The position numbers and the translations under genes are program-made. From Flavobacteriales bacterium (GTDB lineage: Bacteria > Bacteroidota > Bacteroidia > Flavobacteriales_F > PHOS-HE28), in the NCBI GenBank assembly GCA_016719225.1, contig JADKAN010000004.1, positions 512,167 to 576,166 on the forward strand: a stretch of 64,000 nucleotides of DNA. The letters are read 5' to 3'. This document shows, one piece after another, positions 1-64,000 of the stretch. Position 1 is the stretch's first letter. Every line of letters begins with the position of its first letter. Below the pieces are notes generated by a model, which saw nothing but the letters and a program-made list of their open reading frames with translations, did not search any database and was not told the origin of the DNA.

Positions 1-985
1 AAGCACGGGCTCCCTGATTATTCAGGTGGCTGCTGTTCTTGAAAGCGCTGTCCGGCAATTTCATCATGGAATAGTCGTAGAAATGCAGGTTCGGGTGCCG
101 CTGCTCCAACTCATGGAACAGCGCCGTGATCTCCTCATAGTTGGAAACACCCTCCATTTCACTCCAATGTTGCGGGGTGTAGACCACCAGGATCTGACGG
201 TCCGGACGGCTTGCCACAAGCTCTTCGAACCTCTCTATACGTTCCTTCGGAGCACTGAACAGCAGGAAGGCGTCCAAATATTTCAATTTGTAACGGTCCT
301 CGGCGGATACCGCCGCTTTCACATTCCCCACATCACTTTGCAGCTTGAGCCGCATCTCGATGGAACGTTGGCGCGCAGCTACTTGGCTGGCCAGCAATTT
401 GGGTGACGCGGAACGCTCGGTGAACAACCCCCCTTTTTCGGATATACGTGCGTTCTTGTCCTCGACGTCCTCTTCGTCACTATTGCCCTTGCGCAGGAAT
501 TCCTGCACTGCTCCGAAGTAGCGGAGACCAGGGACAAGGAAACGGGTCTCAAAGCGACCATTGCGCTCCAGGTATTCACGCACTCCGGGAAGGCCGATGT
601 TGGGCACGAAGGTCGCCGCGTCAATGGTGTGGTCCGGCGCGTGCACGAAGAAGCGATGGTTGAACTCCACCAATACCGCGCCTTTCCGGGGCTTTGCCAG
701 TTCAACCTCCATCAGGAACTCGGTGACGTCGAAATTGCATTTCTCCATCGCGTAGTTCCACACCGTGGGGCCCAGGCTGTCCGGGATGAAGGAGCTGCGC
801 GCTTTGGAACTGCCGAACACAGGGATCTCCTCGGGATCCTCGGACTCGATCAATCGCTTGACCTTCGACGGATTGGATGCCGGGTCATCGAAGATCGCCC
901 ATCGCTGCAGCAACGTATCAAAACCCAACGCCACTACCCAAAAAGCGATGATGAAAAAAGCTGAACTGCGTATCAAGGTGCGCAT
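1..985 (-). CDS. MBOAT-partner protein (AlgJ/AlgX/DltD-like periplasmic acyl-transfer accessory protein), partial - its C-terminus lies beyond the window start
   Basis: Hand translation of the minus strand from the ATG at 985..983 gives an open frame through position 2: MRTLIRSSAFFIIAFWVVALGFDTLLQRWAIFDDPASNPSKVKRLIESEDPEEIPVFGSSKARSSFIPDSLGPTVWNYAMEKCNFDVTEFLMEVELAKPRKGAVLVEFNHRFFVHAPDHTIDAATFVPNIG... The N-terminal hydrophobic stretch reads as a membrane anchor. It is missing from the ORF track only because it has no stop inside the window. It starts 8 nt after the MBOAT stop, in the same order as algI-algJ. Confidence 0.55.
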   Translation of the reverse strand, partial: MRTLIRSSAFFIIAFWVVALGFDTLLQRWAIFDDPASNPSKVKRLIESEDPEEIPVFGSSKARSSFIPDSLGPTVWNYAMEKCNFDVTEFLMEVELAKPRKGAVLVEFNHRFFVHAPDHTIDAATFVPNIGLPGVREYLERNGRFETRFLVPGLRYFGAVQEFLRKGNSDEEDVEDKNARISEKGGLFTERSASPKLLASQVAARQRSIEMRLKLQSDVGNVKAAVSAEDRYKLKYLDAFLLFSAPKERIERFEELVASRPDRQILVVYTPQHWSEMEGVSNYEEITALFHELEQRHPNLHFYDYSMMKLPDSAFKNSSHLNNQGARA

Positions 986-992
986 CGCCGGT

Positions 993-2384
993 TCAGAATT
1001 GGAAATAGATGAATTGGTTCCTCGCGTCGGAACCGAATGCAAAGATTACCACCAGCATGCACACAACATAGACGTTGTCGTATTTGAAACGCATGCTCCG
1101 GGGGAAAAGGGTAGTGGCAACAGCCAACGCGGCGAAGAACAGGCCCATGACCATTTCCGCGAAGTAGCCGGAGCGCAGGTCCGCCATGGACAGCCGGAAA
1201 TCCGTGAAGATGTGCTGTATCACCGCGAAGGCATCAGTGACATTGTTGCGGAAGAAGATGCAGGAGAATATGATCAACGAGCTGTTCCAGACCGTCCAGA
1301 AAACACGCATCGGCGCGGAATTGTTGAACGGTTGCAGCGGTTTGATCCGGATGTACATGCGCTGTAGCACCATGGCAATACCGTGGAACAGGCCGAACAT
1401 CACGAAGTTCCATGTGGGCCCGTGCCAGAAACCGATGAGCACGAAGGTGCAGATGGTAATGATCCACGCCTTCCCCGGTGAGCTACGTATCCAAGGTCGA
1501 TAGACATAATCGCCGATCCATGTAGTGAGCGAGATATGCCAACGGGCCCAAGAAGCATTGAGATTGGTAGTGAGGAATGGCCTGTTGAAGTTGTCCATCA
1601 GCCTAACGCCCATGAGCCTGGCGGAGCCCATCGCAATGTCCGTGTAACCGCTGAAGTCACAGAAGAGCTGCACGGTGAACAGGACCGCGGCGATGGCGTA
1701 TTGGAGTCCGGAGGCACTGGGTACGTTGCTGTACAATTGGTTCACGAAGGGTGCCAAATTGTCGGCGACCACCACTTTTTTGAAGAAGCCCAATAAGATC
1801 TTATTGATCGCGTATTTGATGTCATCCTTCGTGGCTGGCACGTTGTTCCGCAATTGTGGGATCAAATGGCCTGCCCGTTCGATCGGACCAGCAACGAGCT
1901 GTGGGAAATAGCAGACGTAGAGTGCGAAATAGCCGAAGTGACGCTCGGCCTTGTCCTTGCCTTTATAAACGTCGAACGTGTAACTCAGGCTTTGGAAGGT
2001 ATAGAATGAAATACCCAGTGGGAGGATGATGTCCAGGACGGGCGAATCATAGAACACGTTGAATTTACCCAACAACACCTCCGTGTTGTAGGCAAAAAAG
2101 TTCATGTATTTGAAAAAGAACAGCAGGCCTAAGTTGACCACAAGGCTTGCTGCCATGTACCGCCGCTTGGTGCGCTGGTCCTTGGCATCCTCCATCAACA
2201 TGGCCGCCCAGTAGTCCACCAACGTGGAAATGAGCATGAAAACCGCGAAGAACGGTTTCCAGCACATGTAGAAGTAATAGCTGACCACCAGCAGCATCAC
2301 CCACCGGTATCCCTTTGGGATCAGGTGGTACAGCACCAGCACCAAAGGGAGGAAAAGAAGATAGTCTACAGAGTTGAACAGCAT
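993..2384 (-). CDS. MBOAT family membrane-bound O-acyltransferase (AlgI/DltB-like)
   Basis: 463 aa polytopic membrane protein with the characteristic MBOAT N-terminus (MLFNSVDYLLFLPLVLVLYHLIPK...) and the conserved His-containing core (FWHGPTWNF; WRRWHISLTTW). Confidence 0.85.
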   Translation of the reverse strand: MLFNSVDYLLFLPLVLVLYHLIPKGYRWVMLLVVSYYFYMCWKPFFAVFMLISTLVDYWAAMLMEDAKDQRTKRRYMAASLVVNLGLLFFFKYMNFFAYNTEVLLGKFNVFYDSPVLDIILPLGISFYTFQSLSYTFDVYKGKDKAERHFGYFALYVCYFPQLVAGPIERAGHLIPQLRNNVPATKDDIKYAINKILLGFFKKVVVADNLAPFVNQLYSNVPSASGLQYAIAAVLFTVQLFCDFSGYTDIAMGSARLMGVRLMDNFNRPFLTTNLNASWARWHISLTTWIGDYVYRPWIRSSPGKAWIITICTFVLIGFWHGPTWNFVMFGLFHGIAMVLQRMYIRIKPLQPFNNSAPMRVFWTVWNSSLIIFSCIFFRNNVTDAFAVIQHIFTDFRLSMADLRSGYFAEMVMGLFFAALAVATTLFPRSMRFKYDNVYVVCMLVVIFAFGSDARNQFIYFQF

Positions 2385-2390
2385 GGCTTC

Positions 2391-3596
2391 CTAGGGGCCT
2401 TTACTCAATAGGTTGCGGAGCGCTATTACGTGATCTTCGAGCATAGAGTTCCATCCAAGATCTTTTCGTGCCCTCTCCCGGCTAGCATCGCGCATGGATC
2501 CCCATGCTTGACGGTCGGAAAGAAGCTTTCCGATACGAGCAGCCATACCTAGTGCATCATCCGCCAGCATGATCTCCACGTCAGACATCAGATCGAGTCC
2601 TTCAACACCTATGGAAGTCGTGGCGCAAGGTAATCCCCGATACAACGCGGTGATCACCTTTACCTTCGTTCCACTTCCGAAACGCAGGGGCGCAATGAAG
2701 ACTTTGCTCTTCCGGTAGAACGGCTCCAAGTCATCCACGAAGCCACGCAGAACGGCTCCCGGTGAACGCTTCACCGCTAATTGCAATGATTCGTCCGCAC
2801 CGCGGCCGATAATGTCCATTGTCAATTCCGGATACTTTTTTTTCAGGATGGGCCAAACATCGTTCAGGAACCAGATCAACCCATCCGCATTGGCAGGCCA
2901 GCTTAAAGTGCCGACGTAGAGCAAGTTGTTCAGCGCCTCATCAAAACGCAGGACCGGCGCATCCAGTCCGCTGTCGTCGCCCAAATGGTAGGTGGTGTGG
3001 AATTTACTCTTTGGCACTCCTGCCTTTACCAGTTCCTCTTGATCGTTCGGGGCAGCAAGGACCAGATCCGCTCGTTCGCAGGACTTTACCTCGAAATGTT
3101 TCACACGCCGCGACTCGATCTCCAGCACGATCCGCTCAGGCAGGTTCTTTGCGACTGTCCGCGAGCGTTCCCACATAACGAACTCTGCGTTATGCTGGTG
3201 AAGTATGACAGGCACCTTGACGTTTTTCGGCACGTAAGGGAAGACCTCCAAATGGTCGACCAGCACGAGGTCAGCTTTTCCGATGGCCTCTTCTGCCGCC
3301 CGGTGCAATTCCACGTCCGCATTGCGGTAAACGTTCAACGTGGGGGAAGAGACCATACTCTTCAGGAAGTTCAATGCCGTCCGTGGGCGCTCCACCGGTA
3401 AGGCGTGCACCGCTGACAATGGTAATGCACGCTTGAATGCATCCAAATGCTTCACATCGTCACCTTTCAACGGTGCGATCAACGTCACATCGAAATGCTG
3501 GGCCAAATGCTGAATGAACCGCCATGACTTTATTACGCCCCCGCTTTGTGGTGGGTATGGCAATTGGTTGGTTATGAAAACCAAACGATCCCTCAT
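2391..3596 (-). CDS. Glycosyltransferase family 4 (GT-B fold)
   Basis: 401 aa. The C-terminal half carries the GT4 EX7E-like region (KVFIAPLRFGSGTKVKVITALYRGLPCATTSIGVEGL). It sits in the operon with wza/wzc. Confidence 0.8.
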   Translation of the reverse strand: MRDRLVFITNQLPYPPQSGGVIKSWRFIQHLAQHFDVTLIAPLKGDDVKHLDAFKRALPLSAVHALPVERPRTALNFLKSMVSSPTLNVYRNADVELHRAAEEAIGKADLVLVDHLEVFPYVPKNVKVPVILHQHNAEFVMWERSRTVAKNLPERIVLEIESRRVKHFEVKSCERADLVLAAPNDQEELVKAGVPKSKFHTTYHLGDDSGLDAPVLRFDEALNNLLYVGTLSWPANADGLIWFLNDVWPILKKKYPELTMDIIGRGADESLQLAVKRSPGAVLRGFVDDLEPFYRKSKVFIAPLRFGSGTKVKVITALYRGLPCATTSIGVEGLDLMSDVEIMLADDALGMAARIGKLLSDRQAWGSMRDASRERARKDLGWNSMLEDHVIALRNLLSKGP

Positions 3597-3602
3597 GGTC
3601 TA

Positions 3603-5873
3603 TCAGACAGCACGATTCCAGTTGTAGCGGAAAAAGTCGAAGAACCCCAACCGCTTTTCCCCTTTTTTCTTTGCCAGACCGAACCACGGCAGCGGTTTGT
3701 CCATGATGCCGTCCAGCACGAACATGAGCGGCGGAAGCTGGCCATTGGCGCGCGACATGCCCAATTTCTCAAGGTCGCCTTTGGATGTGGTGCCCGGCTG
3801 GCAAACCACCAGCGCACGGTCGAGCGAGGCCACTTGCGGAGTAATGGCCAGTGCGTCACCGTTAGAGCCTTCGATGATCACGAAGGCAGTGCCCTCCTCC
3901 TGTGCCCGTGATCGGATCGCGCTCAGGGAGATCCCCTTGGCAGCGATAATAGAAAGACCAGCGGGTGCGCCAGTTTGGCGCGGGGTAGCTTCAGTCTCCT
4001 GCACCAGCATTACGCGACTGCCACGCTGTGCCAACATCCAGGCCAAACGGGCCGCAGTGGCTCCTACTGCCTCTTTCCCTCCAGCACCGCAGACCATATC
4101 GAGCTCGGGGCCGGTGGTGTGTGCAGTCTCTATAAGTGCAGCCAGCTTGGCAATTTCCACATAGGCGGGACTGGCCGGATTGGTCAACAGCCCACCCGGA
4201 TCCTTGTGTGTCGTATAGGGTATGCGAGCGGCGAGCGGAACGTCCGGCATAGCCTTCGCCAAGGTCGAAGCACCGGTTATCTTATCACTGAACAAGGACT
4301 TAATAATGAGGTACCCCAAAGGTGCCAACAGCGCCAACATCACCGCAACCGCCAGCAGGATCACTATGTCGGGGAAGAACGGGTCCATGTCCGTTATATA
4401 AGCCGGTGTGGTCACGTAGACCTCCGGTGCAAGCGCCGCGAACTGAACACGCAGGTTGCTCAAGCGCGTCAGAAGATCGGTGTTCACGGCTTCCTGTGTG
4501 CGCTGGTCGCGTTCCCTGTCGGTCAAGGTCCTGTCCAGTTTGGGTATTTCCCCCTGCTGGGCCATTAAGGTCCTTCGTTGCAAGTCCACATTGTCCAGGC
4601 TGATCCGGGTGTTGGCCTTGAAGCTTTCCACCGAGCTCAGGATGTTCTCCCGTTGCTGGTCCAACAGCCGTACCATCCGGTTGAAGCTGGGATTAGCGGT
4701 CTTGCCCTCCTCTCGAAGCACGGAAATGTCGCTCTGTAATGCTGCGTATTTCGTGGTCATATCGTTGAGCAGGGGATCAGAAATGCCGTAAGCTTTGGGA
4801 CTGGATGGCTTGGCACTGTCCCCGCTGCGCAGCAGCTTCACCAAATTGTCGTAATAATTGGTCTGGACCACCAACGATTCGCGCTGGGCGTCCAATGACT
4901 TCAAACCTTCCTGAAGCAAAATGGTGGCATGTTCCATGTTGGTGACATTGGCCTCCGTCTTGAACTTTTCAAGCAGATCGCTCGTGGAATTGAGCTGGCC
5001 GGTGTTGCGGGTGATCTCACCTTCCAACATGGTAATGGTCTTGGCCAGTTCGGTCTTCTGCTCTTCCATATGCAGTGAAGTGTACTCTTCACCGATGCCG
5101 TTCAAAATGTCCAACACCTTGGGCTTTGGCGCTGCTGTGAGCGTAACGTTCACCGTTGTGGCCTCCGCTACGGTCAGTTCCCCGAGGATCGAGCCCATTA
5201 ACCCCAGCGTAACGCCGTGTGGGTCGTACAGGATGAAGCCGTAATTCTCCACGTCATCGCCTTCCAAAGGCAATTTGCTTTTCATCACCCTGGTGATGCG
5301 CACGCGGGCGCTATCCAGCTTGATCCATTCACCGAATTTGCCGTCCTGCTCCAGCTCGATCTCAAGATCGTCCGGACCGTATTTGCCGTCCCCCACAAGC
5401 TTGAAATTGTCTCCTTGCACATCATGCAGGTAAAATCCTACGCCATAGGGTACATGCACCACATTGTGCACGGATGAGGTATCGAGTTCGACTTGGATCG
5501 GTGTATCCTTATAGACCTCCCAATCCAGGAAAAAACCTTCCTGCACGTACTTATTACGCAGACCGAGCCGATCCACCACACGGCTGATAATGGGCTCTGA
5601 CGTGATGCGCAATTGTTCGTTGGAGTAGTAGTTCTTATCGGTTTTTGCCACGGGCTGCGTGGGTTGCACCATGCGGTTCGGGTCGTCGTGCCGCATGGGT
5701 GTAGCGATCAAAATGCTGGTGCTGCCTGAATACATGGGCTGCACGATGATCATGATCACCACCACAAGTGCCAGCAAGGCCAAGCCCGCTATACCCAGAA
5801 GTGGCCATGCACGCAGGTACTTTCCGAGGAAGGCCTTCAGGTCCGTGTCCTCATTCAAGTTCGTTCCGGTCAT
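3603..5873 (-). CDS. Polysaccharide co-polymerase / chain-length determinant (Wzc/GumC-like, PCP-2) with a degenerate C-terminal ATPase/kinase domain
   Basis: 756 aa. N-terminal TM segment, a Wzz-like periplasmic region, long coiled-coil, a second TM segment, and a C-terminal P-loop-like region (VCGAGGKEAVGATAARLA) with no Ser/Thr after the Lys and no C-terminal Tyr cluster. Confidence 0.75.
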   Translation of the reverse strand: MTGTNLNEDTDLKAFLGKYLRAWPLLGIAGLALLALVVVIMIIVQPMYSGSTSILIATPMRHDDPNRMVQPTQPVAKTDKNYYSNEQLRITSEPIISRVVDRLGLRNKYVQEGFFLDWEVYKDTPIQVELDTSSVHNVVHVPYGVGFYLHDVQGDNFKLVGDGKYGPDDLEIELEQDGKFGEWIKLDSARVRITRVMKSKLPLEGDDVENYGFILYDPHGVTLGLMGSILGELTVAEATTVNVTLTAAPKPKVLDILNGIGEEYTSLHMEEQKTELAKTITMLEGEITRNTGQLNSTSDLLEKFKTEANVTNMEHATILLQEGLKSLDAQRESLVVQTNYYDNLVKLLRSGDSAKPSSPKAYGISDPLLNDMTTKYAALQSDISVLREEGKTANPSFNRMVRLLDQQRENILSSVESFKANTRISLDNVDLQRRTLMAQQGEIPKLDRTLTDRERDQRTQEAVNTDLLTRLSNLRVQFAALAPEVYVTTPAYITDMDPFFPDIVILLAVAVMLALLAPLGYLIIKSLFSDKITGASTLAKAMPDVPLAARIPYTTHKDPGGLLTNPASPAYVEIAKLAALIETAHTTGPELDMVCGAGGKEAVGATAARLAWMLAQRGSRVMLVQETEATPRQTGAPAGLSIIAAKGISLSAIRSRAQEEGTAFVIIEGSNGDALAITPQVASLDRALVVCQPGTTSKGDLEKLGMSRANGQLPPLMFVLDGIMDKPLPWFGLAKKKGEKRLGFFDFFRYNWNRAV

Positions 5874-5882
5874 TCGCTGGGG

Positions 5883-6767
5883 CTATTTTTTCAACACGGC
5901 GTAAACACTCACGATCGAAACCAAGAAGGTCAGCACATTGACGACCAGGTTCGGATCCCTGCCTGAGTACATCCGTCTCTTTAGCGGGTCAACGATCACC
6001 ACGTCGTTCGGCTCCAAGTAGAAGTGGGGATCCGCCAGAACGTTCTGATCGTTGAGGTCCATGTTGTACAGATGGTTGGTGCCGTCCCGTGAGCGCATGA
6101 CGCGGATGCGCGAGCGGTCCGCAAGCACAGTTAGATCACTGGCCATGGCCAGTCCTTCAAGCACGTTCACTTGGTTGTTATACACCGGGTATCGTCCCGG
6201 GCGGTTCACTTCACCCACCACCGATATGTTGAAGTTGAGCATGACCACCTTCACCGAGGCGTCCGAATATAATCCATTGGCCAAAGACAAGATCGCCGCT
6301 TCCGCTTCCGGGATGGTCATTCCCTCCACTTTGACCGGTCCTATCTCGGGCAGTGTGATGTTCCCCTGCGGATCAACAGTATGGCCGATCAGGTAGGGGT
6401 GCTGCACCGAGCGGTAGAGGTCCATGTCCTGCAAGGTGGTCTGCGGCACGATGTCCTGCACGAGTTGCGAGTGGCCCACGGTGACCATGAGAATGTCATC
6501 CTTGTGGATGGAGAATGTCGGCGGTTGGGGTGGCCAGGTCTTATCCACAAGAGCGTCCCATGGGACCCGCGCATCCTTATCCTGCAGCAGCACGACCTTC
6601 TTGTTGCCCACGCAACCGCCGAGCAAAGCAGCTGCCAAGACCAAGCCCAGCATCGCCGGAAATTTCGGGATGACACTCCCGCATACCTTGCCAAAGGCTG
6701 ACCAGTATGGCCAAAAACCCTTCATTCGCTTCGATGTCAGTAAATTCCGGTTCCTGCTATGCAACAT
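5883..6767 (-). CDS. Polysaccharide export outer-membrane lipoprotein Wza (BexD/CtrA family, SLBB domains)
   Basis: 294 aa. Lipoprotein-like N-terminus (MLGLVLAAALLGGC), a poly_export region (DILMVTVGHSQL...) and SLBB-like repeats. The true start may be an internal Met (MKGFW.. or MLGLV..). It is divergent from the plus-strand operon. Confidence 0.8.
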   Translation of the reverse strand: MLHSRNRNLLTSKRMKGFWPYWSAFGKVCGSVIPKFPAMLGLVLAAALLGGCVGNKKVVLLQDKDARVPWDALVDKTWPPQPPTFSIHKDDILMVTVGHSQLVQDIVPQTTLQDMDLYRSVQHPYLIGHTVDPQGNITLPEIGPVKVEGMTIPEAEAAILSLANGLYSDASVKVVMLNFNISVVGEVNRPGRYPVYNNQVNVLEGLAMASDLTVLADRSRIRVMRSRDGTNHLYNMDLNDQNVLADPHFYLEPNDVVIVDPLKRRMYSGRDPNLVVNVLTFLVSIVSVYAVLKK

Positions 6768-6902
6768 CCGTTATCCCTTTTGGTGAGGCCTCTTTTGTAG
6801 AAAAGAGGATCCGGCGGCAAATATGGGGGCAACTTCCCCTGCTTGTAAAACGTAACAAGAGTTTAATTCAACAAGCGGGCGATATTTGTCGCCGGATCCA
6901 TC

Positions 6903-8279
6903 ATGGCGAGATACGAACGCTACATCTACCTCTTTCTGGAATTGATAGCGCTGGCCGGGGCTTTTGCCTTGGCAGTGCTCATCACCTATGGTGACCTTGA
7001 TTTCTTGGAGAGGCCCCTGCTCAGGCTTCTTTTCGGCTGTATGGCCTTGATCTGGGTGATCATTTCCCTCATCGGGGCCTTCCGGCCCATGGACCGCCGA
7101 CTGAGCGGCGGGGCGCTCATACAAGATCTGGTCACCTCCGTAGTGACGGCGCTCTTCGGCACATTCGCCGTCAGCTTCATGGTGGGGATCGAAGGACTTC
7201 CCCCGCAGCTACTGGGGTGGCACTTCCTCTTCTTCACCGCATTGGTGGCCCTGGTCCGTTTTGCCGTGTGGAAAGGAATCCGTGCCTATCGCACTGCCGG
7301 TTATAATTTCAAGCGTATCGTGATCATTGGCTCGAATTCGGTGAGCGAGCGCTTCATCCGCGAGATGGAGGAACACCCTGAATACGGTTACAAGGTGGTG
7401 GAGCGCTTCAACTTAGGCCATGATGATCCTTTACCGGGCGCCAGGCCTATCGAGGAATTCGATCTTTTCGTGGCTACCAACCGGATCGATCAAGTGTACA
7501 TAGCAAAGGACCGCATGAGCAAGAAGGCCTTGGCCATCATACGCTTCTGCTCCCTGAAGGATGTCCGTGTGTTGTTCATCAACAACATGTTCGACCAATT
7601 GCACCGATCCGGGTTCCGTGCTTACTTGGATGAAGGAGGCATGACCACGCTGGTGGCCATCGACCCGGTGAAGTATAAGAACGTGATCGGGCGTTCGATG
7701 AAGCGGATCTTCGATATCGTCTTCAGTTCCATGGTGATCCTGCTGATCCTTTCCTGGCTGTATCCCATCATCGCCATCCTGGTGAAAATGAGCTCTCCCG
7801 GGCCGGTACTTTTCATCCAGCAGCGCACAGGCATCGTGAACAAGCCTTTTGGCTGTATGAAGTTCCGATCCATGCGTCCGAATGTCGACTCTGATAAAAA
7901 GCAGGCCGTGAAAGGAGATCCCCGCATCACACCGATCGGCCATTTCCTGCGCAAGAGCAATTTGGATGAGATGCCCCAATTCTTCAACGTTTTCCTGGGA
8001 CAGATGAGCGTTGTCGGACCGCGTCCGCACATGGTTTCACATACCGAGGAGTACACCAAATTGATCGGACCTTATATGGAACGGCTTTGGCTGAAACCGG
8101 GCATCACCGGTCTGGCCCAAGCAAAGGGCCTCCGCGGGGAGACCAATGAACTGGTCTTGATGGAGCGTCGCGTCCAAGCTGACCGCTTCTACATCCAGCA
8201 TTGGTCCATCACGCTGGATATCTACATTATCCTGCTCACCTTCTGGAACATGGTTTCCATGAAAAAACAAGGCGCGTGA
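6903..8279 (+). CDS. Undecaprenyl-phosphate hexose-1-phosphate transferase (WbaP/EpsL-type bacterial sugar transferase), the initiating enzyme
   Basis: 458 aa with N-terminal TM helices and a C-terminal bacterial sugar transferase domain (KRIFDIVFSSMVILLILSWLYPIIAILVKMSSPGPVLFIQQRTG...FGCMKFRSMR...DPRITPIGHFLRKSNLDEMPQFFNVFLGQMSVVGPRPH). Confidence 0.9.
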   Translation: MARYERYIYLFLELIALAGAFALAVLITYGDLDFLERPLLRLLFGCMALIWVIISLIGAFRPMDRRLSGGALIQDLVTSVVTALFGTFAVSFMVGIEGLPPQLLGWHFLFFTALVALVRFAVWKGIRAYRTAGYNFKRIVIIGSNSVSERFIREMEEHPEYGYKVVERFNLGHDDPLPGARPIEEFDLFVATNRIDQVYIAKDRMSKKALAIIRFCSLKDVRVLFINNMFDQLHRSGFRAYLDEGGMTTLVAIDPVKYKNVIGRSMKRIFDIVFSSMVILLILSWLYPIIAILVKMSSPGPVLFIQQRTGIVNKPFGCMKFRSMRPNVDSDKKQAVKGDPRITPIGHFLRKSNLDEMPQFFNVFLGQMSVVGPRPHMVSHTEEYTKLIGPYMERLWLKPGITGLAQAKGLRGETNELVLMERRVQADRFYIQHWSITLDIYIILLTFWNMVSMKKQGA

Positions 8280-9640
8280 AACTTCGTAAGCTCCTCAATA
8301 AGTTACCGGTCAAGAAAGGACAGCGCGAGCTGGTTGGCGGCGGGGTGGTAGCATTCGCATACCGCATCCTCGGCCTTCTTTTCACCTACGGTCTCATGCT
8401 TGCCATCGCGCGGCGCTTCGGCCCGGAAGGCAATGGGTATTATAACCTGTACACCGCGTGGATGGCCGTGATGGGCGTGCTCGCGACCTTGGGCCTTAGC
8501 AGTTCCAATGTGCGTTCCGTTGCGGAATACGGTGCGAAGGGCGAATGGGGGCGGCTAAGGCCTTTGCACAATGGAGTGCTGCGCGCCGTCCTCCCCTTCT
8601 CGGTGGCTCTAGGGCTGTTATTCCTGGGTTGGCGTGAATTGGCCCTACGCGGTATCATGGGGGACGGCGGTATCGCGCCCGGCGTGATGATCGCCATGGC
8701 GTTAGGTCTTCCATTCAGTGCGTTGTTGTTGGTGAACGTGGAGTTCATCAGGGGTACGAAACGCGTGGCCGTTTCGGAGTTATTGCGCTCACCCGCCGTA
8801 CTGGGCTTTACGTTGCTTGTGGTGCTTTTGGTCCCAGGTGACGCCATGACGCCAGTGGTGGTCACCGCGTGTGTAACAGCCGTCTTCGCTTTGGTGGGAT
8901 TCTACCTCGTGCGACGTTACGTGTCCATGATCGAGGCCAAGCATCAAGCGAAGCCGCTCACTATCAATATGCGTGAGCACATGGCCTTGGCGTTGCCGAT
9001 GATCGTAACGGCGTTGAGCAGTAGTTTGAATGGCCGTTTGGACACCATCATGCTGGCTTGGTACCGATCGTCGGACATCATCGGCATCTACGGCACAGCC
9101 GTGAAGATCTCCATCGGCATCGAGTTCGTTATCGGTGCCATTAAGACCATCGCCATGCCCAAGATCGCGGAGATGTATCACGCGGGCAAGCATGAAGAGC
9201 TACGGGATACGTTGGATTATGCTGCCAAACTGGTATTCTGGACCACAGCTCCTATTTCCGTTGTGCTCATCGTCTTTGCCGGGCCGATCATGGGCTTCGT
9301 TGGCCCTGAGTTCACGGCGGGTGCCACTGTGCTGCGCATCATGACCATCGCGCACTTCATCTCCGCCAGTTCGGGTATGGTGGGTGCTTTCCTCAACATG
9401 ACGGGTGGTCAATTGGCCTTCAGTCGCATCGTGGTGGTCTCGGTGGTGCTGAATCTCGTGCTGAATTTCCTGATGATCCCTCCTTTCGGTATGCTCGGTG
9501 CAGCCCTGGCTTCTGGCATCACGCTCAGCCTTTGGAATATTGCCGCTGCCATCCTGATCTATCGCAAGCACGGCATCAACATGTATTACATCCCTTGGCT
9601 TACCAAGCACCGCACGGAGTATGTTGAGATCGACAAGTGA
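8276..9640 (+). CDS. Wzx-type polysaccharide flippase (MOP/MATE-like superfamily)
   Basis: About 455 aa polytopic membrane protein. A GTG start at 8276 overlaps the upstream stop as GTGA; the track ORF from 8201 is an upstream extension. Architecture is typical of an O-unit flippase (about 12 TM). Confidence 0.75.
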   Translation: MKLRKLLNKLPVKKGQRELVGGGVVAFAYRILGLLFTYGLMLAIARRFGPEGNGYYNLYTAWMAVMGVLATLGLSSSNVRSVAEYGAKGEWGRLRPLHNGVLRAVLPFSVALGLLFLGWRELALRGIMGDGGIAPGVMIAMALGLPFSALLLVNVEFIRGTKRVAVSELLRSPAVLGFTLLVVLLVPGDAMTPVVVTACVTAVFALVGFYLVRRYVSMIEAKHQAKPLTINMREHMALALPMIVTALSSSLNGRLDTIMLAWYRSSDIIGIYGTAVKISIGIEFVIGAIKTIAMPKIAEMYHAGKHEELRDTLDYAAKLVFWTTAPISVVLIVFAGPIMGFVGPEFTAGATVLRIMTIAHFISASSGMVGAFLNMTGGQLAFSRIVVVSVVLNLVLNFLMIPPFGMLGAALASGITLSLWNIAAAILIYRKHGINMYYIPWLTKHRTEYVEIDK

Positions 9641-10547
9641 GACCACGACACGCTTGCCGGACCTCATGCTGGTAGGCGCAGCGAAGAGCGGCACTACTTC
9701 GATAGCGCACCAGTTCACCCGGCATCCAAGGGTTTTTCTGCCCATGAACAAGAAGGAACCGCACTTCTTCTCGTTCAATGAAGAGCCGCCGCCTTACACC
9801 GATAAAGCGTTCGTGCGCACCTTGGTATGGAAGCTTAAAGACTACGTGGCCCTCTATGTCTCAGCGCCTCCGAATGCCCGGATAGCCGATTGTTCGACCT
9901 CCTATCTTTATCGGCATCATACAGCCGTGCCGCATATCCTACGCACATATGGCTCCAGAGCTGTGGAACTTAATATGAGCGCCATTTTGCGCGACCCAGT
10001 TGAGCGTGCTTATTCCCATTGGCTTTACTTGGTGCGTAACGGACATGAGGACCTTTCCTTCGAAGAAGCGATCGCTCCCGCGACCGTGGAACGCAGAAAG
10101 AAGGAGCGTTGGGGCTTTGATTATTTGGGCTATGGGCTTTATGCTGAAGCAGTTGGGAATTTCACGTCCGCCTTTCCTTCTTTTAAAGTTTACTTACTGG
10201 AGGATCTGAAGGACCTGCAGGGAACGTTCGACGACATTTGCGACCGGGCCGGCCTTGAGCACTTTGAAGTGGAAAAAGTGCAATCGAACCCCGGCGGAAT
10301 TCCCAAGAGCCGCTGGCTGGTGCGCACCATCCGCCGAAACCCGATCGTCCGCTCCTTTAGCCATATGCTGCCTTCCGGCATGCGCAACTCGGTACGCGCC
10401 AAGCGGGATGGCATGTTAAAGCAGGCGCTGGACAGACCCGAAATGCCAAGGGCCGCGCGCGATATACTGAACGCTTATTACCGTGCAGACGTGGAGCGTC
10501 TTTCTGCTACAATCGGGCGTGACCTTGGCCATTGGTGTTCCAAATGA
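9621..10547 (+). CDS. Sulfotransferase (PAPS-dependent, Sulfotransfer_1/3-like) - ST1
   Basis: 5'-phosphosulfate-binding loop LMLVGAAKSGTTS near the N-terminus and a 3'-phosphate-binding motif ILRDPVERAYSHW. 308 aa. Overlaps the wzx end by 20 nt. Confidence 0.8.
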   Translation: MLRSTSETTTRLPDLMLVGAAKSGTTSIAHQFTRHPRVFLPMNKKEPHFFSFNEEPPPYTDKAFVRTLVWKLKDYVALYVSAPPNARIADCSTSYLYRHHTAVPHILRTYGSRAVELNMSAILRDPVERAYSHWLYLVRNGHEDLSFEEAIAPATVERRKKERWGFDYLGYGLYAEAVGNFTSAFPSFKVYLLEDLKDLQGTFDDICDRAGLEHFEVEKVQSNPGGIPKSRWLVRTIRRNPIVRSFSHMLPSGMRNSVRAKRDGMLKQALDRPEMPRAARDILNAYYRADVERLSATIGRDLGHWCSK

Positions 10548-11464
10548 GCGAGCTCAATCTGCCTAAATGCCTGTTCGTAGGCACCGCTAAGGCCGGGACC
10601 ACCACCATCGAACATGCATTAAAGGCCCATCCAGGAGTCGGTATTCCGCGGAAGGAAACGTTTTTCTTCGACCACGAACTCATGGGCAATGGGCGGTTGC
10701 CATATCCCAAACAGCGGGACACGGATACCATCGTGAAGTCGGAAGCGGAATACCGCGGCCTCTATTCCGGTGCGGCACTGGTAGGTAAGACCGCTGTGGA
10801 GATCGGCACCGGCTACCTCTACCATCATGCAGTGGCCATCCCGAAGATCAAGGACCTTTTGGGTGCGGATACCCGGATAGGCATCGTACTGCGCGATCCG
10901 GTGGAACGCGCATGGTCCTCTTACATGCACTTCGTGAAGGACACGCACGAAACCCTGGGCTTCCGGGAATCCATTGCCGCAGAACCTCTGCGCACTGCCG
11001 AGAATTGGGATTTCATGTGGCACCACATCGCCATGGGGCGCTACGCTGACCAAGTGGCGGCGTATGTCAAGGCTTTCCCGAACACCCGCGTATTTATTTT
11101 CGAAGATCTACGTGCTGACGCCGATGGCTTTATGCGCGGGGTGTTCGATCTGGTGGGCGTGCCCCCTGTGGACCTGCCACCCGTAAAAGCGCAGAATCCT
11201 TCAGGCCAACCGAAATATCGGGGCCTTCAGCGACTGATAACTACGGATAATCCTATCAAAGGCCTGTTACGCCCATTAGTGCGCATGTTGGTTCCTGAGG
11301 AGCGCAGGCGCAAGGCAAGGAAGTTCGTGAAAGAGAAGAATCTCACCACGTCCGGGGGGCTTCAACCCGAGGACCGCACTTGGCTTAGGGATATTTACCA
11401 TGAGGATGTAAAGCGGCTTTCCGTAACCTTGGGCCAAGATCTGTTCGTGAAATGGCGCTGGTAA
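10544..11464 (+). CDS. Sulfotransferase (PAPS-dependent) - ST2
   Basis: CLFVGTAKAGTTT loop and VLRDPVERAWSSY motif. ATG at 10544 overlaps the ST1 stop as ATGA. Paralogous to ST1 but divergent. Confidence 0.8.
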   Translation: MSELNLPKCLFVGTAKAGTTTIEHALKAHPGVGIPRKETFFFDHELMGNGRLPYPKQRDTDTIVKSEAEYRGLYSGAALVGKTAVEIGTGYLYHHAVAIPKIKDLLGADTRIGIVLRDPVERAWSSYMHFVKDTHETLGFRESIAAEPLRTAENWDFMWHHIAMGRYADQVAAYVKAFPNTRVFIFEDLRADADGFMRGVFDLVGVPPVDLPPVKAQNPSGQPKYRGLQRLITTDNPIKGLLRPLVRMLVPEERRRKARKFVKEKNLTTSGGLQPEDRTWLRDIYHEDVKRLSVTLGQDLFVKWRW

Positions 11465-12795
11465 GCCCCTCTTCTTCCACGGCTTCTGAAAAGCAGTTGC
11501 CTTGGCCCTTCCGCTACAAGGGATTGTCCTTGGGCATTCTCACGTTCATGGTGACCATTGTTTGGCGTGTGCTCACGGTGAGCCACTTCACCTTGGTGAT
11601 CGGTACCATAGAAGTGGCCCTGTTCGCATTGCTCATGGTTTGGGTTGTATGGCGGCTGGTCCAACGGTGGATGGCGGATGATTGGGGCATCAATGGTTTT
11701 GAGATCTACGTCCTTCTCCTGATCATTCTGCCGTTGGGTTCAGCCTTCGGCGCCCGGAAAGAGTTTGGCCAGCCGTTGATCTGGGGCATCATCGCTTTCA
11801 AGGATTATTACCTATTGCTCGGCGTACTTGCGGTATATCATTGGTTGCGCATGGGATGGGTCACCCTGAAGCAGTTGGAAAAGGCCATGCTTATCATGTC
11901 TTGGATCTGCTTGATCTATTTCTACTTCGCAACACTCTTCATAAACCCCGCACCGTATCAGGACACGCCACTCGCCGGGGCTAACGAAGTAAAAGGCGGT
12001 GGGGTGTATTACCGCTTCAACATGGCCGCCATGTATTTCGGTGCCATCTATTACTCTGCACGTGCATTCAAACGCGAAACGTGGTTCGATCTCTTCTACG
12101 CAATGCTCTTCGCAGCGTACGTCGTGATCTTCCGGCTGGATCGCACCTCCATGGCAGTTACCGCTTTAGGCATGGCGGGAGTGGTTCTTTTCCATGTTCC
12201 CCTGAAGCGTATCGTGCGGGCGATGATGGTGGTACTGATCCCATTGATCTTCGGCGTGGTATTGATCTTCCTGCTTGCTCCCAGCAAGGTGAAGCAGTAC
12301 GAGGACATGTTCACAGACGCCATCCATACGGTGATGGGCACTTCAGGCGGAGAAGCCGAAGTGGGTGTTCGCACTTTGGAGATCGCTATCGCGGACCGCC
12401 AGGTGGCCAAGCACCCTTGGTTGGGCAACGGGCGGATCAGCCACACTTGGAATGAGACCGGATATGAACAGTGGCTCGGCTTCTTTTTCCCGGCGGACGT
12501 GGGAATGTTGGGTCTAACATTCATTTATGGATATCCAGGAATGGTGTTCCTCTACCTCCTCTTCGCCGTAGCCGCCATTTACATGCTCCGCGTAAAGGGG
12601 CGTAACGATGACCTGTTCTTCATCACTTGCCAGTTCCTCCTATTGGCGTTGTTCCTGGATTCGCTCACCAACGGCCAATTGACGCAGAACCCTGGCCAAG
12701 CCTTGCTGCTCATGGGTGTGATGCACTATTACTCGCGGATCAGCCCTGCAGTAGTGCAACAAGGGGCGCTGCTTTCCGCACCGGCCTTGGCCTGA
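11452..12795 (+). CDS. Wzy-type polysaccharide polymerase / O-antigen ligase-like membrane protein
   Basis: 447 aa, more than 10 predicted TM helices, a large loop before the last helices. Sits between the sulfotransferases and beside wzx. The family call rests on context and topology only. Confidence 0.55.
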   Translation: MALVSPSSSTASEKQLPWPFRYKGLSLGILTFMVTIVWRVLTVSHFTLVIGTIEVALFALLMVWVVWRLVQRWMADDWGINGFEIYVLLLIILPLGSAFGARKEFGQPLIWGIIAFKDYYLLLGVLAVYHWLRMGWVTLKQLEKAMLIMSWICLIYFYFATLFINPAPYQDTPLAGANEVKGGGVYYRFNMAAMYFGAIYYSARAFKRETWFDLFYAMLFAAYVVIFRLDRTSMAVTALGMAGVVLFHVPLKRIVRAMMVVLIPLIFGVVLIFLLAPSKVKQYEDMFTDAIHTVMGTSGGEAEVGVRTLEIAIADRQVAKHPWLGNGRISHTWNETGYEQWLGFFFPADVGMLGLTFIYGYPGMVFLYLLFAVAAIYMLRVKGRNDDLFFITCQFLLLALFLDSLTNGQLTQNPGQALLLMGVMHYYSRISPAVVQQGALLSAPALA

Positions 12796-13533
12796 TCAAC
12801 GCAGGTAGAGCCAGAAGATCTTGCGAAGTACGTTCAAGCCACGGTAGACGGGCATGGCCGACGCAGGCATCTTTATGTGGTCCCAGGTAGGAGGGAACGT
12901 GTAGCCGAACTCCTCCATGTACGGGCCGAACACGAATTTAGCTCGCCGCTTCGATGCATCAGTGTCGAAGTATTCCGTGAAATGCTTGCCCTCCTTGGCC
13001 GTCTTGTTGCCTACAGGCAGCGGACGGGTCTGTTCCACGCCAAGCTTTCTCAGGGCATCGGCAAAATCCTCTTGGAGGTTTTCGTAGCGCACAACCTTAT
13101 CGAACTTTTTGTGGTCCAAAATGCTCCAACTGGCGTAAGGGATCTTGTGGTTGCGCATGAACCAAGTAGAGAACGATTGGTTCTTTCCAATGATCTCCGA
13201 ATGGCTCCGTTTGTTCCACCAAAGCATGATGTGCTTGCGCAGGAAACCGTGTTGGATCTTGTTCGCCTCCGCGTTGCTGTAGCGGTCCTCATGGTCGCTG
13301 CGCACCTTGAAATAAGTGCTCACGGTGATGTCCATCGGGTTGCGCAGGCCGGAGATCACGCGGTACTTTTTCTGCTCGGCGTCAGCCGCTTTCATATAGT
13401 CCGTGCGATACAGCGCATGCTTGAAGCAGAACTCTCGGGCTTCGTACTGGTCCGTCAGCTCGCGTGAAATGGCGGTACTGGCTGTTTGTGGGAGGTTCAC
13501 AAAGACGAACCGGTGCTTGTCGCTTATGACCAT
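12796..13533 (-). CDS. Sulfotransferase family protein (Sulfotransfer_2/3-like, a different family from ST1/2/4/5) - ST3
   Basis: 245 aa. N-terminal FVFVNLPQTASTAIS resembles the family-2 PKxGST PAPS loop, and GLRNPMDITVSTYFK resembles the RxPxxRxxS 3'-phosphate motif. Opposite strand to its neighbours. Confidence 0.55.
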   Translation of the reverse strand: MVISDKHRFVFVNLPQTASTAISRELTDQYEAREFCFKHALYRTDYMKAADAEQKKYRVISGLRNPMDITVSTYFKVRSDHEDRYSNAEANKIQHGFLRKHIMLWWNKRSHSEIIGKNQSFSTWFMRNHKIPYASWSILDHKKFDKVVRYENLQEDFADALRKLGVEQTRPLPVGNKTAKEGKHFTEYFDTDASKRRAKFVFGPYMEEFGYTFPPTWDHIKMPASAMPVYRGLNVLRKIFWLYLR

Positions 13534-13988
13534 GTGTGCGTTTTGGAGGCGAATAGTTGCTGTTGCGGAAATGCTTTTCGGCCCCGAAGTAAGGCCTTAT
13601 AGGAATGAATACCGGCTTTTGACCATGCTTCATCCCGATATTTGTATCGGCGTCCTTCAACGCGACACCTGACCAGATGGTTCTCCAACGCACCTTGCCT
13701 TTCCATTTCCGTTGGCTTTTTGCCGGACCTGGAAGTAAGGATCGTGCTTCAGGGCTCGGCCCGAGCGACTGGAGTTCCGGACCACTGACAGAAGTGGAAC
13801 CCGGACGTCCCAGCGGAGTCACCTCAAGATCCAAATTCGTGCGACTGAAGGACAGGTCAGTGGTTGAAGCTGAAGTTACCTTACGAAACAATGGGACGTT
13901 GATCCCCGTAGAAAAAACCTTGTATGCCATTCACCAGTTCACGTTGCCGCTATCCGCTCATGCTATGTCCCATAAGGGCACCTAAGCG

Positions 13989-15026
13989 TTGCCGGCGATC
14001 CGCCATTATCATCAGTGCATGACCAACGCCCGGCACATGCCGCACAATCGGACCGACAAAGCTGAGTTCTGCCCTGATTTCCTCGTCGTTGGCGTGGTAA
14101 AAGGAGGCACTACCGCACTCTACAACCTGCTGGACCGCCATCCCGGCATTCATTTGCCACCGATAAAGGAGACCAATCATTTTTCGCGGGGTGACATGCG
14201 ACCTGCGGATTTTGCCCGCGAGTATGCGCTGGATGTACGCATGGACCCTGCGAAGTACATCCGGGACGGGATGAACGAAGTGGTACACATAGCGCATGTG
14301 GACGACTCCTCGGACTATGCGGCGCTTTTCAGCAAGGCCACTCCCGGACAAGTGCTGGGCGAGGTCTGTCCTTCATACGCCATATGCCCTTCCGCCGCTG
14401 CGGCCATCCATACTGCTAGGCCATCCGCACAAATTTTCTTCATGCTTCGCGATCCGGTGCAACGTGCCTGGTCGCAGTACATCATGAACCTGCGTGAGGG
14501 GAAAACCCTTGAAAAGGATTTCCTGAAAGAAGTGGAACGCGATGCCAAGCAGGCCAAGACCGGCTGGGGCGTGAACCACCAGTACTTGGCACTGGGCATG
14601 TATGCGGAACAGGTGGAACGTTACTTGCAACTGTTCCCCAAGGAACAGGTACATGTGCTTTTGCATGAGCGGTTCAAGAAGGATCCTGCGGCCACAATGG
14701 CCCAGGTTTTCGCTGCTATCGGCGTTGAACCCTTGGTGGACATGGACACCTCCGGAAAGTTCAACGAAGCCGCTGTACCGCGCAATGCCGTGCTGAACCG
14801 ACTGCTGGTGCGCAGCGGAGCTATCAGCGCAATTAAGGCCCTAGTACCCCGCGATCTTCGTGGCGGTTTCAAGGAGATGCTCTATTCCAAAAAGGACATG
14901 CCCACGCTGCCCAAGGATCAGGCATCAGCGCTATGGGAAACATATGCGCCGGATGTTGACCGGCTTTCACAATTGATCGGTATGGACCTGCGCCAATGGT
15001 GGGGGGTGAAGAAAGCAAAGGCATGA
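13989..15026 (+). CDS. Sulfotransferase (PAPS-dependent) - ST4
   Basis: FLVVGVVKGGTTAL loop and MLRDPVQRAWSQY motif. 345 aa; the true start may be an internal Met (for example near 14019). Confidence 0.8.
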   Translation: MPAIRHYHQCMTNARHMPHNRTDKAEFCPDFLVVGVVKGGTTALYNLLDRHPGIHLPPIKETNHFSRGDMRPADFAREYALDVRMDPAKYIRDGMNEVVHIAHVDDSSDYAALFSKATPGQVLGEVCPSYAICPSAAAAIHTARPSAQIFFMLRDPVQRAWSQYIMNLREGKTLEKDFLKEVERDAKQAKTGWGVNHQYLALGMYAEQVERYLQLFPKEQVHVLLHERFKKDPAATMAQVFAAIGVEPLVDMDTSGKFNEAAVPRNAVLNRLLVRSGAISAIKALVPRDLRGGFKEMLYSKKDMPTLPKDQASALWETYAPDVDRLSQLIGMDLRQWWGVKKAKA

Positions 15027-16042
15027 ATACAGGTATCGGACACGTTTTCGTGGTTGGGAATTCGCGCAGCGGCACTACCATGATGTTGCGGGTGATGAAC
15101 AACCATTCGCAGGTTCATGGGATCAATGAGCCGCATTTCTATGGTACCTACTGGGCTCCTGCGGATGATGGGAAACCACTGCCGGAGGCTGATGCAAAGG
15201 AGTTATTCATCAAGCTCATCACGCGCCAACGCGATGGTTTCTTCGCCGAGGTGACTCCCGGCAAGTTCGATGCTGAGGTGCAACGCATGTATGATGAACT
15301 GCCGGCCGGTGCCGATCGCAAGGACGTCTATGCTGGTTTCATGGCCTATGAAACGAAGCTGAACGGGAAGAACATAGCCTGCGAGAAAACGCCCCAGAAC
15401 ATTTTCTACATTGACGAGATCCAAAGGCATTTCCCGGGCGCCAAGACCATCGTTATGTTCCGCGATCCCCGCGCCGTGCTGCTGTCGCAAAAGCGGAAAT
15501 GGATGCGCAAGGACCTTGGCATGACCGGTATGCCCGACTCGGAAGTGCGCCGCCTGAGGATGAATTATCATCCGTTCACCATTTCGCGCCTGTGGAATTC
15601 CAGTTTCGATGCGGCCAAGCGTCACAAAGGGAACCCTGACGTGGTAGAAGTCCGTTTCGAGGACCTCACCGGCGACCCTGAAGGCACCATGCGCCGCATA
15701 TGCACCGCCGTAGGTATTCCATTCGAGCCTGCTATGCTGCAAGTGCCACACGCGGGCAGCTCGAGCGCGATGGACGACCCCACTAAAAAGGGGATCCGTA
15801 CCGATAGAGGCAATAGTTGGAAGAAAGGATTGGACGATACCGAAATTGCCATTTGCCAAAGCACGTGTGGCACGCGCATGGCACAACTGGGTTATGGCTA
15901 CGCGGACGTTTCCCCGAGCGCATTGAGCCTTGCCGCTGCTTGGGCCAGCTTTCCCTTCAAACTCGTTGGCGCGTTCGCGCTTAATCTGGGGCGCATGCGC
16001 AACATGGTGAACACACTTCAACGCAGACTGAAACAGGCTTGA
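15023..16042 (+). CDS. Sulfotransferase (PAPS-dependent) - ST5
   Basis: VFVVGNSRSGTTMM loop and MFRDPRAVLLSQK motif. ATG at 15023 overlaps the ST4 stop as ATGA. Confidence 0.75.
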   Translation: MNTGIGHVFVVGNSRSGTTMMLRVMNNHSQVHGINEPHFYGTYWAPADDGKPLPEADAKELFIKLITRQRDGFFAEVTPGKFDAEVQRMYDELPAGADRKDVYAGFMAYETKLNGKNIACEKTPQNIFYIDEIQRHFPGAKTIVMFRDPRAVLLSQKRKWMRKDLGMTGMPDSEVRRLRMNYHPFTISRLWNSSFDAAKRHKGNPDVVEVRFEDLTGDPEGTMRRICTAVGIPFEPAMLQVPHAGSSSAMDDPTKKGIRTDRGNSWKKGLDDTEIAICQSTCGTRMAQLGYGYADVSPSALSLAAAWASFPFKLVGAFALNLGRMRNMVNTLQRRLKQA

Positions 16043-16818
16043 TGAAGCGCGTGAAGCTTTTCGGCCTACCGTTCATAGCCGCCGAGAATCACGATGGCGT
16101 GGTGTCGGAAGTGCTGGCTTGGCCGTTGGAAAAGGAGGAACCGCAGGAGCTGCCGTTGTTGAGCACGCCCAATGTGGACCAAGTGGTGAAGCTCCATCGC
16201 CACGAACATGCGGGTTTGCTTGCTCAGATCGCGAACGCGCGTTTTGTCCTTCCCGACGGGCAACCCATCGTATGGGTGAGCAAACGGAAAAAAGGCAGCG
16301 AACTCCCGGCCCGGCTGGCAGGCAGTGATCTGTTCCCTGCGGTTTGGAATAAGCTCGCCACGAGGAAAGCGCCGATATTCATGGTGCTGGCCAACGATGC
16401 GATCGGGGAAGCGTTGCGGAAAGAGAATCCGGAGATGCACTGGTTGACACCGCCCTTCTATTCCATATCCGACCCCGGAGCGGAAGAACAGGTCGTGACC
16501 TCTGTATTCAATGAGCTCATGGCGCGGCCGGTACCCTTGGTTTTCTTGGGCCTGGGCTTTCCGAAGCAGGAACGTTTGGCACTTGCCTTGATCGAAAGAC
16601 TGAAGACCGCTGCGGTGCCGATGCCATTGTTCCTTTTGCTGGGCGCGTCGTTCGAGTTCCATGCAGGATTGAAGAAGCGTGCCCCCAAGATCTTCCAAAA
16701 GCTCGGCCTCGAATTCTTCCATCGCTTCCTTTCCGAGCCTAAGCGCATGTTCCGCCGCTACTTCGTGGATGACATGGTCTTCTTCAAGCTGGCCCTAAAG
16801 GAACTGCGCGCTTCTTGA
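16039..16818 (+). CDS. WecB/TagA/CpsF family glycosyltransferase (GT26; UDP-ManNAc(A)/GlcNAc-type transferase to the lipid-linked acceptor)
   Basis: 259 aa. Motifs TPNVDQVVK...FVLPDGQPIVWVSK match the GT26 TPNPE...DG.GVVW pattern. ATGA overlap with ST5. Confidence 0.75.
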   Translation: MMKRVKLFGLPFIAAENHDGVVSEVLAWPLEKEEPQELPLLSTPNVDQVVKLHRHEHAGLLAQIANARFVLPDGQPIVWVSKRKKGSELPARLAGSDLFPAVWNKLATRKAPIFMVLANDAIGEALRKENPEMHWLTPPFYSISDPGAEEQVVTSVFNELMARPVPLVFLGLGFPKQERLALALIERLKTAAVPMPLFLLLGASFEFHAGLKKRAPKIFQKLGLEFFHRFLSEPKRMFRRYFVDDMVFFKLALKELRAS

Positions 16819-16880
16819 TCCCGGACACGTCCTTCTATCTTTGTCCATAGCCATGCGCCCAATGCGCTGGCGGAATTTCC

Positions 16881-17792
16881 ATGGCCACTACAGCAGCCCA
16901 CTTCGACACGCGTAACACGCCCACCATCGATCAGGTCGGGATCGAGGAACGCGTTGCCCGCATCAAGACCCGAAGCATCAAGAAGGAAACGAAGGTGGAA
17001 GGGATGAAGCTCGCGCTGAGCATGATCGACCTCACTACGTTGGAAGGCGCCGACACTCCCGGCAAGGTGAACCAGATGTGCTACAAAGCCATGCACCTGC
17101 ACGATCAAATGCCCGGGCTACCAACCGTGGCCGCCGTCTGCGTGTACCCCACACTGGTGAAGACCGCGAAAAAAGCCTTGGGTGAAAGTGGCGTGAAAGT
17201 GGCCGCCGTGGCCACTGCCTTCCCCAGTGGACAAGCGCCTAAGTCAGTGAAGATCGCAGACACCAAGTTCGCGGTGAACGAAGGCGCTGACGAGATCGAC
17301 ATGGTAATCAGCCGGGGCCATTTCCACAGCGGGGAATACAATTATGTTTTCGATGAGATCGCCGCGATCAAGGAAGTCTGCGGTAAAGCCCGCCTTAAGG
17401 TGATCCTGGAGACCGGCGAACTGGGTACATACGATAAGGTGCGTTTGGCGAGTGACATCGCCATCGCCGCCGGGGCCGACTTCATCAAGACCAGCACGGG
17501 CAAGATCAGTCCCGCAGCCACCATGGAGGTGACCTTGGTGATGCTGCACGCCATCCGCGATCATTACCTGCGCACCGGGGAGATGATCGCCATGAAGCCG
17601 GCGGGTGGTATCCGCACGAGCAAACAGGCCCTGCATTACCTGATGATGGTGAAGGAGGAGCTGGGGCCGGAATGGCTGAGCAACCACTGGTTCCGCTTCG
17701 GCGCCAGTAGTTTGGCCAATGATATTCTGATGCAGTTGCAAAAGGAGGCCACGGGGCGTTACCAGAGCGCGGACTATTTCAGTTTGGATTAA
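16881..17792 (+). CDS. deoC: Deoxyribose-phosphate aldolase (long form)
   Basis: GADEIDMVI and the FIKTSTGK Schiff-base lysine region; 303 aa, long DERA-like form. Confidence 0.85.
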   Translation: MATTAAHFDTRNTPTIDQVGIEERVARIKTRSIKKETKVEGMKLALSMIDLTTLEGADTPGKVNQMCYKAMHLHDQMPGLPTVAAVCVYPTLVKTAKKALGESGVKVAAVATAFPSGQAPKSVKIADTKFAVNEGADEIDMVISRGHFHSGEYNYVFDEIAAIKEVCGKARLKVILETGELGTYDKVRLASDIAIAAGADFIKTSTGKISPAATMEVTLVMLHAIRDHYLRTGEMIAMKPAGGIRTSKQALHYLMMVKEELGPEWLSNHWFRFGASSLANDILMQLQKEATGRYQSADYFSLD

Positions 17793-17862
17793 GCGGAGAT
17801 AGCCCGAGTTGGATCTGCAACACTTGATCCGTGGTCTGCTGGTCTTGGCGCGGATCCTATGA

Positions 17863-18969
17863 TCAATTCACAGCATACACCTTTCCCGGAAGGCTACGCA
17901 CCACGCCGTTGAATTCGAGGTTGAGTAAAATGCCCGCGGCCTTATGGGGCTGCATCCGGCTGCGGAAACACAAGGTATCGATATCCATCTTTCCTTGTTC
18001 CTTGATGAGGTCGACCAAGGCTTTTTCATCGGGTAGCAGGTCGGTGAAGAGTGCCGCTTGCACGGGTGCCTTTTTAGCTGTGGGCAACCATTCCATCAGC
18101 TTGAGCACATCGGCTGAACAGGTCACTAGGTGCGCTTTGCTCTGCTGTATCAACCGGTTGCAACCGATGCTGCGACTATCCGTGGGCCTCCCGGGAAAGG
18201 CCATCACCTCGCGGTCGTAGCTATCCGCGATGTCCGCGGTGATGAGCGATCCGCCTTTTGTGCCGCTTTCCACCACGACAGTGCAGTCGCTGAGGCCGGC
18301 GATCACGCGGTTGCGCGCAGGGAAATTCCCCGGTGCGAAGGTGCTACCGCTGGTCAGTTCGCTGATCAGTGCGCCTTGCTCACACATTTCTTTTGCGGTG
18401 GAAGCATGTTCACCGGGATAGAGCCGGTCCAGCCCATGCGCGACGCAGCCAACCGTTTGCATTCCGTGCCGCAATGCCGCGCGGTGGGCCACGATGTCGA
18501 TGCCATAGGCCAAGCCGCTTATCACCAGCGCGCCGCTTTCCTTCATGCCTTCAACCAATTCTTCACATAGCTGCTTGCCCTGTGCCGTGGGCATGCGTGT
18601 GCCCACGATGGAGATGCTGCGCGGCGGATCCAGGTCGGCATTGCCTTTCACAAAGAGCAGCACTGGTGCGTCATCGCAATGACGCAGCCGTTCGGGAAAT
18701 TCCTCATCCAAGTAGAACAGCATCCGCAGCTTGTTCTTGCGCACGTATTCCAGTTCTTTTTCCGCTGCCTTGATCACGGAACTGCCCAATATGGACCCGG
18801 CCAGCACTTTGCCTATGCCCGGCACCTTTTCCAAGGAACGCCGAACGGCTTTGTCAGTGAAAAGCATGTCCACACCACCGCAATAGGCAACGAGGTTACG
18901 TGCGTTCACCGGTCCGATGCCCTTGAGCATGGAGAGCGCGATGCGGTGGATCAATTGACTGTCTTCCAT
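17863..18969 (-). CDS. dprA: DNA-processing protein DprA (Smf)
   Basis: 368 aa; N-terminal SAM-like region (LKGIGPVNARNLV), Rossmann DprA core and a C-terminal WH domain. Confidence 0.85.
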   Translation of the reverse strand: MEDSQLIHRIALSMLKGIGPVNARNLVAYCGGVDMLFTDKAVRRSLEKVPGIGKVLAGSILGSSVIKAAEKELEYVRKNKLRMLFYLDEEFPERLRHCDDAPVLLFVKGNADLDPPRSISIVGTRMPTAQGKQLCEELVEGMKESGALVISGLAYGIDIVAHRAALRHGMQTVGCVAHGLDRLYPGEHASTAKEMCEQGALISELTSGSTFAPGNFPARNRVIAGLSDCTVVVESGTKGGSLITADIADSYDREVMAFPGRPTDSRSIGCNRLIQQSKAHLVTCSADVLKLMEWLPTAKKAPVQAALFTDLLPDEKALVDLIKEQGKMDIDTLCFRSRMQPHKAAGILLNLEFNGVVRSLPGKVYAVN

Positions 18970-19009
18970 GGCAGGGCATGCCGGCGATCGCTACATTCGC
19001 CGTCAACGC

Positions 19010-21436
19010 ATGCGGCACAAATTAAGCGCGGGGAACATTCTGCCAGCCTTGGCCCTTTGCCTCTCCCCTTTGGCATCGCATGCACAGGAACAGGGAAACA
19101 CGGCAGGAACAGTACACGGCACCGTACGTGATGCACAAACCCGAGCCGTACTCCCTGGCGTGGCAGTATCGTTCGGCTCCGGTAAAGGCGTTTCAACGAA
19201 TGATAGCGGGCGTTACGAGATCGTACTTCCTTTGGGTAATTACACAGCGTTGTTCCGATACATAGGCTATGCCGATCGCAGCATGCCCGTGCAGGTGCCG
19301 CAGCAGGGCTCTACCGTACTGGATGCCGGGTTAAGCCTTTCCACAGCCCAACTCGATATGGTGGTGGTAAGTGCCGGTAAGTTCGAACAGCGGGTAGGGG
19401 AAGTGACACAAAGCTTAAGTGTGCTCCCAGCAGCGCTGATCCGCGACAAGAACACCGTAACGTTGACCAAGGCGCTGGACCAGGTCCCGGGGGTGGTGGT
19501 GGTGGACAACGATCCACAGATCCGCGCCGGTAGTGGATACAGTTACGGGGCCGGAAGCCGGGTGATGCTGCTGGTGGACGGCTTGCCCATACTGAGCGGC
19601 GACATTGGCCGGCCCAACTGGAGCTTCATGCCCATTGAGGATGTGGAGCAGGTGGAAGTGATCAAGGGCGCGAGCAGTGTGTTGTACGGTAGTGCGGCGT
19701 TAAGTGGCGTCATCAACGTGCGCACGGCTTATCCGGGCTCGGAGCCCGTAACACGAGCGACCATTTTTGGCGGCGTTTACGATACGCCGGGAAACGCGGA
19801 CGCAAAGTGGTGGGGACCCAGCCCGCCGCTTACCACCGGTGCCAGTTTCATGCACAGCGAACGCTTCAAAAAATTGGATCTCGTTCTGGGTGGCAATGTT
19901 TATGGCGATCAGGGTTTCGTTGGGCCGGAACGTATCCGCCCGGACACCTTGGCGAAATACCCTTACCGCTTGGGTGATGGAGGATACGAGAACCGCGCGC
20001 GTTTCAATTTCGCCACGCGCTGGCGGAATCAAAAGATACCCGGCCTCAACTACGGCATCAAGGGCAACGTGATGAAGAGCCGCAGCTCCACGGTCTTTAT
20101 CTGGGACAACTTGGATTCTGGCTTATACCGCCCTTCTCCCGGCACGCTCACCAACACCGCAGGAACTCAATTCTACGTGGACCCGTTCGTGGCTTATACC
20201 GGTCCGCAGGGCACGCGCCATAGCCTGAAGGGCCGCTTGTACCGCCAGGATTTCCATAACAGCAATGGCCAGAGCAACAGTAATAATTCCTTCTTCGAGG
20301 AGTACCAGTTCCAGCGCAAGTTCGATCTGTTCGGCGAGACCAACATCACCGCAGGTCTTTCCGCACAGCAGGTATACAGCAATGCCGAATTGTATGTGGG
20401 AGGCCCGAATGCCGATGGTAAGAACACGGCCAACAATTACGCCGGTTACCTGCAGGTGGATAAGCGCATCATTGAAAAGCTGATGCTGAGCGCAGGCGTG
20501 CGCTATGAGCGGTTCCAAGTGAACGAAGATGAGCAGGCTGAACCTGTTTTCCGGGCCGGGGCGACGTATCATCTTTTTGAAGGCACCTATCTCCGGGCCA
20601 GCTATGGCCAAGGATTCCGCTTTCCCACTATCGGCGAGCGCTACATCGTCACATCCGTGGGTGCGCTGCACATCTATCCCAACCCGGACCTGGAACCGGA
20701 GACCAGCGTTAACATGGAAGCGGGGATCAAGCAGGGCTTCAAGTTCGGCGGTGTTACCGGCTATGTGGACGTGGTGGCGTTCCGGCAGGACTTCGACCGC
20801 TACGTGGAGTTCACCTTCGGACAATGGGGAGCGGACCGTTCCATCGAAAACTTCCTCGGCTTCGGCTTCAAGAGCATCAATACCGGAGGCGCGCGGATCA
20901 CGGGTTCGGAGGTGGAAGTGGCCGGTAAGGGCAAACTGGGATCGGTGGAATTATCGCTATTACTGGGTTACACGCACACCTTACCGGTAAGCACCACGCC
21001 GGATGAAGCGTATGGTTTTTCCCACACCACTGCGGATACCGATGAGCCCATTTCGTATACCAGCACAAGCTCCAATACGGATGACAACGTGCTGAAATTC
21101 AGGGTGCAGGACCTTTTCCGTAGTGACGTAGGAGCATCATGGAAACGTTTCTCCGGTGGTGTCAGCGTGCGCTATAACAGCCATGTGCGCAACATCGACC
21201 AAGCCTTTTTGGTCTTCGAACAGCTCGGTGCTTTGGGCGATGTGGGCATTGCGGAATGGATGCGGACGCATACCACCGGCGACTGGATCACGGACCTACG
21301 TGTCGGCTATGAACTGACCGACCAACTGAAGATGTCATTCATCGTGAATAATTGCAGCAACGAGGTGTATGCCATCCGACCCATGGCCATTGAAGCCCCG
21401 CGCAACTTTCAAGTACAAATGACGCTTGAGCTATGA
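19010..21436 (+). CDS. TonB-dependent receptor with an N-terminal carboxypeptidase-regulatory-like domain
   Basis: Signal peptide MRHKLSAGNILPALALCLSPLASHAQ, a CarbopepD_reg-like region (GTVHGTVRDAQTRAVLPGVAVSF...DSGRYEI), plug and beta-barrel, and a C-terminal aromatic residue. The track ORF starts 14 codons upstream, at 18968. Confidence 0.8.
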   Translation: MRHKLSAGNILPALALCLSPLASHAQEQGNTAGTVHGTVRDAQTRAVLPGVAVSFGSGKGVSTNDSGRYEIVLPLGNYTALFRYIGYADRSMPVQVPQQGSTVLDAGLSLSTAQLDMVVVSAGKFEQRVGEVTQSLSVLPAALIRDKNTVTLTKALDQVPGVVVVDNDPQIRAGSGYSYGAGSRVMLLVDGLPILSGDIGRPNWSFMPIEDVEQVEVIKGASSVLYGSAALSGVINVRTAYPGSEPVTRATIFGGVYDTPGNADAKWWGPSPPLTTGASFMHSERFKKLDLVLGGNVYGDQGFVGPERIRPDTLAKYPYRLGDGGYENRARFNFATRWRNQKIPGLNYGIKGNVMKSRSSTVFIWDNLDSGLYRPSPGTLTNTAGTQFYVDPFVAYTGPQGTRHSLKGRLYRQDFHNSNGQSNSNNSFFEEYQFQRKFDLFGETNITAGLSAQQVYSNAELYVGGPNADGKNTANNYAGYLQVDKRIIEKLMLSAGVRYERFQVNEDEQAEPVFRAGATYHLFEGTYLRASYGQGFRFPTIGERYIVTSVGALHIYPNPDLEPETSVNMEAGIKQGFKFGGVTGYVDVVAFRQDFDRYVEFTFGQWGADRSIENFLGFGFKSINTGGARITGSEVEVAGKGKLGSVELSLLLGYTHTLPVSTTPDEAYGFSHTTADTDEPISYTSTSSNTDDNVLKFRVQDLFRSDVGASWKRFSGGVSVRYNSHVRNIDQAFLVFEQLGALGDVGIAEWMRTHTTGDWITDLRVGYELTDQLKMSFIVNNCSNEVYAIRPMAIEAPRNFQVQMTLEL

Positions 21437-22215
21437 CGGGTCGGAAGCGTATCATCGGCGTGATCCCCGCGCGGTTCGCCAGCAGCCGTTTGCCCGGAAA
21501 GCCTTTATTGGAGATCGCTGGTAAGAGCATGGTGCAACGCGTGGTTGAACAGACGAGGCGCTGTGCCGCATTGACCGAGGTGATTGTGGCCACGGACGAT
21601 GAACGCATCCTGCACCATGTGCAAAGCTTTGGCGGCTTGGCGGTGATGACATCCTCCGCGCACACCAGCGGTACCGACCGCTGTTGGGAGGCCGTGCAGC
21701 AATTAGGTGCTGACCGTTTTGACGGTGTCGTGAACATCCAAGGCGACGAGCCGTTCATCGTGCCGGAGCAGATATCGGAGGCCTGCACCTGCTTATCCCA
21801 AGCAGGTGTGGGTATTGCCACGCTGGCTCAAGTCGTGCAGGACGATCATGACCTGGATGATCCAGGAGAAGTGCTTATCACCGTGGACGTGGAATGTAAC
21901 GCCCTTTATTTCAGCCGCGCCGCCATCCCCTTCCTTCGCAACCCGGACAGAACCCCACGCTATGAGCAATTCCGGTACCTGAAACACGTGGGGCTTTATG
22001 CATACACGGTGAAAGCGCTGGAACGTATCGTGCAACTGCCGCCCAGCCCCTTAGAGCGGGCTGAATCGCTCGAGCAATTGCGTTGGTTGGAGAACGGGGA
22101 ACGCATCCGCATCGGCATTACGGAACACCTTTCGTTCTGTGTGGACACCCCTGCGGATCTTGAAAAAGCACGGGCAGAAGCATTGCTCCGCAATCGGACA
22201 GCCGGGAAAACTTAG
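21433..22215 (+). CDS. kdsB: 3-deoxy-manno-octulosonate cytidylyltransferase (CMP-Kdo synthetase)
   Basis: IGVIPARFASSRLPGKPL N-terminal motif; 260 aa; ATGA overlap with the receptor stop. Confidence 0.9.
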   Translation: MTGRKRIIGVIPARFASSRLPGKPLLEIAGKSMVQRVVEQTRRCAALTEVIVATDDERILHHVQSFGGLAVMTSSAHTSGTDRCWEAVQQLGADRFDGVVNIQGDEPFIVPEQISEACTCLSQAGVGIATLAQVVQDDHDLDDPGEVLITVDVECNALYFSRAAIPFLRNPDRTPRYEQFRYLKHVGLYAYTVKALERIVQLPPSPLERAESLEQLRWLENGERIRIGITEHLSFCVDTPADLEKARAEALLRNRTAGKT

Positions 22216-22217
22216 TT

Positions 22218-23282
22218 TTGGCGCTTGCCATGGCCTTGGAACGCGACATACACGATCTTCTTTTCGACCACGACTGCGTGATCGTTCCCGGCTTCGGTGG
22301 TTTTCTCACGCACTACCGGCATGCACGCTTGGATACGCAACGCCGCATGTTGCATCCACCGTCCAAGGACCTGAGTTTCAACGGCCACTTGGTCAGGCAA
22401 GATGGATTGTTGGCCGATCATTATAGCCGCAGGGAAGGAGTGGCGTTCAAGTTTGCCATCGAAGCCATCGGCGAACAAACGGCGTTGTGGAACGATGCAT
22501 TGACGCGCCAAGGACGGGTGGAACTCCCGCGCATCGGCACCTTTTTCCTTGATGCTGAACTGAACCTCCAGTTTGAGCCCGACCGGCGGGTTAATTTCCT
22601 GAAGGATGCCTACGGCCTTAGGCCGGTAGCCGCACACCCCGTTGCGAGGACCGCATCCGTCGTCGTCGCAAAGCCCAAAGTCGTTCCCTTGGTGTCCATC
22701 GGTTCCAAACCCGGGCGCACGGCTCCGGGCATGCTCACTGCGGCAGCCATGGCGGCCATTCTCTTTACCGCAGCTACGTGGTGGGCGGTTACCTCCACTG
22801 GTAATAACAATGCATTGTGGAGCAGCTTCGACTTCCTTCCGGGAGCGGGGCGCCAGGAATATGTCTTGCCTTTATCACCTCCCGCCGGACCGGCCGTTCC
22901 TCTCGCTGAGGAGCCATGGGTCGCCCCGAAAGGATCCGAAGGCGTGCATTTGTACCCCATCGCTGGCGACCGGGCCCCGGTGGTAGCGGTTGATCTCAGT
23001 ACTCCGCAAGGCACCTCAGCGGCTCCGGAAAGTACTGCGGTGGCCGCACCGGTCGTACGTGCGAAATACCATGTGGTAGGGGGGTGTTTCCTTGAAAAGG
23101 AAAATGCCGACCGCTTCATCGCGGAACTGCAAGCAAAAGGGTTTGCCGCATCGTTGATCGACCACAAAGGTGGATTATACCGCGTAGCCTATGGTAGCTA
23201 CCCCTTGCGTACCACGGCCTTGGAAGCACTGGACGCCGTCCGTAGTGAGGAGGCACCGGATGCTTGGATGCTGGTGAAATAG
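22218..23282 (+). CDS. SPOR domain-containing protein (HU-like N-terminal region, Pro/Ala-rich linker, C-terminal SPOR peptidoglycan-binding domain)
   Basis: The C-terminal segment KYHVVGGCFLEKENADRFIAELQAKGFAASLIDHKGGLYRVAYGSYP is a typical SPOR fold signature. Confidence 0.65.
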   Translation: MALAMALERDIHDLLFDHDCVIVPGFGGFLTHYRHARLDTQRRMLHPPSKDLSFNGHLVRQDGLLADHYSRREGVAFKFAIEAIGEQTALWNDALTRQGRVELPRIGTFFLDAELNLQFEPDRRVNFLKDAYGLRPVAAHPVARTASVVVAKPKVVPLVSIGSKPGRTAPGMLTAAAMAAILFTAATWWAVTSTGNNNALWSSFDFLPGAGRQEYVLPLSPPAGPAVPLAEEPWVAPKGSEGVHLYPIAGDRAPVVAVDLSTPQGTSAAPESTAVAAPVVRAKYHVVGGCFLEKENADRFIAELQAKGFAASLIDHKGGLYRVAYGSYPLRTTALEALDAVRSEEAPDAWMLVK

Positions 23283-23337
23283 CGTTCACCACGATAACCC
23301 TTCCACTTGGCCCTGATTTTGTTGTAGACGGTCCGCT

Positions 23338-23736
23338 ATGAGCCATTCCATTGAACTCAACGGCCTCAAGCGCGGTATCCTCAATGACGACGTGGTACAC
23401 GCCCATTTCAAGGATGATGTGCTGGTCACTGGGAAGGAAATGCATGAAATGTTCCACGCGATCGGAAATGAACGCAGTGGTCACAATTGGCTGCTTGCGG
23501 TAACGCTGGGTGAGCATTGCACATTGACCAAGGAGGCACGTGCATTGGCCAGCGGCCCGGAGGGTGATCCCTTCCTTGCCGCCGATGCTATCGTGGTGCG
23601 GGATTTCGGACACGAACTTGCCGCCAATGCCTTCGTGCGCCATAACAAGCCCATGCGCCCGACCAAGCTTTTTGCCGACATGGAGAACGCCTTGGCCTGG
23701 TTGCTTGAACAACACATTTTGCTCGAACCACAATAA
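23338..23736 (+). CDS. Hypothetical protein (132 aa)
   Basis: Clean ORF with coding-like composition; no motif recognised by eye. Confidence 0.45.
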   Translation: MSHSIELNGLKRGILNDDVVHAHFKDDVLVTGKEMHEMFHAIGNERSGHNWLLAVTLGEHCTLTKEARALASGPEGDPFLAADAIVVRDFGHELAANAFVRHNKPMRPTKLFADMENALAWLLEQHILLEPQ

Positions 23737-24383
23737 TGATGAAGAACCTGCTTACCCTGGTGCTGGCCTCCAGTCTGATCAATGCAATGGCGCAGGCTGT
23801 TGTGGACCCGCCCGTTAAAGTGATCCAATGCGGTAAGGTTGAGGTAACCGGGATCGTGATGTCCCCGAAAGGCGAACATGTCCTGGTGTTGCATGACAAA
23901 GGGGCTGAGTTGCGCGATCTTGAAACGGGAAAGCTCGTTAAGGAATTCGCGTACAACGAAGACGGTAGCAACACGGTCTACCGTGCCATCTTCAATGAGA
24001 ATGGCGAATACGTGGTGCTCATCGGTTTGGCCGGCACGCGTGAGGTATGGGACGTGAAGACGGGCAAACAGGATAAAATGTTGGCCCTGTATAAATGGAT
24101 ACCTGACGCCATCCGCACCCGTGAAATGGGCTTGAAGAAAAGCAACTCTGCATTCGACCGTTTCTACCAGCAAACACGTGCCGAACATGGTGCCTTGGTG
24201 GCACATGCGGAGAAGAACGGCTCCGTGGTGTTCACCGATGCGGACGGGAATGTCGTTCAAACGCTTGACTTTCCGACGAACAAGGACAAGCAGCACTTGG
24301 CACCCTGCGTTTTCATAGGCGACCGCTTTGTGACCGGCACGGATGATGGCCGCGTGCTTTTCTACGACCTGGTCAAGCCCTGA
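23736..24383 (+). CDS. Hypothetical secreted protein (beta-propeller-like repeats)
   Basis: Signal peptide MMKNLLTLVLASSLINAMAQA. Repeated G..VLV..G.....D..TGK motifs suggest a WD40/PQQ-like propeller. Confidence 0.45.
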   Translation: MMKNLLTLVLASSLINAMAQAVVDPPVKVIQCGKVEVTGIVMSPKGEHVLVLHDKGAELRDLETGKLVKEFAYNEDGSNTVYRAIFNENGEYVVLIGLAGTREVWDVKTGKQDKMLALYKWIPDAIRTREMGLKKSNSAFDRFYQQTRAEHGALVAHAEKNGSVVFTDADGNVVQTLDFPTNKDKQHLAPCVFIGDRFVTGTDDGRVLFYDLVKP

Positions 24384-24829
24384 TCGCGAAGTGCGGCCAA
24401 GGCTTCGCGCACATGCTTGCGTGCGTTCAGCCGGTCCCTGATCACGGAGCGCACCCGTCCGTCCTGACCGATCACGAAGGTGGCGCGGTCCTTCAATCCC
24501 AGAAAGCTGCGCAGACCGAACGCAGATCTGGCTTCCCCTTTCTCGTCACTCAACAGGGTATAGGGTAGTCCGTGTTTCTCGGCGAAGCGTTTATGCGATC
24601 CGGGGTCATCATCGCTGATCCCCACTATGGAGGCTTCAAGACCTACGAACTCCTCTTGTGCATCCCGAAAGGTGCAGGCCTCCTTCGTACAGACCGGGGT
24701 GTCGTCCTTGGGGTAGAAGTACACGACCACAGGGCCTTTAGCGATGAGATCCGAAAGCCGGACCGATCTCCCGTCCTGATCCGGCAATTGTAGGTCGGGT
24801 GCGCGGTCGCCGGGTTGTAGCATCTGCAT
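24362..24829 (-). CDS. bcp: Thioredoxin-dependent thiol peroxidase (peroxiredoxin Bcp)
   Basis: VYFYPKDDTPVCTKEACTFRD active-site motif; 155 aa. Confidence 0.9.
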   Translation of the reverse strand: MQMLQPGDRAPDLQLPDQDGRSVRLSDLIAKGPVVVYFYPKDDTPVCTKEACTFRDAQEEFVGLEASIVGISDDDPGSHKRFAEKHGLPYTLLSDEKGEARSAFGLRSFLGLKDRATFVIGQDGRVRSVIRDRLNARKHVREALAALRDQGLTRS

Positions 24830-24906
24830 TATTTGCTTTTAACCAAATTCTTCGGCACAAGGTAACGGCTGTGGACCGGCTATTTTCGCGGCCTCAAACC
24901 ACATTC

Positions 24907-25416
24907 ATGGACCCCAAGCCCACCACCGCCAGCTATACAGAGACCACCCACATCGTTCTGCCGAACGACACGAACGTGATGGACAATCTCTTCGGCGGCC
25001 AATTGTTGAAGTGGTTGGACATGAGCTGCGCCGTGAGCGCGCACCGCCATTCACACCGCATCACTGTGACCGCGGCTGTTAACAACGTGAGCTTCGATAG
25101 GCCGATCAAGCTTGGCGATATGGTGACCATTAAGGCCCATGTGAGCCGCACCTTCAACACCAGCTTGGAGATATGGGCCGACGTGTGGACGGAGAACCAA
25201 TTCACCGGTGAACGCATCAAATGCAACAGCGCCATCTACACGTTCGTGGCCTTGGATGAAAATGGCAAGCCAGCACCTGTTCCTCAAGTGATCCCCGTAA
25301 CGGAAGAAGAGAAAGTACGGTTCGAAGGAGCTTTACGACGCAGGCAATTGCGTTTGATCCTGGCCGGTAAGATGAAGCCCGGGGAAGCGAGCGAGCTGAA
25401 GGCGTTGTTCGTTTGA
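24907..25416 (+). CDS. Acyl-CoA thioesterase (hotdog fold, YciA-like)
   Basis: HIVLPNDTNVMDNLFGGQLLKWLDM...ITVTAAVNNVSF; the start is taken at the internal Met MDPKPTT. Confidence 0.8.
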   Translation: MDPKPTTASYTETTHIVLPNDTNVMDNLFGGQLLKWLDMSCAVSAHRHSHRITVTAAVNNVSFDRPIKLGDMVTIKAHVSRTFNTSLEIWADVWTENQFTGERIKCNSAIYTFVALDENGKPAPVPQVIPVTEEEKVRFEGALRRRQLRLILAGKMKPGEASELKALFV

Positions 25417-25525
25417 AAAAGAACTACGCCGAGTATGATGTCCACCGCTGTCCGAGCAGTCCTGAACCGCCAGTAGTTACATTCCGTAACCGACCTGACC
25501 CTCTGCGGTCACGGGTAAAGATCGC

Positions 25526-26512
25526 CTACTTCGGCGCGTTTTCGGCCAGCGATGCGATACGGTCCAAGTCCTGCTTTTCCATGCACCTGAAATGCCCGCG
25601 CGGACATTGGTTGAAACCGATCTTGGAACAGGGCCTGCAGTCCAAGCCTTCCACTTCGCTGATGTGCACCCGCTCCGGATGCTGTGGGATGTAGGGGCCC
25701 ATGCCGAACCGCGGAACCGTATTGCCCCAAACGCTGACGACATTCTTGCGGAATGCACTGGCCACATGCATGGCGCCGCTATCATGCGCGATCACGCTGT
25801 TCGCCTGCCTTATCAAGGAAGCGGAACCGGACAGATCGAATTTGCCCGTGGTGTCGTAGGCCCTGGCACCCACGGCATCAGCGATGGCGCGCCCCACGGC
25901 TTGATCGTCCGTACCACCTACGATCACCAAGGGTCCCTTCAGCTTGCCGGCCAGCTCAATGAGCTTGTGCTGCGGTAAACGCTTGGTATAATGGCCCGCA
26001 CCGATGCACAGGGCGATGTAGCCATTTCGGTGCGAAGCTGGAAAGCTGGCCAGGTCCACTTCTTTTTCAGGTGGGATGAACAGGTCCAATCCTTGGCCAT
26101 CGTTCTTCACACCCAAATGGGCCACTGTGCTCAGGTAGCGGTCCACGATGTGGATGTTAGGCAGTCGGTCCTTCTTCAAGTTCACCAATAACCATTTCTC
26201 AAAATTCAACTTGGGAAAATTCTTTGCAGGAGCACCCAAGGCCCACTTTACGCGCCGTGTCCGCATATTGTGGTGGAGGTCCACCACCAGGTCGAATTTT
26301 TCTTTCTTCAACTCCGGCAGTACTCCGCGTAGGTCAGCTTCCATCAGATGCACCCGGTCCACATAGGGAGAGTGTTCCACCAGCGATCGAAAGCTGTGCT
26401 TAGTGAGGTAATGCACCTCAACGCCGGGCACTTGTTGCTTCAGGCACCGAAGCACCGGCGAAGTGAGGATGATATCGCCGATGGAGCTGAAACGGATGAC
26501 GAGGACCTTCAT
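25526..26512 (-). CDS. Glycosyltransferase family 9 (LPS heptosyltransferase-like)
   Basis: N-terminus MKVLVIRFSSIGDIILTSPVLRCLKQ (start taken at this Met), with the GT9 C-terminal domain. Confidence 0.85.
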   Translation of the reverse strand: MKVLVIRFSSIGDIILTSPVLRCLKQQVPGVEVHYLTKHSFRSLVEHSPYVDRVHLMEADLRGVLPELKKEKFDLVVDLHHNMRTRRVKWALGAPAKNFPKLNFEKWLLVNLKKDRLPNIHIVDRYLSTVAHLGVKNDGQGLDLFIPPEKEVDLASFPASHRNGYIALCIGAGHYTKRLPQHKLIELAGKLKGPLVIVGGTDDQAVGRAIADAVGARAYDTTGKFDLSGSASLIRQANSVIAHDSGAMHVASAFRKNVVSVWGNTVPRFGMGPYIPQHPERVHISEVEGLDCRPCSKIGFNQCPRGHFRCMEKQDLDRIASLAENAPK

Positions 26513-26627
26513 GGAAAACCGCGGCAAATGCGGCGGCGCTATTGCGGAGCGCGAAAGTAGCCGATGCGGCAGCTTATCTTGTTCGGAAAGCCCCACATTT
26601 GCACCATTCCGCCTTTTGGAACCAGAA

Positions 26628-27395
26628 ATGTACATTGATACGCACGCCCACCTTTACCACAAACAGTTCGAACACGACCGCACCGAAATGGTGCAACGCG
26701 CCTTGGATGCGGGGGTCCGCAAGCTCTTCCTGCCCAACATCGACATGACCAGTGTGGAGGCCATGCACGAACTCTGTGATAAATACCCTGAGATCTGCTT
26801 TCCCATGATGGGCCTGCACCCATGCTCGGTAGGTGAGGACCCGGAACGTGATCTCGCCGAGGTGGAACGCCTGCTCGGCACGGGCCGTTATTGGGCCGTG
26901 GGCGAGATCGGCATCGATCTGCACTGGGACAGGACGTGGCTCGCTCAACAACAGGAGGTTCTCCGACAGCAGGTGCGCTGGGCCAAAGAGCTTTCGTTGC
27001 CCGTTGTGATCCACTGCCGGGAGAGCTTTGATGAAACGTTGGCCATCATCGAGGAGGAAAAGGACGAACAGCTCACGGGCGTTTTCCATTGTTTCACGGG
27101 TACGGTGGAACAAGCGCATCGCATCATCGGCCTGAGTGGCTTCATGCTGGGTGTCGGCGGTGTGATCACCTATCCCAAAAGCGGGTTGGCGGAGACCATG
27201 GCTAAGGTGGGCGCTGCCCATTGTGTACTGGAGACCGATGCGCCCTACCTCTCCCCGGTGCCGAACCGCGGAAAGCGCAACGAAAGCAGCTATATCCCCG
27301 CTATCGCGGAAACATTGGCTAATGCAGTAGGCCTTACCGTGGACGAAGTGGCACGCATCACCACAGCGAACGCCGAACTGCTTTTCGCCGAATGA
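26628..27395 (+). CDS. tatD: TatD family metal-dependent hydrolase/DNase
   Basis: MYIDTHAHL N-terminus with the conserved His/Glu/Asp ladder; start taken at the internal Met. Confidence 0.85.
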   Translation: MYIDTHAHLYHKQFEHDRTEMVQRALDAGVRKLFLPNIDMTSVEAMHELCDKYPEICFPMMGLHPCSVGEDPERDLAEVERLLGTGRYWAVGEIGIDLHWDRTWLAQQQEVLRQQVRWAKELSLPVVIHCRESFDETLAIIEEEKDEQLTGVFHCFTGTVEQAHRIIGLSGFMLGVGGVITYPKSGLAETMAKVGAAHCVLETDAPYLSPVPNRGKRNESSYIPAIAETLANAVGLTVDEVARITTANAELLFAE

Positions 27396-28420
27396 GCACG
27401 CCCAGGGTCCTGCTGATCTATACCGGTGGAACCATCGGCATGGTGGCCGATCCGCGTAGCGGTATGCTTCATTCCGTGGACCTCGACCGCTTGGAGGAGC
27501 AAGTCCCGGAGCTGGGTCGTATGGGCGTTGCGCTGGAAACGGTCTCCTTCGGCACACCGATCGACAGCAGCGATATGCATCCGGAACAATGGGTACGGAT
27601 CGCCCGGACCATAGGTCAGCGCTATGAGGATTTCGACGGATTCGTGGTGTTGCATGGCAGCGACACCATGGCCTACACGGCAAGTGCGCTCAGCTTCCTG
27701 CTGGAGAACCTGTCCAAGCCGGTTATCCTTACCGGCAGCCAGCTACCGCTCGGGACCATCCGCACGGACGGAAAGGAGAACCTGCTTACCGCTATCGAGA
27801 TCGCTGCGGCGACAGCGAACGGAAGGCCAGTGGTTGCGGAAGTGGCTGTCTATTTTGAGTACAGTCTTTATCGCGGTAACCGCACGGTGAAAGTCCATGC
27901 GGAACGGTTCGAGGCCTTCCGCTCCCCCAATTGGCCGGTGCTGGCCGAGGCGGGTGTTCATATCCGCTACGATCATTCCGCTTTGCTGCCTGAGCGCACC
28001 GGAGGGCTTCGCGTGCACACGCTCATGGACGACGGAATTGGTGTGATACGTCTGTTCCCCGGGATCCGGGCGTCTTGGGTTAAAGCGCTGTTAAGCGATC
28101 CCGGATTGAAGGCCGTGGTGCTCACCACTTTCGGCAGCGGGAACGGGCCCACCGATAAAGATTTCCTGGATGTGCTCCGCGAAGCCCGTGGAAGGGGCAT
28201 TGTGCTGCTGAACGTGACCCAATGCGTGGGCGGACGCGTAGACCAAGGCCGATATGAGACCAGCCGCGCCTTCGCCGAAATGGGCGTGATAAGCGGAATG
28301 GACATGACCACCGAGGCCGCCATAACCAAACTGATGTTCCTGATGGGGCAGGGGATGGGTCCGGAAGAGGTGATGCGGGCCATGGGGAAGGACCTCTGTG
28401 GTGAAATTGCCGTTCCGTAA
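27392..28420 (+). CDS. ansA: L-asparaginase, type I
   Basis: VLLIYTGGTIGM N-terminal catalytic motif; 342 aa; ATGA overlap with tatD. Confidence 0.85.
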   Translation: MSTPRVLLIYTGGTIGMVADPRSGMLHSVDLDRLEEQVPELGRMGVALETVSFGTPIDSSDMHPEQWVRIARTIGQRYEDFDGFVVLHGSDTMAYTASALSFLLENLSKPVILTGSQLPLGTIRTDGKENLLTAIEIAAATANGRPVVAEVAVYFEYSLYRGNRTVKVHAERFEAFRSPNWPVLAEAGVHIRYDHSALLPERTGGLRVHTLMDDGIGVIRLFPGIRASWVKALLSDPGLKAVVLTTFGSGNGPTDKDFLDVLREARGRGIVLLNVTQCVGGRVDQGRYETSRAFAEMGVISGMDMTTEAAITKLMFLMGQGMGPEEVMRAMGKDLCGEIAVP

Positions 28421-28469
28421 GGCGTAGCCTTGTTACATTCGCGGCCCGCATCCTTGGATACGGTGTATT

Positions 28470-28557
28470 GGAGAAGTGGCCGAGTGGTTTAAGGCGCACG
28501 CCTGGAAAGTGTGTTTACTGAAAGGTAACGGGGGTTCGAATCCCTCCTTCTCCGCCA
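28470..28557 (+). tRNA. tRNA-Ser(GGA): tRNA-Ser (anticodon GGA), long variable arm, CCA encoded
   Basis: GGAGAAGTGGCCGAGTGGTTTAAGGCGCACGCCTGGAAAGTGTGTTTACTGAAAGGTAACGGGGGTTCGAATCCCTCCTTCTCCGCCA. The 7-bp acceptor stem GGAGAAG/CTTCTCC, anticodon stem CACGC/GTGTG with loop CTGGAAA, and the TpsiC arm GGGGG/CCCTC were folded by hand. Confidence 0.9.
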
Positions 28558-28578
28558 ACGCTGCCCGCGCAGCGGGCG

Positions 28579-28638
28579 GTCCCAAACAAAAAAGTTGGTG
28601 CGGAGCTTGCTCCAAGCACCAACTTTTTTGTTTGGGAC
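28579..28638. repeat. Long near-perfect hairpin immediately downstream of tRNA-Ser
   Basis: GTCCCAAACAAAAAAGTTGGTGC-GGAGCTTGCTCCAA-GCACCAACTTTTTTGTTTGGGAC: 23-bp perfect arms, with an inner GGAGC/GCTCC stem. Confidence 0.85.
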
Positions 28639-28962
28639 CAAAGGCCGCGGAGCGGCCGCAGCGTTGAAGCCACCCCCTTAGGGATAGCGCGCCTCGCGCA
28701 ATCCCTTGCACAAATACTCAGCGGAGCTTGCTCCAAGCACCAACTTTTTTGTTTGGGACCAAAGGCCGCGGAGCGGCCGCAGCGTTGAAGCCACCCCCTT
28801 AGGGATAGCGCGCCTCGCGCGATCCCTTGCACAAATACTCAGCGGAGCTTGCTCCAAGCACCAACTTTTTTGTTTGGGACCAAAGGCCGCGGAGCGGCCC
28901 CAGCGTTGAAGCCATCTTTTTAGGGATAGCCCGCCTCGCGCAATCCCTCCGATCTAGATAGG
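28600..28962. repeat. Tandem direct repeat, 3 copies of a 121-bp unit
   Basis: The unit begins GCGGAGCTTGCTCCAAGCACCAACTTTTTTGTTTGGGACCAAAGGCCGCGGAGCGGCCGCAGCGTTGAAGCCACCCCCTTAGGGATAGCGCGCCTCGCGCAATCCCTTGCACAAATACTCA, at 28600, 28721 and 28842. Copies 1-2 are near identical; copy 3 degenerates at its 3' end. Each unit holds small palindromes (GGAGCttGCTCC, GGCCGCggaGCGGCC, GCGCGcctCGCGC). Confidence 0.9.
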
Positions 28963-29083
28963 TCCAACAAGGTCGATCCTCTATCCTGCGCTCCTGCCAG
29001 GTCTACTTTCCGGTCAACATGTTCAATGCAATATAATCGATAGAAGCACCTATCCTGTCCGTAAATTCGCAGCCCTTTACCCC

Positions 29084-30070
29084 ATGCCCCGCATTGGCCC
29101 TATCGAACTCGGCGATTTTCCGCTGCTCCTTGCTCCCATGGAGGATGTGAGCGATCCGCCCTTCCGCGCGCTGTGCAAAAAGCACGGCGCCGACCTGATG
29201 TACACCGAGTTCATCAGCAGTGAAGGACTGATCCGCCAAGCGGCGAAGGGCATGAAGAAGCTGGACATCTTCCCGGAGGAACGCCCTGTTGGGATCCAGC
29301 TTTTCGGGGGCAGCGAGGATGCCATGGAAGAGGCTGCCCGCATCGCTGAGCGCGCCGGGCCGGAGCTGATCGATATCAACTACGGCTGCCCGGTGAATAA
29401 GGTGGTGAACAAAGGCGCCGGAGCTTGCCTCCTGCAGGACGTGGACAAGATGGTGCGTCTTACTGATAAAGTGGTGAAGGCCGTGAAGCTGCCAGTAACC
29501 GTGAAGACGCGCTTGGGCTGGAGCGATCAGACGAAGAACATCATGGAGGTGGCCGAGCGCCTGCAGGATGTGGGTATCCAAGCGCTGAGCATCCACGGCC
29601 GCACCCGCGCCCAGCTCTACAAAGGCCCAGCGGACTGGACCTTGATCGGTGAGGTGAAGAACAATCCGCGCATCCACATCCCCATCTTCGGCAACGGCGA
29701 CATCGATTCACCGGAGAAAGCCCTAGAGTATCGCAACCGCTACGGTGTGGACGGCCTGATGATCGGCCGGGCCAGCATCGGCGCGCCCTGGATCTTCAAC
29801 CAGATCAAGCACTTTTTCGCCACCGGAGAGCACCTGCCACCACCCACGATAGACGACCGCGTGGATGCGGCCCGCGAGCACTTCGAGCGCAGTCTGCTCT
29901 GGAAAGGCGACCACGAAGGCGTGGTGGAGATGCGCCGCCACTACACCAACTACTTCAAGGGCCTCCCGAATTTCAAGGAGCACCGCATGAAGCTGGTGAC
30001 GGAGAACGACCCACGTATTGTGCTGGAATTGCTGGAGATGGTGCGTGTGCAGTTCGAACTCGCAGCCTGA
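29084..30070 (+). CDS. dusB: tRNA-dihydrouridine synthase (DusB-like)
   Basis: LAPMEDVSDPPFRALCKKHGADLMYTEFISSEG with a TIM-barrel FMN-binding core; 328 aa. Confidence 0.9.
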   Translation: MPRIGPIELGDFPLLLAPMEDVSDPPFRALCKKHGADLMYTEFISSEGLIRQAAKGMKKLDIFPEERPVGIQLFGGSEDAMEEAARIAERAGPELIDINYGCPVNKVVNKGAGACLLQDVDKMVRLTDKVVKAVKLPVTVKTRLGWSDQTKNIMEVAERLQDVGIQALSIHGRTRAQLYKGPADWTLIGEVKNNPRIHIPIFGNGDIDSPEKALEYRNRYGVDGLMIGRASIGAPWIFNQIKHFFATGEHLPPPTIDDRVDAAREHFERSLLWKGDHEGVVEMRRHYTNYFKGLPNFKEHRMKLVTENDPRIVLELLEMVRVQFELAA

Positions 30071-30078
30071 CCGCTTGT

Positions 30079-30447
30079 ATGGCCTACGATCCCCAGTTCG
30101 AGCTCCGCATCGCTGAGGTTCTCTTGGCGCAAGGCATCGAAGCGGAGACCGTGAAGATGTTCGGCGGCATCACCTTCATGGTGCGCGGCAACATGAGCGT
30201 GGGCATCACCAGCAAGGGTGACTTCCTGGTGAAGTTCGATCCCCAACGGCATGAGGAAGCGAGCGAATGGCCCGGTGCCAAACGGTTTAACATGGGCAAG
30301 GGTGAGAACAAGGGCGTCCTGCTTGTGGATGCGGACGCGGTGGAAAGCCGCAAGGCCATGGAGAAGTGGGTGAAGCTTTCCCTGGATCACGTGCTCGCGT
30401 TGCCGCTGAAGGTGAAGAAGGCGGTGAAGCGGAAACCTTCCAAGTAG
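30079..30447 (+). CDS. TfoX/Sxy N-terminal domain family protein
   Basis: 122 aa; MFGGITFMVRGNMSVGITSKGDFLVKFDP is the characteristic TfoX_N pattern. Confidence 0.55.
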   Translation: MAYDPQFELRIAEVLLAQGIEAETVKMFGGITFMVRGNMSVGITSKGDFLVKFDPQRHEEASEWPGAKRFNMGKGENKGVLLVDADAVESRKAMEKWVKLSLDHVLALPLKVKKAVKRKPSK

Positions 30448-30586
30448 ATCAAGTGGTCCTGTGGCTGCGGGCTTTGAACCGATCGCGCAATTACCACTGT
30501 CAGGCTTCCATTGCCGCAAGACTTACTTTGTCGCGCACTTCACCATTCCTCGAACTGAGCGCCACCACCCATTCATCACGCGAACC

Positions 30587-32680
30587 ATGAAGAAATCCTG
30601 TACTCGTTCCGGCGGAAAGCTTGCGGGCACGCTCGCACTCGCCCTTCTCACCGGAACCACCTTCGCCCAATCCATGAAGCCATTCACCTACAAGGAGATG
30701 CTCATGCTGGATCGCATGAGCGGACTCAGCGTTGACCCCAGCGGCCAGTTCGCCGTTTTCAATGTGCGCGCCACGGACATGGAAGCGAACAAGGGCGTCA
30801 GTACGCTTTGGCTGAAGGACCTCACAAAGCCCGCCGTGCCGGAGGTGAAGCTCGGTGTATCAGAAGGCGGGGCCGGTAGCGCGGCATGGAGCCCGGACGG
30901 CAAGACGATCTACTTCCTCTCCTCGCGCGGTGAAGGTGGAACATCACAGCTGTGGAAGACGGACTTGACCGGTGCCTCGGCCGTGCAGGTCACGCGCCTG
31001 TCGCTGGATATCGGATCCTATCGGATCACGCCAGATGGCAAGGGACTGGTGTTCTCACTGGAGGTTTTTCCCGAGTGCAAGGGCGATGAGATCGCGTGCA
31101 CCGTTAAGAAGAATGAAGCACGCAAGGCCGATAAGTCCACGGGCAGCCTTTACAGCAAACTCTTCATCCGTCATTGGGACACGTGGAGCGATGGAACGCG
31201 CAACCACCTGTTCTACATGCCGCTGGAAGGTGCTGCAGCACCTGTCGCGTTGACGGACGGTTTCGATGGTGACGTGCCATCGAAGCCCTGGGGTGATGAA
31301 GGTGATTACTCCATTTCCCCCGATTCCAAGACCGTCTATTTCAGTGCCCGCTTGGCTGGAAAGACCGAGCCGTGGAGCACCAACTTTGATGTGTACAGCG
31401 TGCCTGTGAGTGGTGGCGCGCTCACCAACCTCACGGAGAGCAACAAGGCCTGGGATGCCAGCCCACGCATGTCGCCCGACGGCAAGACGCTCGCCTACAA
31501 GGCCATGAAGCGCCCCGGCTTCGAGGCCGACCGCTTCTGGATCCAACTGCGCGATGCTTCCGGAAAAGTGACAACTGTGGCTGGTGATTGGGACCGCAGC
31601 GTGGACGATATGAAGTGGAGCGCCGACGGCAAGAGCCTCTATGTGGTAGCGGGCGATGTCGGAAAGACGCTGCTGTTCAAGGTGGACGTGAAGACGGGTT
31701 CCGTTACTCCGATGTCCAAGGACGGCCACATGGATGCCTTCTTCGAAACGCCGAAGGGCTTCGTATTCCTGAAGAGCGGGCTGAACAACCCTTCACTGCT
31801 GTATGCGGCCAAGCCTAAAGCCAAGTTGATCGACGTGGATGCTGTGAACTTGACATCGGTGGATGCGGTCCTGAAGAACCTCGAGTTCGGGAAGTATGAG
31901 CAGTTCAACTTCCCGGGTTGGAACAACGAGACCGTGCATGGCTATGTGATCAAACCAGCTGGATATGTTGAAGGCAAGAAGTATCCCGTGGCCTTCCTGA
32001 TCCATGGCGGTCCGCAGGGGAGCTTCGGCGATTCCTGGAGCTTCCGCTGGAACCCGCAGACCTACGCCGGTGCCGGCTATGCAGTTGTGATGATCGACTT
32101 TCACGGATCCACGGGCTACGGGCAGGCGTTCACCGATGCGATCTCCACGCATTGGGGAGACCGTCCGTTGGAGGACCTGCAGAAAGGCTGGGCCCATGCG
32201 TTGAAGACGTACTCCTTCTTGGACAGTGATCGCGCAGCTGCTTTGGGCGCGTCCTACGGTGGCTACATGGTGGACTGGATCGCTGGGAACTGGCAGCAGC
32301 CTTGGAAATGCTTGGTGTCGCACGACGGCGTGTTCGACACCCGCGCCATGGGCTACTCCACCGAGGAGTTGTGGTTCGATAACTGGGAGAACGGCAGCGA
32401 CGTGTTCCAAGACCCGGCGCAATACGACAAGTTCAATCCGATGATGCACGCGAAGGATTGGTCCGTGCCGATGCTGGTGATCCATTCCGACAAGGATTAC
32501 CGCATCCCGCTTTCACAGGGCATCGGCGCGTTCACCGCCTGCCAGGCCAAAGGCATCGATTCCGAGTTCCTGCGTTTCCCTGATGAGAACCACTGGGTGC
32601 TGAAGCCGCAGAACGCCATGATGTGGCACAACACAGTGTTCAATTGGCTCGAGAAGTACATCGGCGGCGGGGCGAAATAG
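30587..32680 (+). CDS. S9 family serine peptidase (prolyl oligopeptidase/acylaminoacyl-peptidase-like) with an N-terminal beta-propeller
   Basis: Signal peptide MKKSCTRSGGKLAGTLALALLTGTTFAQS, WD40-like repeats (SPDGKT..), and a catalytic GASYGGYM nucleophile elbow with downstream Asp/His. The track ORF begins 42 codons upstream. Confidence 0.85.
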   Translation: MKKSCTRSGGKLAGTLALALLTGTTFAQSMKPFTYKEMLMLDRMSGLSVDPSGQFAVFNVRATDMEANKGVSTLWLKDLTKPAVPEVKLGVSEGGAGSAAWSPDGKTIYFLSSRGEGGTSQLWKTDLTGASAVQVTRLSLDIGSYRITPDGKGLVFSLEVFPECKGDEIACTVKKNEARKADKSTGSLYSKLFIRHWDTWSDGTRNHLFYMPLEGAAAPVALTDGFDGDVPSKPWGDEGDYSISPDSKTVYFSARLAGKTEPWSTNFDVYSVPVSGGALTNLTESNKAWDASPRMSPDGKTLAYKAMKRPGFEADRFWIQLRDASGKVTTVAGDWDRSVDDMKWSADGKSLYVVAGDVGKTLLFKVDVKTGSVTPMSKDGHMDAFFETPKGFVFLKSGLNNPSLLYAAKPKAKLIDVDAVNLTSVDAVLKNLEFGKYEQFNFPGWNNETVHGYVIKPAGYVEGKKYPVAFLIHGGPQGSFGDSWSFRWNPQTYAGAGYAVVMIDFHGSTGYGQAFTDAISTHWGDRPLEDLQKGWAHALKTYSFLDSDRAAALGASYGGYMVDWIAGNWQQPWKCLVSHDGVFDTRAMGYSTEELWFDNWENGSDVFQDPAQYDKFNPMMHAKDWSVPMLVIHSDKDYRIPLSQGIGAFTACQAKGIDSEFLRFPDENHWVLKPQNAMMWHNTVFNWLEKYIGGGAK

Positions 32681-32691
32681 TCCGTGTACTG

Positions 32692-33138
32692 ATGACAACC
32701 TTTCCTCGGCTCTACGACTCCTCGGTCCGCAGATTCTCTTGGCCAGTGGCCATGCTGATGCTGGTCGGCTGGATCGGGTTGCTCGCATTGGGGAGGCCGG
32801 TGCCGATCTGGTTGGAAGGGCTGGCCGCCGCCAACCTCTTCGTCACAGCGAATTGTCGCGCAGCTTCGGACCGTTCCGGTTTAGAGCGGCTCCGGGCCAT
32901 GACGCTCTCCGCGCAATGGTTCTTTGCTGTGCTGATCGCCGTTTGGTTCACTTACAGGATGGTTTCGGACCAAGAAATAACGCTTCATACACGCTCGCTT
33001 GCGTTGATGGTCCTCGGCTTCTCCGCTTTCTGCGAAGCCGCTTACGCCTTTATACTTAAGGAGGAATTGGGTTGGCGTTGGCTCTTGGGCTTGCTTCCCG
33101 GAGTGCTGTTGGCTGTGTTGACGGTGCTGATCTATTGA
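32692..33138 (+). CDS. Hypothetical small membrane protein (about 4 TM)
   Basis: Hydrophobic helices (WPVAMLMLVGWIGLLAL..., FFAVLIAVWF..., LALMVLGFSAF..., LLGLLPGVLLAVLTVLIY). Start taken at the internal ATG 32692. Confidence 0.4.
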   Translation: MTTFPRLYDSSVRRFSWPVAMLMLVGWIGLLALGRPVPIWLEGLAAANLFVTANCRAASDRSGLERLRAMTLSAQWFFAVLIAVWFTYRMVSDQEITLHTRSLALMVLGFSAFCEAAYAFILKEELGWRWLLGLLPGVLLAVLTVLIY

Positions 33139-33314
33139 TCTGGAAGGATCCGAGGTGACTGCATTCCTCGAGCTTTCAGCGAGGCGGGAACGTCGAGTTG
33201 CATTTATCCGTGTTGATCAGCGTTTATGATCGTCCCGCTGTATGTCGGCAGAAATTCATCCGTGGTCGGCAATCTTCAGCCCACCTATCTTTGCCACGCG
33301 TTCTTTTCCATTGA

Positions 33315-33506
33315 GCTTATCAAGAAAGGCAGAGGGACTGGCCCTGTGAAGCCTTGGCAACCGGTCGATGGTCAACCATCGAGTAGGTGCTAAATCCAGC
33401 TCCGAGCATCGGCATTCAAGCTGTTGCGAGGGGAAAGATGAGCCGCGATCGAGACCTGTGCTTCCCCAAGCATTGACACCTCATCCGGCCATCGGGTGGG
33501 GTTTTT
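33315..33506 (+). promoter_or_regulatory. SAM-I (S-box) riboswitch with terminator-type expression platform, leader of metH
   Basis: GCTTATCAAGAAAGGCAGAGGGACTGGCCCTGTGAAGCCTTGGCAACC...GGTGCTAAATCCAGC...GGAAAGATGAGC matches the S-box consensus (CTTATCAAGAG.GG.GGAGGGA..GGCCC..TGAAGCC.GGCAACC...GGTGC.AAATCC.GC...GAAAGATGAG). A downstream CTCATCC can pair with GATGAG as antiterminator, followed by GGGTGGGGTTTTTTC. Confidence 0.85.
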
Positions 33507-33554
33507 TCATTTCAAGGCGGTGCATGTCCGTGGGGGGAGAACACATGTGGATGA

Positions 33555-34556
33555 ATGAAGACGATCGATCAACTCGCGCAAGAGCGCATTCTCGTATTGG
33601 ACGGCGCCATGGGCACCATGATCCAGCGCCTCAAACTGAAGGAGGAGGATTTTCATCCACCGGGCACAGAACAGCATAGCATCTTGCTCCAAGGAAACAA
33701 CGACCTGCTCTCGCTCTCGCGTCCGGAGGCCATCACGTTGATCCATGAGCACTACCTGGAGGCGGGTGCGGACATCATCGAGACCAACACATTCAGTGGC
33801 ACCAGCATCGCGCAGGCCGAGCATAAGTGCGAGCATCTGGTGCGCGACATCAACCTGCGTTCCGCGCAGTTGGCGAAGGCCGCGTGTGAAAAATTCACGG
33901 CGAAGGATCCGAGCAAACCGCGCTTTGTGGCGGGCTCCATCGGTCCCACGAACCGCACGGCCTCACTATCACCCGATGTGAACGACCCCGGTTTCCGCGC
34001 TGTCACTTTCGATGAGCTCGTTACCGCCTACACCGAGCAAGTGGATGCGCTGATGGAAGGCGGCGTCAATTTGCTCCTTGTGGAAACGATCTTCGATACG
34101 CTCAACGCCAAAGCCGCCTTTTACGCCATTGAAGAAGTGTTCGACAAGCGCGGCACACGGCTTCCGTTGATGTGCAGCGTCACCATCACCGATGCCAGCG
34201 GGCGCACCCTGAGCGGCCAGACCATCGATGCGTTCATGATCAGCATGGACCATGTGCCACTCTTCAGCATCGGCCTGAACTGCGCGCTGGGCGCGGCCCA
34301 GATGCGCCCCTATCTCCAAGTGCTCGCTGAACAAGCACCGTGCTTGGTCAGCGTATATCCCAATGCCGGACTGCCGGATCAGATGGGCGAGTATCGCGAG
34401 ACCGCCGAGGTCACCGCGCGATTGGTCGGTGAGTTCATGAAGGACGGCTTGGTGAACATCGTGGGTGGCTGTTGTGGCACCACGCCGGAGCATATCGCGG
34501 CATTGGCAGCGGAAGCGGCGAAGCATCAGCCGCGTAAAGTCCCTGTTATAGCATGA
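33555..34556 (+). CDS. metH: Methionine synthase, homocysteine-binding (S-methyltransferase) domain - N-terminal ORF of a split MetH
   Basis: 333 aa; [11 protein letters not shown], the zinc-binding Cys ladder (GLNCALG; GGCCGTTP). Ends in an ATGA overlap with the next ORF. Confidence 0.9.
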
Positions 34557-37288
34557 GCATTCCGACTTATAGCGGCTTGGAGCCGCTACGCATTTTCCCA
34601 GGCAGCAACTTCATCAACATCGGTGAGCGCACGAACGTCACCGGCAGCGCGCTGTTCCGCCGATTGATCAAGGACGGCAACTACGATGAGGCCGTGCGCG
34701 TAGCACGCCAACAGGTGGAGAATGGCGCGCAGGTGATCGACGTGAACCTCGACGAAGGCCTCATCGACGGCGTGGAGGCGATGCGCAAATTCATCAACCT
34801 CATCGCCGCGGAGCCGGACATAGCGCGCGTGCCGGTGATGATCGACAGCAGTAAGTTCAGCGTGATCGTGGCCGGCTTGAAGTGCATGCAGGGCAAAGGC
34901 ATCGCCAACTCCATCAGCCTGAAGGAAGGGGAGGAGGAGTTCCTCGATCATGCACGCACTGTGAAACGATTGGGTGCAGCGGTTGTAGTGATGTGCTTCG
35001 ACGAAAAAGGCCAGGCCGACAGCGTTGAACGGCGTATCGAGATCGCCCAACGCGTGTATGACCTGCTCACGCAGAAGATCGGCTTCGCGCCGCACGACAT
35101 CATCATCGACCCGAACATCCTCACGGTGGCCACGGGCATGACGGAACATGATCGCTACGCCATCGACTACATCGCGGCGGTGAAGTGGATCAAGCAGAAC
35201 CTGCCGAGCGTGCTGGTGAGCGGCGGCGTGAGCAACATCAGCTTCAGCTTCCGCGGAAACGAACCGGTGCGTGAAGCGATGCACACCGCATTCCTGTATC
35301 ACGCCATCCAAGCGGGCATGGACATGGGCATCGTGAACGCGGGCCAGATCGGCGTGTATGACGAGATCCCGAAGGAACTGCTCGAACATGTGGAGGATGT
35401 CCTGTTCGCGCGGAGACCCGATGCCACCGAGCGTTTGGTGACGCTCGCGGAACAGTTCAGGGGCGGCGGTGCGAAGAGCAACGTGCAGGACATGAGCTGG
35501 CGTGAAGGTGATGTGAAGGATCGTCTGCGTCACGCGCTTGTGCATGGTATCACCGACTTCATCGAGGAGGATACCGAGGAGGCGCGCAAGGAGTTGATCG
35601 ATCCCGTGAAGGTGATCGAAGGTCCGCTGATGGCAGGCATGACCGTGGTGGGTGATCTCTTCGGCGCAGGCAAGATGTTCCTGCCCCAAGTGGTGAAAAG
35701 CGCGCGTGTGATGAAACGTGCGGTGGCCTATCTCGAACCCTTCCTGGAAGAGTTCAAGAAGAATACACCAGCCGCGGCGGAGGTGCTGAAGGACAGCTTC
35801 GGCGTGCCGGTGCACACCACTCGCGACGATGGCCCGCGCAAGATCCTGCTGGCCACTGTGAAGGGCGACGTGCATGACATAGGTAAGAACATCGTGGGCG
35901 TGATCCTCGCCTGTAACGGCTGGCAAGTGATCGACCTCGGGGTGATGGTGCAAAGCGCCACCATCCTGAAGACCGCACGCGAAATGAAGGTGGACGTGAT
36001 CGGCCTCAGTGGCTTGATCACACCCTCGCTGGATGAGATGGCCCACGTGGCCAAGGAGATGGAGCGCGAAGGCTTTACCATACCGCTCTTGATCGGCGGG
36101 GCCACCACAAGCCGTGTGCATACGGCCGTGCGCATCGAGCCGCACTACAGCAAACCCGTGGTACACGTGATCGATGCTTCACGTTGCGTGCCGGCGGTGA
36201 GCGAGTTGCTGAGCCCTACCACGCACGATGCCTTCGTGAAGCGCATCGCTGCGGAATACGAGACCGTGCGCGAGCACTACGCCACACAGCAGCGCGAGAA
36301 GGAATTCATTCCCATCGAAGAAGCACGCGCGAAGCACTTCACGATCGATTGGGCTGCCGAGCCACCGGTGAAGCCACGAAGCACCGGCGTATTCACCTTC
36401 CGGAACTTCCCGCTGAAGGACCTCGTGCCTTATTTGGACTGGACACCTTTCTTCCAAGCGTGGGAACTGGCGGGGAAATACCCGAAGATCCTCACCGACC
36501 CCGTGGTGGGTACGGAAGCCTCCAAGTTGCACGCCGACGCGCTGAAGATGTTGGATCACTTGGTGAACGAGCAGTGGTTCAAGGCGCACGGTGTGGCTGG
36601 CATTTGGCCCGCGAATTCCGTGGGTGATGATGTGGAGGTGTACAAGGATGAAAGCCGGAAGGAAGTCATCGGCACCTTCCACACGTTGCGCCAACAATCG
36701 AAGAAAGCGCCCGGAGTGGCCTACGTCGGGAACTCGGATTTCATCGCTCCGAAAGAAAGCGGCATCGCGGACTACATCGGTGCATTTGCTGTCACAACGG
36801 GACATGGCGTAGAAGAACGGGCCAAGCAGTTCGAGGAGGCCGGCGACGACTACAGCGCCATCATGTGCAAGGCCTTGGGCGACCGCTTGGCGGAAGCCTT
36901 CGCCGAGAAGCTACACGAGGTGGTGCGCAAGGAGATCTGGGGCTATGCCCACGATGAAACACTGAGCAACGAGGAGCTGATCAAGGAGAAATACGATGGC
37001 GTGCGCCCCGCAGCAGGCTATCCCGCATGCCCGGACCACACCGAGAAGCCGGAGATCTTCCGCCTGCTCGATGCGGAGAAGCACACGGGCATCAAACTCA
37101 CTGAAGGTCTGGCGATGTTTCCCACGGCAGCGGTGAGCGGTTGGTATTTCGCACATCCACGCAGCAAGTACTTCGGCGTGGGGCGTGTTGCGAAGGATCA
37201 GATCGCGGACCTGGCGCGCCGTAAGGAGAAAAGTATCGAATGGATGGAGCGGTGGCTGGGCAGTAACCTAAGCTATTCGCCTGCGTAA
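34553..37288 (+). CDS. metH: Methionine synthase, pterin-binding + cobalamin-binding + AdoMet activation domains - C-terminal ORF of a split MetH
   Basis: 911 aa; pterin-binding ([12 protein letters not shown]), B12 cap and Rossmann ([25 protein letters not shown]) and a C-terminal reactivation domain. Confidence 0.9.
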
Positions 37289-37294
37289 AAACAC

Positions 37295-38533
37295 GTGAAG
37301 CACAATTCCGTTTTGCGCCTAGCTCCGCTATATACTCTCCTGATTTTCTGCTTCTCACTCGCCTCGACGGTCGTGGGCCAAGAGCGTATCATGGATCCGG
37401 GGGATTGTGCCGGCGCTATTTTCATAAAAGACTCGATCCTTGTCTGCGAAAGGGCGCCGCGGGGTTTTGGCAACGTGTTGGAGATCAAGGAAAACCCACC
37501 TGCGGACAAGCAATGGTTGGAACGCGAGCATAATTCGCAGTGGTATATTTTCCGGTCGCCCGCCAAGACCGTGCTTGCTTTCGACATCATTCCCCAGGAC
37601 CCGCTTGACGACATTGACTTCCTACTGTTCAACGGTGCTATTCCGGATATCTGCACCAAGGTGGCCAAAAGGCAGGTCCAGCCCGTTCGGAGCAATATCT
37701 CCCGGAACGATACCGCGCTGGGTTCCATGTGCGGACTGAAAGTGAGTGCGCCGGAAGATTATGTCAGGTCGGGTATTGGTAGTTCCTATAGCCGCGCCAT
37801 CGCCGTGGAGAACGGAGAACTGCTGTATTTACTCATTGACTACCAGGATCGGCCCCGGGCGGGTTTCACGATCCACTTCCACTATACCCCGCCTCCGCCA
37901 CCACCCATTGTGGTGCTACTGCCACAAGTATTAAGGTTGAACTTGGTGGACAGCAAGACCCGTAAACCGGTGACCGGGTCGGTGACCGTTGAAGGCATGC
38001 GCTTCGATTCCGTAATGCAGGGGAATGATGGCAGCGGCTATGAATTCCGGCAGGATAAATTCCGCAAACTTTCCATCGGTTGCCTAGCGAAAGGCTATAT
38101 GTTCAAGACGATAAAAGTCCCAGCTTCCGGTGCCAAGGAGCTGGAGGTAGAGCTTGCACTGGACCCGATTGAGGCCGGTGCACAGGTCACCTTGGACGAG
38201 ATCCGTTTCGTAGGCAATGAGGATAAGGTGCGCCGTGCCTCGCAACCTTCGCTGTACCTCTTGCTGCACTTTCTGGAGCAGAACCCCACCACCAAGGTTG
38301 AGATCCAGGGCCATGTGAATGGCCCGAACACCAAGAAGAACATCAAGGAATTCATTGACCTGAGCACATCCCGTGCGCGCACCGTCCGCGATTTCCTGCT
38401 GTTGAACCAGGTGGACGATGGCCGTGTGCTTTTCACTGGAATGGGCAACGCGAGCATGATCTACCCAGAACCGAAGAACGAGAACGAAAGCGAAGCAAAC
38501 CGCAGGGTAGAGGTGCATGTGGTGAGCAAATAA
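37295..38533 (+). CDS. OmpA family protein (C-terminal OmpA/MotB peptidoglycan-binding domain) with an uncharacterised N-terminal region
   Basis: Signal peptide MKHNSVLRLAPLYTLLIFCFSLASTVVGQ; the C-terminus (LDEIRFVGNEDKV...TSRARTVRDFLL...NRRVEVHVV) is a canonical OmpA_C. Confidence 0.75.
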   Translation: MKHNSVLRLAPLYTLLIFCFSLASTVVGQERIMDPGDCAGAIFIKDSILVCERAPRGFGNVLEIKENPPADKQWLEREHNSQWYIFRSPAKTVLAFDIIPQDPLDDIDFLLFNGAIPDICTKVAKRQVQPVRSNISRNDTALGSMCGLKVSAPEDYVRSGIGSSYSRAIAVENGELLYLLIDYQDRPRAGFTIHFHYTPPPPPPIVVLLPQVLRLNLVDSKTRKPVTGSVTVEGMRFDSVMQGNDGSGYEFRQDKFRKLSIGCLAKGYMFKTIKVPASGAKELEVELALDPIEAGAQVTLDEIRFVGNEDKVRRASQPSLYLLLHFLEQNPTTKVEIQGHVNGPNTKKNIKEFIDLSTSRARTVRDFLLLNQVDDGRVLFTGMGNASMIYPEPKNENESEANRRVEVHVVSK

Positions 38534-38608
38534 GGCGCCCTTTCCGTCCGCCCGGCACCTGCGCCGTCCATCCATCAGATCTTCCGACTCTTTCCAAGGC
38601 TGCTATTT

Positions 38609-40051
38609 TTGACCAAAGTCAAGCCCTTGGTCATGCGTCTTCTTGTCCTCCCGCTTTCCCTACTGCTCTGTGCCGCTCTTTGTGCCCAAGCACCCATGAC
38701 GCTAGAGCAATGCCTTGCACGGGCAGAGGAGCAGAACCTCACCTTGCGCAATGCCGCGCTGGACGCTGATCTTGCCGGGCAGGCGCACGACATGGCCTAC
38801 TGGTCCTTTTTACCCAACCTGAACGGTGCCGTTACCCACGGTTACAACTGGGGCAAGACCATTGACCAATACACCAACACGTTCGCTACCGACCGTGTAC
38901 GAACGAACAACCTGTATCTCAGTAGCGATGTCACCCTGTTCCAAAGTGGGCGCAAGCACCAGGAGCTGAAGCGTGCCGCATTGGATGAACAGGCTGCATC
39001 GAAAGCATATGAAGCTGCGCTGAACGATCTGCGGACGAACGTGGTCCGTGCCTACTTGGACCTGTTGGGTCTGAAGGAGCAACAACGCGCCGCAGAGGAC
39101 CAGTCGATTTCCACGAAGGAGCAATCCCGGATCACAGAAGCATTGGTGGAGAGTGGCCGCATAGCCCGGGCCGATCTCCTTGACATACAATCGCAGTTGG
39201 CCCAAGAAGAATATACGGTGGAGGACTATAAGATCCAGGTGGAGAAAGCGCGATTGACGCTCGGTCAGTTGATGCAGATGGACGAGCGGGAAATGTCCGG
39301 CCTAACGATCGAGGCCCCGCAGATCGCGGAGGTCGTTTTTTCTGAGCCTACGGCCACCGAGGAAGAGGTGCTGCGTAATGTGCTCGCCACCAACCCGGCC
39401 TACGCACAAGCCGACCTGAGCGCGCAAAGTGCTGAGCGTTCCATCGCCATTTCGAAGGCGATCGGGCTGCCTTCGGTCTCTTTCAATGCCTCCTTGGGCA
39501 CGGGTTATTCCGGAAGGAATTTTGAATTCATCGGCGATCCGATACCTGAGCAATCGGTCCTGATCGGTGCCACGGATAGTGGTGAGCCCGTTTATGCACC
39601 GAGTTTCAGCCAGAAAACGCGCGTCAAATCCTTTTCCCAGCAGCTCAGTGACAACCTCAATGAATCCGTGGGTTTCACGCTCAGCGTCCCCATCTTCAAC
39701 AATATGCAGAACCGGTACAACACGGCGCGGACGAGGATCGAATATGAGCGTGCCAAGAACCAGTTACTGGTGAGCAAGAATGCCTTGATGCGTGATGTCC
39801 AGAACGCACTCACCGCACAACGCGGCGCATACCGCCAGTATATCAGTGCCAGCAAGGCCGTTGAGGCATCCACGGAAAGCGAACGCATGGCCAATGAGCG
39901 CTTCACCCAGCAGTCCATCACCGCCACCGATCTGAACATCGCCAAGGCTAGGCTGCAACAGGCCACGGCTCAGCTGATCAACGCAAAGTACACGTACATC
40001 ATGGCCCAGAAATCCTTGGATATTCTGCAAGGCCGACCTGTAACGCTCTGA
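38609..40051 (+). CDS. TolC family outer-membrane efflux protein
   Basis: 480 aa; signal peptide, two tandem OEP repeats (LTLEQCLARAEEQNLTLRNA...; ...AQRGAYRQYISASKAVEAS...). Confidence 0.8.
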   Translation: MTKVKPLVMRLLVLPLSLLLCAALCAQAPMTLEQCLARAEEQNLTLRNAALDADLAGQAHDMAYWSFLPNLNGAVTHGYNWGKTIDQYTNTFATDRVRTNNLYLSSDVTLFQSGRKHQELKRAALDEQAASKAYEAALNDLRTNVVRAYLDLLGLKEQQRAAEDQSISTKEQSRITEALVESGRIARADLLDIQSQLAQEEYTVEDYKIQVEKARLTLGQLMQMDEREMSGLTIEAPQIAEVVFSEPTATEEEVLRNVLATNPAYAQADLSAQSAERSIAISKAIGLPSVSFNASLGTGYSGRNFEFIGDPIPEQSVLIGATDSGEPVYAPSFSQKTRVKSFSQQLSDNLNESVGFTLSVPIFNNMQNRYNTARTRIEYERAKNQLLVSKNALMRDVQNALTAQRGAYRQYISASKAVEASTESERMANERFTQQSITATDLNIAKARLQQATAQLINAKYTYIMAQKSLDILQGRPVTL

Positions 40052-40053
40052 TC

Positions 40054-40752
40054 GTGGCACTGCTCCTCGCCTTCGATACCGCAACGTCGCATTTGGCCGT
40101 GGTGCTCAGCAATGGCAAGGTGCCGCTCGCTTCTCGCACGGATGCCACGGCGTCGCTTTCACATGCTGAAAAGCTGAACATTTTCATTGCGGAAGTGCTG
40201 GAGGAGACCGGACATGATATGAAGGATCTGTCCGCCGTTGCAGTGGGAACGGGGCCCGGATCCTACACCGGGTTGCGTATCGGGCTGTCCGCTGCAAAGG
40301 GACTTTGTTTCGCCTTGGGGATCCCGTTGATCGGTATGGGGACGTTAGAGATCCTGGTCGCCGAAATGCAAAGCGGTAAAAGTGGCTTCGGACCGGACGA
40401 TATTCTTTTTCCCATGGTGGATGCACGCCGCATGGAGGTGTACACCCGGCCTTTCAACGGAAATGGAGTTTCGTTGGAAGAGACCGCTCCGCTGATCTTG
40501 GACGATGCATGGTGCAAAGCAAGCACTACCGGTGCGCATACTGTGGTTTTTGGTGACGGGGCCGATAAGGCCAAGGAACTTTGGGCACAACATCCGGAGA
40601 TCACATACATACAAGGCATCCGACCGGACGTACACGGGCTGGCGCTCTGTGCTTCAGCACATTTCGAAAGTGGCCGTTCCAGCAACTTGGCCACCTTGGT
40701 GCCCGAATACGGCAAGCCCGCCAATGTTGCGCAGAAGCGCGGCGCGCATTGA
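40054..40752 (+). CDS. tsaB: tRNA threonylcarbamoyladenosine biosynthesis protein TsaB (YeaZ)
   Basis: LLAFDTATSHLAVVL...VGTGPGSYTGLRIGLSAAKG. Confidence 0.85.
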   Translation: MALLLAFDTATSHLAVVLSNGKVPLASRTDATASLSHAEKLNIFIAEVLEETGHDMKDLSAVAVGTGPGSYTGLRIGLSAAKGLCFALGIPLIGMGTLEILVAEMQSGKSGFGPDDILFPMVDARRMEVYTRPFNGNGVSLEETAPLILDDAWCKASTTGAHTVVFGDGADKAKELWAQHPEITYIQGIRPDVHGLALCASAHFESGRSSNLATLVPEYGKPANVAQKRGAH

Positions 40753-40772
40753 AACGTTAGTCGTTCGTCAGA

Positions 40773-41993
40773 TCAAGCCTGAACGGCTTCCAAGGCAGGT
40801 GTTGGCACCGCGAAAATGAACCACGCCAATACGACCAGCGTCGCTATTGCTGTGGCCATGAAGGCGACAGGACCTCCGAACGCATACCATAACACGCCCG
40901 TGAGGGAACTGGCGACCAGCGCGCAAAGGCTCTGCATCCCTGCTTGGAAGCCGATGGCGGTGGCACTGTCCTCGCGCCGCACCACGTTGGTGATCCAAGC
41001 CTTGGATATGCCTTCGGTGGCCGCAGCGTATAGACCATAGAGAAGGAAGAAAAATCCGTAGAGGTACAGATCGCCATTGCCTGCTTCCTTGGGCAAATCC
41101 GCCATGCCGAAGTAAACAGTGGCGAATAAGCCCAACCCGATCAGGAAGATGCGCTTCAGTCCGACGCGGTCGGCCAAGATCCCCAAGGGAAACGCTGCCA
41201 ACGCATACACAAGGTTGTAAAAGATGTATGCACCGATGGCGGCGGTATCGCTCAATCCTACTTGCTTGGCCTGCAAAAGGAGGAACATGTCCGAGCTGTT
41301 GAAGAGGGCGAAGAACAGGAGGCCCACCACGAGTTGGCGATATGCTTTGGGTGCATGTTTCCAATAGCCCAGGAAGGAGAAAAAGCCAGCTGGCCGCACC
41401 GATCTTTTCGGTGCGTGGGCCTTGTCGCGCAAGGTGAACGACAACGCGATCGCGATCACGCCAGGGATAAAGGCGATATAGAACAAGTGCAGATAATCGT
41501 GCGGATGGAAGTGCAGGTAGACCAAGGCCAAGACCGGTCCGATCGCAGCGCCCATGGTATCCATGCTGCGGTGGAAGCCGAACACAGTACCCTTTGTCGC
41601 CGGCGTGGAGACATCGTTCAGCATAGCATCCCTGGCACCGGTCCGTATGCCCTTTCCAAGCCGATCGACCGTGCGGGCGAAGAACACCCAGAGCGGTGCG
41701 ATGAAAAGGGCCATCAACGGCTTGCTGAGCGCACTTAAGCCATAACCCAGTTGCACGAATGGCGCCCGCTTCCCCATGAGGTCCGAACGTTTTCCAAAGT
41801 AACCCTTGCTCAATCCCGCTGTAGCTTCCGCAACGCCTTCCAAAACGCCGATCAACAACACCGTAAAGCCAATGCTGCGCAGGTATAGTGGCATCACCGG
41901 GTAGAGCATCTCGCTCGCCGTGTCGGTGAACAAGCTGATCAAGGAGAGTGCCCAGACCGTGCGGGTGATGATTCCTTTTTTCATACTGGGCAT
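40773..41993 (-). CDS. MFS transporter
   Basis: 406 aa, 12 TM helices, MFS motif-A-like GKRSDLMGKR between TM2 and TM3. Confidence 0.8.
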   Translation of the reverse strand: MPSMKKGIITRTVWALSLISLFTDTASEMLYPVMPLYLRSIGFTVLLIGVLEGVAEATAGLSKGYFGKRSDLMGKRAPFVQLGYGLSALSKPLMALFIAPLWVFFARTVDRLGKGIRTGARDAMLNDVSTPATKGTVFGFHRSMDTMGAAIGPVLALVYLHFHPHDYLHLFYIAFIPGVIAIALSFTLRDKAHAPKRSVRPAGFFSFLGYWKHAPKAYRQLVVGLLFFALFNSSDMFLLLQAKQVGLSDTAAIGAYIFYNLVYALAAFPLGILADRVGLKRIFLIGLGLFATVYFGMADLPKEAGNGDLYLYGFFFLLYGLYAAATEGISKAWITNVVRREDSATAIGFQAGMQSLCALVASSLTGVLWYAFGGPVAFMATAIATLVVLAWFIFAVPTPALEAVQA

Positions 41994-42000
41994 GCCATGT

Positions 42001-42552
42001 TCATGCGTTGGAAGGGAATGCTTCCTTGTAATCCACTATCGCTTTCCGCAGGATCGTCTTCGCCATTCCGGCACCCTGCAATTCGTCCACCTCCACCGTT
42101 TTGTTCTCAAGTCGTTTGTACTCGCGGAAGAATTGGATGATCTCGGAGCCCAGATGGTCGGGGAGGTCTTCGATGCCGTTGATGTGTGCCATGCTGATGT
42201 CGTCTGCCGCCACGGCGATCAGCTTGTCATCGCCTTCGCCATTATCCAGCATGCGCATTACGCCGATCACTTTGGCGCGGGCAATGCACATCGGTGCGAT
42301 GTCGATCTGCGAAAGCACAAGGATGTCCAACGGATCATGGTCGTCCCCCAAGGTGCGCGGCATAAAGCCATAGTTCGCGGGATAGTGGACGGATGAGTAA
42401 AGTACCCGGTCCAGTCGCAGCATGCCGCTCTCCTTGTCAAGCTCGTATTTCGCCTTGCTCCCTTTCGGTATCTCGATAATGGCGTTGACGATATCAGGCG
42501 CATCAGCTCCCAAAGCCACATCATGCCATGGGTTGAATTTCTTGGTTCCCAT
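42001..42552 (-). CDS. ppa: Inorganic pyrophosphatase (family I)
   Basis: [18 protein letters not shown]...[10 protein letters not shown]...; start taken at the internal Met MGTKKFNPW. Confidence 0.9.
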
Positions 42553-42568
42553 TTCTGTTTGTTTTTGT

Positions 42569-43465
42569 TCACCGGCCCGTCTCATAACGCACCATTTCGA
42601 TCAAACCGGTTTCCAGGTCCCTGGTAATGACGGCTTTCAAGAACAGCGTGCCTTCAGCATACACATACTCGCTATGGCGAACGGGTGTTCCGTCCCGGAG
42701 GAAGTCGCGCGACAAGGGATTGCCCGCACGGTCATAGGTCCATCGCCAGGTTTCAGGATGGGGCGTGCCTAGGTCGCTCACGTCAACGCGTTCACCCAAT
42801 CGACCGTTTGCATCGTAGGCAAAGGTGGTGCGCCCCATGCGCTGGGTGATGAGGTTCCTGCCTTCCACCGCGCGGAGATACCCCAGCCGGTCGTACTTGT
42901 AGACCTCTTCCTGGTAAGGCCGTCCCCGGTCGTTCATGAAGGTTTTGCGCCAGGACGTGTCGTTGATGGCCGTGTATTCAAAGGTCTCGTCGCTTACTAT
43001 GGTGGTGGCGCCCGGCTCCAAGCGATAGCGGTCGCTGCTGAGGTTTTCAATGCGCACATGCGTAGCACGGACCGGCTTGCCGCCGATGTCGTATTCGCGG
43101 CGGATCGAATACCAACCGTTGGGATCGTTGTGCAGTTCTTCCAACAATCGCCCATCGCTCCCGTTGGCGTAAAGCACGCTTGCGGTGTCCACCCCCGAAC
43201 CCGGTTTGCCGAAGGAGTTGTTGGAGTAGCCCAGCAGTCCCCGATCACCGAACCGATAGAGGTAGTAGCGGTTCCGGGCCACCATGGGCCGCCCATCGCG
43301 CTTAGTCCAGTCCTGCCCCGTTACGCTCTTTACGTCGTTGCGTGCGATGAAGTCCGGGTTGAAGGTCAACGACGCAGGGCGTTCCGCAGTGGCTTCCACC
43401 AGCAGCATCTGGGCATTCAACACAGAGCAGGCCATCGAACAGGCGATAAACAAGACGGTCCTCAT
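42569..43465 (-). CDS. Small YD-repeat (RHS-repeat-like) secreted/lipoprotein, 298 aa
   Basis: Signal peptide [19 protein letters not shown]. Repeated YD motifs ([51 protein letters not shown]). Its ATG overlaps the stop of the upstream YyaL-like gene as ATGA. The track ORF extends a further 343 codons upstream in an implausible frame. Confidence 0.6.
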
Positions 43466-45570
43466 CGTAGTTGTCCCAGCGCTTCCTTCACAGTGGATAC
43501 AGGCAATTGGCACGTCTTGTTCTCGCAGACGAAAATGGTGGTGGCGTTGCCGATCAACTTGTCCTCCAATAGTGGTAACGCACTTTTTCCCGTGCTTCCA
43601 AGAAATGCGTGACCGGGAAGATAGTGCTGGAAAAACTCCGTGCGCCGCGCTAATGCATCCGGTCCGGTGATGGCGATCTCGTACCAAGGATAGACCTGGT
43701 CCATCAGCAACAAACCCCAGTTGGTATAACCACCGGGATGATCCGCCATGTTGCCCACCACGTTGTTCAATTGCTGAGCGCTGATGGCGAGCATCCGTTG
43801 ATCGTCGTATAGGTGGCCGAGTGTGAAGAGCGCTTTGGCCATGCTGGAGTTGCTTGCCGGTATCACGTTGTCGTTCACTTCCATCCTGCGCGCGATCAAG
43901 GGCGGGTCGATGTCGCTGGTGAACCAGAACATGCCACTGGCGCTGTCGTGGAAATGCGCGATGGTGTAATCCGCAAGGGCGTGCGCATCCTTCAGCCAGG
44001 CTTCGTCGAAGGTGACCTGGTACAACGCGATCAATGCTTCGCTGGTGAAACTGTAGTCTTCCAGATACCCGTTGATGGTGGCCTTGCCGTTCTTGTAGCT
44101 GTGCCATAGGCCGCCATCGTCGCGACGGCAGCGCGAAAGCAATAATTGCATGGTACGTTCCGCTTGTTGAAGATGATCCTTGTTGCTGGTGGCTTCGTAT
44201 GCATCGCAAAGCCCCTTCACCATCATCGCGTTCCAAGAGGTGAGCGATTTGTCGTCCAATCCGGGGTGTTCCCGCTTGTCCCGTGCAATTAGCAACTTGC
44301 CATCCACCCGAATGCGGGTTCTGCGCAGTTCTTCCGGTGGAATGCCCTGCTTCGCAGCGTAGGCACTGTCCCCCATGGAGCGTAGCAGGATGTTCCGGCC
44401 GTGCTCCCAAAAGCCCTCGCCACCGGCGTTGTAGTAGTCCGTGGCAAAGTCGGCATCGGTACCCAAAGCTTCCACGAGCTCTTCCTTGGTCCACACGTAA
44501 AAGCGACCTTCCTCGCCGTCGGAATCCGCATCAAGCGCGCTGTACCACGCCCCGTCCGGACTTCGCATTTCGCGCTCCGCCCAAGTGATCGTGCGCTCCA
44601 ACACATCCTTGTATGCTTCATCGCCGAATGCCCGGTAGGCATGACTGTAGAGCGAGATGAGTTGCGCATTATCGTAAAGCATCTTCTCGAAGTGTGGCAC
44701 TTTCCACTTGGCGTCGGTGCTGTAACGGGCAAACCCTCCTCCCACTTGATCAAAGATCCCGCCTTGGGCCATTTTATCCAAGGTGGTGCGCACCTGCTTG
44801 GCCACATCCTTGTCTCCGCTGGTCATGGCGTAGCGGAGCAGGAATTCATAGTTGTTGGGCAGCGGGAATTTCGGCGCCCCGTCCGGTCCTCCGAGTTCGG
44901 TATCGAAATTCCGGGCCAACCCCTCCGCCAAGCTGTCCACTTTTTTTCTTGTGAACTCCGGCGGCTTGGTGTTCAAGGCCACAAGCTCGGTCTGTTGCAC
45001 GCCCTCATGCAATTTCTGCGCATACTCTTCCACTTTTGCAGGGTCGCTCTTCCACGTGGTCTCCAGTTGTTGCAACACCTGCATCCACTGCTCTTTCGGG
45101 AAATAGGTGCCGCCATAGACGGGTCTGGCATCGGGCGTGGTGAAACAATTCAAGGGCCAGCCACCGCGGCCTGTCATCAACTGTACGGCGGCCATGTAGA
45201 CCTGGTCCACGTCCGGCCGTTCTTCGCGGTCCACTTTGATGCATACGAAATGCGCGTTCATCAGCTGGGCCACGGCGGTGTCCTCGAAGCTTTCATGCTC
45301 CATCACATGGCACCAGTGGCAACTGCTGTAGCCAATGCTTACCAGCACCAATTTGTTCTCTGCTTTTGCCTTGGCAAAGGCTTCATCGCCCCATGGATAC
45401 CAGTCCACGGGGTTGTGTGCGTGCTGCAGCAGGTAGGGGCTGCTCTGGTGGATCAAGCGGTTGGTGTAGGCGTGCATGGTATCTTTCACGGGTGTCTGGC
45501 CGGTGCCGCATCCGGGCAGCAGGAACAAAAAAAGAGGCAGGGCGAACGGCACTCTGGCGTAAATGCGCAT
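43462..45570 (-). CDS. Thioredoxin-domain protein, YyaL/DUF255 family (thioredoxin fold plus GlcNAc-2-epimerase-like alpha/alpha-toroid)
   Basis: Signal peptide with a lipobox-like LLPGC; [13 protein letters not shown]...[24 protein letters not shown], the hallmark of DUF255. Confidence 0.85.
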
Positions 45571-45572
45571 GA

Positions 45573-46169
45573 ATGGCTAAAAGTACCGCATACCGCCCGC
45601 GCCAAAGGCCGTATGCTTCAAGGGAAGATGTACATGGCGGCGAGGGCACCACGGTCGATGCAGGCTGGCCCAGTACCTTGATGGCGGTGGGCGTGCTGGG
45701 CTTCATCATTGTTTTTTGGCTCGTAGGCAGCCGCACCTTGATCTCCTTCAATGCGCTCTTCCGGTGGTTCGCATTGTTCGCCTTCGCGGGCAATCTGGTG
45801 CCGCGGAAATGGTTCATAGGGAACTTCAGGATGGATCGCTTGGAATGGCTTTGGTTCAATTTACTGGCCGTCGGGCCGATCATCTTCAACGTCTGCTTAC
45901 TACTGAATTTTCTTGTTCACGGACCTGAGCAGCATTTGCTCGTGCGTGCGGAACGCGATTTCAACCTGCATGGATACTGGATGGAACACCGGGAATTACC
46001 ACCGCATTTGCCATGGCCTGCGGACTTTGGCAATGATCCGGAAAAGGACCGCGCAGCCATGGCCACCGCTAAGTTCGACAACAAGGTCTACGGCTTGGCG
46101 CAAGGCCTGTTCGGGTACGTGGTGATCACCTCGGAAAAGCGCGTTACGCTGGCCGGTGAGCTGGAATGA
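45573..46169 (+). CDS. Hypothetical membrane protein
   Basis: Hydrophobic segments [50 protein letters not shown]; the true start may be an internal Met at 45681. Confidence 0.45.
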
Positions 46170-46252
46170 TCGCGCTACTGGTCGGACGGCCTTCCTTATC
46201 TCCCGGAACCACTGAACCAGGTAGCGATCCGCGCGATCAGCGGTCTATCCCT

Positions 46253-46669
46253 TCACCGCAGGTCGATCACCTGTTCATCGCTGAACGGGAGCCGCTTGTG
46301 AATTAGTCCTGCCTTACCGACCACGGTGCCTCTGAAGCCCAACTTCACCGATCCGGTCAATAGCCCCGTGGCCAAGCCCGGTAAGATCCCTGCTTGATCG
46401 ATCTGGAAGTTCACCCGGAGCGGTATGCGGTAGACCTCAGTGCTCTTCCTTTTCAGGACCACCGTGCTGTCCAGCATGGCCTTACCCACGCCGATGCCGT
46501 TGATGGACAGGTCCACATCCGGATCCTTCACCTTGATCTTGTAGCCGTTGGGGTTTTTCATCTCCACGCCCACCGTTGCCGTGATCCCCTTGGTATCCAC
46601 ATGGGTAAGCTTCAACGAACGGATCCCCACCAGTTGCACTTCGCGGTAGCTAAGGCAACCGGTAAGCAA
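46253..46669 (-). CDS. LEA type-2 / WHy (water-stress and hypersensitive response) domain lipoprotein; track start is TTG and there is a possible frameshifted signal peptide upstream
   Basis: 138 aa with LTGC lipobox-like residues at positions 2-5 and an LEA14-like beta-sandwich pattern (NPN..KIKV.D.DVDLSINGIGVG). An out-of-frame ATG at 46704 encodes MKKLLLPLDHSV..., a signal-peptide-like leader. Confidence 0.6.
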   Translation of the reverse strand: MLTGCLSYREVQLVGIRSLKLTHVDTKGITATVGVEMKNPNGYKIKVKDPDVDLSINGIGVGKAMLDSTVVLKRKSTEVYRIPLRVNFQIDQAGILPGLATGLLTGSVKLGFRGTVVGKAGLIHKRLPFSDEQVIDLR

Positions 46670-46893
46670 ACGGAATGATCAAGAGGGAGCAGAAGTTTTT
46701 TCATGTTCGTGAAAGGCGGTTGTCAGTTGTCCGGCGTTGCGGCGTCAATGCGCTAGAGGGACGGCGCTCGGTTGTAGTTGGTTTCAGCTGCGCATCGGAT
46801 GCTCACTACCCAATAGCAACAAACAGATCTTGATCACCAGAAAAAAGCCTCTGTGTCCCTGTTCCTCCGTGGTTTTCTTTTTCTCCCACCACC

Positions 46894-48261
46894 TCACTTG
46901 CTCATCTCCGTAAAATGCGCGAAGAATTTCGGGATGGTACTGATGCCTTTCATGTAGTTGAACACGCCGTAATGCTCATTCGGGCTGTGGATGTTGTCGC
47001 TGTCCAAGCCAAAGCCGAACAGGATCGTCTTCAGGCCAAGTACTTCTTCGAATAATGCCACGATGGGAATACTGCCGCCACCGCGGGTGGGTATCGGCTT
47101 TTTCCCGAACGTATCCTCCATCGCCTTGCTGGCTGCTTTATAGGCTATGCTGTCCGTGGGCGTCACGGCCGCTTCGCCGCCGTGGTGCGGTGTTACGGTG
47201 ACCTTTACCCCTGGAGGCGCGAGCTTTTTGAAATAGTCACTGAAGAGCTTCGTCATGGCATCGCTCTTTTGGGCGGGCACCAAACGCATGCTGATCTTGG
47301 CGCTGGCCTTGCTGGCCAACACGGTCTTGGCGCCTTCGCCGATGTAACCGCCCCAGATGCCGTTGACGTCCAGTGTAGGCCGAATGCTTGCACGTTCCTG
47401 TGTGCTGTAGCCCTTTTCACCCCGCACCGCATCAATGCCGAGGTCCGTCATGTATTCCTTTTCATTGAAGGGCGCCTTTGCCAGCTCCTTGCGTTCTGCG
47501 TCGCTCAGCTCGTTCACCGTGTCGTAGAAACCCGGAATGGTGATCCTGCGGTCCTTGTCGTGCAGGGCGGCTATCATTTCGCAGAGCACATTGATGGGGT
47601 TGGCAACCGCGCCACCATAAACGCCACTGTGCAGGTCGCGGTCCGGTCCTACCACTTCCACTTCCACGTAGGCCAGACCGCGCAATCCGGTGTTGATGCT
47701 GGGCACGTCGTTGGCGATCATGGATGTGTCGCTGATCAACACCACATCCGCTGCCAGCTTTTTCTTGTTCTCTTTCACGAAGGTGCCAAGGTTGCTGGAA
47801 CCGACCTCTTCTTCGCCTTCGATCATCATCTTCACGTTGCACGGGAGGTTGCCCGTCTTCACCATGGCTTCCACCGCTTTTACGTGCATATAGAACTGGC
47901 CTTTGTCGTCCGCGCTGCCGCGGGCGTAGATCAAGCCGTCCTTCACCACGGGCTCAAAGGGTGGGCTGGTCCACAGATCGAGCGGATCGGGCGGTTGTAC
48001 GTCGTAATGGCCATACACCAGTACGGTGGGTTTCGCCGGATCAAAGACCTTTTCGCCGTACACGATCGGATGGCCTTTCGTGGTGCACACTTCCACATTC
48101 TCCAGTCCAGCCTCCTCCATGCGGGTCTTTACCGCTTCGGCACAACGGGCCACATCAGCCTTGTATTTGGGGTCGGCACTTACGCTGGGTATCCGCAGCA
48201 GGTCAAGCAGTTCATTGAGAAAGCGGTCCTTATGCTGCTCGATATGCTCGTCGACGGAGGC
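46894..48261 (-). CDS. M20 family dipeptidase (PepV/Sapep-like)
   Basis: YGHYDVQPPDPLDLWTSPPFEPVVKDGLIYARGSADDKGQ; start taken at the internal Met MASVDEHIEQHK. Confidence 0.85.
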   Translation of the reverse strand, partial: ASVDEHIEQHKDRFLNELLDLLRIPSVSADPKYKADVARCAEAVKTRMEEAGLENVEVCTTKGHPIVYGEKVFDPAKPTVLVYGHYDVQPPDPLDLWTSPPFEPVVKDGLIYARGSADDKGQFYMHVKAVEAMVKTGNLPCNVKMMIEGEEEVGSSNLGTFVKENKKKLAADVVLISDTSMIANDVPSINTGLRGLAYVEVEVVGPDRDLHSGVYGGAVANPINVLCEMIAALHDKDRRITIPGFYDTVNELSDAERKELAKAPFNEKEYMTDLGIDAVRGEKGYSTQERASIRPTLDVNGIWGGYIGEGAKTVLASKASAKISMRLVPAQKSDAMTKLFSDYFKKLAPPGVKVTVTPHHGGEAAVTPTDSIAYKAASKAMEDTFGKKPIPTRGGGSIPIVALFEEVLGLKTILFGFGLDSDNIHSPNEHYGVFNYMKGISTIPKFFAHFTEMSK

Positions 48262-48392
48262 CATGTTGTGCTGGTTTTCGGGGTGAAGGTCCAAAGGTAA
48301 CGGACCGCTGCCGGGCGCCATCCGGCGCACCTCCACCGGACGCGGGGCAACCGAAAGCCACACACATCGGTCAATGGACTGAGCTGATTACC

Positions 48393-51065
48393 TTGCACTC
48401 GACTTCTTCCGCCATGAATCTTCGGTCCGCTTTTTTCCTCGCTGCGTTGGTATCCACCGGTCTTTTGCAGGCGCAGTTGACCGGGGATCCGAATCCGACC
48501 GCTCTTCAGTTGGTGAACAATGTGCTCTTGGGTGGAGGGGTTACAGCGAGCAACGTAACATTCACGGGCGGCACGACCGGCAGAGGCTCGTTCAGCGCCA
48601 TCGGGACCAACCTGGGTTTGGAATCCGGCGTTATCCTCACAACGGGAGTGGTCCCTGACGTGTTGGATCCAATGAGTTGGGGTGGAAGCAACGGCGCTGG
48701 CTCGGATAATGATCTGGTGGCACTCTCAGGTCAGAACATCAACGACAAGGCGGTCCTGGAATTTGATTTTATACCCACGGGGGATTCGCTGCACTTCCGT
48801 TTTGTTTTTGCATCGATGGAGTATCCGGTCTTCGTCTGCAGTAATTACAACGATGCCTTCGGGTTCTTTATCAGCGGACCGGGGATTACCGGGCCGTTCT
48901 CAAATAATTCCAAGAACATTGCCTTGGTCCCGAACACAACCATACCCATAACGATCAATACCATCAATTCAGGGTCGGTTGGTTCGTCGGGAACGGCATC
49001 GACGTGTGCTGCAGCCGACCCGAACTGGCAGTCGAACAACGTTTATTTCGTGAACAACAGCAACACGCCGACTGTCGTTTTCCCCGGCTTCACCACCGTG
49101 CTTACGGCGTTGGCCCAAGTGCAGTGCGGAGAGACCTACCACATTAAGCTGGCCATCGGGAATGGTGTGGACAGTGGCTTGCAATCCGCTGTCTTTCTCG
49201 AAGCCGGAAGCTTCGCCAGCTCCGGCCAAGTGGTTCCCACGCTCACTACCGGAGGTCTGGGTCTTAGCGCCAACGACAGCACGATGTTCGAGGGCTGCGG
49301 GGTGATCCCCTTCAACTTCCATCGCATGGGGGACACCACCAATACCGACACAGTCCACTTGATCATCGGCGGTACGGCCACACCCGGTGTGGATTACTAC
49401 CCACCGATCCCCAACATGCTGATCTACCAGCCCGGCGATACGGTGTTGAACTTCCCTCTCACCGTTCCCTATGACCCGGACGGGTTGGAGACGGTGACGA
49501 TCGAGGTGACCGAGAAAATCGTTTGCAGCGGACAGACCGTTGTGAACAACTACACTTTCTACATCGATCAATACCCGGACCTGAACGTGGTTACCACGAA
49601 TGTGAGCGGTGCCTGCGGGCAGGACTATGATATCGGCCCGACAGTAACGCAAGGCGCGGGCTACTACGGTTACCTCTGGAGCACGGGCGGAACCACGCCC
49701 ACCATCAATGTGCAGGTGGACACCACAACCACGTTCTACGTCACGGTAACGGATACCTGCAGCTTGGCACCGGTGCAGGACAGTATCACCGTGAGCATTC
49801 CCAATTATCCGCCCTTGCAAGTGACCGTGAGCCCGGACCTGGCCATTCCTTGCTTGCAAACGGATGATATCTCGGTGACCAGCACGGTGGGCGGTAATTC
49901 GCAGTTCACCTACGTTTGGACGCTGAATGGTCAACCCATAGGTACAACGCCCACTATCAATGTGCCTGCCGGCCCACCCTTGTGGTATGTGCTCACGGCC
50001 GAAGAGGGCTGTGGGCATACCGCGCAGGATTCGGTCCTGGTCACCACCGTCCCCTTGCCGGGGATCGAGGTCCAGAATTGGGACAGCACTGTATTCTGTA
50101 TCGGGGATTCGGTGGTTCTCTTTCCGTTGGGTGTTAGCGGCGGAAATGGGGTTTACTCATATAGTTGGACCAACAGTGCTGGGGTCATCCTTAGCAATGC
50201 GGATACGCTATTGGTGGGTGTTCCCGCGGATTCTGCCTACGTGCTGCACGTGCAGGACCAATGCGGCTACATGGCCGACAGCGTGTTCAATACGATCGTG
50301 CCACGCTATGCTCCATTCATCATCTCCCTCACGCCGGACAGTACTATTTGTTCCGGTGACTCCATCAAGTTGTGGGCGCTTGTCACCGGCGGAAGTGGCG
50401 TGCACACCTTCGATTGGGAGGGCTGGGACTGGAGCGACCCCCAGTTCACCTATTCCGGGGATGAAGACGCCAGCTTCGTCGTGGACGTACTGGACCAATG
50501 CGGGGAGGTGATCTCTGCGGTAAGCCAAGTGACGGTGCAACATCCTGAGGCGCACATCCTTATTGATAACCAAGGGGAGGACGACTGGCTTTTCCAAGCT
50601 CGCACGGTTCCCTTAATTGCGCCAGTGATGATCTGGGACCTGGGCGACGGGACCAAGGTGAAGGCCACCAGTACCACACACAGTTACCTGGACCGGGAGG
50701 ACCATTGGGTGACGCTTCATATCGTGAGCGACGAAGGGTGCAAGGCCGTGGACAGCCTGCTGGTAGTGGCTCCAGGTGCGCTTTACTTCCCGAACGCGTT
50801 CACCCCGGACGGCGACGGCATCAACGACACCTTCGGGCCCGCTGGTGCGGCCATCGACCAGTTCAAGATGACCATCTTCGACCGTTGGGGCCATGTGGTG
50901 TACGAGACCGAGAGCATGGATAAGCCTTGGGACGGTAAGGTGAATGGTGGTGCGGACGCTGAAACCGGGGTCTACGTTTACCTCTATCGCGCAAAAGGCC
51001 ATTACTTTGAAGCGGACAAACGGTACGGCCATGTTACTTTGGTCCGCGGTTCCAATGGCCGCTGA
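48393..51065 (+). CDS. T9SS type-B (gliding-motility-associated, CHU_C) C-terminal sorting domain protein, with a choice-of-anchor-L-like N-terminal domain and internal Ig-like repeats
   Basis: 890 aa with a signal peptide. The C-terminus (ALYFPNAFTPDGDGINDTFGPAGA...FDRWGHVVYETES...GVYVYLYRA) matches the gliding-motility C-terminal domain. The N-terminal 280 aa are shared with the next gene. Confidence 0.75.
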   Translation: MHSTSSAMNLRSAFFLAALVSTGLLQAQLTGDPNPTALQLVNNVLLGGGVTASNVTFTGGTTGRGSFSAIGTNLGLESGVILTTGVVPDVLDPMSWGGSNGAGSDNDLVALSGQNINDKAVLEFDFIPTGDSLHFRFVFASMEYPVFVCSNYNDAFGFFISGPGITGPFSNNSKNIALVPNTTIPITINTINSGSVGSSGTASTCAAADPNWQSNNVYFVNNSNTPTVVFPGFTTVLTALAQVQCGETYHIKLAIGNGVDSGLQSAVFLEAGSFASSGQVVPTLTTGGLGLSANDSTMFEGCGVIPFNFHRMGDTTNTDTVHLIIGGTATPGVDYYPPIPNMLIYQPGDTVLNFPLTVPYDPDGLETVTIEVTEKIVCSGQTVVNNYTFYIDQYPDLNVVTTNVSGACGQDYDIGPTVTQGAGYYGYLWSTGGTTPTINVQVDTTTTFYVTVTDTCSLAPVQDSITVSIPNYPPLQVTVSPDLAIPCLQTDDISVTSTVGGNSQFTYVWTLNGQPIGTTPTINVPAGPPLWYVLTAEEGCGHTAQDSVLVTTVPLPGIEVQNWDSTVFCIGDSVVLFPLGVSGGNGVYSYSWTNSAGVILSNADTLLVGVPADSAYVLHVQDQCGYMADSVFNTIVPRYAPFIISLTPDSTICSGDSIKLWALVTGGSGVHTFDWEGWDWSDPQFTYSGDEDASFVVDVLDQCGEVISAVSQVTVQHPEAHILIDNQGEDDWLFQARTVPLIAPVMIWDLGDGTKVKATSTTHSYLDREDHWVTLHIVSDEGCKAVDSLLVVAPGALYFPNAFTPDGDGINDTFGPAGAAIDQFKMTIFDRWGHVVYETESMDKPWDGKVNGGADAETGVYVYLYRAKGHYFEADKRYGHVTLVRGSNGR

Positions 51066-51084
51066 ACACCTCTTACCCTAAAGC

Positions 51085-52677
51085 ATGAAACGCAGCTTAT
51101 TGGCCCTTGCGGCACTTTCCTTCGCCACGGGTGGTTTTGCGCAGTTGATCGTTTCCACGAGCCTAACCCCTGAACAATTGGTCCAGGATGTACTGGTGGG
51201 TACAGGGGTGCAAGTTTCCAACGTTACCTACAACGGGTTCTTTGTCAGCCAGCCACAGGTCGGCTCGGGTTCATTCACCAACGGGAACACCACGGAGCTG
51301 GGTTTGCCTGCGGGGATCATCCTTGCCAGTGGTCAGGCCCAGCACACCGCGGATCCGGCCAGTGATTTCATGAGCGACCAGAACGGCACAGGGTCAGACC
51401 CCGACCTGGCGATCTTGGCCTCCGATAACGTGAATGACCGCGCGGTGCTGGAGTTCGATTTCGTTCCCACCGGGGATTCCATCAAATTCAACTACGTTTT
51501 CGGTTCCGAGGAATATCCGGAGTTCGTAGGCAGCTTCAACGATGCCTTCGGCTTTTTCCTGAGCGGACCCGGCATTTCCGGGCCATATTCCAACGGTGCC
51601 ATTAATATTGCCGTGCTCCCTGACGGCGTTACGCCGGTCACCATCAACAACGTGAACGATGGTATCAATTCGCAGTACTACGTGGATAATTCCAGCGGCC
51701 AGTTCATCGTTTTTGACGGCTTGACGGTGACGTTACAGGCGCGTGCCCAAGTGGTCTGTGGCGCGACATACCATATCAAGCTCGCCATTGGAGATGCGCT
51801 CGATCAGTCCTATGATTCCGGGGTTTTCCTTCAGGCTGGCAGTTTTGCCTCCAATGCTGTTCCCAGCCTGACCTCATCCACGGTTTTCGGTGATGGCATT
51901 CTGGCGGAAGGCTGTTTGCCCGGCACCTTCACGGTATACCGGCCTGATGGCACCGACTCGTTGAATTTTACCATTGAACATACCCTTACCGGTACGGCCA
52001 CGAACGGCGTGGATTACACAGGGATCCCCAATGTGATCACTGTGCCCATCGGTCAGGATTCAGTCGTTTATACGGTGAGTGCCGCGGAAGATGGTGTGAC
52101 CGAAGGCCCCGAAACCATCATCTTGTCCGTGTTCATCGTGAACGCTTGCGGAGATACCTTGGGTGATTCCCAAACGCTGACCATCCAGGATTATGTGCCG
52201 CTGGAGATCCAGACGCAGACCAACATCCTGCTCACCTGTGATCAGGATTCCATCCCACTATTGGCAGCTTACACAGGTGGGTACGGCCCCACCACCTTGC
52301 TGTGGAATGATAGCTTGGCTAACCCGCAATTCTGGGTGCCCGGACAGGAGGATGGCGATTATGTAGTTACGGTAAGTGATGCATGTCCCCGGTCCACGTC
52401 GGCAACCGTACACATCGATGCCGGTTGCGTGGTGATCATTCCGAATGTGATCACGCCCAACGGTGATGGTAGTAACGATAAGTTCGTGGTGAAAGGGATC
52501 CTGGGCCGCGACAACCAGGTCCAGATCTGGGACCGTTGGGGCAAGGAGGTGCTGAACACCTACAATTACCGGAACAACTTCGGTGCGAACGATCTGCACG
52601 ACGGCACTTACTTCTACAAGATCCGGGTGTTGGAGAAAGAATACACGGGACACCTGACCGTGCTGGGCAGCAACTAG
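51085..52677 (+). CDS. T9SS type-B C-terminal sorting domain protein, tandem paralog of the previous gene
   Basis: 530 aa; the N-terminal domain aligns by eye with the upstream gene (NDRAVLEFDFVPTGDSIKFNYVFGSEEYPEFVGSFNDAFGFFLSGPGISGPYSN; YHIKLAIGDALDQSYDSGVFLQAGSFAS). C-terminus: IPNVITPNGDGSNDKFVVKG...QIWDRWGKEV...GTYFYKI. Confidence 0.75.
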   Translation: MKRSLLALAALSFATGGFAQLIVSTSLTPEQLVQDVLVGTGVQVSNVTYNGFFVSQPQVGSGSFTNGNTTELGLPAGIILASGQAQHTADPASDFMSDQNGTGSDPDLAILASDNVNDRAVLEFDFVPTGDSIKFNYVFGSEEYPEFVGSFNDAFGFFLSGPGISGPYSNGAINIAVLPDGVTPVTINNVNDGINSQYYVDNSSGQFIVFDGLTVTLQARAQVVCGATYHIKLAIGDALDQSYDSGVFLQAGSFASNAVPSLTSSTVFGDGILAEGCLPGTFTVYRPDGTDSLNFTIEHTLTGTATNGVDYTGIPNVITVPIGQDSVVYTVSAAEDGVTEGPETIILSVFIVNACGDTLGDSQTLTIQDYVPLEIQTQTNILLTCDQDSIPLLAAYTGGYGPTTLLWNDSLANPQFWVPGQEDGDYVVTVSDACPRSTSATVHIDAGCVVIIPNVITPNGDGSNDKFVVKGILGRDNQVQIWDRWGKEVLNTYNYRNNFGANDLHDGTYFYKIRVLEKEYTGHLTVLGSN

Positions 52678-52786
52678 AAGGGCAGCGGTTCAGCGGTTCC
52701 CGTTCAGGTCCCGCTCGGATCAACAAGCTTGTGTCCGTTTAGCACAACCGGAGCTTTTCGCATACTCGGGCGTGAATACGGTAAAC

Positions 52787-54331
52787 TCAGGCCGTGAGCA
52801 ACGATCGGCCCGTCATTTCAGGAGGCTGGGGAATGCCCATCAGGTCCAGCAGGGTCGGAGCCACATCCGCGAGGATGCCGTCCTGAACATGCACATCGCG
52901 TTCAGTGAGTACGAAGATGGGTACCGGGTTCACCGTGTGCGCTGTGTTCGGGCTTCCGTCCGGGTTCACCGCCTTATCCGCATTTCCGTGATCCGCTATG
53001 ATGACGAAGCTCCAGCCGTGCTTCAACCCTGTTTCCACGACCCGCTTTGCGCAGGCGTCCGTGGTCTCAACTGCCTTAACGATCGCCGGGAAAACACCGG
53101 TATGCCCCACCATGTCCGGGTTGGCGAAATTCAGTACCACCAGGTTGTTAGCTGGATCCGCCAATGCATTTTCCGCTGAATCGGCCACGGCGTTGGCACT
53201 CATTTCAGGCTGCAGGTCATAGGTGGCCACTTTCGGGCTGGGTGATACCGTGCGCGTTTCACCTGGGAAAGGTTCTTCACGGCCACCGCTGAAGAAGAAG
53301 GTGACGTGTGGATATTTCTCTGTTTCCGCCAAGCGCACTTGTCCCAAGCCGGCCTTTGACACGACTTCACCCAAGGTCATGGCCAGATCGTCCTTCCGAA
53401 AGAGGACCTGCACATTCTTGAAACGATGATCGTACTCGGTCATAGTGACATAGTGCAGCGCCAGTGGCTCCATGCCCTGTTCCGGCAACGGGCGTTGAGT
53501 GAGCACCTCTGTGATCTCCCGGCAACGGTCAGTGCGGAAGTTGAAACAGAGCACCACATCGCCCGGCCGGATGTGCGCAAGCGGACGCTGGTCAATGCCC
53601 ACGATGGCACAAGGCTCGATGAACTCATCGGTGATGCCTTTGACATAGCTCTCCTCGAAGGCCCAAGCTGCGTTCGGTGCGCGGTTACCGATGCCATGCA
53701 CCAGCAGGTCGTACGCTTTCTTGATCCGCTCCCAGCGTTTGTCGCGGTCCATGGCAAAATAACGTCCGCAAACACTCGCGATCTGTGCGGTCGTGCCCGC
53801 AATGTCGCTTTCCAAACTGCGGATGAAGGCCAGTCCGCTCTTGGGGTCGGTATCGCGCCCGTCGGTGAAGGCATGGATAAAGACTTCTTTGAGTCCCGCT
53901 TCGGTGGCGAGCTTACACAAGGCCACCAGGTGGGCCTGCATGGCATGCACGCCGCCGGTGCCGACGAGCCCCATCAAGTGCAGGCGCTTGCCGGGCTGGG
54001 CAGCATCGATGAATGCGGCTTGCAGCACAGGATTCTTCCCCAAGCTTCCATCAGCTACGGCACGGTCCACGCGCATCAGGTCCTGGAACACGATGCGGCC
54101 CGCGCCGATGTTGAGGTGGCCCACTTCGCTATTGCCCATCTGGCCTTTTGGTAGCCCAACATTCTCTCCGTAAGTGCGCAAGCGGGCATGTGGCGAAGAG
54201 GTGAAAAGGCCCTTGATAAAAGGCGTATTGGCTTGAGCGATGGCATCCGTGGAATCCCCGGCACCGATGCCCCATCCGTCCAATATCACTAAAGCGGCTT
54301 TACCGGGCTTGGGAAGATCGTTGTGGCTCAT
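52787..54331 (-). CDS. gpmI: 2,3-bisphosphoglycerate-independent phosphoglycerate mutase
   Basis: 514 aa; ILDGWG, the catalytic Ser region (MGNSEVGHLNIGAGR) and the Mn-binding C-terminal domain (ADHGNAD). Confidence 0.9.
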   Translation of the reverse strand: MSHNDLPKPGKAALVILDGWGIGAGDSTDAIAQANTPFIKGLFTSSPHARLRTYGENVGLPKGQMGNSEVGHLNIGAGRIVFQDLMRVDRAVADGSLGKNPVLQAAFIDAAQPGKRLHLMGLVGTGGVHAMQAHLVALCKLATEAGLKEVFIHAFTDGRDTDPKSGLAFIRSLESDIAGTTAQIASVCGRYFAMDRDKRWERIKKAYDLLVHGIGNRAPNAAWAFEESYVKGITDEFIEPCAIVGIDQRPLAHIRPGDVVLCFNFRTDRCREITEVLTQRPLPEQGMEPLALHYVTMTEYDHRFKNVQVLFRKDDLAMTLGEVVSKAGLGQVRLAETEKYPHVTFFFSGGREEPFPGETRTVSPSPKVATYDLQPEMSANAVADSAENALADPANNLVVLNFANPDMVGHTGVFPAIVKAVETTDACAKRVVETGLKHGWSFVIIADHGNADKAVNPDGSPNTAHTVNPVPIFVLTERDVHVQDGILADVAPTLLDLMGIPQPPEMTGRSLLTA

Positions 54332-55284
54332 GCTTGGTCGGGAAAGACGGCCTCAAAGGTAGCCCCGTGCGGCTCGGTATGTCTGTACTTCAGCGTTCCG
54401 CCGATCTCCTCCATGGTGCGCTGCACAATGAACAACCCGAGTCCGACGCCCTTCGCTGTTCGGGTGGATTCGCTGCCACCACGGAAGAATTTCTCATACA
54501 TGCGCTCTTGGTCCCGCGGTTGGATCCCGGGGCCTTCATCGCTTACCCGCAACTTCACACCGGAAGGAACGCGTTCAACGGCCACTTGGACATTCGTGCC
54601 CTGTGGGGCGTACTTGCAGGAGTTCTCCACCAAGTTGCCTAGGACGGTGCGGAAAGCGTCCGCATCCGTTCGCGCCGCGAGTTCCGCTGGCGCGTCAAGC
54701 GCGAGCTCATGACCAGTGCCATGGGTAAGGGCTGCCTCCTTCACCAGGAACCGCGCCAACGCAGCCAGATCGACGGGAGCGAACACCAACGGTTCCGACC
54801 TGTTCTCCAACCGACTGGCTTGAAGGATACGTTCCGAAAGGCCGTGCAAGCGTTCCACATCCTCGCGGGCGTGCCGCGAAAGTTGCTTGCGCTGTTCCTC
54901 CTGCAGCCCGGGACGCTCCAAGGTCTGTAAGTGCAATTTCAACCCGGCGATCGGCGTCCTCAGCTCATGGCTTACGGCAAGAATAAAGTCCTGCTGTTGC
55001 CGCGCGAGCTGCAGGTCATGCCGCACGGTGCGGTAAGTGGCCCACAGGCCGGCCAGCAACAAAAGCAGGAACACCATGCCTTCGCCCAACACCATCATGC
55101 GGGCATGCTGCGGTTGGCGCACCGGAAGCACAGGCACCAGACCGGCGGCCGCCAACTGGGACTGCAAGGCAAGAATATCCCGGTCCTTGCTTAGCAAAAG
55201 CCACATCCACCAAGCGGATTGAAGGAGCATGTAAAGCACCAACAGGCCGAAGAGGACCACGGGAGCACGCGGGCGGCGGGTCAT
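54328..55284 (-). CDS. Sensor histidine kinase (two TM helices, HisKA, HATPase_c); no adjacent response regulator
   Basis: H-box ILAVSHELRTPIAGL, N-box LGNLVENSCKYA, and a G-box region (GVGLGL). Start taken at the internal Met MTRRPRAP (55284); a longer ORF would overlap the HD gene. Confidence 0.75.
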   Translation of the reverse strand: MTRRPRAPVVLFGLLVLYMLLQSAWWMWLLLSKDRDILALQSQLAAAGLVPVLPVRQPQHARMMVLGEGMVFLLLLLAGLWATYRTVRHDLQLARQQQDFILAVSHELRTPIAGLKLHLQTLERPGLQEEQRKQLSRHAREDVERLHGLSERILQASRLENRSEPLVFAPVDLAALARFLVKEAALTHGTGHELALDAPAELAARTDADAFRTVLGNLVENSCKYAPQGTNVQVAVERVPSGVKLRVSDEGPGIQPRDQERMYEKFFRGGSESTRTAKGVGLGLFIVQRTMEEIGGTLKYRHTEPHGATFEAVFPDQA

Positions 55285-55350
55285 TCCCCAAAAGTAGCGC
55301 GAGGGGATGTTTTCCCGGTCGAAGCACCTCCTTACCTTGTGCCGCAGAAC

Positions 55351-55944
55351 ATGGCAGATCTCCGGGACATGCACGCTTTCATCGTGCGTTGGATGCGTGA
55401 GCATGCGGACGAACAAATGCCTTACCACGACGTGGGCCATACGCTCGACGTGGCCGAAGCCGCCATGCGCATCGCAGAGGCGGAGGGATTGGGGAACGAA
55501 GAAATGGACCTGCTCAACGCTGCGGCCTTGTTCCACGATACAGGGCACCAGATCTCAGGCCCCAAGAACCACGAGGAAGTGAGCTGCGGTTTTGCCCGCG
55601 AACACCTCCCGCAATTCGGATTCGCTCCCATGGAAGTGGAGCGCATCTGCCAGAACATCATGGCCACGCGCATACCTCAAACGCCATTCGATGCAACCAG
55701 CCGTGCGCTTTGCGATGCGGACCTCGATTACCTGGGTCGGCCGGATTTCGCCTCAAAAGGCGGAAAGCTTTTCGACGAATTGCGCAACCGTGGCGCCCTC
55801 AAGACCGAGCGGGAGTGGAATATGATCCAGGAACAATTCCTGGACAAACACCATTATCACACCAAGTACTCCAAAAAGCACCGCGAGCCCGCCAAGAAGC
55901 GCCACCTCGCAGAAGTGCGCCAGTGGTTGGTCGACAATCCCTAA
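55351..55944 (+). CDS. HD domain phosphohydrolase
   Basis: MPYHDVGHTLDV ... ALFHDTGH (H..HD...D motif set); start taken at the internal Met MADLRDM. Confidence 0.7.
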   Translation: MADLRDMHAFIVRWMREHADEQMPYHDVGHTLDVAEAAMRIAEAEGLGNEEMDLLNAAALFHDTGHQISGPKNHEEVSCGFAREHLPQFGFAPMEVERICQNIMATRIPQTPFDATSRALCDADLDYLGRPDFASKGGKLFDELRNRGALKTEREWNMIQEQFLDKHHYHTKYSKKHREPAKKRHLAEVRQWLVDNP

Positions 55945-55978
55945 CGTGGCCAGAACCACTCGGACCCGATCGGAACGC

Positions 55979-56003
55979 AAAAACCCCCGACCATGGCCGG
56001 GGG
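55979..56003 (-). terminator. Rho-independent terminator downstream of tRNA-Phe (minus strand)
   Basis: The minus strand reads GCCCCCGGCCATGGTCGGGGGTTTTT: a 6-bp GC stem, 8-nt loop and a T5 tract. Confidence 0.7.
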
Positions 56004-56013
56004 CTTGCTTCAG

Positions 56014-56086
56014 TGGTGCCTCCCAGAATCGAACTGGGGACACATGGATTTTCAATCCATTGCTCTACCAGCTGAGCTAAGGCACC
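56014..56086 (-). tRNA. tRNA-Phe(GAA): tRNA-Phe (anticodon GAA)
   Basis: The reverse complement reads GGTGCCTTAGCTCAGCTGGTAGAGCAATGGATTGAAAATCCATGTGTCCCCAGTTCGATTCTGGGAGGCACCA, a canonical cloverleaf with GAA in the anticodon loop and CCA encoded. Confidence 0.9.
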
Positions 56087-56166
56087 GTAGCTCCCATCTT
56101 TGCACCTTGGACCGCCAGCGGACCGGGTGGTGAACGGGGCGGCAAATATAGCGGGAAGCTCGATCC

Positions 56167-56925
56167 ATGGAACACATTGCTGTTGAACTGGTGCTGGACG
56201 TTGGCAACACGCGCATGAAATTGGGGCTTTTCCAACAGGGAAGGCTGATCCACAGGGCCTTCGCCACGCACGGAGGTCGCGCGGAGGTTCTTCAATTCCT
56301 AGGTGCACATAGGCCAGCGCATATCGCCGTGGGCTCCGTGGCCAAGATCGATGGGTCTTTTCATGCCTTTTTAGAGCATATAGCACCGGTGATGCAGATC
56401 TTGCCGGGCACTCCGTCCCCCGTTGTGACCCGTTATGCTACGCCGGACACCTTGGGCGTGGACCGCATGGCCAATGCCGTGGGCGCCGCGTTGCTCTTTC
56501 CAGAGCGTCCTGCGCTGGTCATCGACCTGGGCACGTGCATTACTTATGATCTAGTTGACGCTTTAGCGGTACACCAAGGTGGTGCGATAAGTCCCGGAAT
56601 GACCATGAGAGCCAAGGCCATGCACGCCTACAGTGCTGCCTTGCCCGAAGTGATGCCGCCTGAAAACCCGCCTTTTCCTGGCTTGGACACCCCGCAATGC
56701 CTCTCGGCCGGCATGCACTTTGGCATCTGCTCGGAAATGCGCGGGATCATTGCGGATCTGGCACAACAACACCCCGGGCTGGTCGTTGTGCTCACCGGCG
56801 GCGACGCACCCCGATTCGTCAAGGCCCTGAAAAGCGGCATCTTTGCGCACCCAACGCTCACTCTTATCGGATTGCATGGCATTCTTCACCACCACTCGCG
56901 TTACGGCACTGCTTTTTCTTCTTGA
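56167..56925 (+). CDS. coaX: Type III pantothenate kinase
   Basis: LVLDVGNTRMKLGLF N-terminus; 252 aa. Confidence 0.85.
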   Translation: MEHIAVELVLDVGNTRMKLGLFQQGRLIHRAFATHGGRAEVLQFLGAHRPAHIAVGSVAKIDGSFHAFLEHIAPVMQILPGTPSPVVTRYATPDTLGVDRMANAVGAALLFPERPALVIDLGTCITYDLVDALAVHQGGAISPGMTMRAKAMHAYSAALPEVMPPENPPFPGLDTPQCLSAGMHFGICSEMRGIIADLAQQHPGLVVVLTGGDAPRFVKALKSGIFAHPTLTLIGLHGILHHHSRYGTAFSS

Positions 56926-58222
56926 GGCCTCGGCCGCAGTGTGCGCGCAAAGCAGCGGTTCGCCGTACAGCGCATACGGATTCGGCGACCTGTTACCAAC
57001 GGGGCAAACCTCGCAGGCATTAAAGGGTGGGACCGGACTGGCACTTTCGGAGCCGTTCAGCCTTTCATTCGGCAATCCGGCCAGTTATGCAGCGCTTGCC
57101 AGGCCAGTGTTCGAAGTGGGCTTCAATGCATCCACGGTAAAGTCCACTTCGGCCATCGGCAATGCCTCGCGCCAAAGTGCGGATCTCACCGGCTTCAGCA
57201 TCGGCATCCCGTTCGGCTCCGGGAAGTGGGGTATCGGTATGGGGCTTACACCTTACAGCCATGTGGATTATTCAACTTCCTCCACGGTGTCCACAGCGGA
57301 CGGCGACGTACGCTTCAACTACAGTGGAGGTGGTGGCCTGGACCGTGCTTTCTTCGGTGTGGGACGTTCCCTGCTTCCCCAACGTTACGATTCGCTGGGC
57401 CAGGCCGGCATGACCTTACGGCTCGGTGCTGAGTTCAATTTCCTCTTTGGCAACGTGGAGCAGACGCGTGATGCGATCTATCCTTCCTTCGACGGCTTCA
57501 ATAATACACGCGCTTTCTCCAGCTTAGTGCTCCGTGCGCCCACGGCCAGCGCAAGTTTGATGTGGCAGGGTGACCTGACCCGGAAGAAGACGAAAGGTGC
57601 GGATAACTGGCGATGGGGGATCGGGCTTTCCGCGGACATGCCCGCATCCGTGGAGGCGCATTACAACCGTTTGGCTTACTCCTTCATCACCATCAATAAC
57701 ATCGAGACATTCCGTGATTCCATCACTTCGACCGATCGCTTGGGCGGCACCATCGACCTGCCGTTGGGCGTGGGTGTGGGCATTGGCGCACAGAATGCCC
57801 ATTTTGCAATATCCGCGGAATACCGCATGCGCGATTGGGCAGCAACGACCGTGAACGTGCCGGAATATGCGTTGCCCTCCGCACTTTCCAATTCCACGAC
57901 CATGGCCTTGGGCGCTACTTGGCGTCCGCAGGACGAGGGCTTACTTTTCCAGCGTGCGGTTTACCGCTTTGGCCTCCGACAGTCCCAAGGACCGATAGAA
58001 GTACGGGGCCATTTACTTACGACCAGCGCCGCCACGGCAGGCATGAGCCTTCCCCTCAATGCCATCCAGACCAATAGCTGGTTGCACTTGGGCGTGGAGG
58101 TCGGTTCACGTGGCACTACTGCCGACGGTCTTGTGAAGGAGCAATATGCGACGCTTTGGCTCGGCCTCACGTTCACGCCATGGCGCGGTGAACGTTGGTT
58201 CACCAAGCCAAAAATCCAGTGA
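56876..58222 (+). CDS. Hypothetical outer-membrane beta-barrel protein (porin-like)
   Basis: Signal peptide MAFFTTTRVTALLFLLEASAAVCAQ, alternating amphipathic beta-strand pattern, C-terminal ...WFTKPKIQ. Overlaps the coaX end. Confidence 0.5.
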   Translation: MAFFTTTRVTALLFLLEASAAVCAQSSGSPYSAYGFGDLLPTGQTSQALKGGTGLALSEPFSLSFGNPASYAALARPVFEVGFNASTVKSTSAIGNASRQSADLTGFSIGIPFGSGKWGIGMGLTPYSHVDYSTSSTVSTADGDVRFNYSGGGGLDRAFFGVGRSLLPQRYDSLGQAGMTLRLGAEFNFLFGNVEQTRDAIYPSFDGFNNTRAFSSLVLRAPTASASLMWQGDLTRKKTKGADNWRWGIGLSADMPASVEAHYNRLAYSFITINNIETFRDSITSTDRLGGTIDLPLGVGVGIGAQNAHFAISAEYRMRDWAATTVNVPEYALPSALSNSTTMALGATWRPQDEGLLFQRAVYRFGLRQSQGPIEVRGHLLTTSAATAGMSLPLNAIQTNSWLHLGVEVGSRGTTADGLVKEQYATLWLGLTFTPWRGERWFTKPKIQ

Positions 58223-58226
58223 TGGC

Positions 58227-58820
58227 ATGTCGCGGTTGTCCGCAATGAAACGGTTACCCCTACTATGCGCTACCGTGTTGGGGATTTGGTCCCTTTGTGC
58301 CTGTAAAAACGACTTGGACCGGGTGGCAGTGCTGGAAGTGCCTGCGGACGGGGCGGACCGTATAACCACCGGTGCGGAATACCTGTATTCGGACAGTGGG
58401 TTGGTGCGAAACCGTGTACGCGCAGCCACCATCGAAGAATACAATGGCGATGAGCCCCGCACCGAGCTTTCAGGAGGGGTTGAGCTTACCTTCTTTAATC
58501 CTGACGGAAGCCCGAACGGCGTGCTCACGGCGCGCAAAGGTTCCATCTTGCAAAAGGAAAAGCGCATGCAGGTGGACCAGCAGGTCGTCTTTACCAATGC
58601 CCGCGGGGAAAAGCTGGAAACGGAGCAATTGACCTGGGACCAGGACAGCGGAAAGGTCCACACCGATAAGCCTGTTAAGGTGACCCGCGCAAATGATATC
58701 ATCTTCGGGCAGGGTTTGGACGCTACCGAGGACATGGCGAAATACACCGTAAGAAAGATCACCGGAACGGTGTTCATCGGCGCGGGCGATACCTTGGCAC
58801 CGACGAAAGACCTGAATTGA
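58227..58820 (+). CDS. LptC-like (OstA-like_N fold) lipoprotein, probable LPS export component
   Basis: Lipoprotein signal MKRLPLLCATVLGIWSLCAC. Beta-jellyroll pattern (RAATIEEYNGDEP..ELSGGVELTFFNPDG..LTARKGSILQKE..MQVDQQVVF..GEKLETEQLTWDQDSGKVHTDKPVKVT). Confidence 0.55.
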   Translation: MSRLSAMKRLPLLCATVLGIWSLCACKNDLDRVAVLEVPADGADRITTGAEYLYSDSGLVRNRVRAATIEEYNGDEPRTELSGGVELTFFNPDGSPNGVLTARKGSILQKEKRMQVDQQVVFTNARGEKLETEQLTWDQDSGKVHTDKPVKVTRANDIIFGQGLDATEDMAKYTVRKITGTVFIGAGDTLAPTKDLN

Positions 58821-59053
58821 TGGAAAAGATCGCGCGGATCATGGAGATCTTTTGGCTTGTGCTGGCGGCGATCACCGCAGCTTGGGCCGTTTATGTCCTC
58901 GCCATGCAAGGATGGACCAATGGCCGTCAATGGCTGCTTTTTCCCGCCGTGTGCTTTGCTATGTGGGGCTACCGTCGCTATATGCGTAGCCGCATGGCGA
59001 CGTGGGCAGGGAATGACCGAACGCGCGAAGGGGAGGATCGAAATGGACGGTGA
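58817..59053 (+). CDS. Hypothetical small membrane protein (78 aa, 2 TM)
   Basis: IFWLVLAAITAAWAVYVLA and LLFPAVCFAMWGY helices; ATGA overlap with the upstream gene. Confidence 0.4.
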   Translation: MMEKIARIMEIFWLVLAAITAAWAVYVLAMQGWTNGRQWLLFPAVCFAMWGYRRYMRSRMATWAGNDRTREGEDRNGR

Positions 59054-59086
59054 CCATCGCATTCCGTATCAGCGCCGCCGGGAACA

Positions 59087-60376
59087 ATGAACGGCGGTGA
59101 CTTGGCGATCCTATTGGCGGCCATGTTGACCTCCGCCTTCTGTTCCGGGCTGGAGATCGCGCTGGTAAGCAGTAACAAGCTGTACATCGAACTGCAGCGC
59201 AAGCAAGGCGCGATATGGGCCAAGGTTGTGGCTTCCTTGTTGAAGCGCCCGGCCCGTGTGATCAGCGCACTCCTGGTGGGGAATACCATCGCCTTAGTGG
59301 CTTATGGTATAGTGATGGCCCATTTACTGGAGCCGTGGCTGCGTGGCCTTTACCCGCATGAAGGATTTGTGCTGGTGATGCAGACCATCCTGAGCACATT
59401 GTTGATCCTGGTCGTCAGCGAATTCATCCCCAAGGCCCTTTTCCGGATCGACCCTAATGGCATCCTGAGCGTTCTTGCAATTCCGCTCTGGCTGATCTAC
59501 GCCCTGCTTTGGTTGCCCACCGTGCTACTTACCACGGTGAGCGAAGGCATCCTCCGGCTATTCGGCTCCAAGCCCAACATGGGCAAAGCGGGTTTTGGGC
59601 GCATCGACCTGGACGCGTTCTTGCAGGAAGTAAGCGATGACATGGGCGACGACACCGCCGTGGATTCGGAGATCGAGTATTTCCGGAACACCTTGGAGCT
59701 GAGCAACACCAAAGTGCGCGATATGATGACCCCACGTGCGGAGATCGCAGCCATCGGAGTGGAGGATAGCCTCGAGGACCTGCGTCACCTATTCCTCTCC
59801 ACAGGCCATTCCAAGCTGCTGATCCACAAGGGGGACATCGACAATATCATCGGCTATGTGCACGGATATGAAATGTTCCGCTCGCCGCGCTCCATCCGGT
59901 CCGTTCTCAGGCCGGTGAATTTCGTACCCGGCACCATGCCCGCCGATGAACTGCTGCGTCTGTTCACCAAACAGCGCACCCATATTGCCGTTGTTGTGGA
60001 CGAGTTCGGCGGCACCGCGGGTATGCTCACCATCGAAGACGTGATGGAGACCATCGTGGGGGACATCGAGGACGAGCACGATGATGAGAGCACGGTGGAG
60101 GAACGCCTTGCTACGGGGGAATTCGTTCTGAGCGGACGCGTGGAAGTGGAGCACTTGGTGGATAAGTACGGGATCAATATGGACCCAAGTGAAGAGTATG
60201 ATACCCTAGCGGGATACATCATGCACCGCACAGGCACCGTGCCCGAAGCCGGGGAAATAGTGGAGGACGGCCCTTTCCGCTTCACGATCACCAATGTTTC
60301 GCATGGTCGGATCGATCTGGTGAACTTGCTCATTAAGGACCTGGAAGCCGGTTTCGTGGACGGCGCGCCCAAGTGA
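59087..60376 (+). CDS. CNNM/CorC/HlyC family protein (DUF21 TM domain, 2 CBS domains, CorC_HlyC), GldE-like
   Basis: 429 aa. N-terminal 4-TM DUF21 domain, CBS pair (DMMTPRAEIAAIGVEDSLED...; IAVVVDEFGGTAGMLTIEDVMETIVGDIEDEHD), and a C-terminal transporter-associated domain. The size and architecture match Bacteroidota GldE. Confidence 0.7.
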   Translation: MNGGDLAILLAAMLTSAFCSGLEIALVSSNKLYIELQRKQGAIWAKVVASLLKRPARVISALLVGNTIALVAYGIVMAHLLEPWLRGLYPHEGFVLVMQTILSTLLILVVSEFIPKALFRIDPNGILSVLAIPLWLIYALLWLPTVLLTTVSEGILRLFGSKPNMGKAGFGRIDLDAFLQEVSDDMGDDTAVDSEIEYFRNTLELSNTKVRDMMTPRAEIAAIGVEDSLEDLRHLFLSTGHSKLLIHKGDIDNIIGYVHGYEMFRSPRSIRSVLRPVNFVPGTMPADELLRLFTKQRTHIAVVVDEFGGTAGMLTIEDVMETIVGDIEDEHDDESTVEERLATGEFVLSGRVEVEHLVDKYGINMDPSEEYDTLAGYIMHRTGTVPEAGEIVEDGPFRFTITNVSHGRIDLVNLLIKDLEAGFVDGAPK

Positions 60377-60559
60377 ACCGGCCGTGGGTGGCCTGTCGAA
60401 CTCGGAATTCAACAGTGCAGTGGGTCGGCTCGCGTCGAACAACCTCCCGTATACCTCCTGAAACCCTTGCCAAGTGCGGGATCCAGCCTTTGACGGCCCC
60501 GGATCCCCGGTGTGTGGGCCACCCGCCTATATTTGCCACCCTTTTCAAGCGATCGGCAC

Positions 60560-62653
60560 ATGGCAGTAATTGGTAAGATCCGCGAGCGTGGTACCCTGTT
60601 GGGCATCATTGTTGGTGGCGCATTGGTCCTCTTCGTAGTGGGCGACTTCATCGGCAATCGCTCCGGCGGCAACGACCGTAACGTGGGCGAGATCGCCGGT
60701 CAGGAAGTCAGTATGCAGGAATATTCCAACCGCGTGGAACAGCAGTTGGACCTGTACCGCCAGAACGGCACCACCGTGGATAACCAGCTCCAGGAGCAGG
60801 TGCGTAACGGTGTTTGGAACGACATCCTGCGCGAGCGCACCCTCATGGTGCAGGCAGAGGAGGCCGGCTTCGGCAACACCATCGGTCGCGAGGAATACGA
60901 CGATATCCGCTTCGGCAACAACATCCTGCCCGATTTCAAGAACAACCAGAACTTCAAGAATCCGCAGACCGGCCAAGCGGACAAGGAGCAACTCCGGAAG
61001 TATTTCAAGTATGTGCAGGAGAACAACCTTGCCTTGTTCGACATGCAGAAGCGCACTTTCGTTCCCCAACGGATCTATGCAAAGTACAATGCATTGGTGA
61101 AAAAGAGCTGCTTCGTGAACAGCGCCCAAGTGCGTGATGATTGGGAATTGAAGAATACCAAGGCCAACGTCCAATACGCTGCAGTCCGCTACGATAGCCG
61201 GCCGGACAGCCTTTTCCGTGTGGACGATACCGACCTGCGCCGCTACTTTGATGCACACAAGAACGAACCCAAGTGGGCCCAGAAATCCTCGCGCGGTTTC
61301 GCCTATGTGCAGTTCAACGCCAAACCTACCGAGGAGGACGTTAACAACGCCTTGACGGACATGCGCGCTGTGAAGGAGGACTTCCTCCTGGCCAAGGGCA
61401 ATAAGGCTGACAGCGCCTTGGTAGCGGCTTATGCCGATAGCAAGAACACGCAGCCTACGGCTTACACCGAAGGTGCTGCTGATCATCTCAACGATTCCCT
61501 CATCACCCACGCGGACACCGGTGCCGTCGTAGGTCCCTTCCGCGAAGGCGATAACCTGAAAGTGGTGAAGGTGGCAGAACTGGCCGATGTGCAGGAAGCA
61601 CGGGTTCGCCATATCCTCCTCAGCACCCAAGGAAAATCCCCGGCGGATGAAGCAGTGGTGAAGCAACGCGCGGACAGCTTGCTCGCCGTGGTGAAAAAAG
61701 ACCGTAGCAAGTTCGAGACCCTCGTTGAGAAATTCTCCGACGATCCCGGCAGCAAGAGCACCGGCGGCGTTTATGAGTGGTTCGACAAGCAGCGCATGGT
61801 ACCTGAATTCACCAAGGCCAGCTTCGAGGAAAAGCCCGGTTCGATCACTATTGCTAAGACCAGCTATGGGTACCACATCGTGGAAGTATTGGGCCAGCGC
61901 ACACGTAAGGAACGTCGCGTATTGACCATAGACCGCAAGATCGCCCCAGTGCAAGCCATGAAAGCAGCCTGGAAGCAAGCGAACGAATTTTCCTTGGCCC
62001 ACACCGATACCGCTGCCTTCCGGAAGGCAGCTGAGGAGCAAGGCTTGGTCTACAACCCGGTCGAAGAACTTCGTCCCGACCAGAAATTCGTGCCTGGCCT
62101 GCAACAGGTGGACGAGGTGGTACGTTGGGTGAACCATGCCGATGCCGGTGCCAAGCCCAGCGAGCCTTTAGCCAGCGGTGATAGTTATGTAGTGGCGGTG
62201 CTGACCGCCGTGCGCAACGAAGGCGTGCCAGCGTTGGCCGATGTGCGTGAAGCCTTTACCAAAGAGGTGGTGAAACAGAAGAAAGCCGATGCCATGATGG
62301 CCGAGCTGAAAGACCAAACGGACATCGAAGCCGCCGCGAAGGCACTCGGTGGTAATGTCCAGACCGCGCAGGACTTGGCATTAAGCGCTACAGCATTGCC
62401 AGGAGGCTATAACGACGTGGTTGCTATTGGAGCCTTCTTCGGGCTCGATAGTGCGAAAGCAACAGCCGTGAAAGGGGACATGGCCGTTTACTTGGCGCGC
62501 CTGAATTCATTGACCCCTGCACCGCCTATGGCGGATGACCCCCAGCAAATGAAGTCTTTGACCGAGCGCGTCCGCGGCCGTGCCGAGGGCCAGGTCTTCA
62601 ATGCACTCAAGGAAGGGGCGGATGTTTCGGACAACCGTTCCAAGTTCTATTGA
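60560..62653 (+). CDS. Periplasmic peptidyl-prolyl cis-trans isomerase, PpiD/SurA-like (N-terminal TM anchor, chaperone domain, parvulin domain)
   Basis: N-terminal TM anchor MAVIGKIRERGTLLGIIVGGALVLFVVGDF. Parvulin signature ARVRHILLS...FSDDPGSKSTGGVYEWFDKQRMVPEFTKASFE...GYHIVEV. Confidence 0.75.
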   Translation: MAVIGKIRERGTLLGIIVGGALVLFVVGDFIGNRSGGNDRNVGEIAGQEVSMQEYSNRVEQQLDLYRQNGTTVDNQLQEQVRNGVWNDILRERTLMVQAEEAGFGNTIGREEYDDIRFGNNILPDFKNNQNFKNPQTGQADKEQLRKYFKYVQENNLALFDMQKRTFVPQRIYAKYNALVKKSCFVNSAQVRDDWELKNTKANVQYAAVRYDSRPDSLFRVDDTDLRRYFDAHKNEPKWAQKSSRGFAYVQFNAKPTEEDVNNALTDMRAVKEDFLLAKGNKADSALVAAYADSKNTQPTAYTEGAADHLNDSLITHADTGAVVGPFREGDNLKVVKVAELADVQEARVRHILLSTQGKSPADEAVVKQRADSLLAVVKKDRSKFETLVEKFSDDPGSKSTGGVYEWFDKQRMVPEFTKASFEEKPGSITIAKTSYGYHIVEVLGQRTRKERRVLTIDRKIAPVQAMKAAWKQANEFSLAHTDTAAFRKAAEEQGLVYNPVEELRPDQKFVPGLQQVDEVVRWVNHADAGAKPSEPLASGDSYVVAVLTAVRNEGVPALADVREAFTKEVVKQKKADAMMAELKDQTDIEAAAKALGGNVQTAQDLALSATALPGGYNDVVAIGAFFGLDSAKATAVKGDMAVYLARLNSLTPAPPMADDPQQMKSLTERVRGRAEGQVFNALKEGADVSDNRSKFY

Positions 62654-62669
62654 ACAACGGTTCCTAATG

Positions 62670-62707
62670 AAATAGAGGAGGGGCGCTTAGGCGCCCCTTC
62701 TCTATTT
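62670..62707 (+). terminator. Rho-independent terminator after the PpiD-like gene
   Basis: AAATAGAGGAGGGGCGC-TTAG-GCGCCCCTTCTCTATTT: a 17-bp stem with one mismatch, 4-nt loop and a T-rich tail. Confidence 0.75.
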
Positions 62708-62846
62708 GTCTAAGCGCCAGGCCTACTTCGCTGGGCTTTCTGGAACGGACACTCGGATGAATGAACATGAAGCCGTTCGAGCCCGATAAAGGGTCCAACG
62801 GTGGTGAGGCTTGAACTTTGTCTTAGATGGACCGCGACCGTAGTCT

Positions 62847-63971
62847 TCAATGAAGCTGCGTGAAGCGCTCGGCATCCAACCGCACCAACACGCTCAAGAG
62901 CAACGTGAAGCCGATGAGCGAACTACCGCCGTAACTGAAGAACGGCAGCGGGATGCCGATGACAGGAGCCAGACCGATGGCCATGCCCACATTGATCATC
63001 AAGTGCAGGAAAAAGATGCTGGCCACGCAGTAGGCATAGATACGCGTGAATTTGGACCGCTGCCGGTCGGCAACTTGTATGCAGCGCAGGATCAACGCCG
63101 CGAAAAGCAGGACGACCACCGTGGTACCCAGAAAGCCCCATTCCTCACCAACGGTGCAGAATATGAAATCCGTGCTTTGCATGGGCACGTACTTGTACTT
63201 CGTGAATGTTCCCTGCAAATACCCTTTTCCGGCAAAGCCTCCGCTTCCAATGGCCGTTTTGCTCTGCTCCACGTTGTAGCCGTAGCCACGCGGATCATAT
63301 TCCAACCCCAACAGTACCCGGATACGGGTTTGTTGGTGCATGGGCATGCGGTCCACCGCTTGGTCCACCGTGGCGATGAAAGCGGAAGAGCCCAACAGCC
63401 CGAAGAGCAGGTAGCCGTAGATCCGCTTGCGGTGCTGTACCAGAATGAATTTACGGACGAAGAAGAACGCGGCAACCGTGAAGACCAGCAGGATGAAGAT
63501 GAGGAAGTACTGGCCGTGCAGTTCCACATCGGTGAACGGAACTCCGTAAGTGTTCTCCTTCATCAGCAAGGACAACACGGTGAGGATGGCGGCAAGGATG
63601 GCCAACAAGAGGATGTTGCCGGATATGCCTTCGCGGTAGAGCACCAATACGAACGCCCCGCTGACCAATGCGGTGCCGGTGTCCGGTTGCAGCATGATCA
63701 ACGCTACCGGAGCGATGATCAACGCGGCGGCGATAACGCGGGAGCGCATCTCTTTGAGCGTCTTCAGACCGCTGAGGTACTTGGTGAGGGCCAGCGACGT
63801 TGCGAACTTGCTGAATTCCGCAGGTTGGATACCAAAGCCGCCCACTCCGAACCACGCTTTGGCACCGTTCACTTCGCGCCCTATCAGGAGCACAAGGATG
63901 AGCAGGAGCAGCACCCCGGCATAGATCGGATAGGATAGGTCGCGGATGAAATCGCCTCGCACCAGCAACAT
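62847..63971 (-). CDS. SEDS family peptidoglycan glycosyltransferase (RodA/FtsW); RodA-like
   Basis: 374 aa, 10 TM, with the conserved large-loop motifs GYGYNVEQSKTAIGSGG...QSTDFIF and C-terminal VGMAIGLAPVIGIPLPFFSYGGSSL. Confidence 0.85.
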   Translation of the reverse strand: MLLVRGDFIRDLSYPIYAGVLLLLILVLLIGREVNGAKAWFGVGGFGIQPAEFSKFATSLALTKYLSGLKTLKEMRSRVIAAALIIAPVALIMLQPDTGTALVSGAFVLVLYREGISGNILLLAILAAILTVLSLLMKENTYGVPFTDVELHGQYFLIFILLVFTVAAFFFVRKFILVQHRKRIYGYLLFGLLGSSAFIATVDQAVDRMPMHQQTRIRVLLGLEYDPRGYGYNVEQSKTAIGSGGFAGKGYLQGTFTKYKYVPMQSTDFIFCTVGEEWGFLGTTVVVLLFAALILRCIQVADRQRSKFTRIYAYCVASIFFLHLMINVGMAIGLAPVIGIPLPFFSYGGSSLIGFTLLLSVLVRLDAERFTQLH

Positions 63972-64000
63972 GGAAGCACCGAGCAGCAGTGAAACGCAGA

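Follow-up and report, generated by a model that had tools for sequence, protein, structure and literature searches.

A stretch of 64,000 nucleotides (64 kb; the window) from the genome of an uncultured Flavobacteriales bacterium of wastewater holds the larger part of a cluster of approximately 19.8 kb and 17 genes, which, judged by its gene content, probably encodes a Wzx/Wzy-dependent route to a sulfated, O-acylated extracellular or capsular polysaccharide. Among species-level representatives, the one nearest to the PHOS-HE28-related host is an activated-sludge MAG of PHOS-HE28 (Flavobacteriales), which agrees with the assignment to Bacteroidota made in an earlier reading of the same DNA (the original prediction). 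The cluster comprises a WcaJ-like primer, GT4 and GT26 glycosyltransferases, Wzx, Wzy, a polysaccharide co-polymerase, Wza, an MBOAT protein with an SGNH-fold partner, and five sulfotransferases (ST1–ST5). Since the five sulfotransferase genes adjoin sulfate-donor genes in an export cluster, it is very probable that the host produces a slime or capsule with heavy sulfation. Such products have rarely been documented in bacteria, and none yet in Bacteroidota. The cluster type is already known elsewhere (synechan xss; Vibrio sulfated CPS); the interest of this one lies in the phylum, in the 5:3 ratio of sulfotransferases to transferases, and in its bearing on unexplained sulfated polymers in sludge.

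The original prediction had placed the locus at 1–16818. This extent had to be revised, as the locus runs past the left edge of the window. On the source contig, just beyond this edge, cysC, cysD, and cysN belong to the same operon as the export genes. A divergent intergenic (promoter) region at 6768–6902 lies between the export and assembly operons, and genes within an operon are spaced by start/stop overlaps or gaps of 6–9 nt. The right-hand end of the cluster is the GT26 gene, because acylation and export genes, and not the DeoC gene, come after WecG in rearranged relatives. No regulator-like ORF was found within the cluster in the ORF list or by family searches. A second divergent intergenic region of 485 bp (13534–14018) separates ST5 from ST3, and its part 13667–13883 has no alignment to the closest species. 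A 182-codon ORF at 13382–13930 (minus strand) was rejected as a gene: it had no family match and was not called by the gene caller.

Family matches were found for Wza, the WbaP/WcaJ-like primer, Wzx, GT4, GT26, and MBOAT, as originally predicted. The initiating polyprenyl-phosphate hexose-1-phosphate transferase of the WbaP/WcaJ type (6903–8279, plus strand) matched Bac_transf with 204.6 bits and TIGR03025 EPS_sugtrans with 361.8 bits (cut-off 295.6); the score with the WcaJ model TIGR03023 was 377 bits (cut-off 410.75). The GTG start of the Wzx flippase gene (8276–9640, plus strand; Polysacc_synt 68 bits, cut-off 28.2; also MatE and MurJ) overlaps the stop of the WbaP gene (GTGA). The Wza/OPX outer-membrane polysaccharide export protein is encoded at 5883–6767 on the minus strand, with its start at 6653 or 6725 according to gene callers (Poly_export 51.1 bits, cut-off 28; SLBB_2 32.1 bits). 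The GT4 glycosyltransferase gene lies at 2391–3596 on the minus strand, its start possibly at 3506 by gene calls (Glyco_trans_1_4 76.9 bits; TIGR03087 stp1-like 4e-42, under the cut-off). The ATG of the GT26 gene of the WecG/TagA/CpsF family (16042–16818, plus strand; PF03808 119.6 bits; TIGR00696 98 bits) overlaps the stop of ST4 (TGATG).

For two further components the matches were weaker. The Wzy-like repeat-unit polymerase (11452–12795, plus strand) has approximately 11 hydrophobic segments, and its place between ST2 and ST5/ST3 is kept in related loci, but its Wzy_C match (23.6 bits, E 4.9e-5) is below the cut-off of 31.7 and the TIGR04370 match is weak. The Wzc-like co-polymerase (3603–5873, minus strand) matched the Wzc model NF008568 at 7.8e-12 and, in the PDB, structures of E. 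coli Wzc at 7e-8, over the periplasmic region and TM2 only; no Pfam match was obtained at E ≤ 0.01 (Wzz 0.013). It has two hydrophobic segments, at 19–56 and 495–529. Its C-terminal cytoplasmic domain of 230 residues gave no kinase match and no C-terminal tyrosine cluster was seen in its sequence; the product would be a co-polymerase, though probably not a Wzc-type kinase.

The MBOAT-family membrane O-acyltransferase (993–2384, minus strand) was identified by PF03062 (80.7 bits), with a match to the DltB model TIGR04091 (8e-44) under the cut-off of that model. Its neighbour is acylX (1–985, minus strand), a protein predicted to be extracytoplasmic and to have the SGNH fold and its catalytic Ser and His, from which the window start removes the last 16 codons; the full-length protein has 344 aa and one N-terminal membrane anchor. 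The fold was assigned by structure prediction, with OatA-C, PatB, and DltD as the closest matches, and no Pfam or NCBIfam family match was found. The acylX family was found in these clusters only. In comparison with the PatA/PatB, OatA, AlgI/AlgJ/AlgX, and DltB/DltD pairs, acylX is without sequence-family membership, and AlgJ was not among its top structural matches. The predicted acylation pair was retained, and the label "AlgJ-like" was dropped.

The genes cysC, cysD, and cysN, also on the minus strand, are not part of the window; they are located 55 nt beyond acylX (about 2.9 kb further left). Their products passed the curated NCBIfam cut-offs: CysC scored 230 (cut-off 163), CysD 457 (195), and CysN 598 (590), so that the means of PAPS synthesis are encoded in the operon. 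In the 64-kb window itself, neither cysQ nor a sulfate transporter was found.

The five ORFs named in the original prediction were recovered at their coordinates, with the quoted motifs in the translations, and no membrane or hydrophobic segments were detected in any of them. ST1 (9621–10547, plus strand) belongs to a 3rnl/heparan-sulfate 3-OST-like family. Its Pfam score (18.4 bits) is under the cut-off of 22, but PDB 3rnl was matched over the full length at 7.9e-31 and 3-OST-1 at 6.5e-4. Its paralogue ST2 (10544–11464, plus strand), whose start overlaps the ST1 stop, is identical to ST1 at 108 of 280 positions and matched Sulfotransfer_3 with 41.6 bits (cut-off 27). ST3, of the same family (14019–15026, plus strand; longest ORF from 13989), scored 65.3 bits with Sulfotransfer_3 (cut-off 27) and 45 bits with Sulfotransfer_1. 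The start of ST4 (15023–16042, plus strand) overlaps the ST3 stop; this protein falls into the Sulfotransfer_3 family (NoeE/CurM-ST/TPST-like) with 107.5 bits (cut-off 27), matches NoeE at 2e-7 and the CurM ST at 1e-4, and its family has 11,543 cluster representatives. All four have a 5'-phosphosulfate loop (K/R-x-G-T-T) and a 3'-phosphate motif (R...S): VGAAKSGTTS and ILRDPVERAYS in ST1, VGTAKAGTTT and VLRDPVERAWSS in ST2, VGVVKGGTTA and MLRDPVQRAWSQ in ST3, and VGNSRSGTTM and MFRDPRAVLLSQ in ST4. By these motifs and matches, ST1–ST4 are predicted to be clear PAPS-type sulfotransferases.

Each of these proteins has a conserved candidate catalytic base behind its first strand-loop-helix, with a role assigned by homology. 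In the alignment of ST1–ST3, the 5'-PSB Lys (K, G, T, T columns), the Glu of KExxHF/KExxFF, and the 3'-PB Arg/Ser are invariant. This Glu aligns with the ExHFF Glu of 3-OST-1 and 3-OST-3, which we take to be the catalytic base of heparan-sulfate 3-OST. In the ST4 family, E36, H38, R147, and D148 are invariant, RSGTT and S155 are near-invariant, and E36/H38 would be the candidate base.

ST5 (12796–13533, minus strand) had been described as Sulfotransfer_2-like. This holds for the family score (PF03567, 26.2 bits, cut-off 22; E 1.1e-5; profile positions 4–223 of 252), which most close homologues share as a precomputed Pfam match, for the 3'-phosphate motif (LRNPMDITVS), and for the sulfotransferase fold; it does not hold for the 5'-PSB loop (LPQTASTA), where Gln occupies the Lys/Arg site here as in each of the 13 close orthologous loci. 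As the basic 5'-PSB residue is missing, ST5 was classed as a divergent relative with putative activity. The refuting conditions attached to the original prediction (matches to non-sulfotransferase P-loop families, no conserved catalytic base, no route to PAPS) were all checked, and none of them overturned it.

For comparison, 80 related loci were used. They were the best of at least 561 stretches that matched in the species-representative genomes of GTDB, for the most part MAGs of Bacteroidota. Species-level Flavobacteriales MAGs have kept the gene order, and every one of the five sulfotransferases has a positional orthologue in about a dozen species-level MAGs, with identity down to approximately 61%. 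Among cultured bacteria, Olleya namhaensis DSM 28881, Xanthomarina sp. F2636L, and Mesoflavibacter sp. have clusters of this type in smaller form. The dN/dS values of 0.03–0.15 across the five genes (0.05–0.10 for ST1) indicate purifying selection. Five or more sulfotransferase ORFs occur in 23 of these best 80 loci (of at least 561), which suggests that the design is common in uncultured Bacteroidota, though uncharacterised; the rarity emphasised in the original prediction has to be tempered in this respect.

The following order of steps is proposed; like the acceptor sugars, it is inferred. In the cytoplasm, CysD/CysN and CysC would produce first APS, then PAPS. The WcaJ/WbaP-type transferase would load hexose-1-phosphate onto undecaprenyl phosphate, and GT4 and GT26 would lengthen the primed lipid to a short repeat, probably of approximately three sugars. 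The five soluble cytoplasmic sulfotransferases, of three families, may then add sulfate to distinct positions of the lipid-linked repeat; because PAPS is cytoplasmic, they would have to act before flipping. With only three transferases in the cluster, the repeat would be very short unless more transferases are encoded elsewhere, so any estimate of sulfates per repeat, and with it the number of sulfated positions, is uncertain. The unit would be flipped by Wzx and polymerised by Wzy. On the periplasmic side, MBOAT and its membrane-anchored SGNH partner would attach O-acyl groups, of a kind that we infer likewise, to the polymer, and the co-polymerase and Wza would export it.

Several other explanations were weighed against this reading. 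It seems highly improbable that the five ORFs belong to P-loop enzymes of another kind and that the polymer carries no sulfate: kinase matches span only approximately 100 residues compared to approximately 160 for sulfotransferases, the RxPxxRxxS-type 3'-phosphate motif, which kinases do not have, occurs in all five ORFs, the ST1–ST3 family profile matches PDB 3rnl at 2e-76 (3-OST-3A1 2.6e-20, NDST1 1e-17), and PAPS genes are present in cis. It is rather unlikely, though to be taken seriously, that a sulfated polysaccharide is made with fewer than five sulfotransferases acting on it, ST5 in particular being inactive, regulatory, or directed to another acceptor (glycolipid, protein, small molecule). 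The loop of ST5 is PQTAST, whereas PRTGS[ST] occurs in a minority of the more distant relatives; its fold scores are moderate, it stands alone on the opposite strand, and it is absent from rearranged relatives that keep ST1–ST4 (L018, L020, L022, L023, L024, L034). On the other hand, ST5 with PQTAST occupies the same position in 13 related loci of other assemblies (L008–L016, L025, L028) at dN/dS 0.06–0.11, and the 3'-PB Arg/Ser and the candidate base His39 are invariant across 72 homologues, which would not be expected of a decaying pseudo-enzyme.

We also regard it as unlikely that cysC-cysD-cysN serve ordinary assimilatory sulfate activation, maybe as the only, housekeeping copy of the genome, and merely adjoin the cluster. 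PAPS-reducing organisms do need CysC for assimilation, and most of the 80 related loci have no cys genes within 10 kb; however, the genes here follow the acylation genes on the same strand with gaps of 55 nt and smaller, and no cysH, sir, or cysQ was found beside them. The linkage recurs in 11 of the 80 loci, where cysCDN is at most 10 kb away from a sulfotransferase cluster; the gene orders differ, and Cryomorphaceae, Xanthomarina, and Mesoflavibacter are included. One database protein (P0212) joins a match to the SGNH protein with an APS-kinase domain (PF01583), consistent with conserved adjacency. Moreover, the export/acylation/PAPS operon is identical, letter for letter over 9,478 bp, to that of a genome with approximately 80–86% identity in the flanks. 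One breakpoint falls near 6729, a short way into the longest Wza ORF, and the PAPS genes are exchanged together with the export and acylation genes in a single recombination block. There is a considerable chance, somewhat short of even, that the polymer stays bound to the cell, be it as a capsule, an O-antigen-like LPS side chain, or a surface-layer glycan, instead of being released as an exopolysaccharide. All of these are products of Wzx/Wzy clusters, which are indistinguishable in this respect by sequence, and the co-polymerase has no recognisable kinase domain. Wza with a two-TM co-polymerase, however, is typical of capsule and EPS export and not of O-antigen, and no WaaL-type ligase was found in the cluster besides the Wzy-like protein; a capsule would be entirely plausible.

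Among known enzymes, animal heparan-sulfate 3-OST, the NDST domain, and bacterial 3rnl are sequence homologues of ST1–ST3 and share with them the 5'-PSB Lys, the ExHFF Glu, and the 3'-PB Arg/Ser. In animals, the enzymes work in the Golgi lumen on a finished polymer, whereas ST1–ST3 are cytoplasmic and would probably act on the lipid-linked repeat. For 3rnl we know of no substrate, the entry name being only "Sulfotransferase". Rhizobial NoeE and NodH (LPS/KPS sulfation) resemble the present system in bacterial cytoplasmic PAPS-dependent glycan sulfation, but the 2e-7 match of ST4 to the NoeE model is weak (score 30, cut-off 500). The acceptors of NoeE/NodH-type enzymes are lipo-chitooligosaccharides or LPS and not Wzy-polymerised repeats.

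We regard the cluster as an analogue, and not as a member, of the synechan (xss) system of Synechocystis sp. PCC 6803, a Wzx/Wzy cluster for a sulfated extracellular polysaccharide with two repeat-modifying sulfotransferases and a co-polymerase inside (PMC8205485). The xss cluster is cyanobacterial and plasmid-borne, has two sulfotransferases to eight glycosyltransferases (here five to three), and lists no PAPS genes, whereas cysCDN are in cis here; its OPX gene is elsewhere on the chromosome, Wza being inside the cluster here, and its XssQ/R/S regulators (PMC8205485) have no counterpart in the Flavobacteriales cluster. Synechan is also without the MBOAT/SGNH pair. In Pontiella sulfatireligans F21, a non-cyanobacterial isolate of Kiritimatiellae, a sulfated exopolymer was detected, and a single sulfotransferase lies in a glycosyltransferase cluster, putatively for a sulfated glycosaminoglycan-like product, with eight transferases and no reported PAPS genes (PMC7356697). 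The region of Vibrio sp. KMM 8419, for a product structurally proven to be sulfated and O-acylated, resembles the present cluster in containing cysC, cysN, cysD, sulfotransferases (three), and an acyltransferase (PMC11641403). This Gammaproteobacterium differs in ABC-transporter (Kps) export instead of Wzx/Wzy with Wza, and in an 80-gene, 95-kb region with fewer sulfotransferases, compared to the compact 17 genes here (PMC11641403). The combination of cysNDC with sulfotransferases, called a hallmark of sulfated-polysaccharide clusters by its authors (PMC11641403), is present in the Flavobacteriales cluster through CysC/CysD/CysN outside the window.

The polysaccharide cluster occupied positions 1–16818 of the window as a tightly packed gene set, for which the ORF list, the translations and the gene calls of the source contig were concordant. 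The complete cluster comprises 17 genes over ~19.8 kb, its left part lying beyond the window. On the minus strand, it contained an unannotated 344-aa protein truncated at the window start (1–985; SGNH protein, named after its predicted fold), an MBOAT acyltransferase (993–2384), a GT4 transferase (2391–3596), a 756-aa co-polymerase (3603–5873), and the export channel Wza (5883–6767). The plus strand carried a WbaP/WcaJ-type primer (6903–8279), Wzx (8276–9640), the sulfotransferase ORFs ST1 (9621–10547) and ST2 (10544–11464), a Wzy-like protein (11452–12795), the sulfotransferase ORFs ST3 (14019–15026) and ST4 (15023–16042), and a GT26 WecG-family transferase (16042–16818). The fifth sulfotransferase ORF, ST5 (12796–13533), was alone on the minus strand between plus-strand genes. 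Adjacent genes within the operons overlapped by 1–20 nt or were separated by gaps of 6–9 nt. MBOAT, GT4, Wza, the primer, Wzx, and WecG scored above curated thresholds. The Wzy-like protein was recognized by a sub-threshold Wzy_C match, ~11 hydrophobic segments, and its conserved position. For the co-polymerase, matches to Wzc were confined to the periplasmic region and the second membrane segment, and the protein family carried no Pfam annotation in contig look-ups. The 230-residue cytoplasmic tail of the co-polymerase (3603–4290, minus strand) had no BY-kinase match in Pfam, NCBIfam, or PDB, and no tyrosine cluster was seen in the C-terminal sequence.

The right-hand border of the cluster is WecG. 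The genes 3′ of it, encoding DeoC aldolase, DprA, a TonB receptor, and KdsB, were not retained with the cluster in rearranged relatives. The DeoC-family aldolase (16881–17792) was considered as a member and excluded, as these relatives have acylation/export genes after WecG. An ORF of 182 codons overlapping the start of ST5 (13382–13930, minus strand) was also rejected as a gene, because it had no family match, was absent from the gene calls of the source contig, and lies in a region that could not be aligned with the closest species. An Rfam scan detected no RNA elements in the cluster.

Five sulfotransferase ORFs had been claimed in the original prediction from their PAPS-binding motifs, and every ORF and quoted motif was found in its place in the translations. 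Database searches confirmed the assignment for four of them. ST2, ST3, and ST4 matched Pfam Sulfotransfer_3 with 41.6, 65.3, and 107.5 bits, respectively (cut-off 27 bits). ST1 remained below the Pfam cut-off (18.4 bits) but matched the solved bacterial sulfotransferase 3rnl over its full length (7.9e-31) as well as the heparan-sulfate sulfotransferase 3-OST-1 (6.5e-4). ST1 and ST2 were identical at 108 of 280 residues, and ST3 was ~31% identical to each of them. The family profile of ST1–ST3 retrieved 3rnl (2e-76), 3-OST-3A1 (2.6e-20), and the sulfotransferase domain of NDST1 (1e-17) from PDB. Invariant residues in the ST1–ST3 alignment were Lys, Gly, and Thr of the 5′-phosphosulfate-binding (5′-PSB) motif, Lys-Glu of KExx(H/F)F, and Arg and Ser of the 3′-phosphate-binding (3′-PB) motif. 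The Glu of KExx(H/F)F aligned with the Glu of the 3-OST ExHFF motif, the catalytic base of that enzyme. The family of ST4 was very large, with 11,543 representatives of clusters at E ≤ 1e-3; E36/H38 and R147/D148 were invariant in it, and RSGTT and S155 near-invariant. Searches of all five proteins against NCBIfam gave no match except a far sub-threshold one to NoeE for ST4. None of the five contained hydrophobic segments. Comparison of ST1–ST5 with their orthologues indicated purifying selection, with dN/dS of 0.03–0.15, values that are qualitative as dS was saturated.

ST5 exceeded the cut-off of Pfam Sulfotransfer_2 (26.2 vs. 22 bits), but its 5′-PSB loop, PQTAST, has Gln at codon 16 (13486–13488, minus strand) instead of Lys or Arg. 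To our knowledge, all characterised sulfotransferases have a basic residue at this position. The Gln was kept in the ST5 loop of all 13 close orthologous loci, and a PRTGS[ST] loop was present in a minority of more distant ST5 relatives. A single-sequence search against solved structures gave no match, and the best hit of the ST5 profile was SULT7A1, with an E-value of only 0.05 and over the 3′-PB motif; structure prediction was required. Because of the Gln, we class ST5 as a divergent protein of predicted sulfotransferase fold and a putative enzyme. The loop is either a new variant or belongs to a non-catalytic paralogue.

On the source contig, identified as JBATNX010000079.1 of assembly GCA_049290555.1, the SGNH gene was directly followed, on the same strand and outside the window, by genes for CysC (APS kinase), CysD, and CysN. 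All three exceeded their NCBIfam cut-offs (230 vs. 163, 457 vs. 195, and 598 vs. 590, respectively), and unrelated genes (VanZ, GcvH, SprA) were located beyond cysN. A complete PAPS pathway therefore belongs to the export operon. This removes the main objection foreseen in the original prediction, a genome unable to make PAPS, and strengthens its reading of the locus as a sulfated-polysaccharide cluster. No cysQ, cysH, sulfate permease, or sulfatase genes were found in the rest of the 64-kb window. Protein P0212 from a JGI contig (355 aa) matched the SGNH protein at 76% query coverage and also contained an APS-kinase domain (PF01583). This protein, possibly a fusion or the product of two gene calls joined into one, is consistent with conserved SGNH–cysC adjacency.

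A scan for ST3 relatives with one genome per species revealed at least 561 encoding stretches. The best 80 loci were fetched, and their gene content was determined with the window proteins as phmmer queries against all locus ORFs. The order Wzc-Wza | WbaP-Wzx-ST1-ST2-Wzy-ST5(−)-ST3-ST4-WecG was found in about a dozen Flavobacteriales MAGs, with ST3 identity down to ~61%. A rearranged cluster, encoding MBOAT/SGNH and cysCDN along with five or six sulfotransferases, occurred in Cryomorphaceae, Cryomorpha, and open-ocean MAGs, and sulfotransferase ORFs numbered five or six in the MBOAT-Wzx-Wzy clusters of Chitinophagales MAGs. In loci of Chitinophagales and other MAGs (L035–L043), the order MBOAT, ST, Wzx, ST, ST, ST, Wzy, ST, ST was distinct and conserved; here five or six sulfotransferase ORFs of at least 60 bits, sometimes with an ST4-like gene, were contained in 10–13 kb, and no cys genes were present within 10 kb. 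Among the best 80 loci from at least 561 stretches, 42 had at least three sulfotransferase ORFs plus Wzx or Wzy, 11 had two or all three of the cysCDN genes within 10 kb, and 23 had at least five sulfotransferase ORFs. The rarity assumed in the original prediction is real for characterised systems but overstated at the genomic level. Smaller versions were carried by cultured Olleya namhaensis DSM 28881 (L063), Xanthomarina sp. F2636L (L061), and Mesoflavibacter sp. (L076). The nearest species representative was Hirt_18-Q3-R61-65_MAXAC.366 (ST3 90% identical, DNA ~80%), an activated-sludge MAG from Denmark (99% complete) assigned to Flavobacteriales; f__PHOS-HE28; g__PHOS-HE28 (PMC8012365, supplement). 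Members of the family PHOS-HE28 have been described from wastewater and activated sludge, and the G+C content of the family is 59–65% (PMC7214798); that of the window was 54–60%.

The window's genome was also compared with loci L003–L007, from genomes assembled from several other metagenomes. An uninterrupted stretch of 9,478 bp was 100% identical, from the start of Wza to ~190 nt short of the end of cysN (positions 1–6728 of the window plus ~2.7 kb leftward; 5657–15133 in L002), and the flanks on either side had 78–86% nucleotide identity. The block comprised Wza, the co-polymerase, GT4, MBOAT, SGNH, cysC, cysD, and most of cysN. It was identical in L003 and L004, and in L006 up to its rearrangement point in the cysD–cysN region. 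The partner genomes were 99–100% identical to the Hirtshals MAG over WbaP–Wzy and only ~77% over Wza/Wzc. By these identity patterns, three combinations of an assembly arm with an export/acylation/PAPS arm exist. A chimeric contig could also produce such a block; this is unlikely, since both arrangements occurred in more than one assembly, the partner arrangement in at least three independent metagenome assemblies (L003, L004, L006; contigs up to 460 kb) and that of the window on two contigs. The sequence comparison thus points to recent exchange of the export/acylation/PAPS operon between lineages differing at the species level. Such an exchange of arms shows the modular swapping typical of surface-polysaccharide loci, and the shared block supports the treatment of cysCDN as part of the cluster.

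Sulfation would take place on the undecaprenyl-diphosphate-linked repeat ahead of Wzx flipping, since the cytoplasm is where PAPS is both produced and consumed, and the five sulfotransferases are all soluble proteins. MBOAT/SGNH pairs such as PatA/B, OatA, and DltB/D work outside the membrane, so that O-acylation by the MBOAT/SGNH pair would follow flipping. As the cluster encodes a primer and two additional transferases, the repeat probably contains about three sugars, unless other parts of the genome supply more transferases. Five sulfotransferases that are conserved in position and non-redundant would then imply more than one sulfate per sugar. We consider a sulfated polysaccharide, made by the route outlined here, the likely product of the cluster. 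A more tentative reading puts five or six sulfates on the O-acylated repeat of roughly three sugars; if true, this would give a charge density like that of heparin or carrageenan.

Animals, algae, and cyanobacteria are the textbook producers of sulfated polysaccharides. From other bacteria, few structures and even fewer gene clusters have been described (PMC8205485, PMC11641403, PMC7356697). The characterised Wzx/Wzy case is the synechan cluster of Synechocystis, in which two sulfotransferases accompany eight transferases, against five and three in the window cluster; its authors were aware of no further EPS cluster in bacteria that includes sulfotransferases (PMC8205485). The capsule of Vibrio sp. 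KMM 8419 is proven to be sulfated and O-acylated, and its cluster includes cysNDC and three sulfotransferases, but export relies on an ABC transporter and not on the Wzx/Wzy type (PMC11641403). A putative cluster with one sulfotransferase was proposed for Pontiella (PMC7356697). We found no description of a sulfated EPS cluster in Bacteroidota or PHOS-HE28 in the open-access literature. In a metagenomic study of sulfated EPS, Bacteroidetes MAGs were reported to have no sulfotransferase gene and were viewed as degraders (PMC9723792). All components of the cluster belong to known protein families, and its predicted logic follows an established scheme. The cluster is notable for its phylum, the 5:3 ratio of sulfotransferases to transferases, the PAPS genes in the export operon, and the atypical fifth enzyme. 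These data suggest that Bacteroidota, usually regarded as consumers of sulfated glycans, are able to produce them.

Sulfated glycosaminoglycan-like polymers have been measured in granular sludge, with producers and pathways stated to be unknown (PMC10483923), and reference sulfotransferases are stated to give few matches in wastewater work (PMC10483923, PMC7356697). For this question, candidate genes, HMM seeds, and target organisms are now available from the cluster and the many related loci of activated-sludge MAGs. It is conceivable, though we would put it forward only tentatively, that PHOS-HE28/Cryomorphaceae-related Flavobacteriales and some Chitinophagales make hypersulfated polysaccharides and are a substantial source of the unassigned sludge material, with the marine relatives as a bacterial source of sulfated glycans. 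If true, Bacteroidota would be producers and not only degraders of sulfated polysaccharides. The compact design also makes the cluster an attractive set of parts for engineering highly sulfated glycans, as five sulfotransferases from three families are combined with a built-in PAPS supply and only three transferases.

Elsewhere in the window, ORFs 56843–58222 (plus strand, 459 aa) and 58106–59062 (minus strand, 318 aa) had no Pfam match at E ≤ 0.001. Two long minus-strand ORFs (42569–44494 and 43462–45570) overlapped by ~1 kb; one had a single RHS-repeat match, and the other encoded a fusion of a DUF255 thioredoxin with a six-hairpin glycosidase-like domain. Over its full length, the RHS-repeat ORF is unlikely to be a genuine gene. 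Two adjacent large proteins (48393–51065 and 51085–52677, plus strand) carried C-terminal CHU_C type IX secretion signals and PKD and Calx-beta domains, and the T9SS translocon gene sprA lies on the contig close to the left end of the cluster. A SAM riboswitch (33314–33444, plus strand, 74.6 bits) was detected upstream of a methionine synthase split in two overlapping ORFs (33555–34556 and 34553–37288), one with the homocysteine S-methyltransferase domain and the other with the pterin-binding, B12-binding, and activation domains.

What the first reader, a model, noticed from the sequence alone, without database searches (positions are those of the whole stretch)
9621..16042. The sulfotransferase set is diverse: two translationally coupled pairs plus a divergent, differently oriented family member
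ST1/ST2 and ST4/ST5 are arranged as ATGA-overlapping pairs, but the proteins are strongly diverged from each other, with only the PAPS motifs clearly shared by eye. ST3 sits on the opposite strand with a different motif style. This pattern suggests several regio-specific sulfation steps rather than recent duplication of one enzyme.
Basis: partly seen in the sequence, partly recalled or inferred. Interest (0 to 1): 0.55.

Follow-up and report, generated by a model that had tools for sequence, protein, structure and literature searches.

The report
Five-sulfotransferase sulfated polysaccharide gene cluster
An uncultured Flavobacteriales bacterium, whose closest relatives come from activated sludge, carries a capsule or slime gene cluster with five anciently diverged sulfate-adding enzymes and its own sulfate-donor pathway, so it probably makes a very densely sulfated sugar polymer.

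Summary
Five ORFs (ST1 9621-10547+, ST2 10544-11464+, ST3 12796-13533-, ST4 14019-15026+, ST5 15023-16042+) are sulfotransferase-like, and both ATGA overlaps exist.

Two details need correcting. ST1, ST2 and ST4 are full-length paralogues (27-35% identity, E 1e-24 to 1e-44), not alike only at the PAPS motifs. ATGA overlaps are this genome's habit: four more occur between unrelated genes, and every junction in the operon overlaps.

The set spans three lineages:
- ST1/2/4 resemble heparan-sulfate 3-O-sulfotransferases and PDB 3RNL.
- ST5 is Sulfotransfer_3 type, with an R-S-G-T-T loop.
- ST3 is Sulfotransfer_2-like.

Each gene has a 1:1 orthologue in 12 species-level Flavobacteriales MAGs, with dN/dS of 0.03-0.06, so the duplications are old.

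The genes sit in a Wzx/Wzy polysaccharide locus with only three glycosyltransferase-type genes. cysC-cysD-cysN (PAPS synthesis) lies just beyond the window's left edge, which is a published hallmark of sulfated-polysaccharide clusters.

ST3 belongs to a subfamily that never has the canonical PAPS-loop lysine. Its inversion is lineage-specific.

Regio-specific sulfation is plausible but untested. This is a new member of a known kind, of moderate interest.

The parts
1..985 (-). Unknown 344-aa protein gene, cut by the window edge. It lies directly downstream of the MBOAT gene, and cysC-cysD-cysN follow it outside the window.
   Evidence: L013 11400-12434 on the same contig (window coordinate = 12385 - L013 coordinate). 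No Pfam or NCBIfam hit.
993..2384 (-). MBOAT-family membrane O-acyltransferase (likely polysaccharide O-acylation).
   Evidence: PF03062, E 1.6e-22.
2391..3596 (-). GT4-type glycosyltransferase.
   Evidence: PF13692, E 2.4e-21.
3603..5873 (-). Polysaccharide co-polymerase, a Wzc-like chain-length determinant. No clear kinase P-loop.
   Evidence: Weak NCBIfam Wzc and chain-length-determinant hits. The orthologue in L010 has a weak GNVR hit.
5883..6767 (-). Outer-membrane polysaccharide export protein (Wza/OPX).
   Evidence: PF02563 plus SLBB.
6903..8279 (+). Initiating phosphoglycosyl transferase (WbaP-like, Bac_transf).
   Evidence: PF02397, E 1e-60.
8276..9640 (+). Wzx flippase. The GTG start overlaps the PGT stop (GTGA).
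   Evidence: PF01943, E 1e-18. 454-aa gene call in L005. Junction read.
9621..10547 (+). ST1, a 3RNL / HS 3-OST-like sulfotransferase. PSB loop GAAKSGTT at residue 19, base motif KEPHFF at 45, 3'-PB motif RDPVERAYS at 124.
10544..11464 (+). ST2, a paralogue of ST1 (35% identity). GTAKAGTT, KETFFF, RDPVERAWS. ATGA overlap with ST1.
11452..12795 (+). Wzy-like polymerase. It is not a sulfotransferase. Its stop abuts the ST3 stop (TGATCA).
   Evidence: PF04932, 23.6 bits, below the gathering cut-off. Junction read.
12796..13533 (-). ST3, a 245-aa Sulfotransfer_2-like enzyme. PSB loop P-Q-T-A-S-T with no Lys or Arg, invariant K38-H39, 3'-PB motif RNPMDITVS at 64.
13534..14018 (.). Divergent spacer between ST3 and ST4, presumed to hold the promoters. 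It contains a conserved block with the palindrome CCGATA-TTTG-TATCGG at about 13630-13645.
14019..15026 (+). ST4, the third member of the ST1/ST2 subfamily. GVVKGGTT, KETNHF, RDPVQRAWS. The longest ORF starts at 13989.
15023..16042 (+). ST5, Sulfotransfer_3 type. GNSRSGTT, NEPHFY, RDPRAVLLS. ATGA overlap with ST4.
16042..16818 (+). WecG/TagA/CpsF-family (GT26) glycosyltransferase and the last gene of the operon. TGATG overlap with ST5.
   Evidence: PF03808, E 1.6e-34. Junction. TATCTTTG motif at 16836-16843, just before deoC.

Best explanation
The span is the core of a roughly 23-kb Wzx/Wzy-dependent capsule or exopolysaccharide locus. The host is an uncultured Flavobacteriales bacterium (contig JBATNX010000079.1).

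Locus content. It encodes an initiating phosphoglycosyl transferase and only two further glycosyltransferases (GT4 and WecG/GT26). It also encodes Wzx, Wzy, a co-polymerase, Wza and an MBOAT acyltransferase. A dedicated PAPS pathway (cysC-cysD-cysN) lies just outside the window, and there are five cytoplasmic PAPS-dependent sulfotransferases.

Proposed mechanism (inferred). CysDN and CysC make PAPS. The five STs have no signal peptides, and several have amphipathic or aromatic C-terminal tails. They sulfate different hydroxyls (or amines) of the short undecaprenyl-PP-linked repeat unit at the cytoplasmic face. Wzx then flips the unit, Wzy polymerises it and the PCP/OPX pair exports it. The product would be an unusually densely sulfated, O-acylated polymer, with up to 5 sulfates on a roughly 3-sugar repeat.

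What is shown:
- The gene identities.
- The three enzyme lineages: Glu-base HS3ST/3RNL-like ST1/2/4, R-S-G-type ST5, and His-base Sulfotransfer_2-like ST3.
- The ancient divergence, purifying selection and conserved synteny.

What is inferred: the acceptor, the regiospecificity, the stoichiometry and the order of steps.
For: - ST identities: Pfam hits; PDB 3RNL at E 1e-31 to 1e-38 plus HS 3-OST/NST hits for ST1/2/4; CurM-ST, TPST and NoeE-like hits for ST5.
- ST3: model pLDDT 88, and all top-50 Foldseek PDB hits are PAPS sulfotransferases.
- Motifs: PSB, base and 3'-PB motifs are intact and conserved in orthologues.
- PAPS supply: cysC, cysD and cysN are above NCBIfam cut-offs in the same operon as MBOAT/GT4. 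PAPS genes together with STs in a polysaccharide cluster are a published hallmark of sulfated polysaccharide synthesis (PMC11641403). In synechan, modification enzymes act on the lipid-linked unit in the cytoplasm (PMC8205485).
- Conservation: an identical 5-ST architecture in 12 species-level genomes, 1:1 orthologue clades and dN/dS 0.03-0.06.
- Wider context: ST3 homologues elsewhere sit in Wzx/PGT/GT clusters with 2-6 STs. 55 of 61 loci have at least 2 STs and 26 of 61 at least 5.
Against: - No chemistry exists: the organism is uncultured and no polymer is known.
- ST3 lacks the PSB Lys/Arg that reviews treat as defining (PMC11625862), so its activity is uncertain.
- ST2 has Phe where ST1 has the His of the K-E-x-H-F-F motif.
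- ST1 is below the Pfam gathering scores.
- Wzy is below its gathering score.
- Additional glycosyltransferases could be encoded elsewhere, so the 5:3 ST:GT ratio may overstate sulfate density.
- No promoter motif was found for ST3 or ST4.
Confidence: 0.7

Rival explanations
1. Only some of the five are active polysaccharide sulfotransferases. ST3 (no PSB Lys/Arg), and perhaps ST2 or ST1, are inactive, regulatory or scaffolding paralogues, or redundant isoenzymes for one position. The polymer would then be only modestly sulfated.
For: - ST3 has Gln at the catalytic-lysine position. hhalign puts Q16 on K22 of ST1.
- Its subfamily has Q, R, H, L, F, N, M or S there and never K.
- ST1 is below Pfam cut-offs.
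- In Synechocystis, deleting one of the two STs (xssE) had little phenotype.
Against: - All five are under purifying selection as strong as their housekeeping neighbours.
- All five are retained 1:1 in 12 species.
- In the ST3 family K38-H39, R64, P66 and S72 are invariant or nearly so. That pattern is typical of an active site, and K38 next to the base His could replace the loop lysine.
Confidence: 0.17
2. The sulfotransferases, or some of them such as ST5, modify another acceptor rather than the Wzy-polymerised repeat unit. Candidates are a glycolipid or lipo-oligosaccharide (NodH/NoeE/Stf0-like), LPS, or protein tyrosine (TPST/RaxST-like).
For: ST5's nearest solved or curated relatives are CurM ST, TPSTs and NoeE, all weak (E 1e-4 to 0.2, and 29.9 bits against a cut-off of 500). 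KdsB and a TonB-dependent receptor lie nearby.
Against: - ST5 overlaps ST4 upstream and the WecG glycosyltransferase downstream in one transcription unit.
- That ST4-ST5-WecG block is conserved in all 12 species.
- No candidate peptide substrate or lipid-synthesis gene lies in the locus.
Confidence: 0.08
3. The five genes are recent tandem duplicates of one enzyme, which is the alternative the first reader wished to exclude.
For: ST1, ST2 and ST4 are homologous over their full length.
Against: - Identity is only 27-35%.
- ST3 and ST5 belong to other Pfam families.
- Each gene has separate orthologue clades across species, and for ST3 and ST4 across orders.
Confidence: 0.01

Closest known systems
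Synechan xss cluster of Synechocystis sp. PCC 6803 (Maeda et al. 2021, PMC8205485)
   Same: Both are Wzx/Wzy/PCP/OPX-dependent extracellular polysaccharide loci. Both carry in-cluster sulfotransferases from distinct bacterial subfamilies, thought to act on the lipid-linked repeat unit in the cytoplasm.
   Different: - Synechan has 2 STs and 8 GTs (sulfate:sugar 2:8); here there are 5 STs and 3 GT-type genes.
- PAPS genes are in-cluster here.
- No XssQ/R/S regulators were detected in the part of the window scanned against Pfam.
- The host is Bacteroidota rather than a cyanobacterium.
- Nothing here has been tested experimentally.
Sulfated capsule clusters of marine Vibrio sp. KMM 8419 and Cobetia marina (PMC11641403, PMC11766843)
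   Same: cysN/D/C and sulfotransferase genes sit together inside a polysaccharide biosynthetic cluster, which is the stated hallmark of sulfated polysaccharide synthesis.
   Different: - Those clusters are ABC-transporter-type or large mosaic loci (80 genes) with 3 dispersed STs and a solved polymer structure.
- Here the locus is a compact Wzx/Wzy operon with 5 contiguous STs and no known structure.
Heparan-sulfate 3-O-sulfotransferases / NST domain, and the bacterial structural-genomics sulfotransferase PDB 3RNL (for ST1, ST2, ST4)
   Same: - K-x-G-T-T PSB loop.
- K-E-x-(H/F)-F motif carrying the Glu base.
- R-D-P-x-x-R-x-x-S 3'-phosphate motif.
- 3RNL aligns end to end (E 8e-31 to 1.5e-38).
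   Different: - Only about 25-30% identical or less to 3RNL, and local similarity to the HS enzymes.
- Cytoplasmic bacterial proteins rather than Golgi enzymes.
- The acceptor is unknown, and 3RNL itself has no assigned function.
Sulfotransfer_2 (PF03567: HS2ST, HS6ST, chondroitin/HNK-1 STs) (for ST3)
   Same: - Profile hit above the gathering score.
- Strand-loop-helix P-x-T-A-S-T loop.
- P-x-x-x-x-x-S 3'-PB helix.
- A His base candidate (H39).
- All top fold hits are sulfotransferases.
   Different: - The loop lysine is replaced by Gln, and the position is never Lys in 166 relatives.
- The protein is only 245 aa, with about 48 residues between the PSB and PB motifs against about 100-130 in ST1/2/4/5.
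- Fold matches are weak (TM 0.3-0.38).
Sulfotransfer_3 enzymes with an R-x-G loop: NodH, NoeE, CurM ST, TPST (for ST5)
   Same: R-S-G-T-T PSB loop, a PF13469 hit at E 1.4e-30, and weak NoeE, CurM-ST and TPST similarity.
   Different: No close characterised relative: NoeE scores 29.9 bits against a cut-off of 500. The context is a Wzx/Wzy operon rather than nod, PKS or peptide systems.

Membership tests
PAPS-dependent sulfotransferase superfamily (ST1, ST2, ST4, ST5) | 5'-PSB strand-loop-helix with a catalytic Lys or Arg | tested here: met
   GAAKSGTT, GTAKAGTT, GVVKGGTT and GNSRSGTT, conserved in orthologues.
PAPS-dependent sulfotransferase superfamily (ST1, ST2, ST4, ST5) | 3'-phosphate-binding motif with a conserved Ser on the PB helix | tested here: met
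   RDPVERAYS, RDPVERAWS, RDPVQRAWS and RDPRAVLLS. R124 and P126 are invariant in family alignment A3.
PAPS-dependent sulfotransferase superfamily (ST1, ST2, ST4, ST5) | Curated profile score above threshold, or clear homology to a solved sulfotransferase | tested here: met
   ST2, ST4 and ST5 are above the PF13469/PF00685 gathering scores. ST1 is below them (18 bits) but matches 3RNL at E 8e-31 over its full length.
PAPS-dependent sulfotransferase superfamily (ST1, ST2, ST4, ST5) | Catalytic base (Glu in HS3ST/NST/TPST-type enzymes) | tested here: inconclusive
   K45-E46 is invariant in A3, in the K-E-x-x-F motif. Its equivalence to the HS3ST base Glu is judged from motif resemblance and my own knowledge, not from a structural superposition.
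PAPS-dependent sulfotransferase superfamily (all five) | Sulfate transfer from PAPS to an acceptor | not testable with these tools
   This needs enzyme assays.
Sulfotransfer_2, PF03567 (ST3) | Profile score above the gathering cut-off | tested here: met
   26.2 bits against 22, E 1.1e-5, covering residues 2-197. Most precomputed hits on homologues are also PF03567.
Sulfotransfer_2, PF03567 (ST3) | Highly conserved PSB-loop lysine (or Arg) | tested here: not met
   The loop is P-Q16-T-A-S-T. The position is Q/R/H/L/F/N/M/S and never K in 166 relatives. hhalign aligns Q16 to K22 of ST1. ST3 is therefore filed as a divergent relative, not a canonical member.
Sulfotransfer_2, PF03567 (ST3) | PB-helix Ser and a His catalytic base | tested here: met
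   R64, P66 and H39 are invariant, and S72 is conserved in at least 90% of sequences, across 24 relatives at 30-90% identity. The KH motif occurs in 192 of 221 relatives. The role of H39 as base is inferred.
Sulfotransfer_2, PF03567 (ST3) | Sulfotransferase alpha/beta fold | tested here: met
Wzx/Wzy-dependent polysaccharide locus | Initiating PGT, Wzx flippase, Wzy polymerase, PCP and OPX | tested here: met
   PGT, Wzx and OPX are above gathering scores. Wzy (23.6 bits against 31.7) and PCP are weak hits only. The orthologue in L010 does have a full Wzy_C hit.
Sulfated-polysaccharide biosynthetic cluster (hallmark of PMC11641403) | PAPS-synthesis genes and sulfotransferases within one polysaccharide cluster | tested here: met
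   cysC, cysD and cysN are above NCBIfam cut-offs. They lie about 1.1-3.9 kb downstream of the MBOAT gene on the same strand of the same contig.
Translationally coupled gene pairs | Start codon overlapping the upstream stop codon | tested here: met
   ATGA at both junctions. It is not specific to these pairs and only partly conserved, in 7/11 and 7/12 related species. Actual coupling of translation cannot be tested here.

The most novel reading that the evidence does not exclude
The locus makes a heparin-like-density sulfated, short-repeat exopolysaccharide in Flavobacteriales that are widespread in activated sludge. If so, it would supply the missing producers and enzymes for the 'sulfated glycosaminoglycan-like' polymers detected chemically in sludge EPS. 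In addition, ST3 would represent a mechanistically distinct sulfotransferase subfamily that dispenses with the canonical PSB-loop lysine and uses the invariant K38-H39 pair instead.
Probability: 0.25. Interest if true: 0.7.

Novelty: new member of a known kind. Interest (0 to 1): 0.45.

Why it matters
- **Few genetically defined examples.** The genetically studied sulfated extracellular polysaccharides that the literature searches here turned up are cyanobacterial synechan and a few marine capsules. The synechan authors stated in 2021 that they knew of no other bacterial cluster with two sulfotransferases.
- **An open question in wastewater microbiology.** Sulfated GAG-like polymers are detected chemically in granular and activated sludge. 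Their producers and enzymes are explicitly described as unknown, and BLAST with reference enzymes mostly fails (PMC10483923 and PMC7356697).
- **A concrete candidate.** This locus is conserved in at least 12 species-level Flavobacteriales MAGs, several with activated-sludge names. It has 5 STs, 3 GT-type genes and its own PAPS supply.
- **Enzyme resource.** It offers a compact set of five diverged enzymes for enzymatic or heterologous synthesis of sulfated glycans.
- **An enzymology question.** The lysine-less ST3 subfamily is a modest mechanistic puzzle.

Tried and rejected
- **Locus scan with the broad ST3 alignment A1.** A narrower alignment, A2, worked.
- **NCBIfam.** No family for ST1-ST4, and only a far-sub-threshold NoeE hit for ST5.
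- **PDB sequence searches for ST3.** The single sequence gave nothing. The profile gave only a marginal match (E 0.05) to the SULT7A1 3'-PB motif.
- **Promoter search.** The Bacteroidota -7 motif TANNTTTG is absent from the ST3/ST4 spacer and is not enriched in the window: 11 matches against 15.9 expected.
- **The 104-aa ORF.** JGI calls this ORF upstream of ST3 in related contigs. Its frame is not conserved in the window, so it was rejected as a gene.
- **Sample provenance.** A literature search for the sample, assembly and run accessions found nothing. The environment was inferred from MAG isolate names only.
- **PAPS genes inside the window.** Pfam scans of 20 other window ORFs found none. 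They lie just outside the left edge.
- **Recent-duplication hypothesis.** Rejected.
- **ST3 orientation as functionally meaningful.** Rejected because Chitinophagales homologues are co-directional.

Full report
**1. Observation**

ORF listing and junction reads confirm five ORFs:

| Gene | Coordinates | Strand | Length |
|---|---|---|---|
| ST1 | 9621-10547 | + | 308 aa |
| ST2 | 10544-11464 | + | 306 aa |
| ST3 | 12796-13533 | - | 245 aa |
| ST4 | 14019-15026 (longest ORF from 13989) | + | 335 aa |
| ST5 | 15023-16042 | + | 339 aa |

ATGA start/stop overlaps sit at 10544-10547 and 15023-15026. A Wzy-like polymerase gene (11452-12795) lies between ST2 and ST3.

Profile and structure-database hits:
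- ST2, ST4 and ST5 are above the gathering scores for Sulfotransfer_3/_1.
- ST3 is above the gathering score for Sulfotransfer_2: 26.2 bits against 22.
- ST1 falls just below the Pfam cut-offs. It is nevertheless an unambiguous full-length homologue of the solved bacterial sulfotransferase 3RNL (E 8e-31) and a weaker one of the heparan-sulfate 3-O-sulfotransferases.

**2. How diverged are they?**

All-against-all BLASTP gives:
- ST1-ST2 35% identity (E 4e-44), ST1-ST4 27% and ST2-ST4 28% (E 1e-24 to 1e-26), each over about 300 residues.
- ST5 matches the others only in short patches (E >= 0.002).
- ST3 matches none of them (E > 1).

So there are three lineages, not five unrelated proteins.

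Motif inventory:

| Enzymes | PSB loop | Base motif | 3'-PB motif |
|---|---|---|---|
| ST1/2/4 | G-x-x-K-x-G-T-T | K-E-x-x-(H/F)-F | R-D-P-V-x-R-A-x-S |
| ST5 | G-N-S-R-S-G-T-T | N-E-P-H-F-Y | R-D-P-R-A-V-L-L-S |
| ST3 | P-Q-T-A-S-T | K38-H39 | R-N-P-M-D-I-T-V-S |

This matches the two mechanistic classes described in the polysaccharide-sulfotransferase review. One class uses a Glu base (HS3ST/NST/TPST). The other uses a His base (HS2ST/HS6ST/SULT) (PMC11625862).

**3. Old or recent duplication?**

- The window is part of NCBI contig JBATNX010000079.1, a Flavobacteriales MAG.
- In related contigs each ST has a positional 1:1 orthologue. Identity is 85-93% in L001 and 60-65% in L010, always far above any paralogue.
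- A neighbour-joining tree of the ST1/2/4 family resolves three separate clades, each holding one gene per species. Chitinophagales and other Bacteroidota genes branch outside them (no bootstrap).
- NG86 dN/dS between the window and L001 is 0.026-0.063 for all five, like the neighbouring PGT, DprA and KdsB genes. dS is 0.9-1.9 and near saturation, so the ratios are approximate.
- Recent duplication is therefore excluded, and all five genes are maintained by selection.

**4. Coupling and orientation**

- ATGA overlaps also occur at four unrelated junctions in the window: TonB-dependent receptor/KdsB, TatD/asparaginase, the two MetH parts, and histidine kinase/iPGM.
- Within the operon every junction overlaps: PGT/Wzx GTGA, Wzx/ST1 20 nt, ST1/ST2 ATGA, ST2/Wzy 13 nt, ST4/ST5 ATGA and ST5/WecG TGATG.
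- Among 12 species-level relatives the exact ATGA is kept in 7/11 (ST1/ST2) and 7/12 (ST4/ST5). Most of the rest have other tight junctions (1-nt overlaps or gaps of a few bases); the remaining ST4/ST5 junctions were not resolved.
- The pairs therefore reflect a compact operon, not a special pairing.
- ST3's stop codon abuts the Wzy stop (TGATCA), leaving no intergenic base.
- ST3's inversion is shared by the 12 Flavobacteriales genomes. In the Chitinophagales version of the locus the ST3 homologue is co-directional and overlaps the ST4 orthologue by 4 nt.

**5. Context**

On the minus strand, from the window's left edge, lie:
- an unknown 344-aa gene, cut at base 1;
- MBOAT, then GT4;
- a Wzc-like co-polymerase;
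- Wza.

Divergently, on the plus strand, lie PGT, Wzx, ST1, ST2 and Wzy. ST3 follows, inverted. ST4, ST5 and a WecG/TagA GT26 enzyme complete the plus-strand set. A Bacteroidota-type TATCTTTG motif sits just before deoC (16881-17792), which follows WecG.

No PAPS genes were found among the other window ORFs scanned. Fetching the contig beyond the left edge shows adenylyl-sulfate kinase CysC, CysD and CysN directly downstream of the MBOAT/unknown pair. All three are above NCBIfam cut-offs.

The locus therefore meets the published hallmark of a sulfated-polysaccharide cluster (PMC11641403). It parallels the Wzx/Wzy-dependent synechan system (PMC8205485). It differs in having 5 STs to 3 glycosyltransferase-type genes, against 2 to 8 in synechan.

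**6. ST3**

- Its homologues are almost all from uncultured bacteria. The family has 270 clusters (at 50% identity) at E <= 1e-30.
- The AF2 model is confident (pLDDT 88). All 50 best Foldseek PDB hits are PAPS sulfotransferases, though weakly (E >= 2.6e-3, TM 0.3-0.38).
- The loop position that carries the catalytic lysine in canonical enzymes is Gln here.
- Across 166 relatives that position is Q 59, R 51, H 28, L 13, F 7, N 4, M 3, S 1, and never K. A K-H pair about 22 residues later is present in 192 of 221.
- Profile-profile alignment places Q16 on K22 of ST1, and R64/S72 on R124/S132. Overall probability is low, at 12%.
- I infer that K38 substitutes for the loop lysine and that H39 is the base. 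Cytosolic SULTs have a comparable Lys two residues before the catalytic His (my own knowledge, not tested here).
- Because a defining feature is not met, ST3 is filed as a divergent Sulfotransfer_2-like relative whose activity is inferred.

**7. Distribution and ecology**

A scan of GTDB species representatives found 61 loci:
- 12 Flavobacteriales/Cryomorphaceae-labelled MAGs carry the identical five-ST architecture.
- 12 Chitinophagales/Bacteroidota MAGs carry a related, co-directional version, with five STs wherever the contig is long enough.
- Limnocylindria, Zixibacteria, Gemmatimonadota, Gammaproteobacteria and others carry 1-6 STs around the ST3 homologue.
- 55 of 61 loci have at least 2 STs and 26 of 61 have at least 5.

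Several MAG names follow the scheme of the Danish activated-sludge MAG study (Hirt_/Rand_18-Q3-...; PMC8012365). Others carry SlAct or STAS tags. The activated-sludge origin is an inference from names.

Sulfated GAG-like polymers are reported in sludge EPS, with producers and enzymes unknown (PMC10483923 and PMC7356697). This locus is a candidate.

**8. Verdict**

The finding is real and its core reading is right: a diverse, anciently diverged sulfotransferase set. The significance attached to the coupled pairs and to strand orientation is not supported, and regiospecificity is untested.

The locus is a new, unusually ST-rich member of the known class of sulfated-polysaccharide gene clusters. 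It carries one mechanistically atypical enzyme subfamily. Interest is moderate.

Noticed in passing
Outside the window, left of base 1: L013 12490-15323 (same contig JBATNX010000079.1): cysC, cysD and cysN (the PAPS-synthesis pathway) lie immediately downstream of the MBOAT/unknown gene pair. They are part of the same locus but are cut off by the window edge.
   Followed up: yes
window 1-985 (-), continuing off the left edge; L013 11400-12434: A conserved 344-aa protein with no Pfam or NCBIfam hit sits between MBOAT and cysC. A protein of similar size (356 aa, no Pfam hit) follows MBOAT in the Chitinophagales loci (L008). It may be the acyltransferase's partner.
   Followed up: partly
window about 13622-13668: A roughly 40-nt block is conserved in an otherwise poorly conserved ST3/ST4 spacer (61% identity overall). 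It contains the perfect palindrome CCGATA-TTTG-TATCGG, about 90-130 nt upstream of ST3, and may be an operator or promoter element.
   Followed up: no
window 12793-12798: The convergent Wzy and ST3 genes end stop-to-stop (TGATCA) with no intergenic base. Read-through from the plus-strand operon would therefore be antisense to ST3.
   Followed up: no
window 3603-5873 (-): The 756-aa Wzc-like co-polymerase has no Pfam hit and only weak NCBIfam matches. Its C-terminal region (..CGAGGKEAVG..) lacks a canonical G-x4-G-K-[ST] kinase P-loop by eye.
   Followed up: no
ST3-type family (P0001-P0221): This whole sulfotransferase subfamily (270 clusters at E <= 1e-30) never has Lys at the canonical PSB position (Q/R/H/L/F/N/M/S instead). 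It keeps an almost invariant K-H pair.
   Followed up: partly
window 21433-21436, 27392-27395, 34553-34556, 54328-54331: ATGA start/stop overlaps occur between functionally unrelated neighbouring genes, so 4-nt overlaps are a general habit of this genome.
   Followed up: yes
L010 6895-8328 (-): A more distant relative (ST3 63% identical) has an extra 477-aa gene with no Pfam hit inserted between ST3 and ST4. The ST3/ST4 spacer therefore appears to be a variable insertion point in the locus.
   Followed up: no
L011 18417-20240; L049 and L073: Other multi-ST loci also carry PAPS genes nearby. L011 has ATP sulfurylase plus APS kinase. The Bacteroidota loci L049 and L073 have cysC-cysD-cysN next to a 3-4-ST variant of the cluster.
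   Followed up: partly

Follow-up and report, generated by a model that had tools for sequence, protein, structure and literature searches.

What kind of element fills the space between a serine tRNA gene and the next housekeeping gene in an uncultured member of the Flavobacteriales, and how did a series of hairpins come to be repeated there in tandem? The question is raised by a locus near the middle of the window (the whole stretch of 64,000 nucleotides that was analysed), in which an earlier note, made from the sequence alone, had pointed out a hairpin and a three-fold repeat directly behind tRNA-Ser(GGA). The array is described here with its parts, its distribution and its variation, after which the explanations that could account for it are weighed.

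Anatomy of the array behind tRNA-Ser(GGA)

The array is anchored by an intact tRNA-Ser(GGA) gene with an encoded CCA (positions 28470 to 28557, plus strand; found by ARAGORN and scoring 58.9 bits with the Rfam tRNA model). Two housekeeping genes flank the locus, one for a type I asparaginase (27392 to 28420) and dus (29084 to 30070, with its ATG at 29084). The distal boundary is a box, TAAATTCGCAGCCC, just before dus (29062 to 29075, plus strand), with a twin, TACATTCGCGGCCC, upstream of the tRNA gene (28434 to 28447, plus strand); both were located with find_repeats, and the same motif also precedes other genes. The Bacteroidetes -7 consensus is TAnnTTTG, and by comparison with it the TAAATTCGCAGCCC box appears promoter-like. 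A Pfam search of about 15 kb on either side of the array found no integrase or transposase, in line with the earlier note, and no RAYT was found within 15 kb on either side.

The first part of the tRNA trailer (28559 to 28577) contains a short hairpin, hairpin 0, GCCCGC-gca-GCGGGC (28563 to 28577, plus strand), with a GNA-type loop and no T-run; an overlapping alternative fold pairs CGCTGC-ccgc-GCAGCG (28559 to 28574, plus strand). It is followed by a long hairpin, P1 (28578 to 28639, plus strand), with perfect arms at 28578 to 28601 and 28616 to 28639 around a conserved apex, GGAGCTTGCTCC-AA (28602 to 28615), which holds the small hairpin GGAGCttGCTCC (28602 to 28613). The hairpin seen near the tRNA in the earlier note is therefore real, with arms of 24 rather than 23 nt and an onset 20 rather than 21 nt past the tRNA 3' end. 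The 5' arm carries A6 and the 3' arm T6, around a GC-rich inner stem, and the left arm is present once only, at the tRNA-proximal edge of the array. None of 100 shuffles contained the 24-nt arm or the 27-nt hairpin of the units described below, and pattern searches found no further copy of either in the 64-kb window.

The three tandem 121-bp units span 28600 to 28962. They start at 28600, 28721 and 28842, as originally described, and find_repeats puts their identity to unit 1 at 100, 99 and 86%; TRF reports a period of 121, 2.9 copies, 96% matches and a score of 649 at 28600 to 28948. A covariance model, R1, which runs from the c hairpin to the d hairpin and was built from 25 units of 12 loci, matches all three on the plus strand: unit 1 (28600 to 28720) at 28637 to 28712 with 94.9 bits, unit 2 (28721 to 28841) at 28758 to 28833 with 93.3 bits, and unit 3 (28842 to 28962) at 28879 to 28954 with 80.7 bits. 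Unit 1 consists, in order, of the apex hairpin, the right arm (b), the c hairpin, a box, a C-run, the d hairpin and a tail or linker. The c hairpin, GGCCGC-gga-GCGGCC, lies at 28643 to 28657, with copies at 28764 to 28778 and 28885 to 28899; the box, TTGAAGCC followed by ACCCCC, at 28664 to 28677, with copies at 28785 to 28798 and 28906 to 28919; and the d hairpin, AGGGAT-A-GCGCG-cct-CGCGC-A-ATCCCT, at 28680 to 28706, with copies at 28801 to 28827 and 28922 to 28948 (all plus strand). Unit 2 has an A-to-G change in the d hairpin at 28821, and unit 3 has decayed, its C-run having become TCTTTT, with one mismatch in the d stem and a different tail. The motifs GGCCGCggaGCGGCC and GCGCGcctCGCGC are found in all units of the window, with one mismatch in GCGCGcctCGCGC in unit 3.

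Comparison of units across loci separates conserved from variable parts. The apex hairpin has a conserved GAGCTYGCTC followed by AAGC, and arm b varies in sequence between loci. The c hairpin is GC-rich, with a GNA loop, a nearly invariant apex (CGCG-N-AGCG) and an outer stem that covaries; it appears to have been copied from hairpin 0, in the trailer of the tRNA. The box is an invariant (T)TGAAGCC followed by the C-run, and GAAGCC is kept in 25 of the 25 aligned units (12 loci). The most conserved part of the module is the d hairpin, of 25 to 27 nt, with the consensus GGGAN-N-GCGCGCYTCGCGC-R-ATCCC, that is, GGGA(T/A)-N-GCGCGC(C/T)TCGCGC-R-ATCCC; in two species a conserved insert, about 57 nt long, interrupts the loop of one d hairpin. 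The tail or linker after the d hairpin is variable, and the box, c apex and d hairpin are nearly invariant among species whose linkers cannot be aligned. There is a possible likeness of TTGAAGCC-CCCCC to TTCGAATCCC-CC, which is not locus-specific.

The short ORFs that span the repeats were rightly taken as artefactual in the earlier note: they have no Pfam match, the period of 121 bp is not a multiple of 3 and the C-run contains an indel, and a coding role is rejected on these grounds. The idea that a unit is a degenerate tRNA pseudogene was also rejected, since ARAGORN and the Rfam tRNA model are silent on the units and the likeness to tRNA is confined to the tail.

Distribution, copy number and concerted evolution

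The array is a gene-less module that is specific to one lineage, a clade of uncultured Flavobacteriales, and lies there 3' of tRNA-Ser genes. With filters off, the three units were the sole R1 matches in the window (E-values of about 0.04 to 0.1 came next), and in about 107 to 130 kb of related loci it matched only arrays behind tRNA-Ser. The tRNA-Phe gene in the window is followed by an ordinary hairpin and T5 terminator, with no module. A metagenome scan with a single exact pattern, the d core AGGGATAGCGCGCNTCGCGCNATCC, which diverged copies elsewhere could escape, returned eight loci, seven of which lie 3' of tRNA-Ser (GGA, CGA or GCT) or are contig pieces of such loci; the eighth (L015) is the right junction (attR) of an element integrated into tRNA-Ser(GCT). 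Among the seven, L011 and L014 are orthologous tRNA-Ser(GGA) loci, L012 has its own tandem array of 123 bp × 2.6 behind tRNA-Ser(CGA), and in four (L013, L016, L017 and L018) from one to at least three units follow tRNA-Ser(GCT), the last gene of a Pro-Arg-Ser tRNA cluster. Both the CGA locus and the GCT loci are on metagenome contigs and may come from species other than that of the window. Each of the 24- to 92-kb contigs with a metagenome match has one matching stretch, at its tRNA-Ser.

Wherever the tRNA is in view, the module lies 3' of tRNA-Ser and in the orientation of the tRNA. The neighboring genes vary by locus (dus, CHAT, thiolase or a convergent ORF), and the flanks of the CHAT/sigma block have no clear att-like direct repeats. 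The bodies of the three tRNA-Ser genes (GGA, CGA and GCT) differ strongly, which means that the flank did not spread by tRNA gene duplication. A search of genome_contigs with a single exact arm pattern, which diverged copies elsewhere could likewise escape, found a single orthologous locus (L010). With asparaginase homologues as anchors, arrays were found at the GGA locus of species down to 74% asparaginase identity (L042, L027, L029, L039/L043, L045 and L048); one relative (L041) has no module, and about 110 nt separates its tRNA-Ser and dus. Neither the arm nor the d-core pattern matched viral_contigs, in which 27 matches to a looser box pattern were attributed to chance (R1 scores of ≤15.7 bits), and blastn against phage and plasmid collections gave nothing relevant to the trailer. 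No description of such a module was found in Rfam, in the phage, plasmid and viral collections or in full-text literature searches. The proposal that the repeats form a structured intergenic family centered on a tRNA has held up; the REP- or MITE-like dispersal that the earlier note attached to it has not, the searches with R1 and with patterns having matched arrays directly 3' of tRNA-Ser only, and nothing in the rest of the window or in other related DNA.

Variation in copy number at the same locus, which the earlier note had proposed to look for, was borne out by comparison with relatives. The three units recur in an ENA assembly made independently (L004, with 99.985% identity over 6.8 kb); another strain, GCA_049290555.1 (L001/L019), has two, the first a hybrid of units 1 and 2 and the second unit 3; and elsewhere there are two to four, as in two contigs of one related species, with four (L029) and three (L030) units, and in contigs of 0.9 to 1.2 Mb with two (L010), four (L042) and two (L039). 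Periods in relatives range from 99 to 177 bp, with one to four tandem copies across loci. The array interrupts short-read assemblies at this locus, many contigs ending inside it, so copy number in an individual MAG is uncertain and should not be trusted without long reads; the array itself is no artefact, the outcome that had been offered as a refutation.

Two ancient unit types are common to species with 83 to 86% identical asparaginase, and different lineages have amplified different types. Units within a genome are more alike than orthologous units of different species. The array therefore undergoes concerted evolution, units being gained, lost and homogenised within species.

A proposed integration scar at tRNA-Ser

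The explanation that we favor, with a probability of about 0.4, is that the array is a gene-less, CIME-like integration scar at tRNA-Ser that has been amplified by unequal recombination and palindrome template switching. Site-specific recombination of the integrase type, targeting the T-arm/acceptor end that tRNA-Ser genes share, would have put the module behind three isoacceptor genes, and each integration would have moved the previous tRNA 3' end beyond the insert, to its distal side. What remained would be a CIME-like residue without genes, with the box and hairpins as former recombination arms. Unequal homologous recombination or slippage between units may then have amplified and contracted the residue, and template switching at the long palindrome would keep its arms complementary and place the duplication boundary at the apex. 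The hairpins would probably also stop or insulate transcription of the tRNA, as a by-product. The integration step is inferred from where the module lies and how it is oriented, from the tail, and from the 3' ends of tRNA-Ser genes being known targets of Bacteroidota elements.

The 3' arm of the d hairpin and the tail that follows it resemble the tRNA 3' end from the AAT of the T-loop onward. Within the window, the tail AATCCCT of units 1 and 2 (28700 to 28708, with the second copy at 28821; plus strand) and the tail AATCCCTCC of unit 3 (28942 to 28950, plus strand) match the tRNA at 28536 to 28544, which comprises the T-loop AAT and the 3' strand of the T-stem. In L029, both unit types end in AATCCCTCCTTCTCC, identical at 15 of 15 positions to the 3' end of tRNA-Ser(GGA). 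Shorter matches are found in L027 (12 nt), L045 (10 nt), unit 3 of the window (nine), units 1 and 2 (seven) and the CGA locus (5). A composition-preserving permutation gave a P value of 0.0055 for an exact run of at least 15 among 23 distinct GGA-locus tails, two L048 tails, whose tRNA 3' end differs, having been left out. Directly after AATCCC, 24 of 25 GGA-locus tails (L048 included) have T and four of six GCT-locus tails have C, matching the cognate tRNA. The earlier note had denied any likeness of the repeats to the tRNA 3' end and had considered serial att-site duplication unlikely; the former holds only superficially, for the 7 to 9 nt in the window, and is contradicted by the exact 15 nt in L029, and the connection with att sites was dismissed prematurely.

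L015 also bears on that connection. In this locus a mobile element with a phage-type primase and HTH proteins adjoins AATCCCCCCCTCTCCGCCA, where identity to the tRNA likewise sets in at that AAT, so that the att core starts at the T-loop position at which the tails start; this is an outcome that the earlier note had named as refuting its view. The module lies downstream of the element junction, and therefore belongs to the chromosome side; the arm sequence of the element differs from that of the module. Integration at the 3' ends of tRNA-Ser genes is documented for Bacteroidota elements (PMC6692515; bioRxiv 10.1101/402107), as are CIMEs and tandem accretion (PMC5704250), and serial integration leaves partial-tRNA scars (bioRxiv 10.1101/2020.12.28.424599).

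In comparison with known att scars and CIMEs (ICESt1/CIME of Streptococcus, the tycheposons of Prochlorococcus and NBU2 at tRNA-Ser of Bacteroides), the array likewise lies directly 3' of a tRNA gene in a fixed orientation, with tandem units, no genes and, at the distal side of each unit, an apparent partial tRNA 3' end that starts from the T-loop; tRNA-Ser is a documented target in Bacteroidota, and the homologous locus L015 holds an integrated element. There are also differences. CIMEs are kilobases long, whereas the units of the array are 99 to 177 bp; their putative arms are more conserved than the att core and they are built of hairpins. No genes were found between the tRNA and the tails, and searches of viral_contigs, phages, plasmids and the gene-less metagenome loci revealed neither an integrase nor an active element with the box or d hairpin. 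Internal tails are followed by sequence other than that which follows the tRNA; simple serial site-specific insertion therefore does not account for the array, and its internal junctions are unlike those expected of such a series.

The absence of the module from L041 (insertion polarity) and the near-absence of G.T in the arms (a DNA-level signature) were counted in favor of an integration scar. Counted against it were the size of the unit (121 to 177 bp), far smaller than any known integrative element, the lack of an autonomous relative, the compensatory change in a d stem, and the weak tails in the window and at the CGA locus. The box, c apex and d hairpin also outlast the decaying supposed att core, and such invariance looks like purifying selection for function, which is unexpected in a dead scar.

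Unequal recombination, slippage and template switching at palindromes are general, established mutational mechanisms; quasipalindrome template switching and slipped-strand tandem duplication are associated with Ripley (1982) and the Lovett laboratory. Like sequences shaped in this way, the array has a perfect palindrome amid sequence turnover, a duplication boundary at the apex and variable copies, the second unit starting within 2 to 6 nt of the long-hairpin apex in all three locus types. These mechanisms explain how the array is maintained and leave aside its origin and its specificity for tRNA-Ser. If the scar reading is true, the arrays preserve, in little space, a history of recurrent recombination at tRNA-Ser in an uncultured, wastewater-associated lineage of Flavobacteriales. 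They would also show that att residues without genes can last, become homogenised and pass from one isoacceptor gene to another at a size of about 120 bp, far below that of previously described CIMEs.

Possible alternatives: structured RNA, protein-binding DNA and dispersed repeats

The main alternative to integration, possible though doubtful, is that the array is a co-transcribed structured RNA, read through from the tRNA-Ser promoter, in which the units would serve as processing, stability, terminator or insulator elements or give rise to a trailer-derived small RNA; the d hairpin and tail (about 11 bp plus the 3' tail) would mimic the acceptor/T-arm minihelix of a tRNA. The fixed orientation on the strand of the tRNA at all loci is consistent with this, as are the absence of a T-run from hairpin 0 at the GGA locus and the strong conservation of the loop and box sequences. 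The units hold no sigma-70-like site and no TAnnTTTG-type box, and any transcript of them would hence come from read-through of the tRNA gene. Covariation points in the same direction at some positions: three pairs of the outer stem of the c hairpin have changed on both sides, with a covariation score that none of 500 shuffles exceeded, and in L039 and L045 a d stem shows a compensatory change from GCGCG/CGCGC to GCCCG/CGGGC. In addition, a closing helix can form between the stretch that directly follows the tRNA and the one that directly precedes the box, with different sequences in different loci (CGCTGC/GCAGCG, GTGCAAA/TTTGCAC, GCGAACG/CGTTCGC and GATCGGCC/GGCCGATC), although this pairing may be partly inherited, the c hairpin resembling a copy of the trailer hairpin.

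Other signals argue against an RNA gene, and the lack of a promoter-like box within the units counts among them as well. A search of Rfam 15 at E values of ≤10 brought only the tRNA to threshold; matches to miRNA models were discarded as generic hairpins that fell far short of the gathering scores. For the tRNA-proximal part, folding is much stronger than in shuffles (z = -7.7), but the internal units fold like them (z = -0.8 and -0.07), and the phrase "full of nested palindromes" in the earlier note is apt for the two short hairpins in each unit and not for any exceptional global fold. The arms of the long hairpin in eight loci are only 20 to 78% identical between loci, yet 173 of 175 positions are Watson-Crick pairs with a single G.T, so that G.U pairs are essentially missing despite complete turnover of the sequence. 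A census of mismatches in the stems, aimed at telling RNA on the plus strand from DNA, counted about 6 G.T and 5 A.C events with no strand bias, that is, no excess of G.U over A.C, and is too even to decide between the two; an RNA signal read from three G.T changes in the d hairpin was dropped after this census. The sequence of the d hairpin is conserved and hardly covaries at all, and it is thus of little informative value.

A stack of terminators, one of the forms suggested in the earlier note, is possible. As in intrinsic (bidirectional) terminators, P1 has A6 upstream and T6 downstream of a GC-rich inner stem, behind a tRNA gene, but its T-run lies within the stem and the repeated units lack the left arm. 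A simple scan of 28300 to 29200 found no canonical terminator, the T6 of P1 sitting inside the 3' arm, and the hairpins equivalent to P1 in L027 and L039 have no T-run. At the GCT loci a canonical terminator, hairpin 0 with a T-run, precedes the box and d hairpin, which speaks against an RNA. A structured RNA also leaves unexplained how the module arrived at three unrelated tRNA-Ser genes.

We consider it unlikely, without dismissing it, that the array is an undescribed element specific to tRNA-Ser, either a non-autonomous module that a recombinase copies behind any tRNA-Ser gene or a new family of tRNA-trailer RNAs that mimics the acceptor/T-arm minihelix. As a module, it would depend on a putative recombinase that recognises T-arm-like sequence, and the TTGAAGCC-CCCCC box and the GGGAT...ATCCC hairpin would be the candidate recognition sites. 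Either version would explain why the box and hairpins stay invariant while their surroundings, the tRNA-derived tail among them, decay.

That the array belongs to the host and acts as DNA, its box and palindromes being putative sites for a nucleoid, recombination, replication or regulatory protein, appears improbable. GAAGCC, GCGCGCYTCGCGC and CGCG-N-AGCG are conserved in sequence rather than in structure, the elements are palindromic and the mismatches in their stems have no strand bias, as might be expected of such sites; however, no candidate protein is linked to the array, the neighboring genes differ between loci, and neither the tRNA-like tail nor the restriction to tRNA-Ser is explained. 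Should the box and hairpins be functional, as RNA or as protein-binding DNA, they would constitute an undescribed class of element tied to one tRNA identity, and the conserved motifs would be a ready handle for finding a partner protein.

Less credible still is a dispersed repeat of the REP/BIME or MITE kind, which a transposase mobilised and which came to lie near the tRNA by chance. BIMEs and REP of enterobacteria and BOX of Streptococcus pneumoniae are extragenic mosaics of imperfect palindromes and conserved linkers, and the array resembles them in being such a mosaic, extragenic and 3' of a transcription unit, with a variable tandem number and the potential for stable hairpins; the insert of about 57 nt in a d loop recalls insertions into palindromic units. 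Copies of these families are dispersed, at tens to hundreds in a genome, and BIME orientation alternates. The array, in contrast, occurs only behind tRNA-Ser, once in each metagenome contig and with no extra R1 match in the window or in the DNA of other loci; all its hairpin modules are in direct orientation, it has a tRNA-like tail, the units have no flanking terminal inverted repeats or target-site duplications in the window, and a RAYT or transposase is missing from the 15 kb on either side. For the sequence examined (the window and related loci), dispersal by a transposase is thus largely refuted. The array works most like an array of att scars or CIMEs and looks most like a BIME, while lacking what defines either: it has no autonomous relative and no clean att repeats, and neither dispersal nor alternation.

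Other repeat systems were rejected on anatomy. CRISPR arrays and the repeats of type III toxin-antitoxin systems do not fit contiguous 121-bp units without spacers between neighbors such as asparaginase and dus, and integron attC sites, retrons and the ends of IS200/IS605 and Tn7 are excluded by the lack of R'/R'' boxes, a reverse transcriptase and a transposase.

The least probable reading is that an intergenic terminator region was simply duplicated in tandem, as a VNTR of no further meaning, or that the array is an assembly artefact, and it is refuted as a full explanation: the 99% identity of units 1 and 2, the differences in copy number between assemblies and the many short-read contigs that break in the array speak for it, but the three-unit structure recurs in an independent assembly, arrays sit on contigs of 0.9 to 1.2 Mb, two ancient unit types are common to several species, and the module is also present at the CGA and GCT tRNA-Ser loci. 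Unequal recombination is the probable cause of the change in copy number.

Insertions in and beside the array

The array has an indel hotspot at its distal edge: a block of ∼4.7 kb lies exactly between this edge and dus in some species and is missing in others. The block contains genes for a 76-aa ORF, a CHAT-domain protein, a 244-aa putative anti-sigma factor, an ECF sigma factor, and a 154-aa ORF. It is present at related tRNA-Ser(GGA) loci (L010, 3995-7600; L027 = L003, L002, L005, with coordinates 7802-12444 in L027) and absent from the window (28963-29061), from the GGA-locus arrays L042, L029, L039, and L043, and from the related locus L011. No clear direct repeats were seen flanking the block.

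A smaller insert is found within the array units of two different species (L043, 2925-2985; L045, 3047-3107), where one d hairpin has, in place of its CCT loop, a conserved, hairpin-rich sequence of ∼57 nt (ATGCTGAGCAT...GAAGTGGC.CTCCGCA.GCCGGTACGGCTGAGGAGCC.AAGCA). The 8-mer GAAGTGGC is common to this insert and the 5' end of tRNA-Ser.

At a metagenome locus (L015), an element carrying genes for a phage-type primase (phrog_1139) and HTH proteins is integrated into tRNA-Ser(GCT). At its right junction (7480-7540), element DNA and the displaced tRNA 3' end together form a self-complementary acceptor and T-arm “minihelix” (GGCGGAGAG-ACGTGAAGA-GGGGTGGTTAATCCCC-CCCTCTCCGCCA).

Promoter-like boxes and short motifs upstream of dus

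Boxes resembling promoters, with the pattern TAnnTT(T/C)GC-GCCC, lie immediately 5' of tRNA-Ser (28434-28447), dus (29062-29075), and tRNA-Phe (about 56140-56150, minus strand) in the window, and at related loci they also directly precede thiolase and tRNA genes. The Bacteroidetes -7 consensus is TAnnTTTG; the boxes fit this consensus, with a conserved GC-rich extension. Between the array and the predicted dus promoter are short (A/G)ATCCTG-like motifs spaced by 8 to 9 nt (window, 28984-29010; L042, 4268-4300, e.g., GATCCTGACAATCCTGAAATCCTGTC; L003, 2866-2895); these motifs may represent unit tails that have decayed, or else a site for a regulator.

Neighboring genes and conservation of DusB

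The array locus lies between genes for members of two competence-associated families, DprA (17863-18969, minus strand) and a TfoX_N-domain protein (30079-30447, plus strand), which are no more than 11 kb apart; this proximity is probably a coincidence. Long ORFs overlap on opposite strands at 42569-45681 (641 aa, with a weak RHS-repeat match; 702 aa, DUF255/thioredoxin; and 426 aa, with no match); just one of the three can be real, and gene calls here need care.

The DusB proteins of the window species and the species of L002, L003, and L005 are 100% identical, whereas their dus genes (window, 29084-30070; L002/L003/L005, 3001-3987) are only 92% identical, and every difference is therefore synonymous. 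Synteny upstream of dus differs between these species. The apparent constraint on DusB is unusually strong for a 328-aa enzyme.
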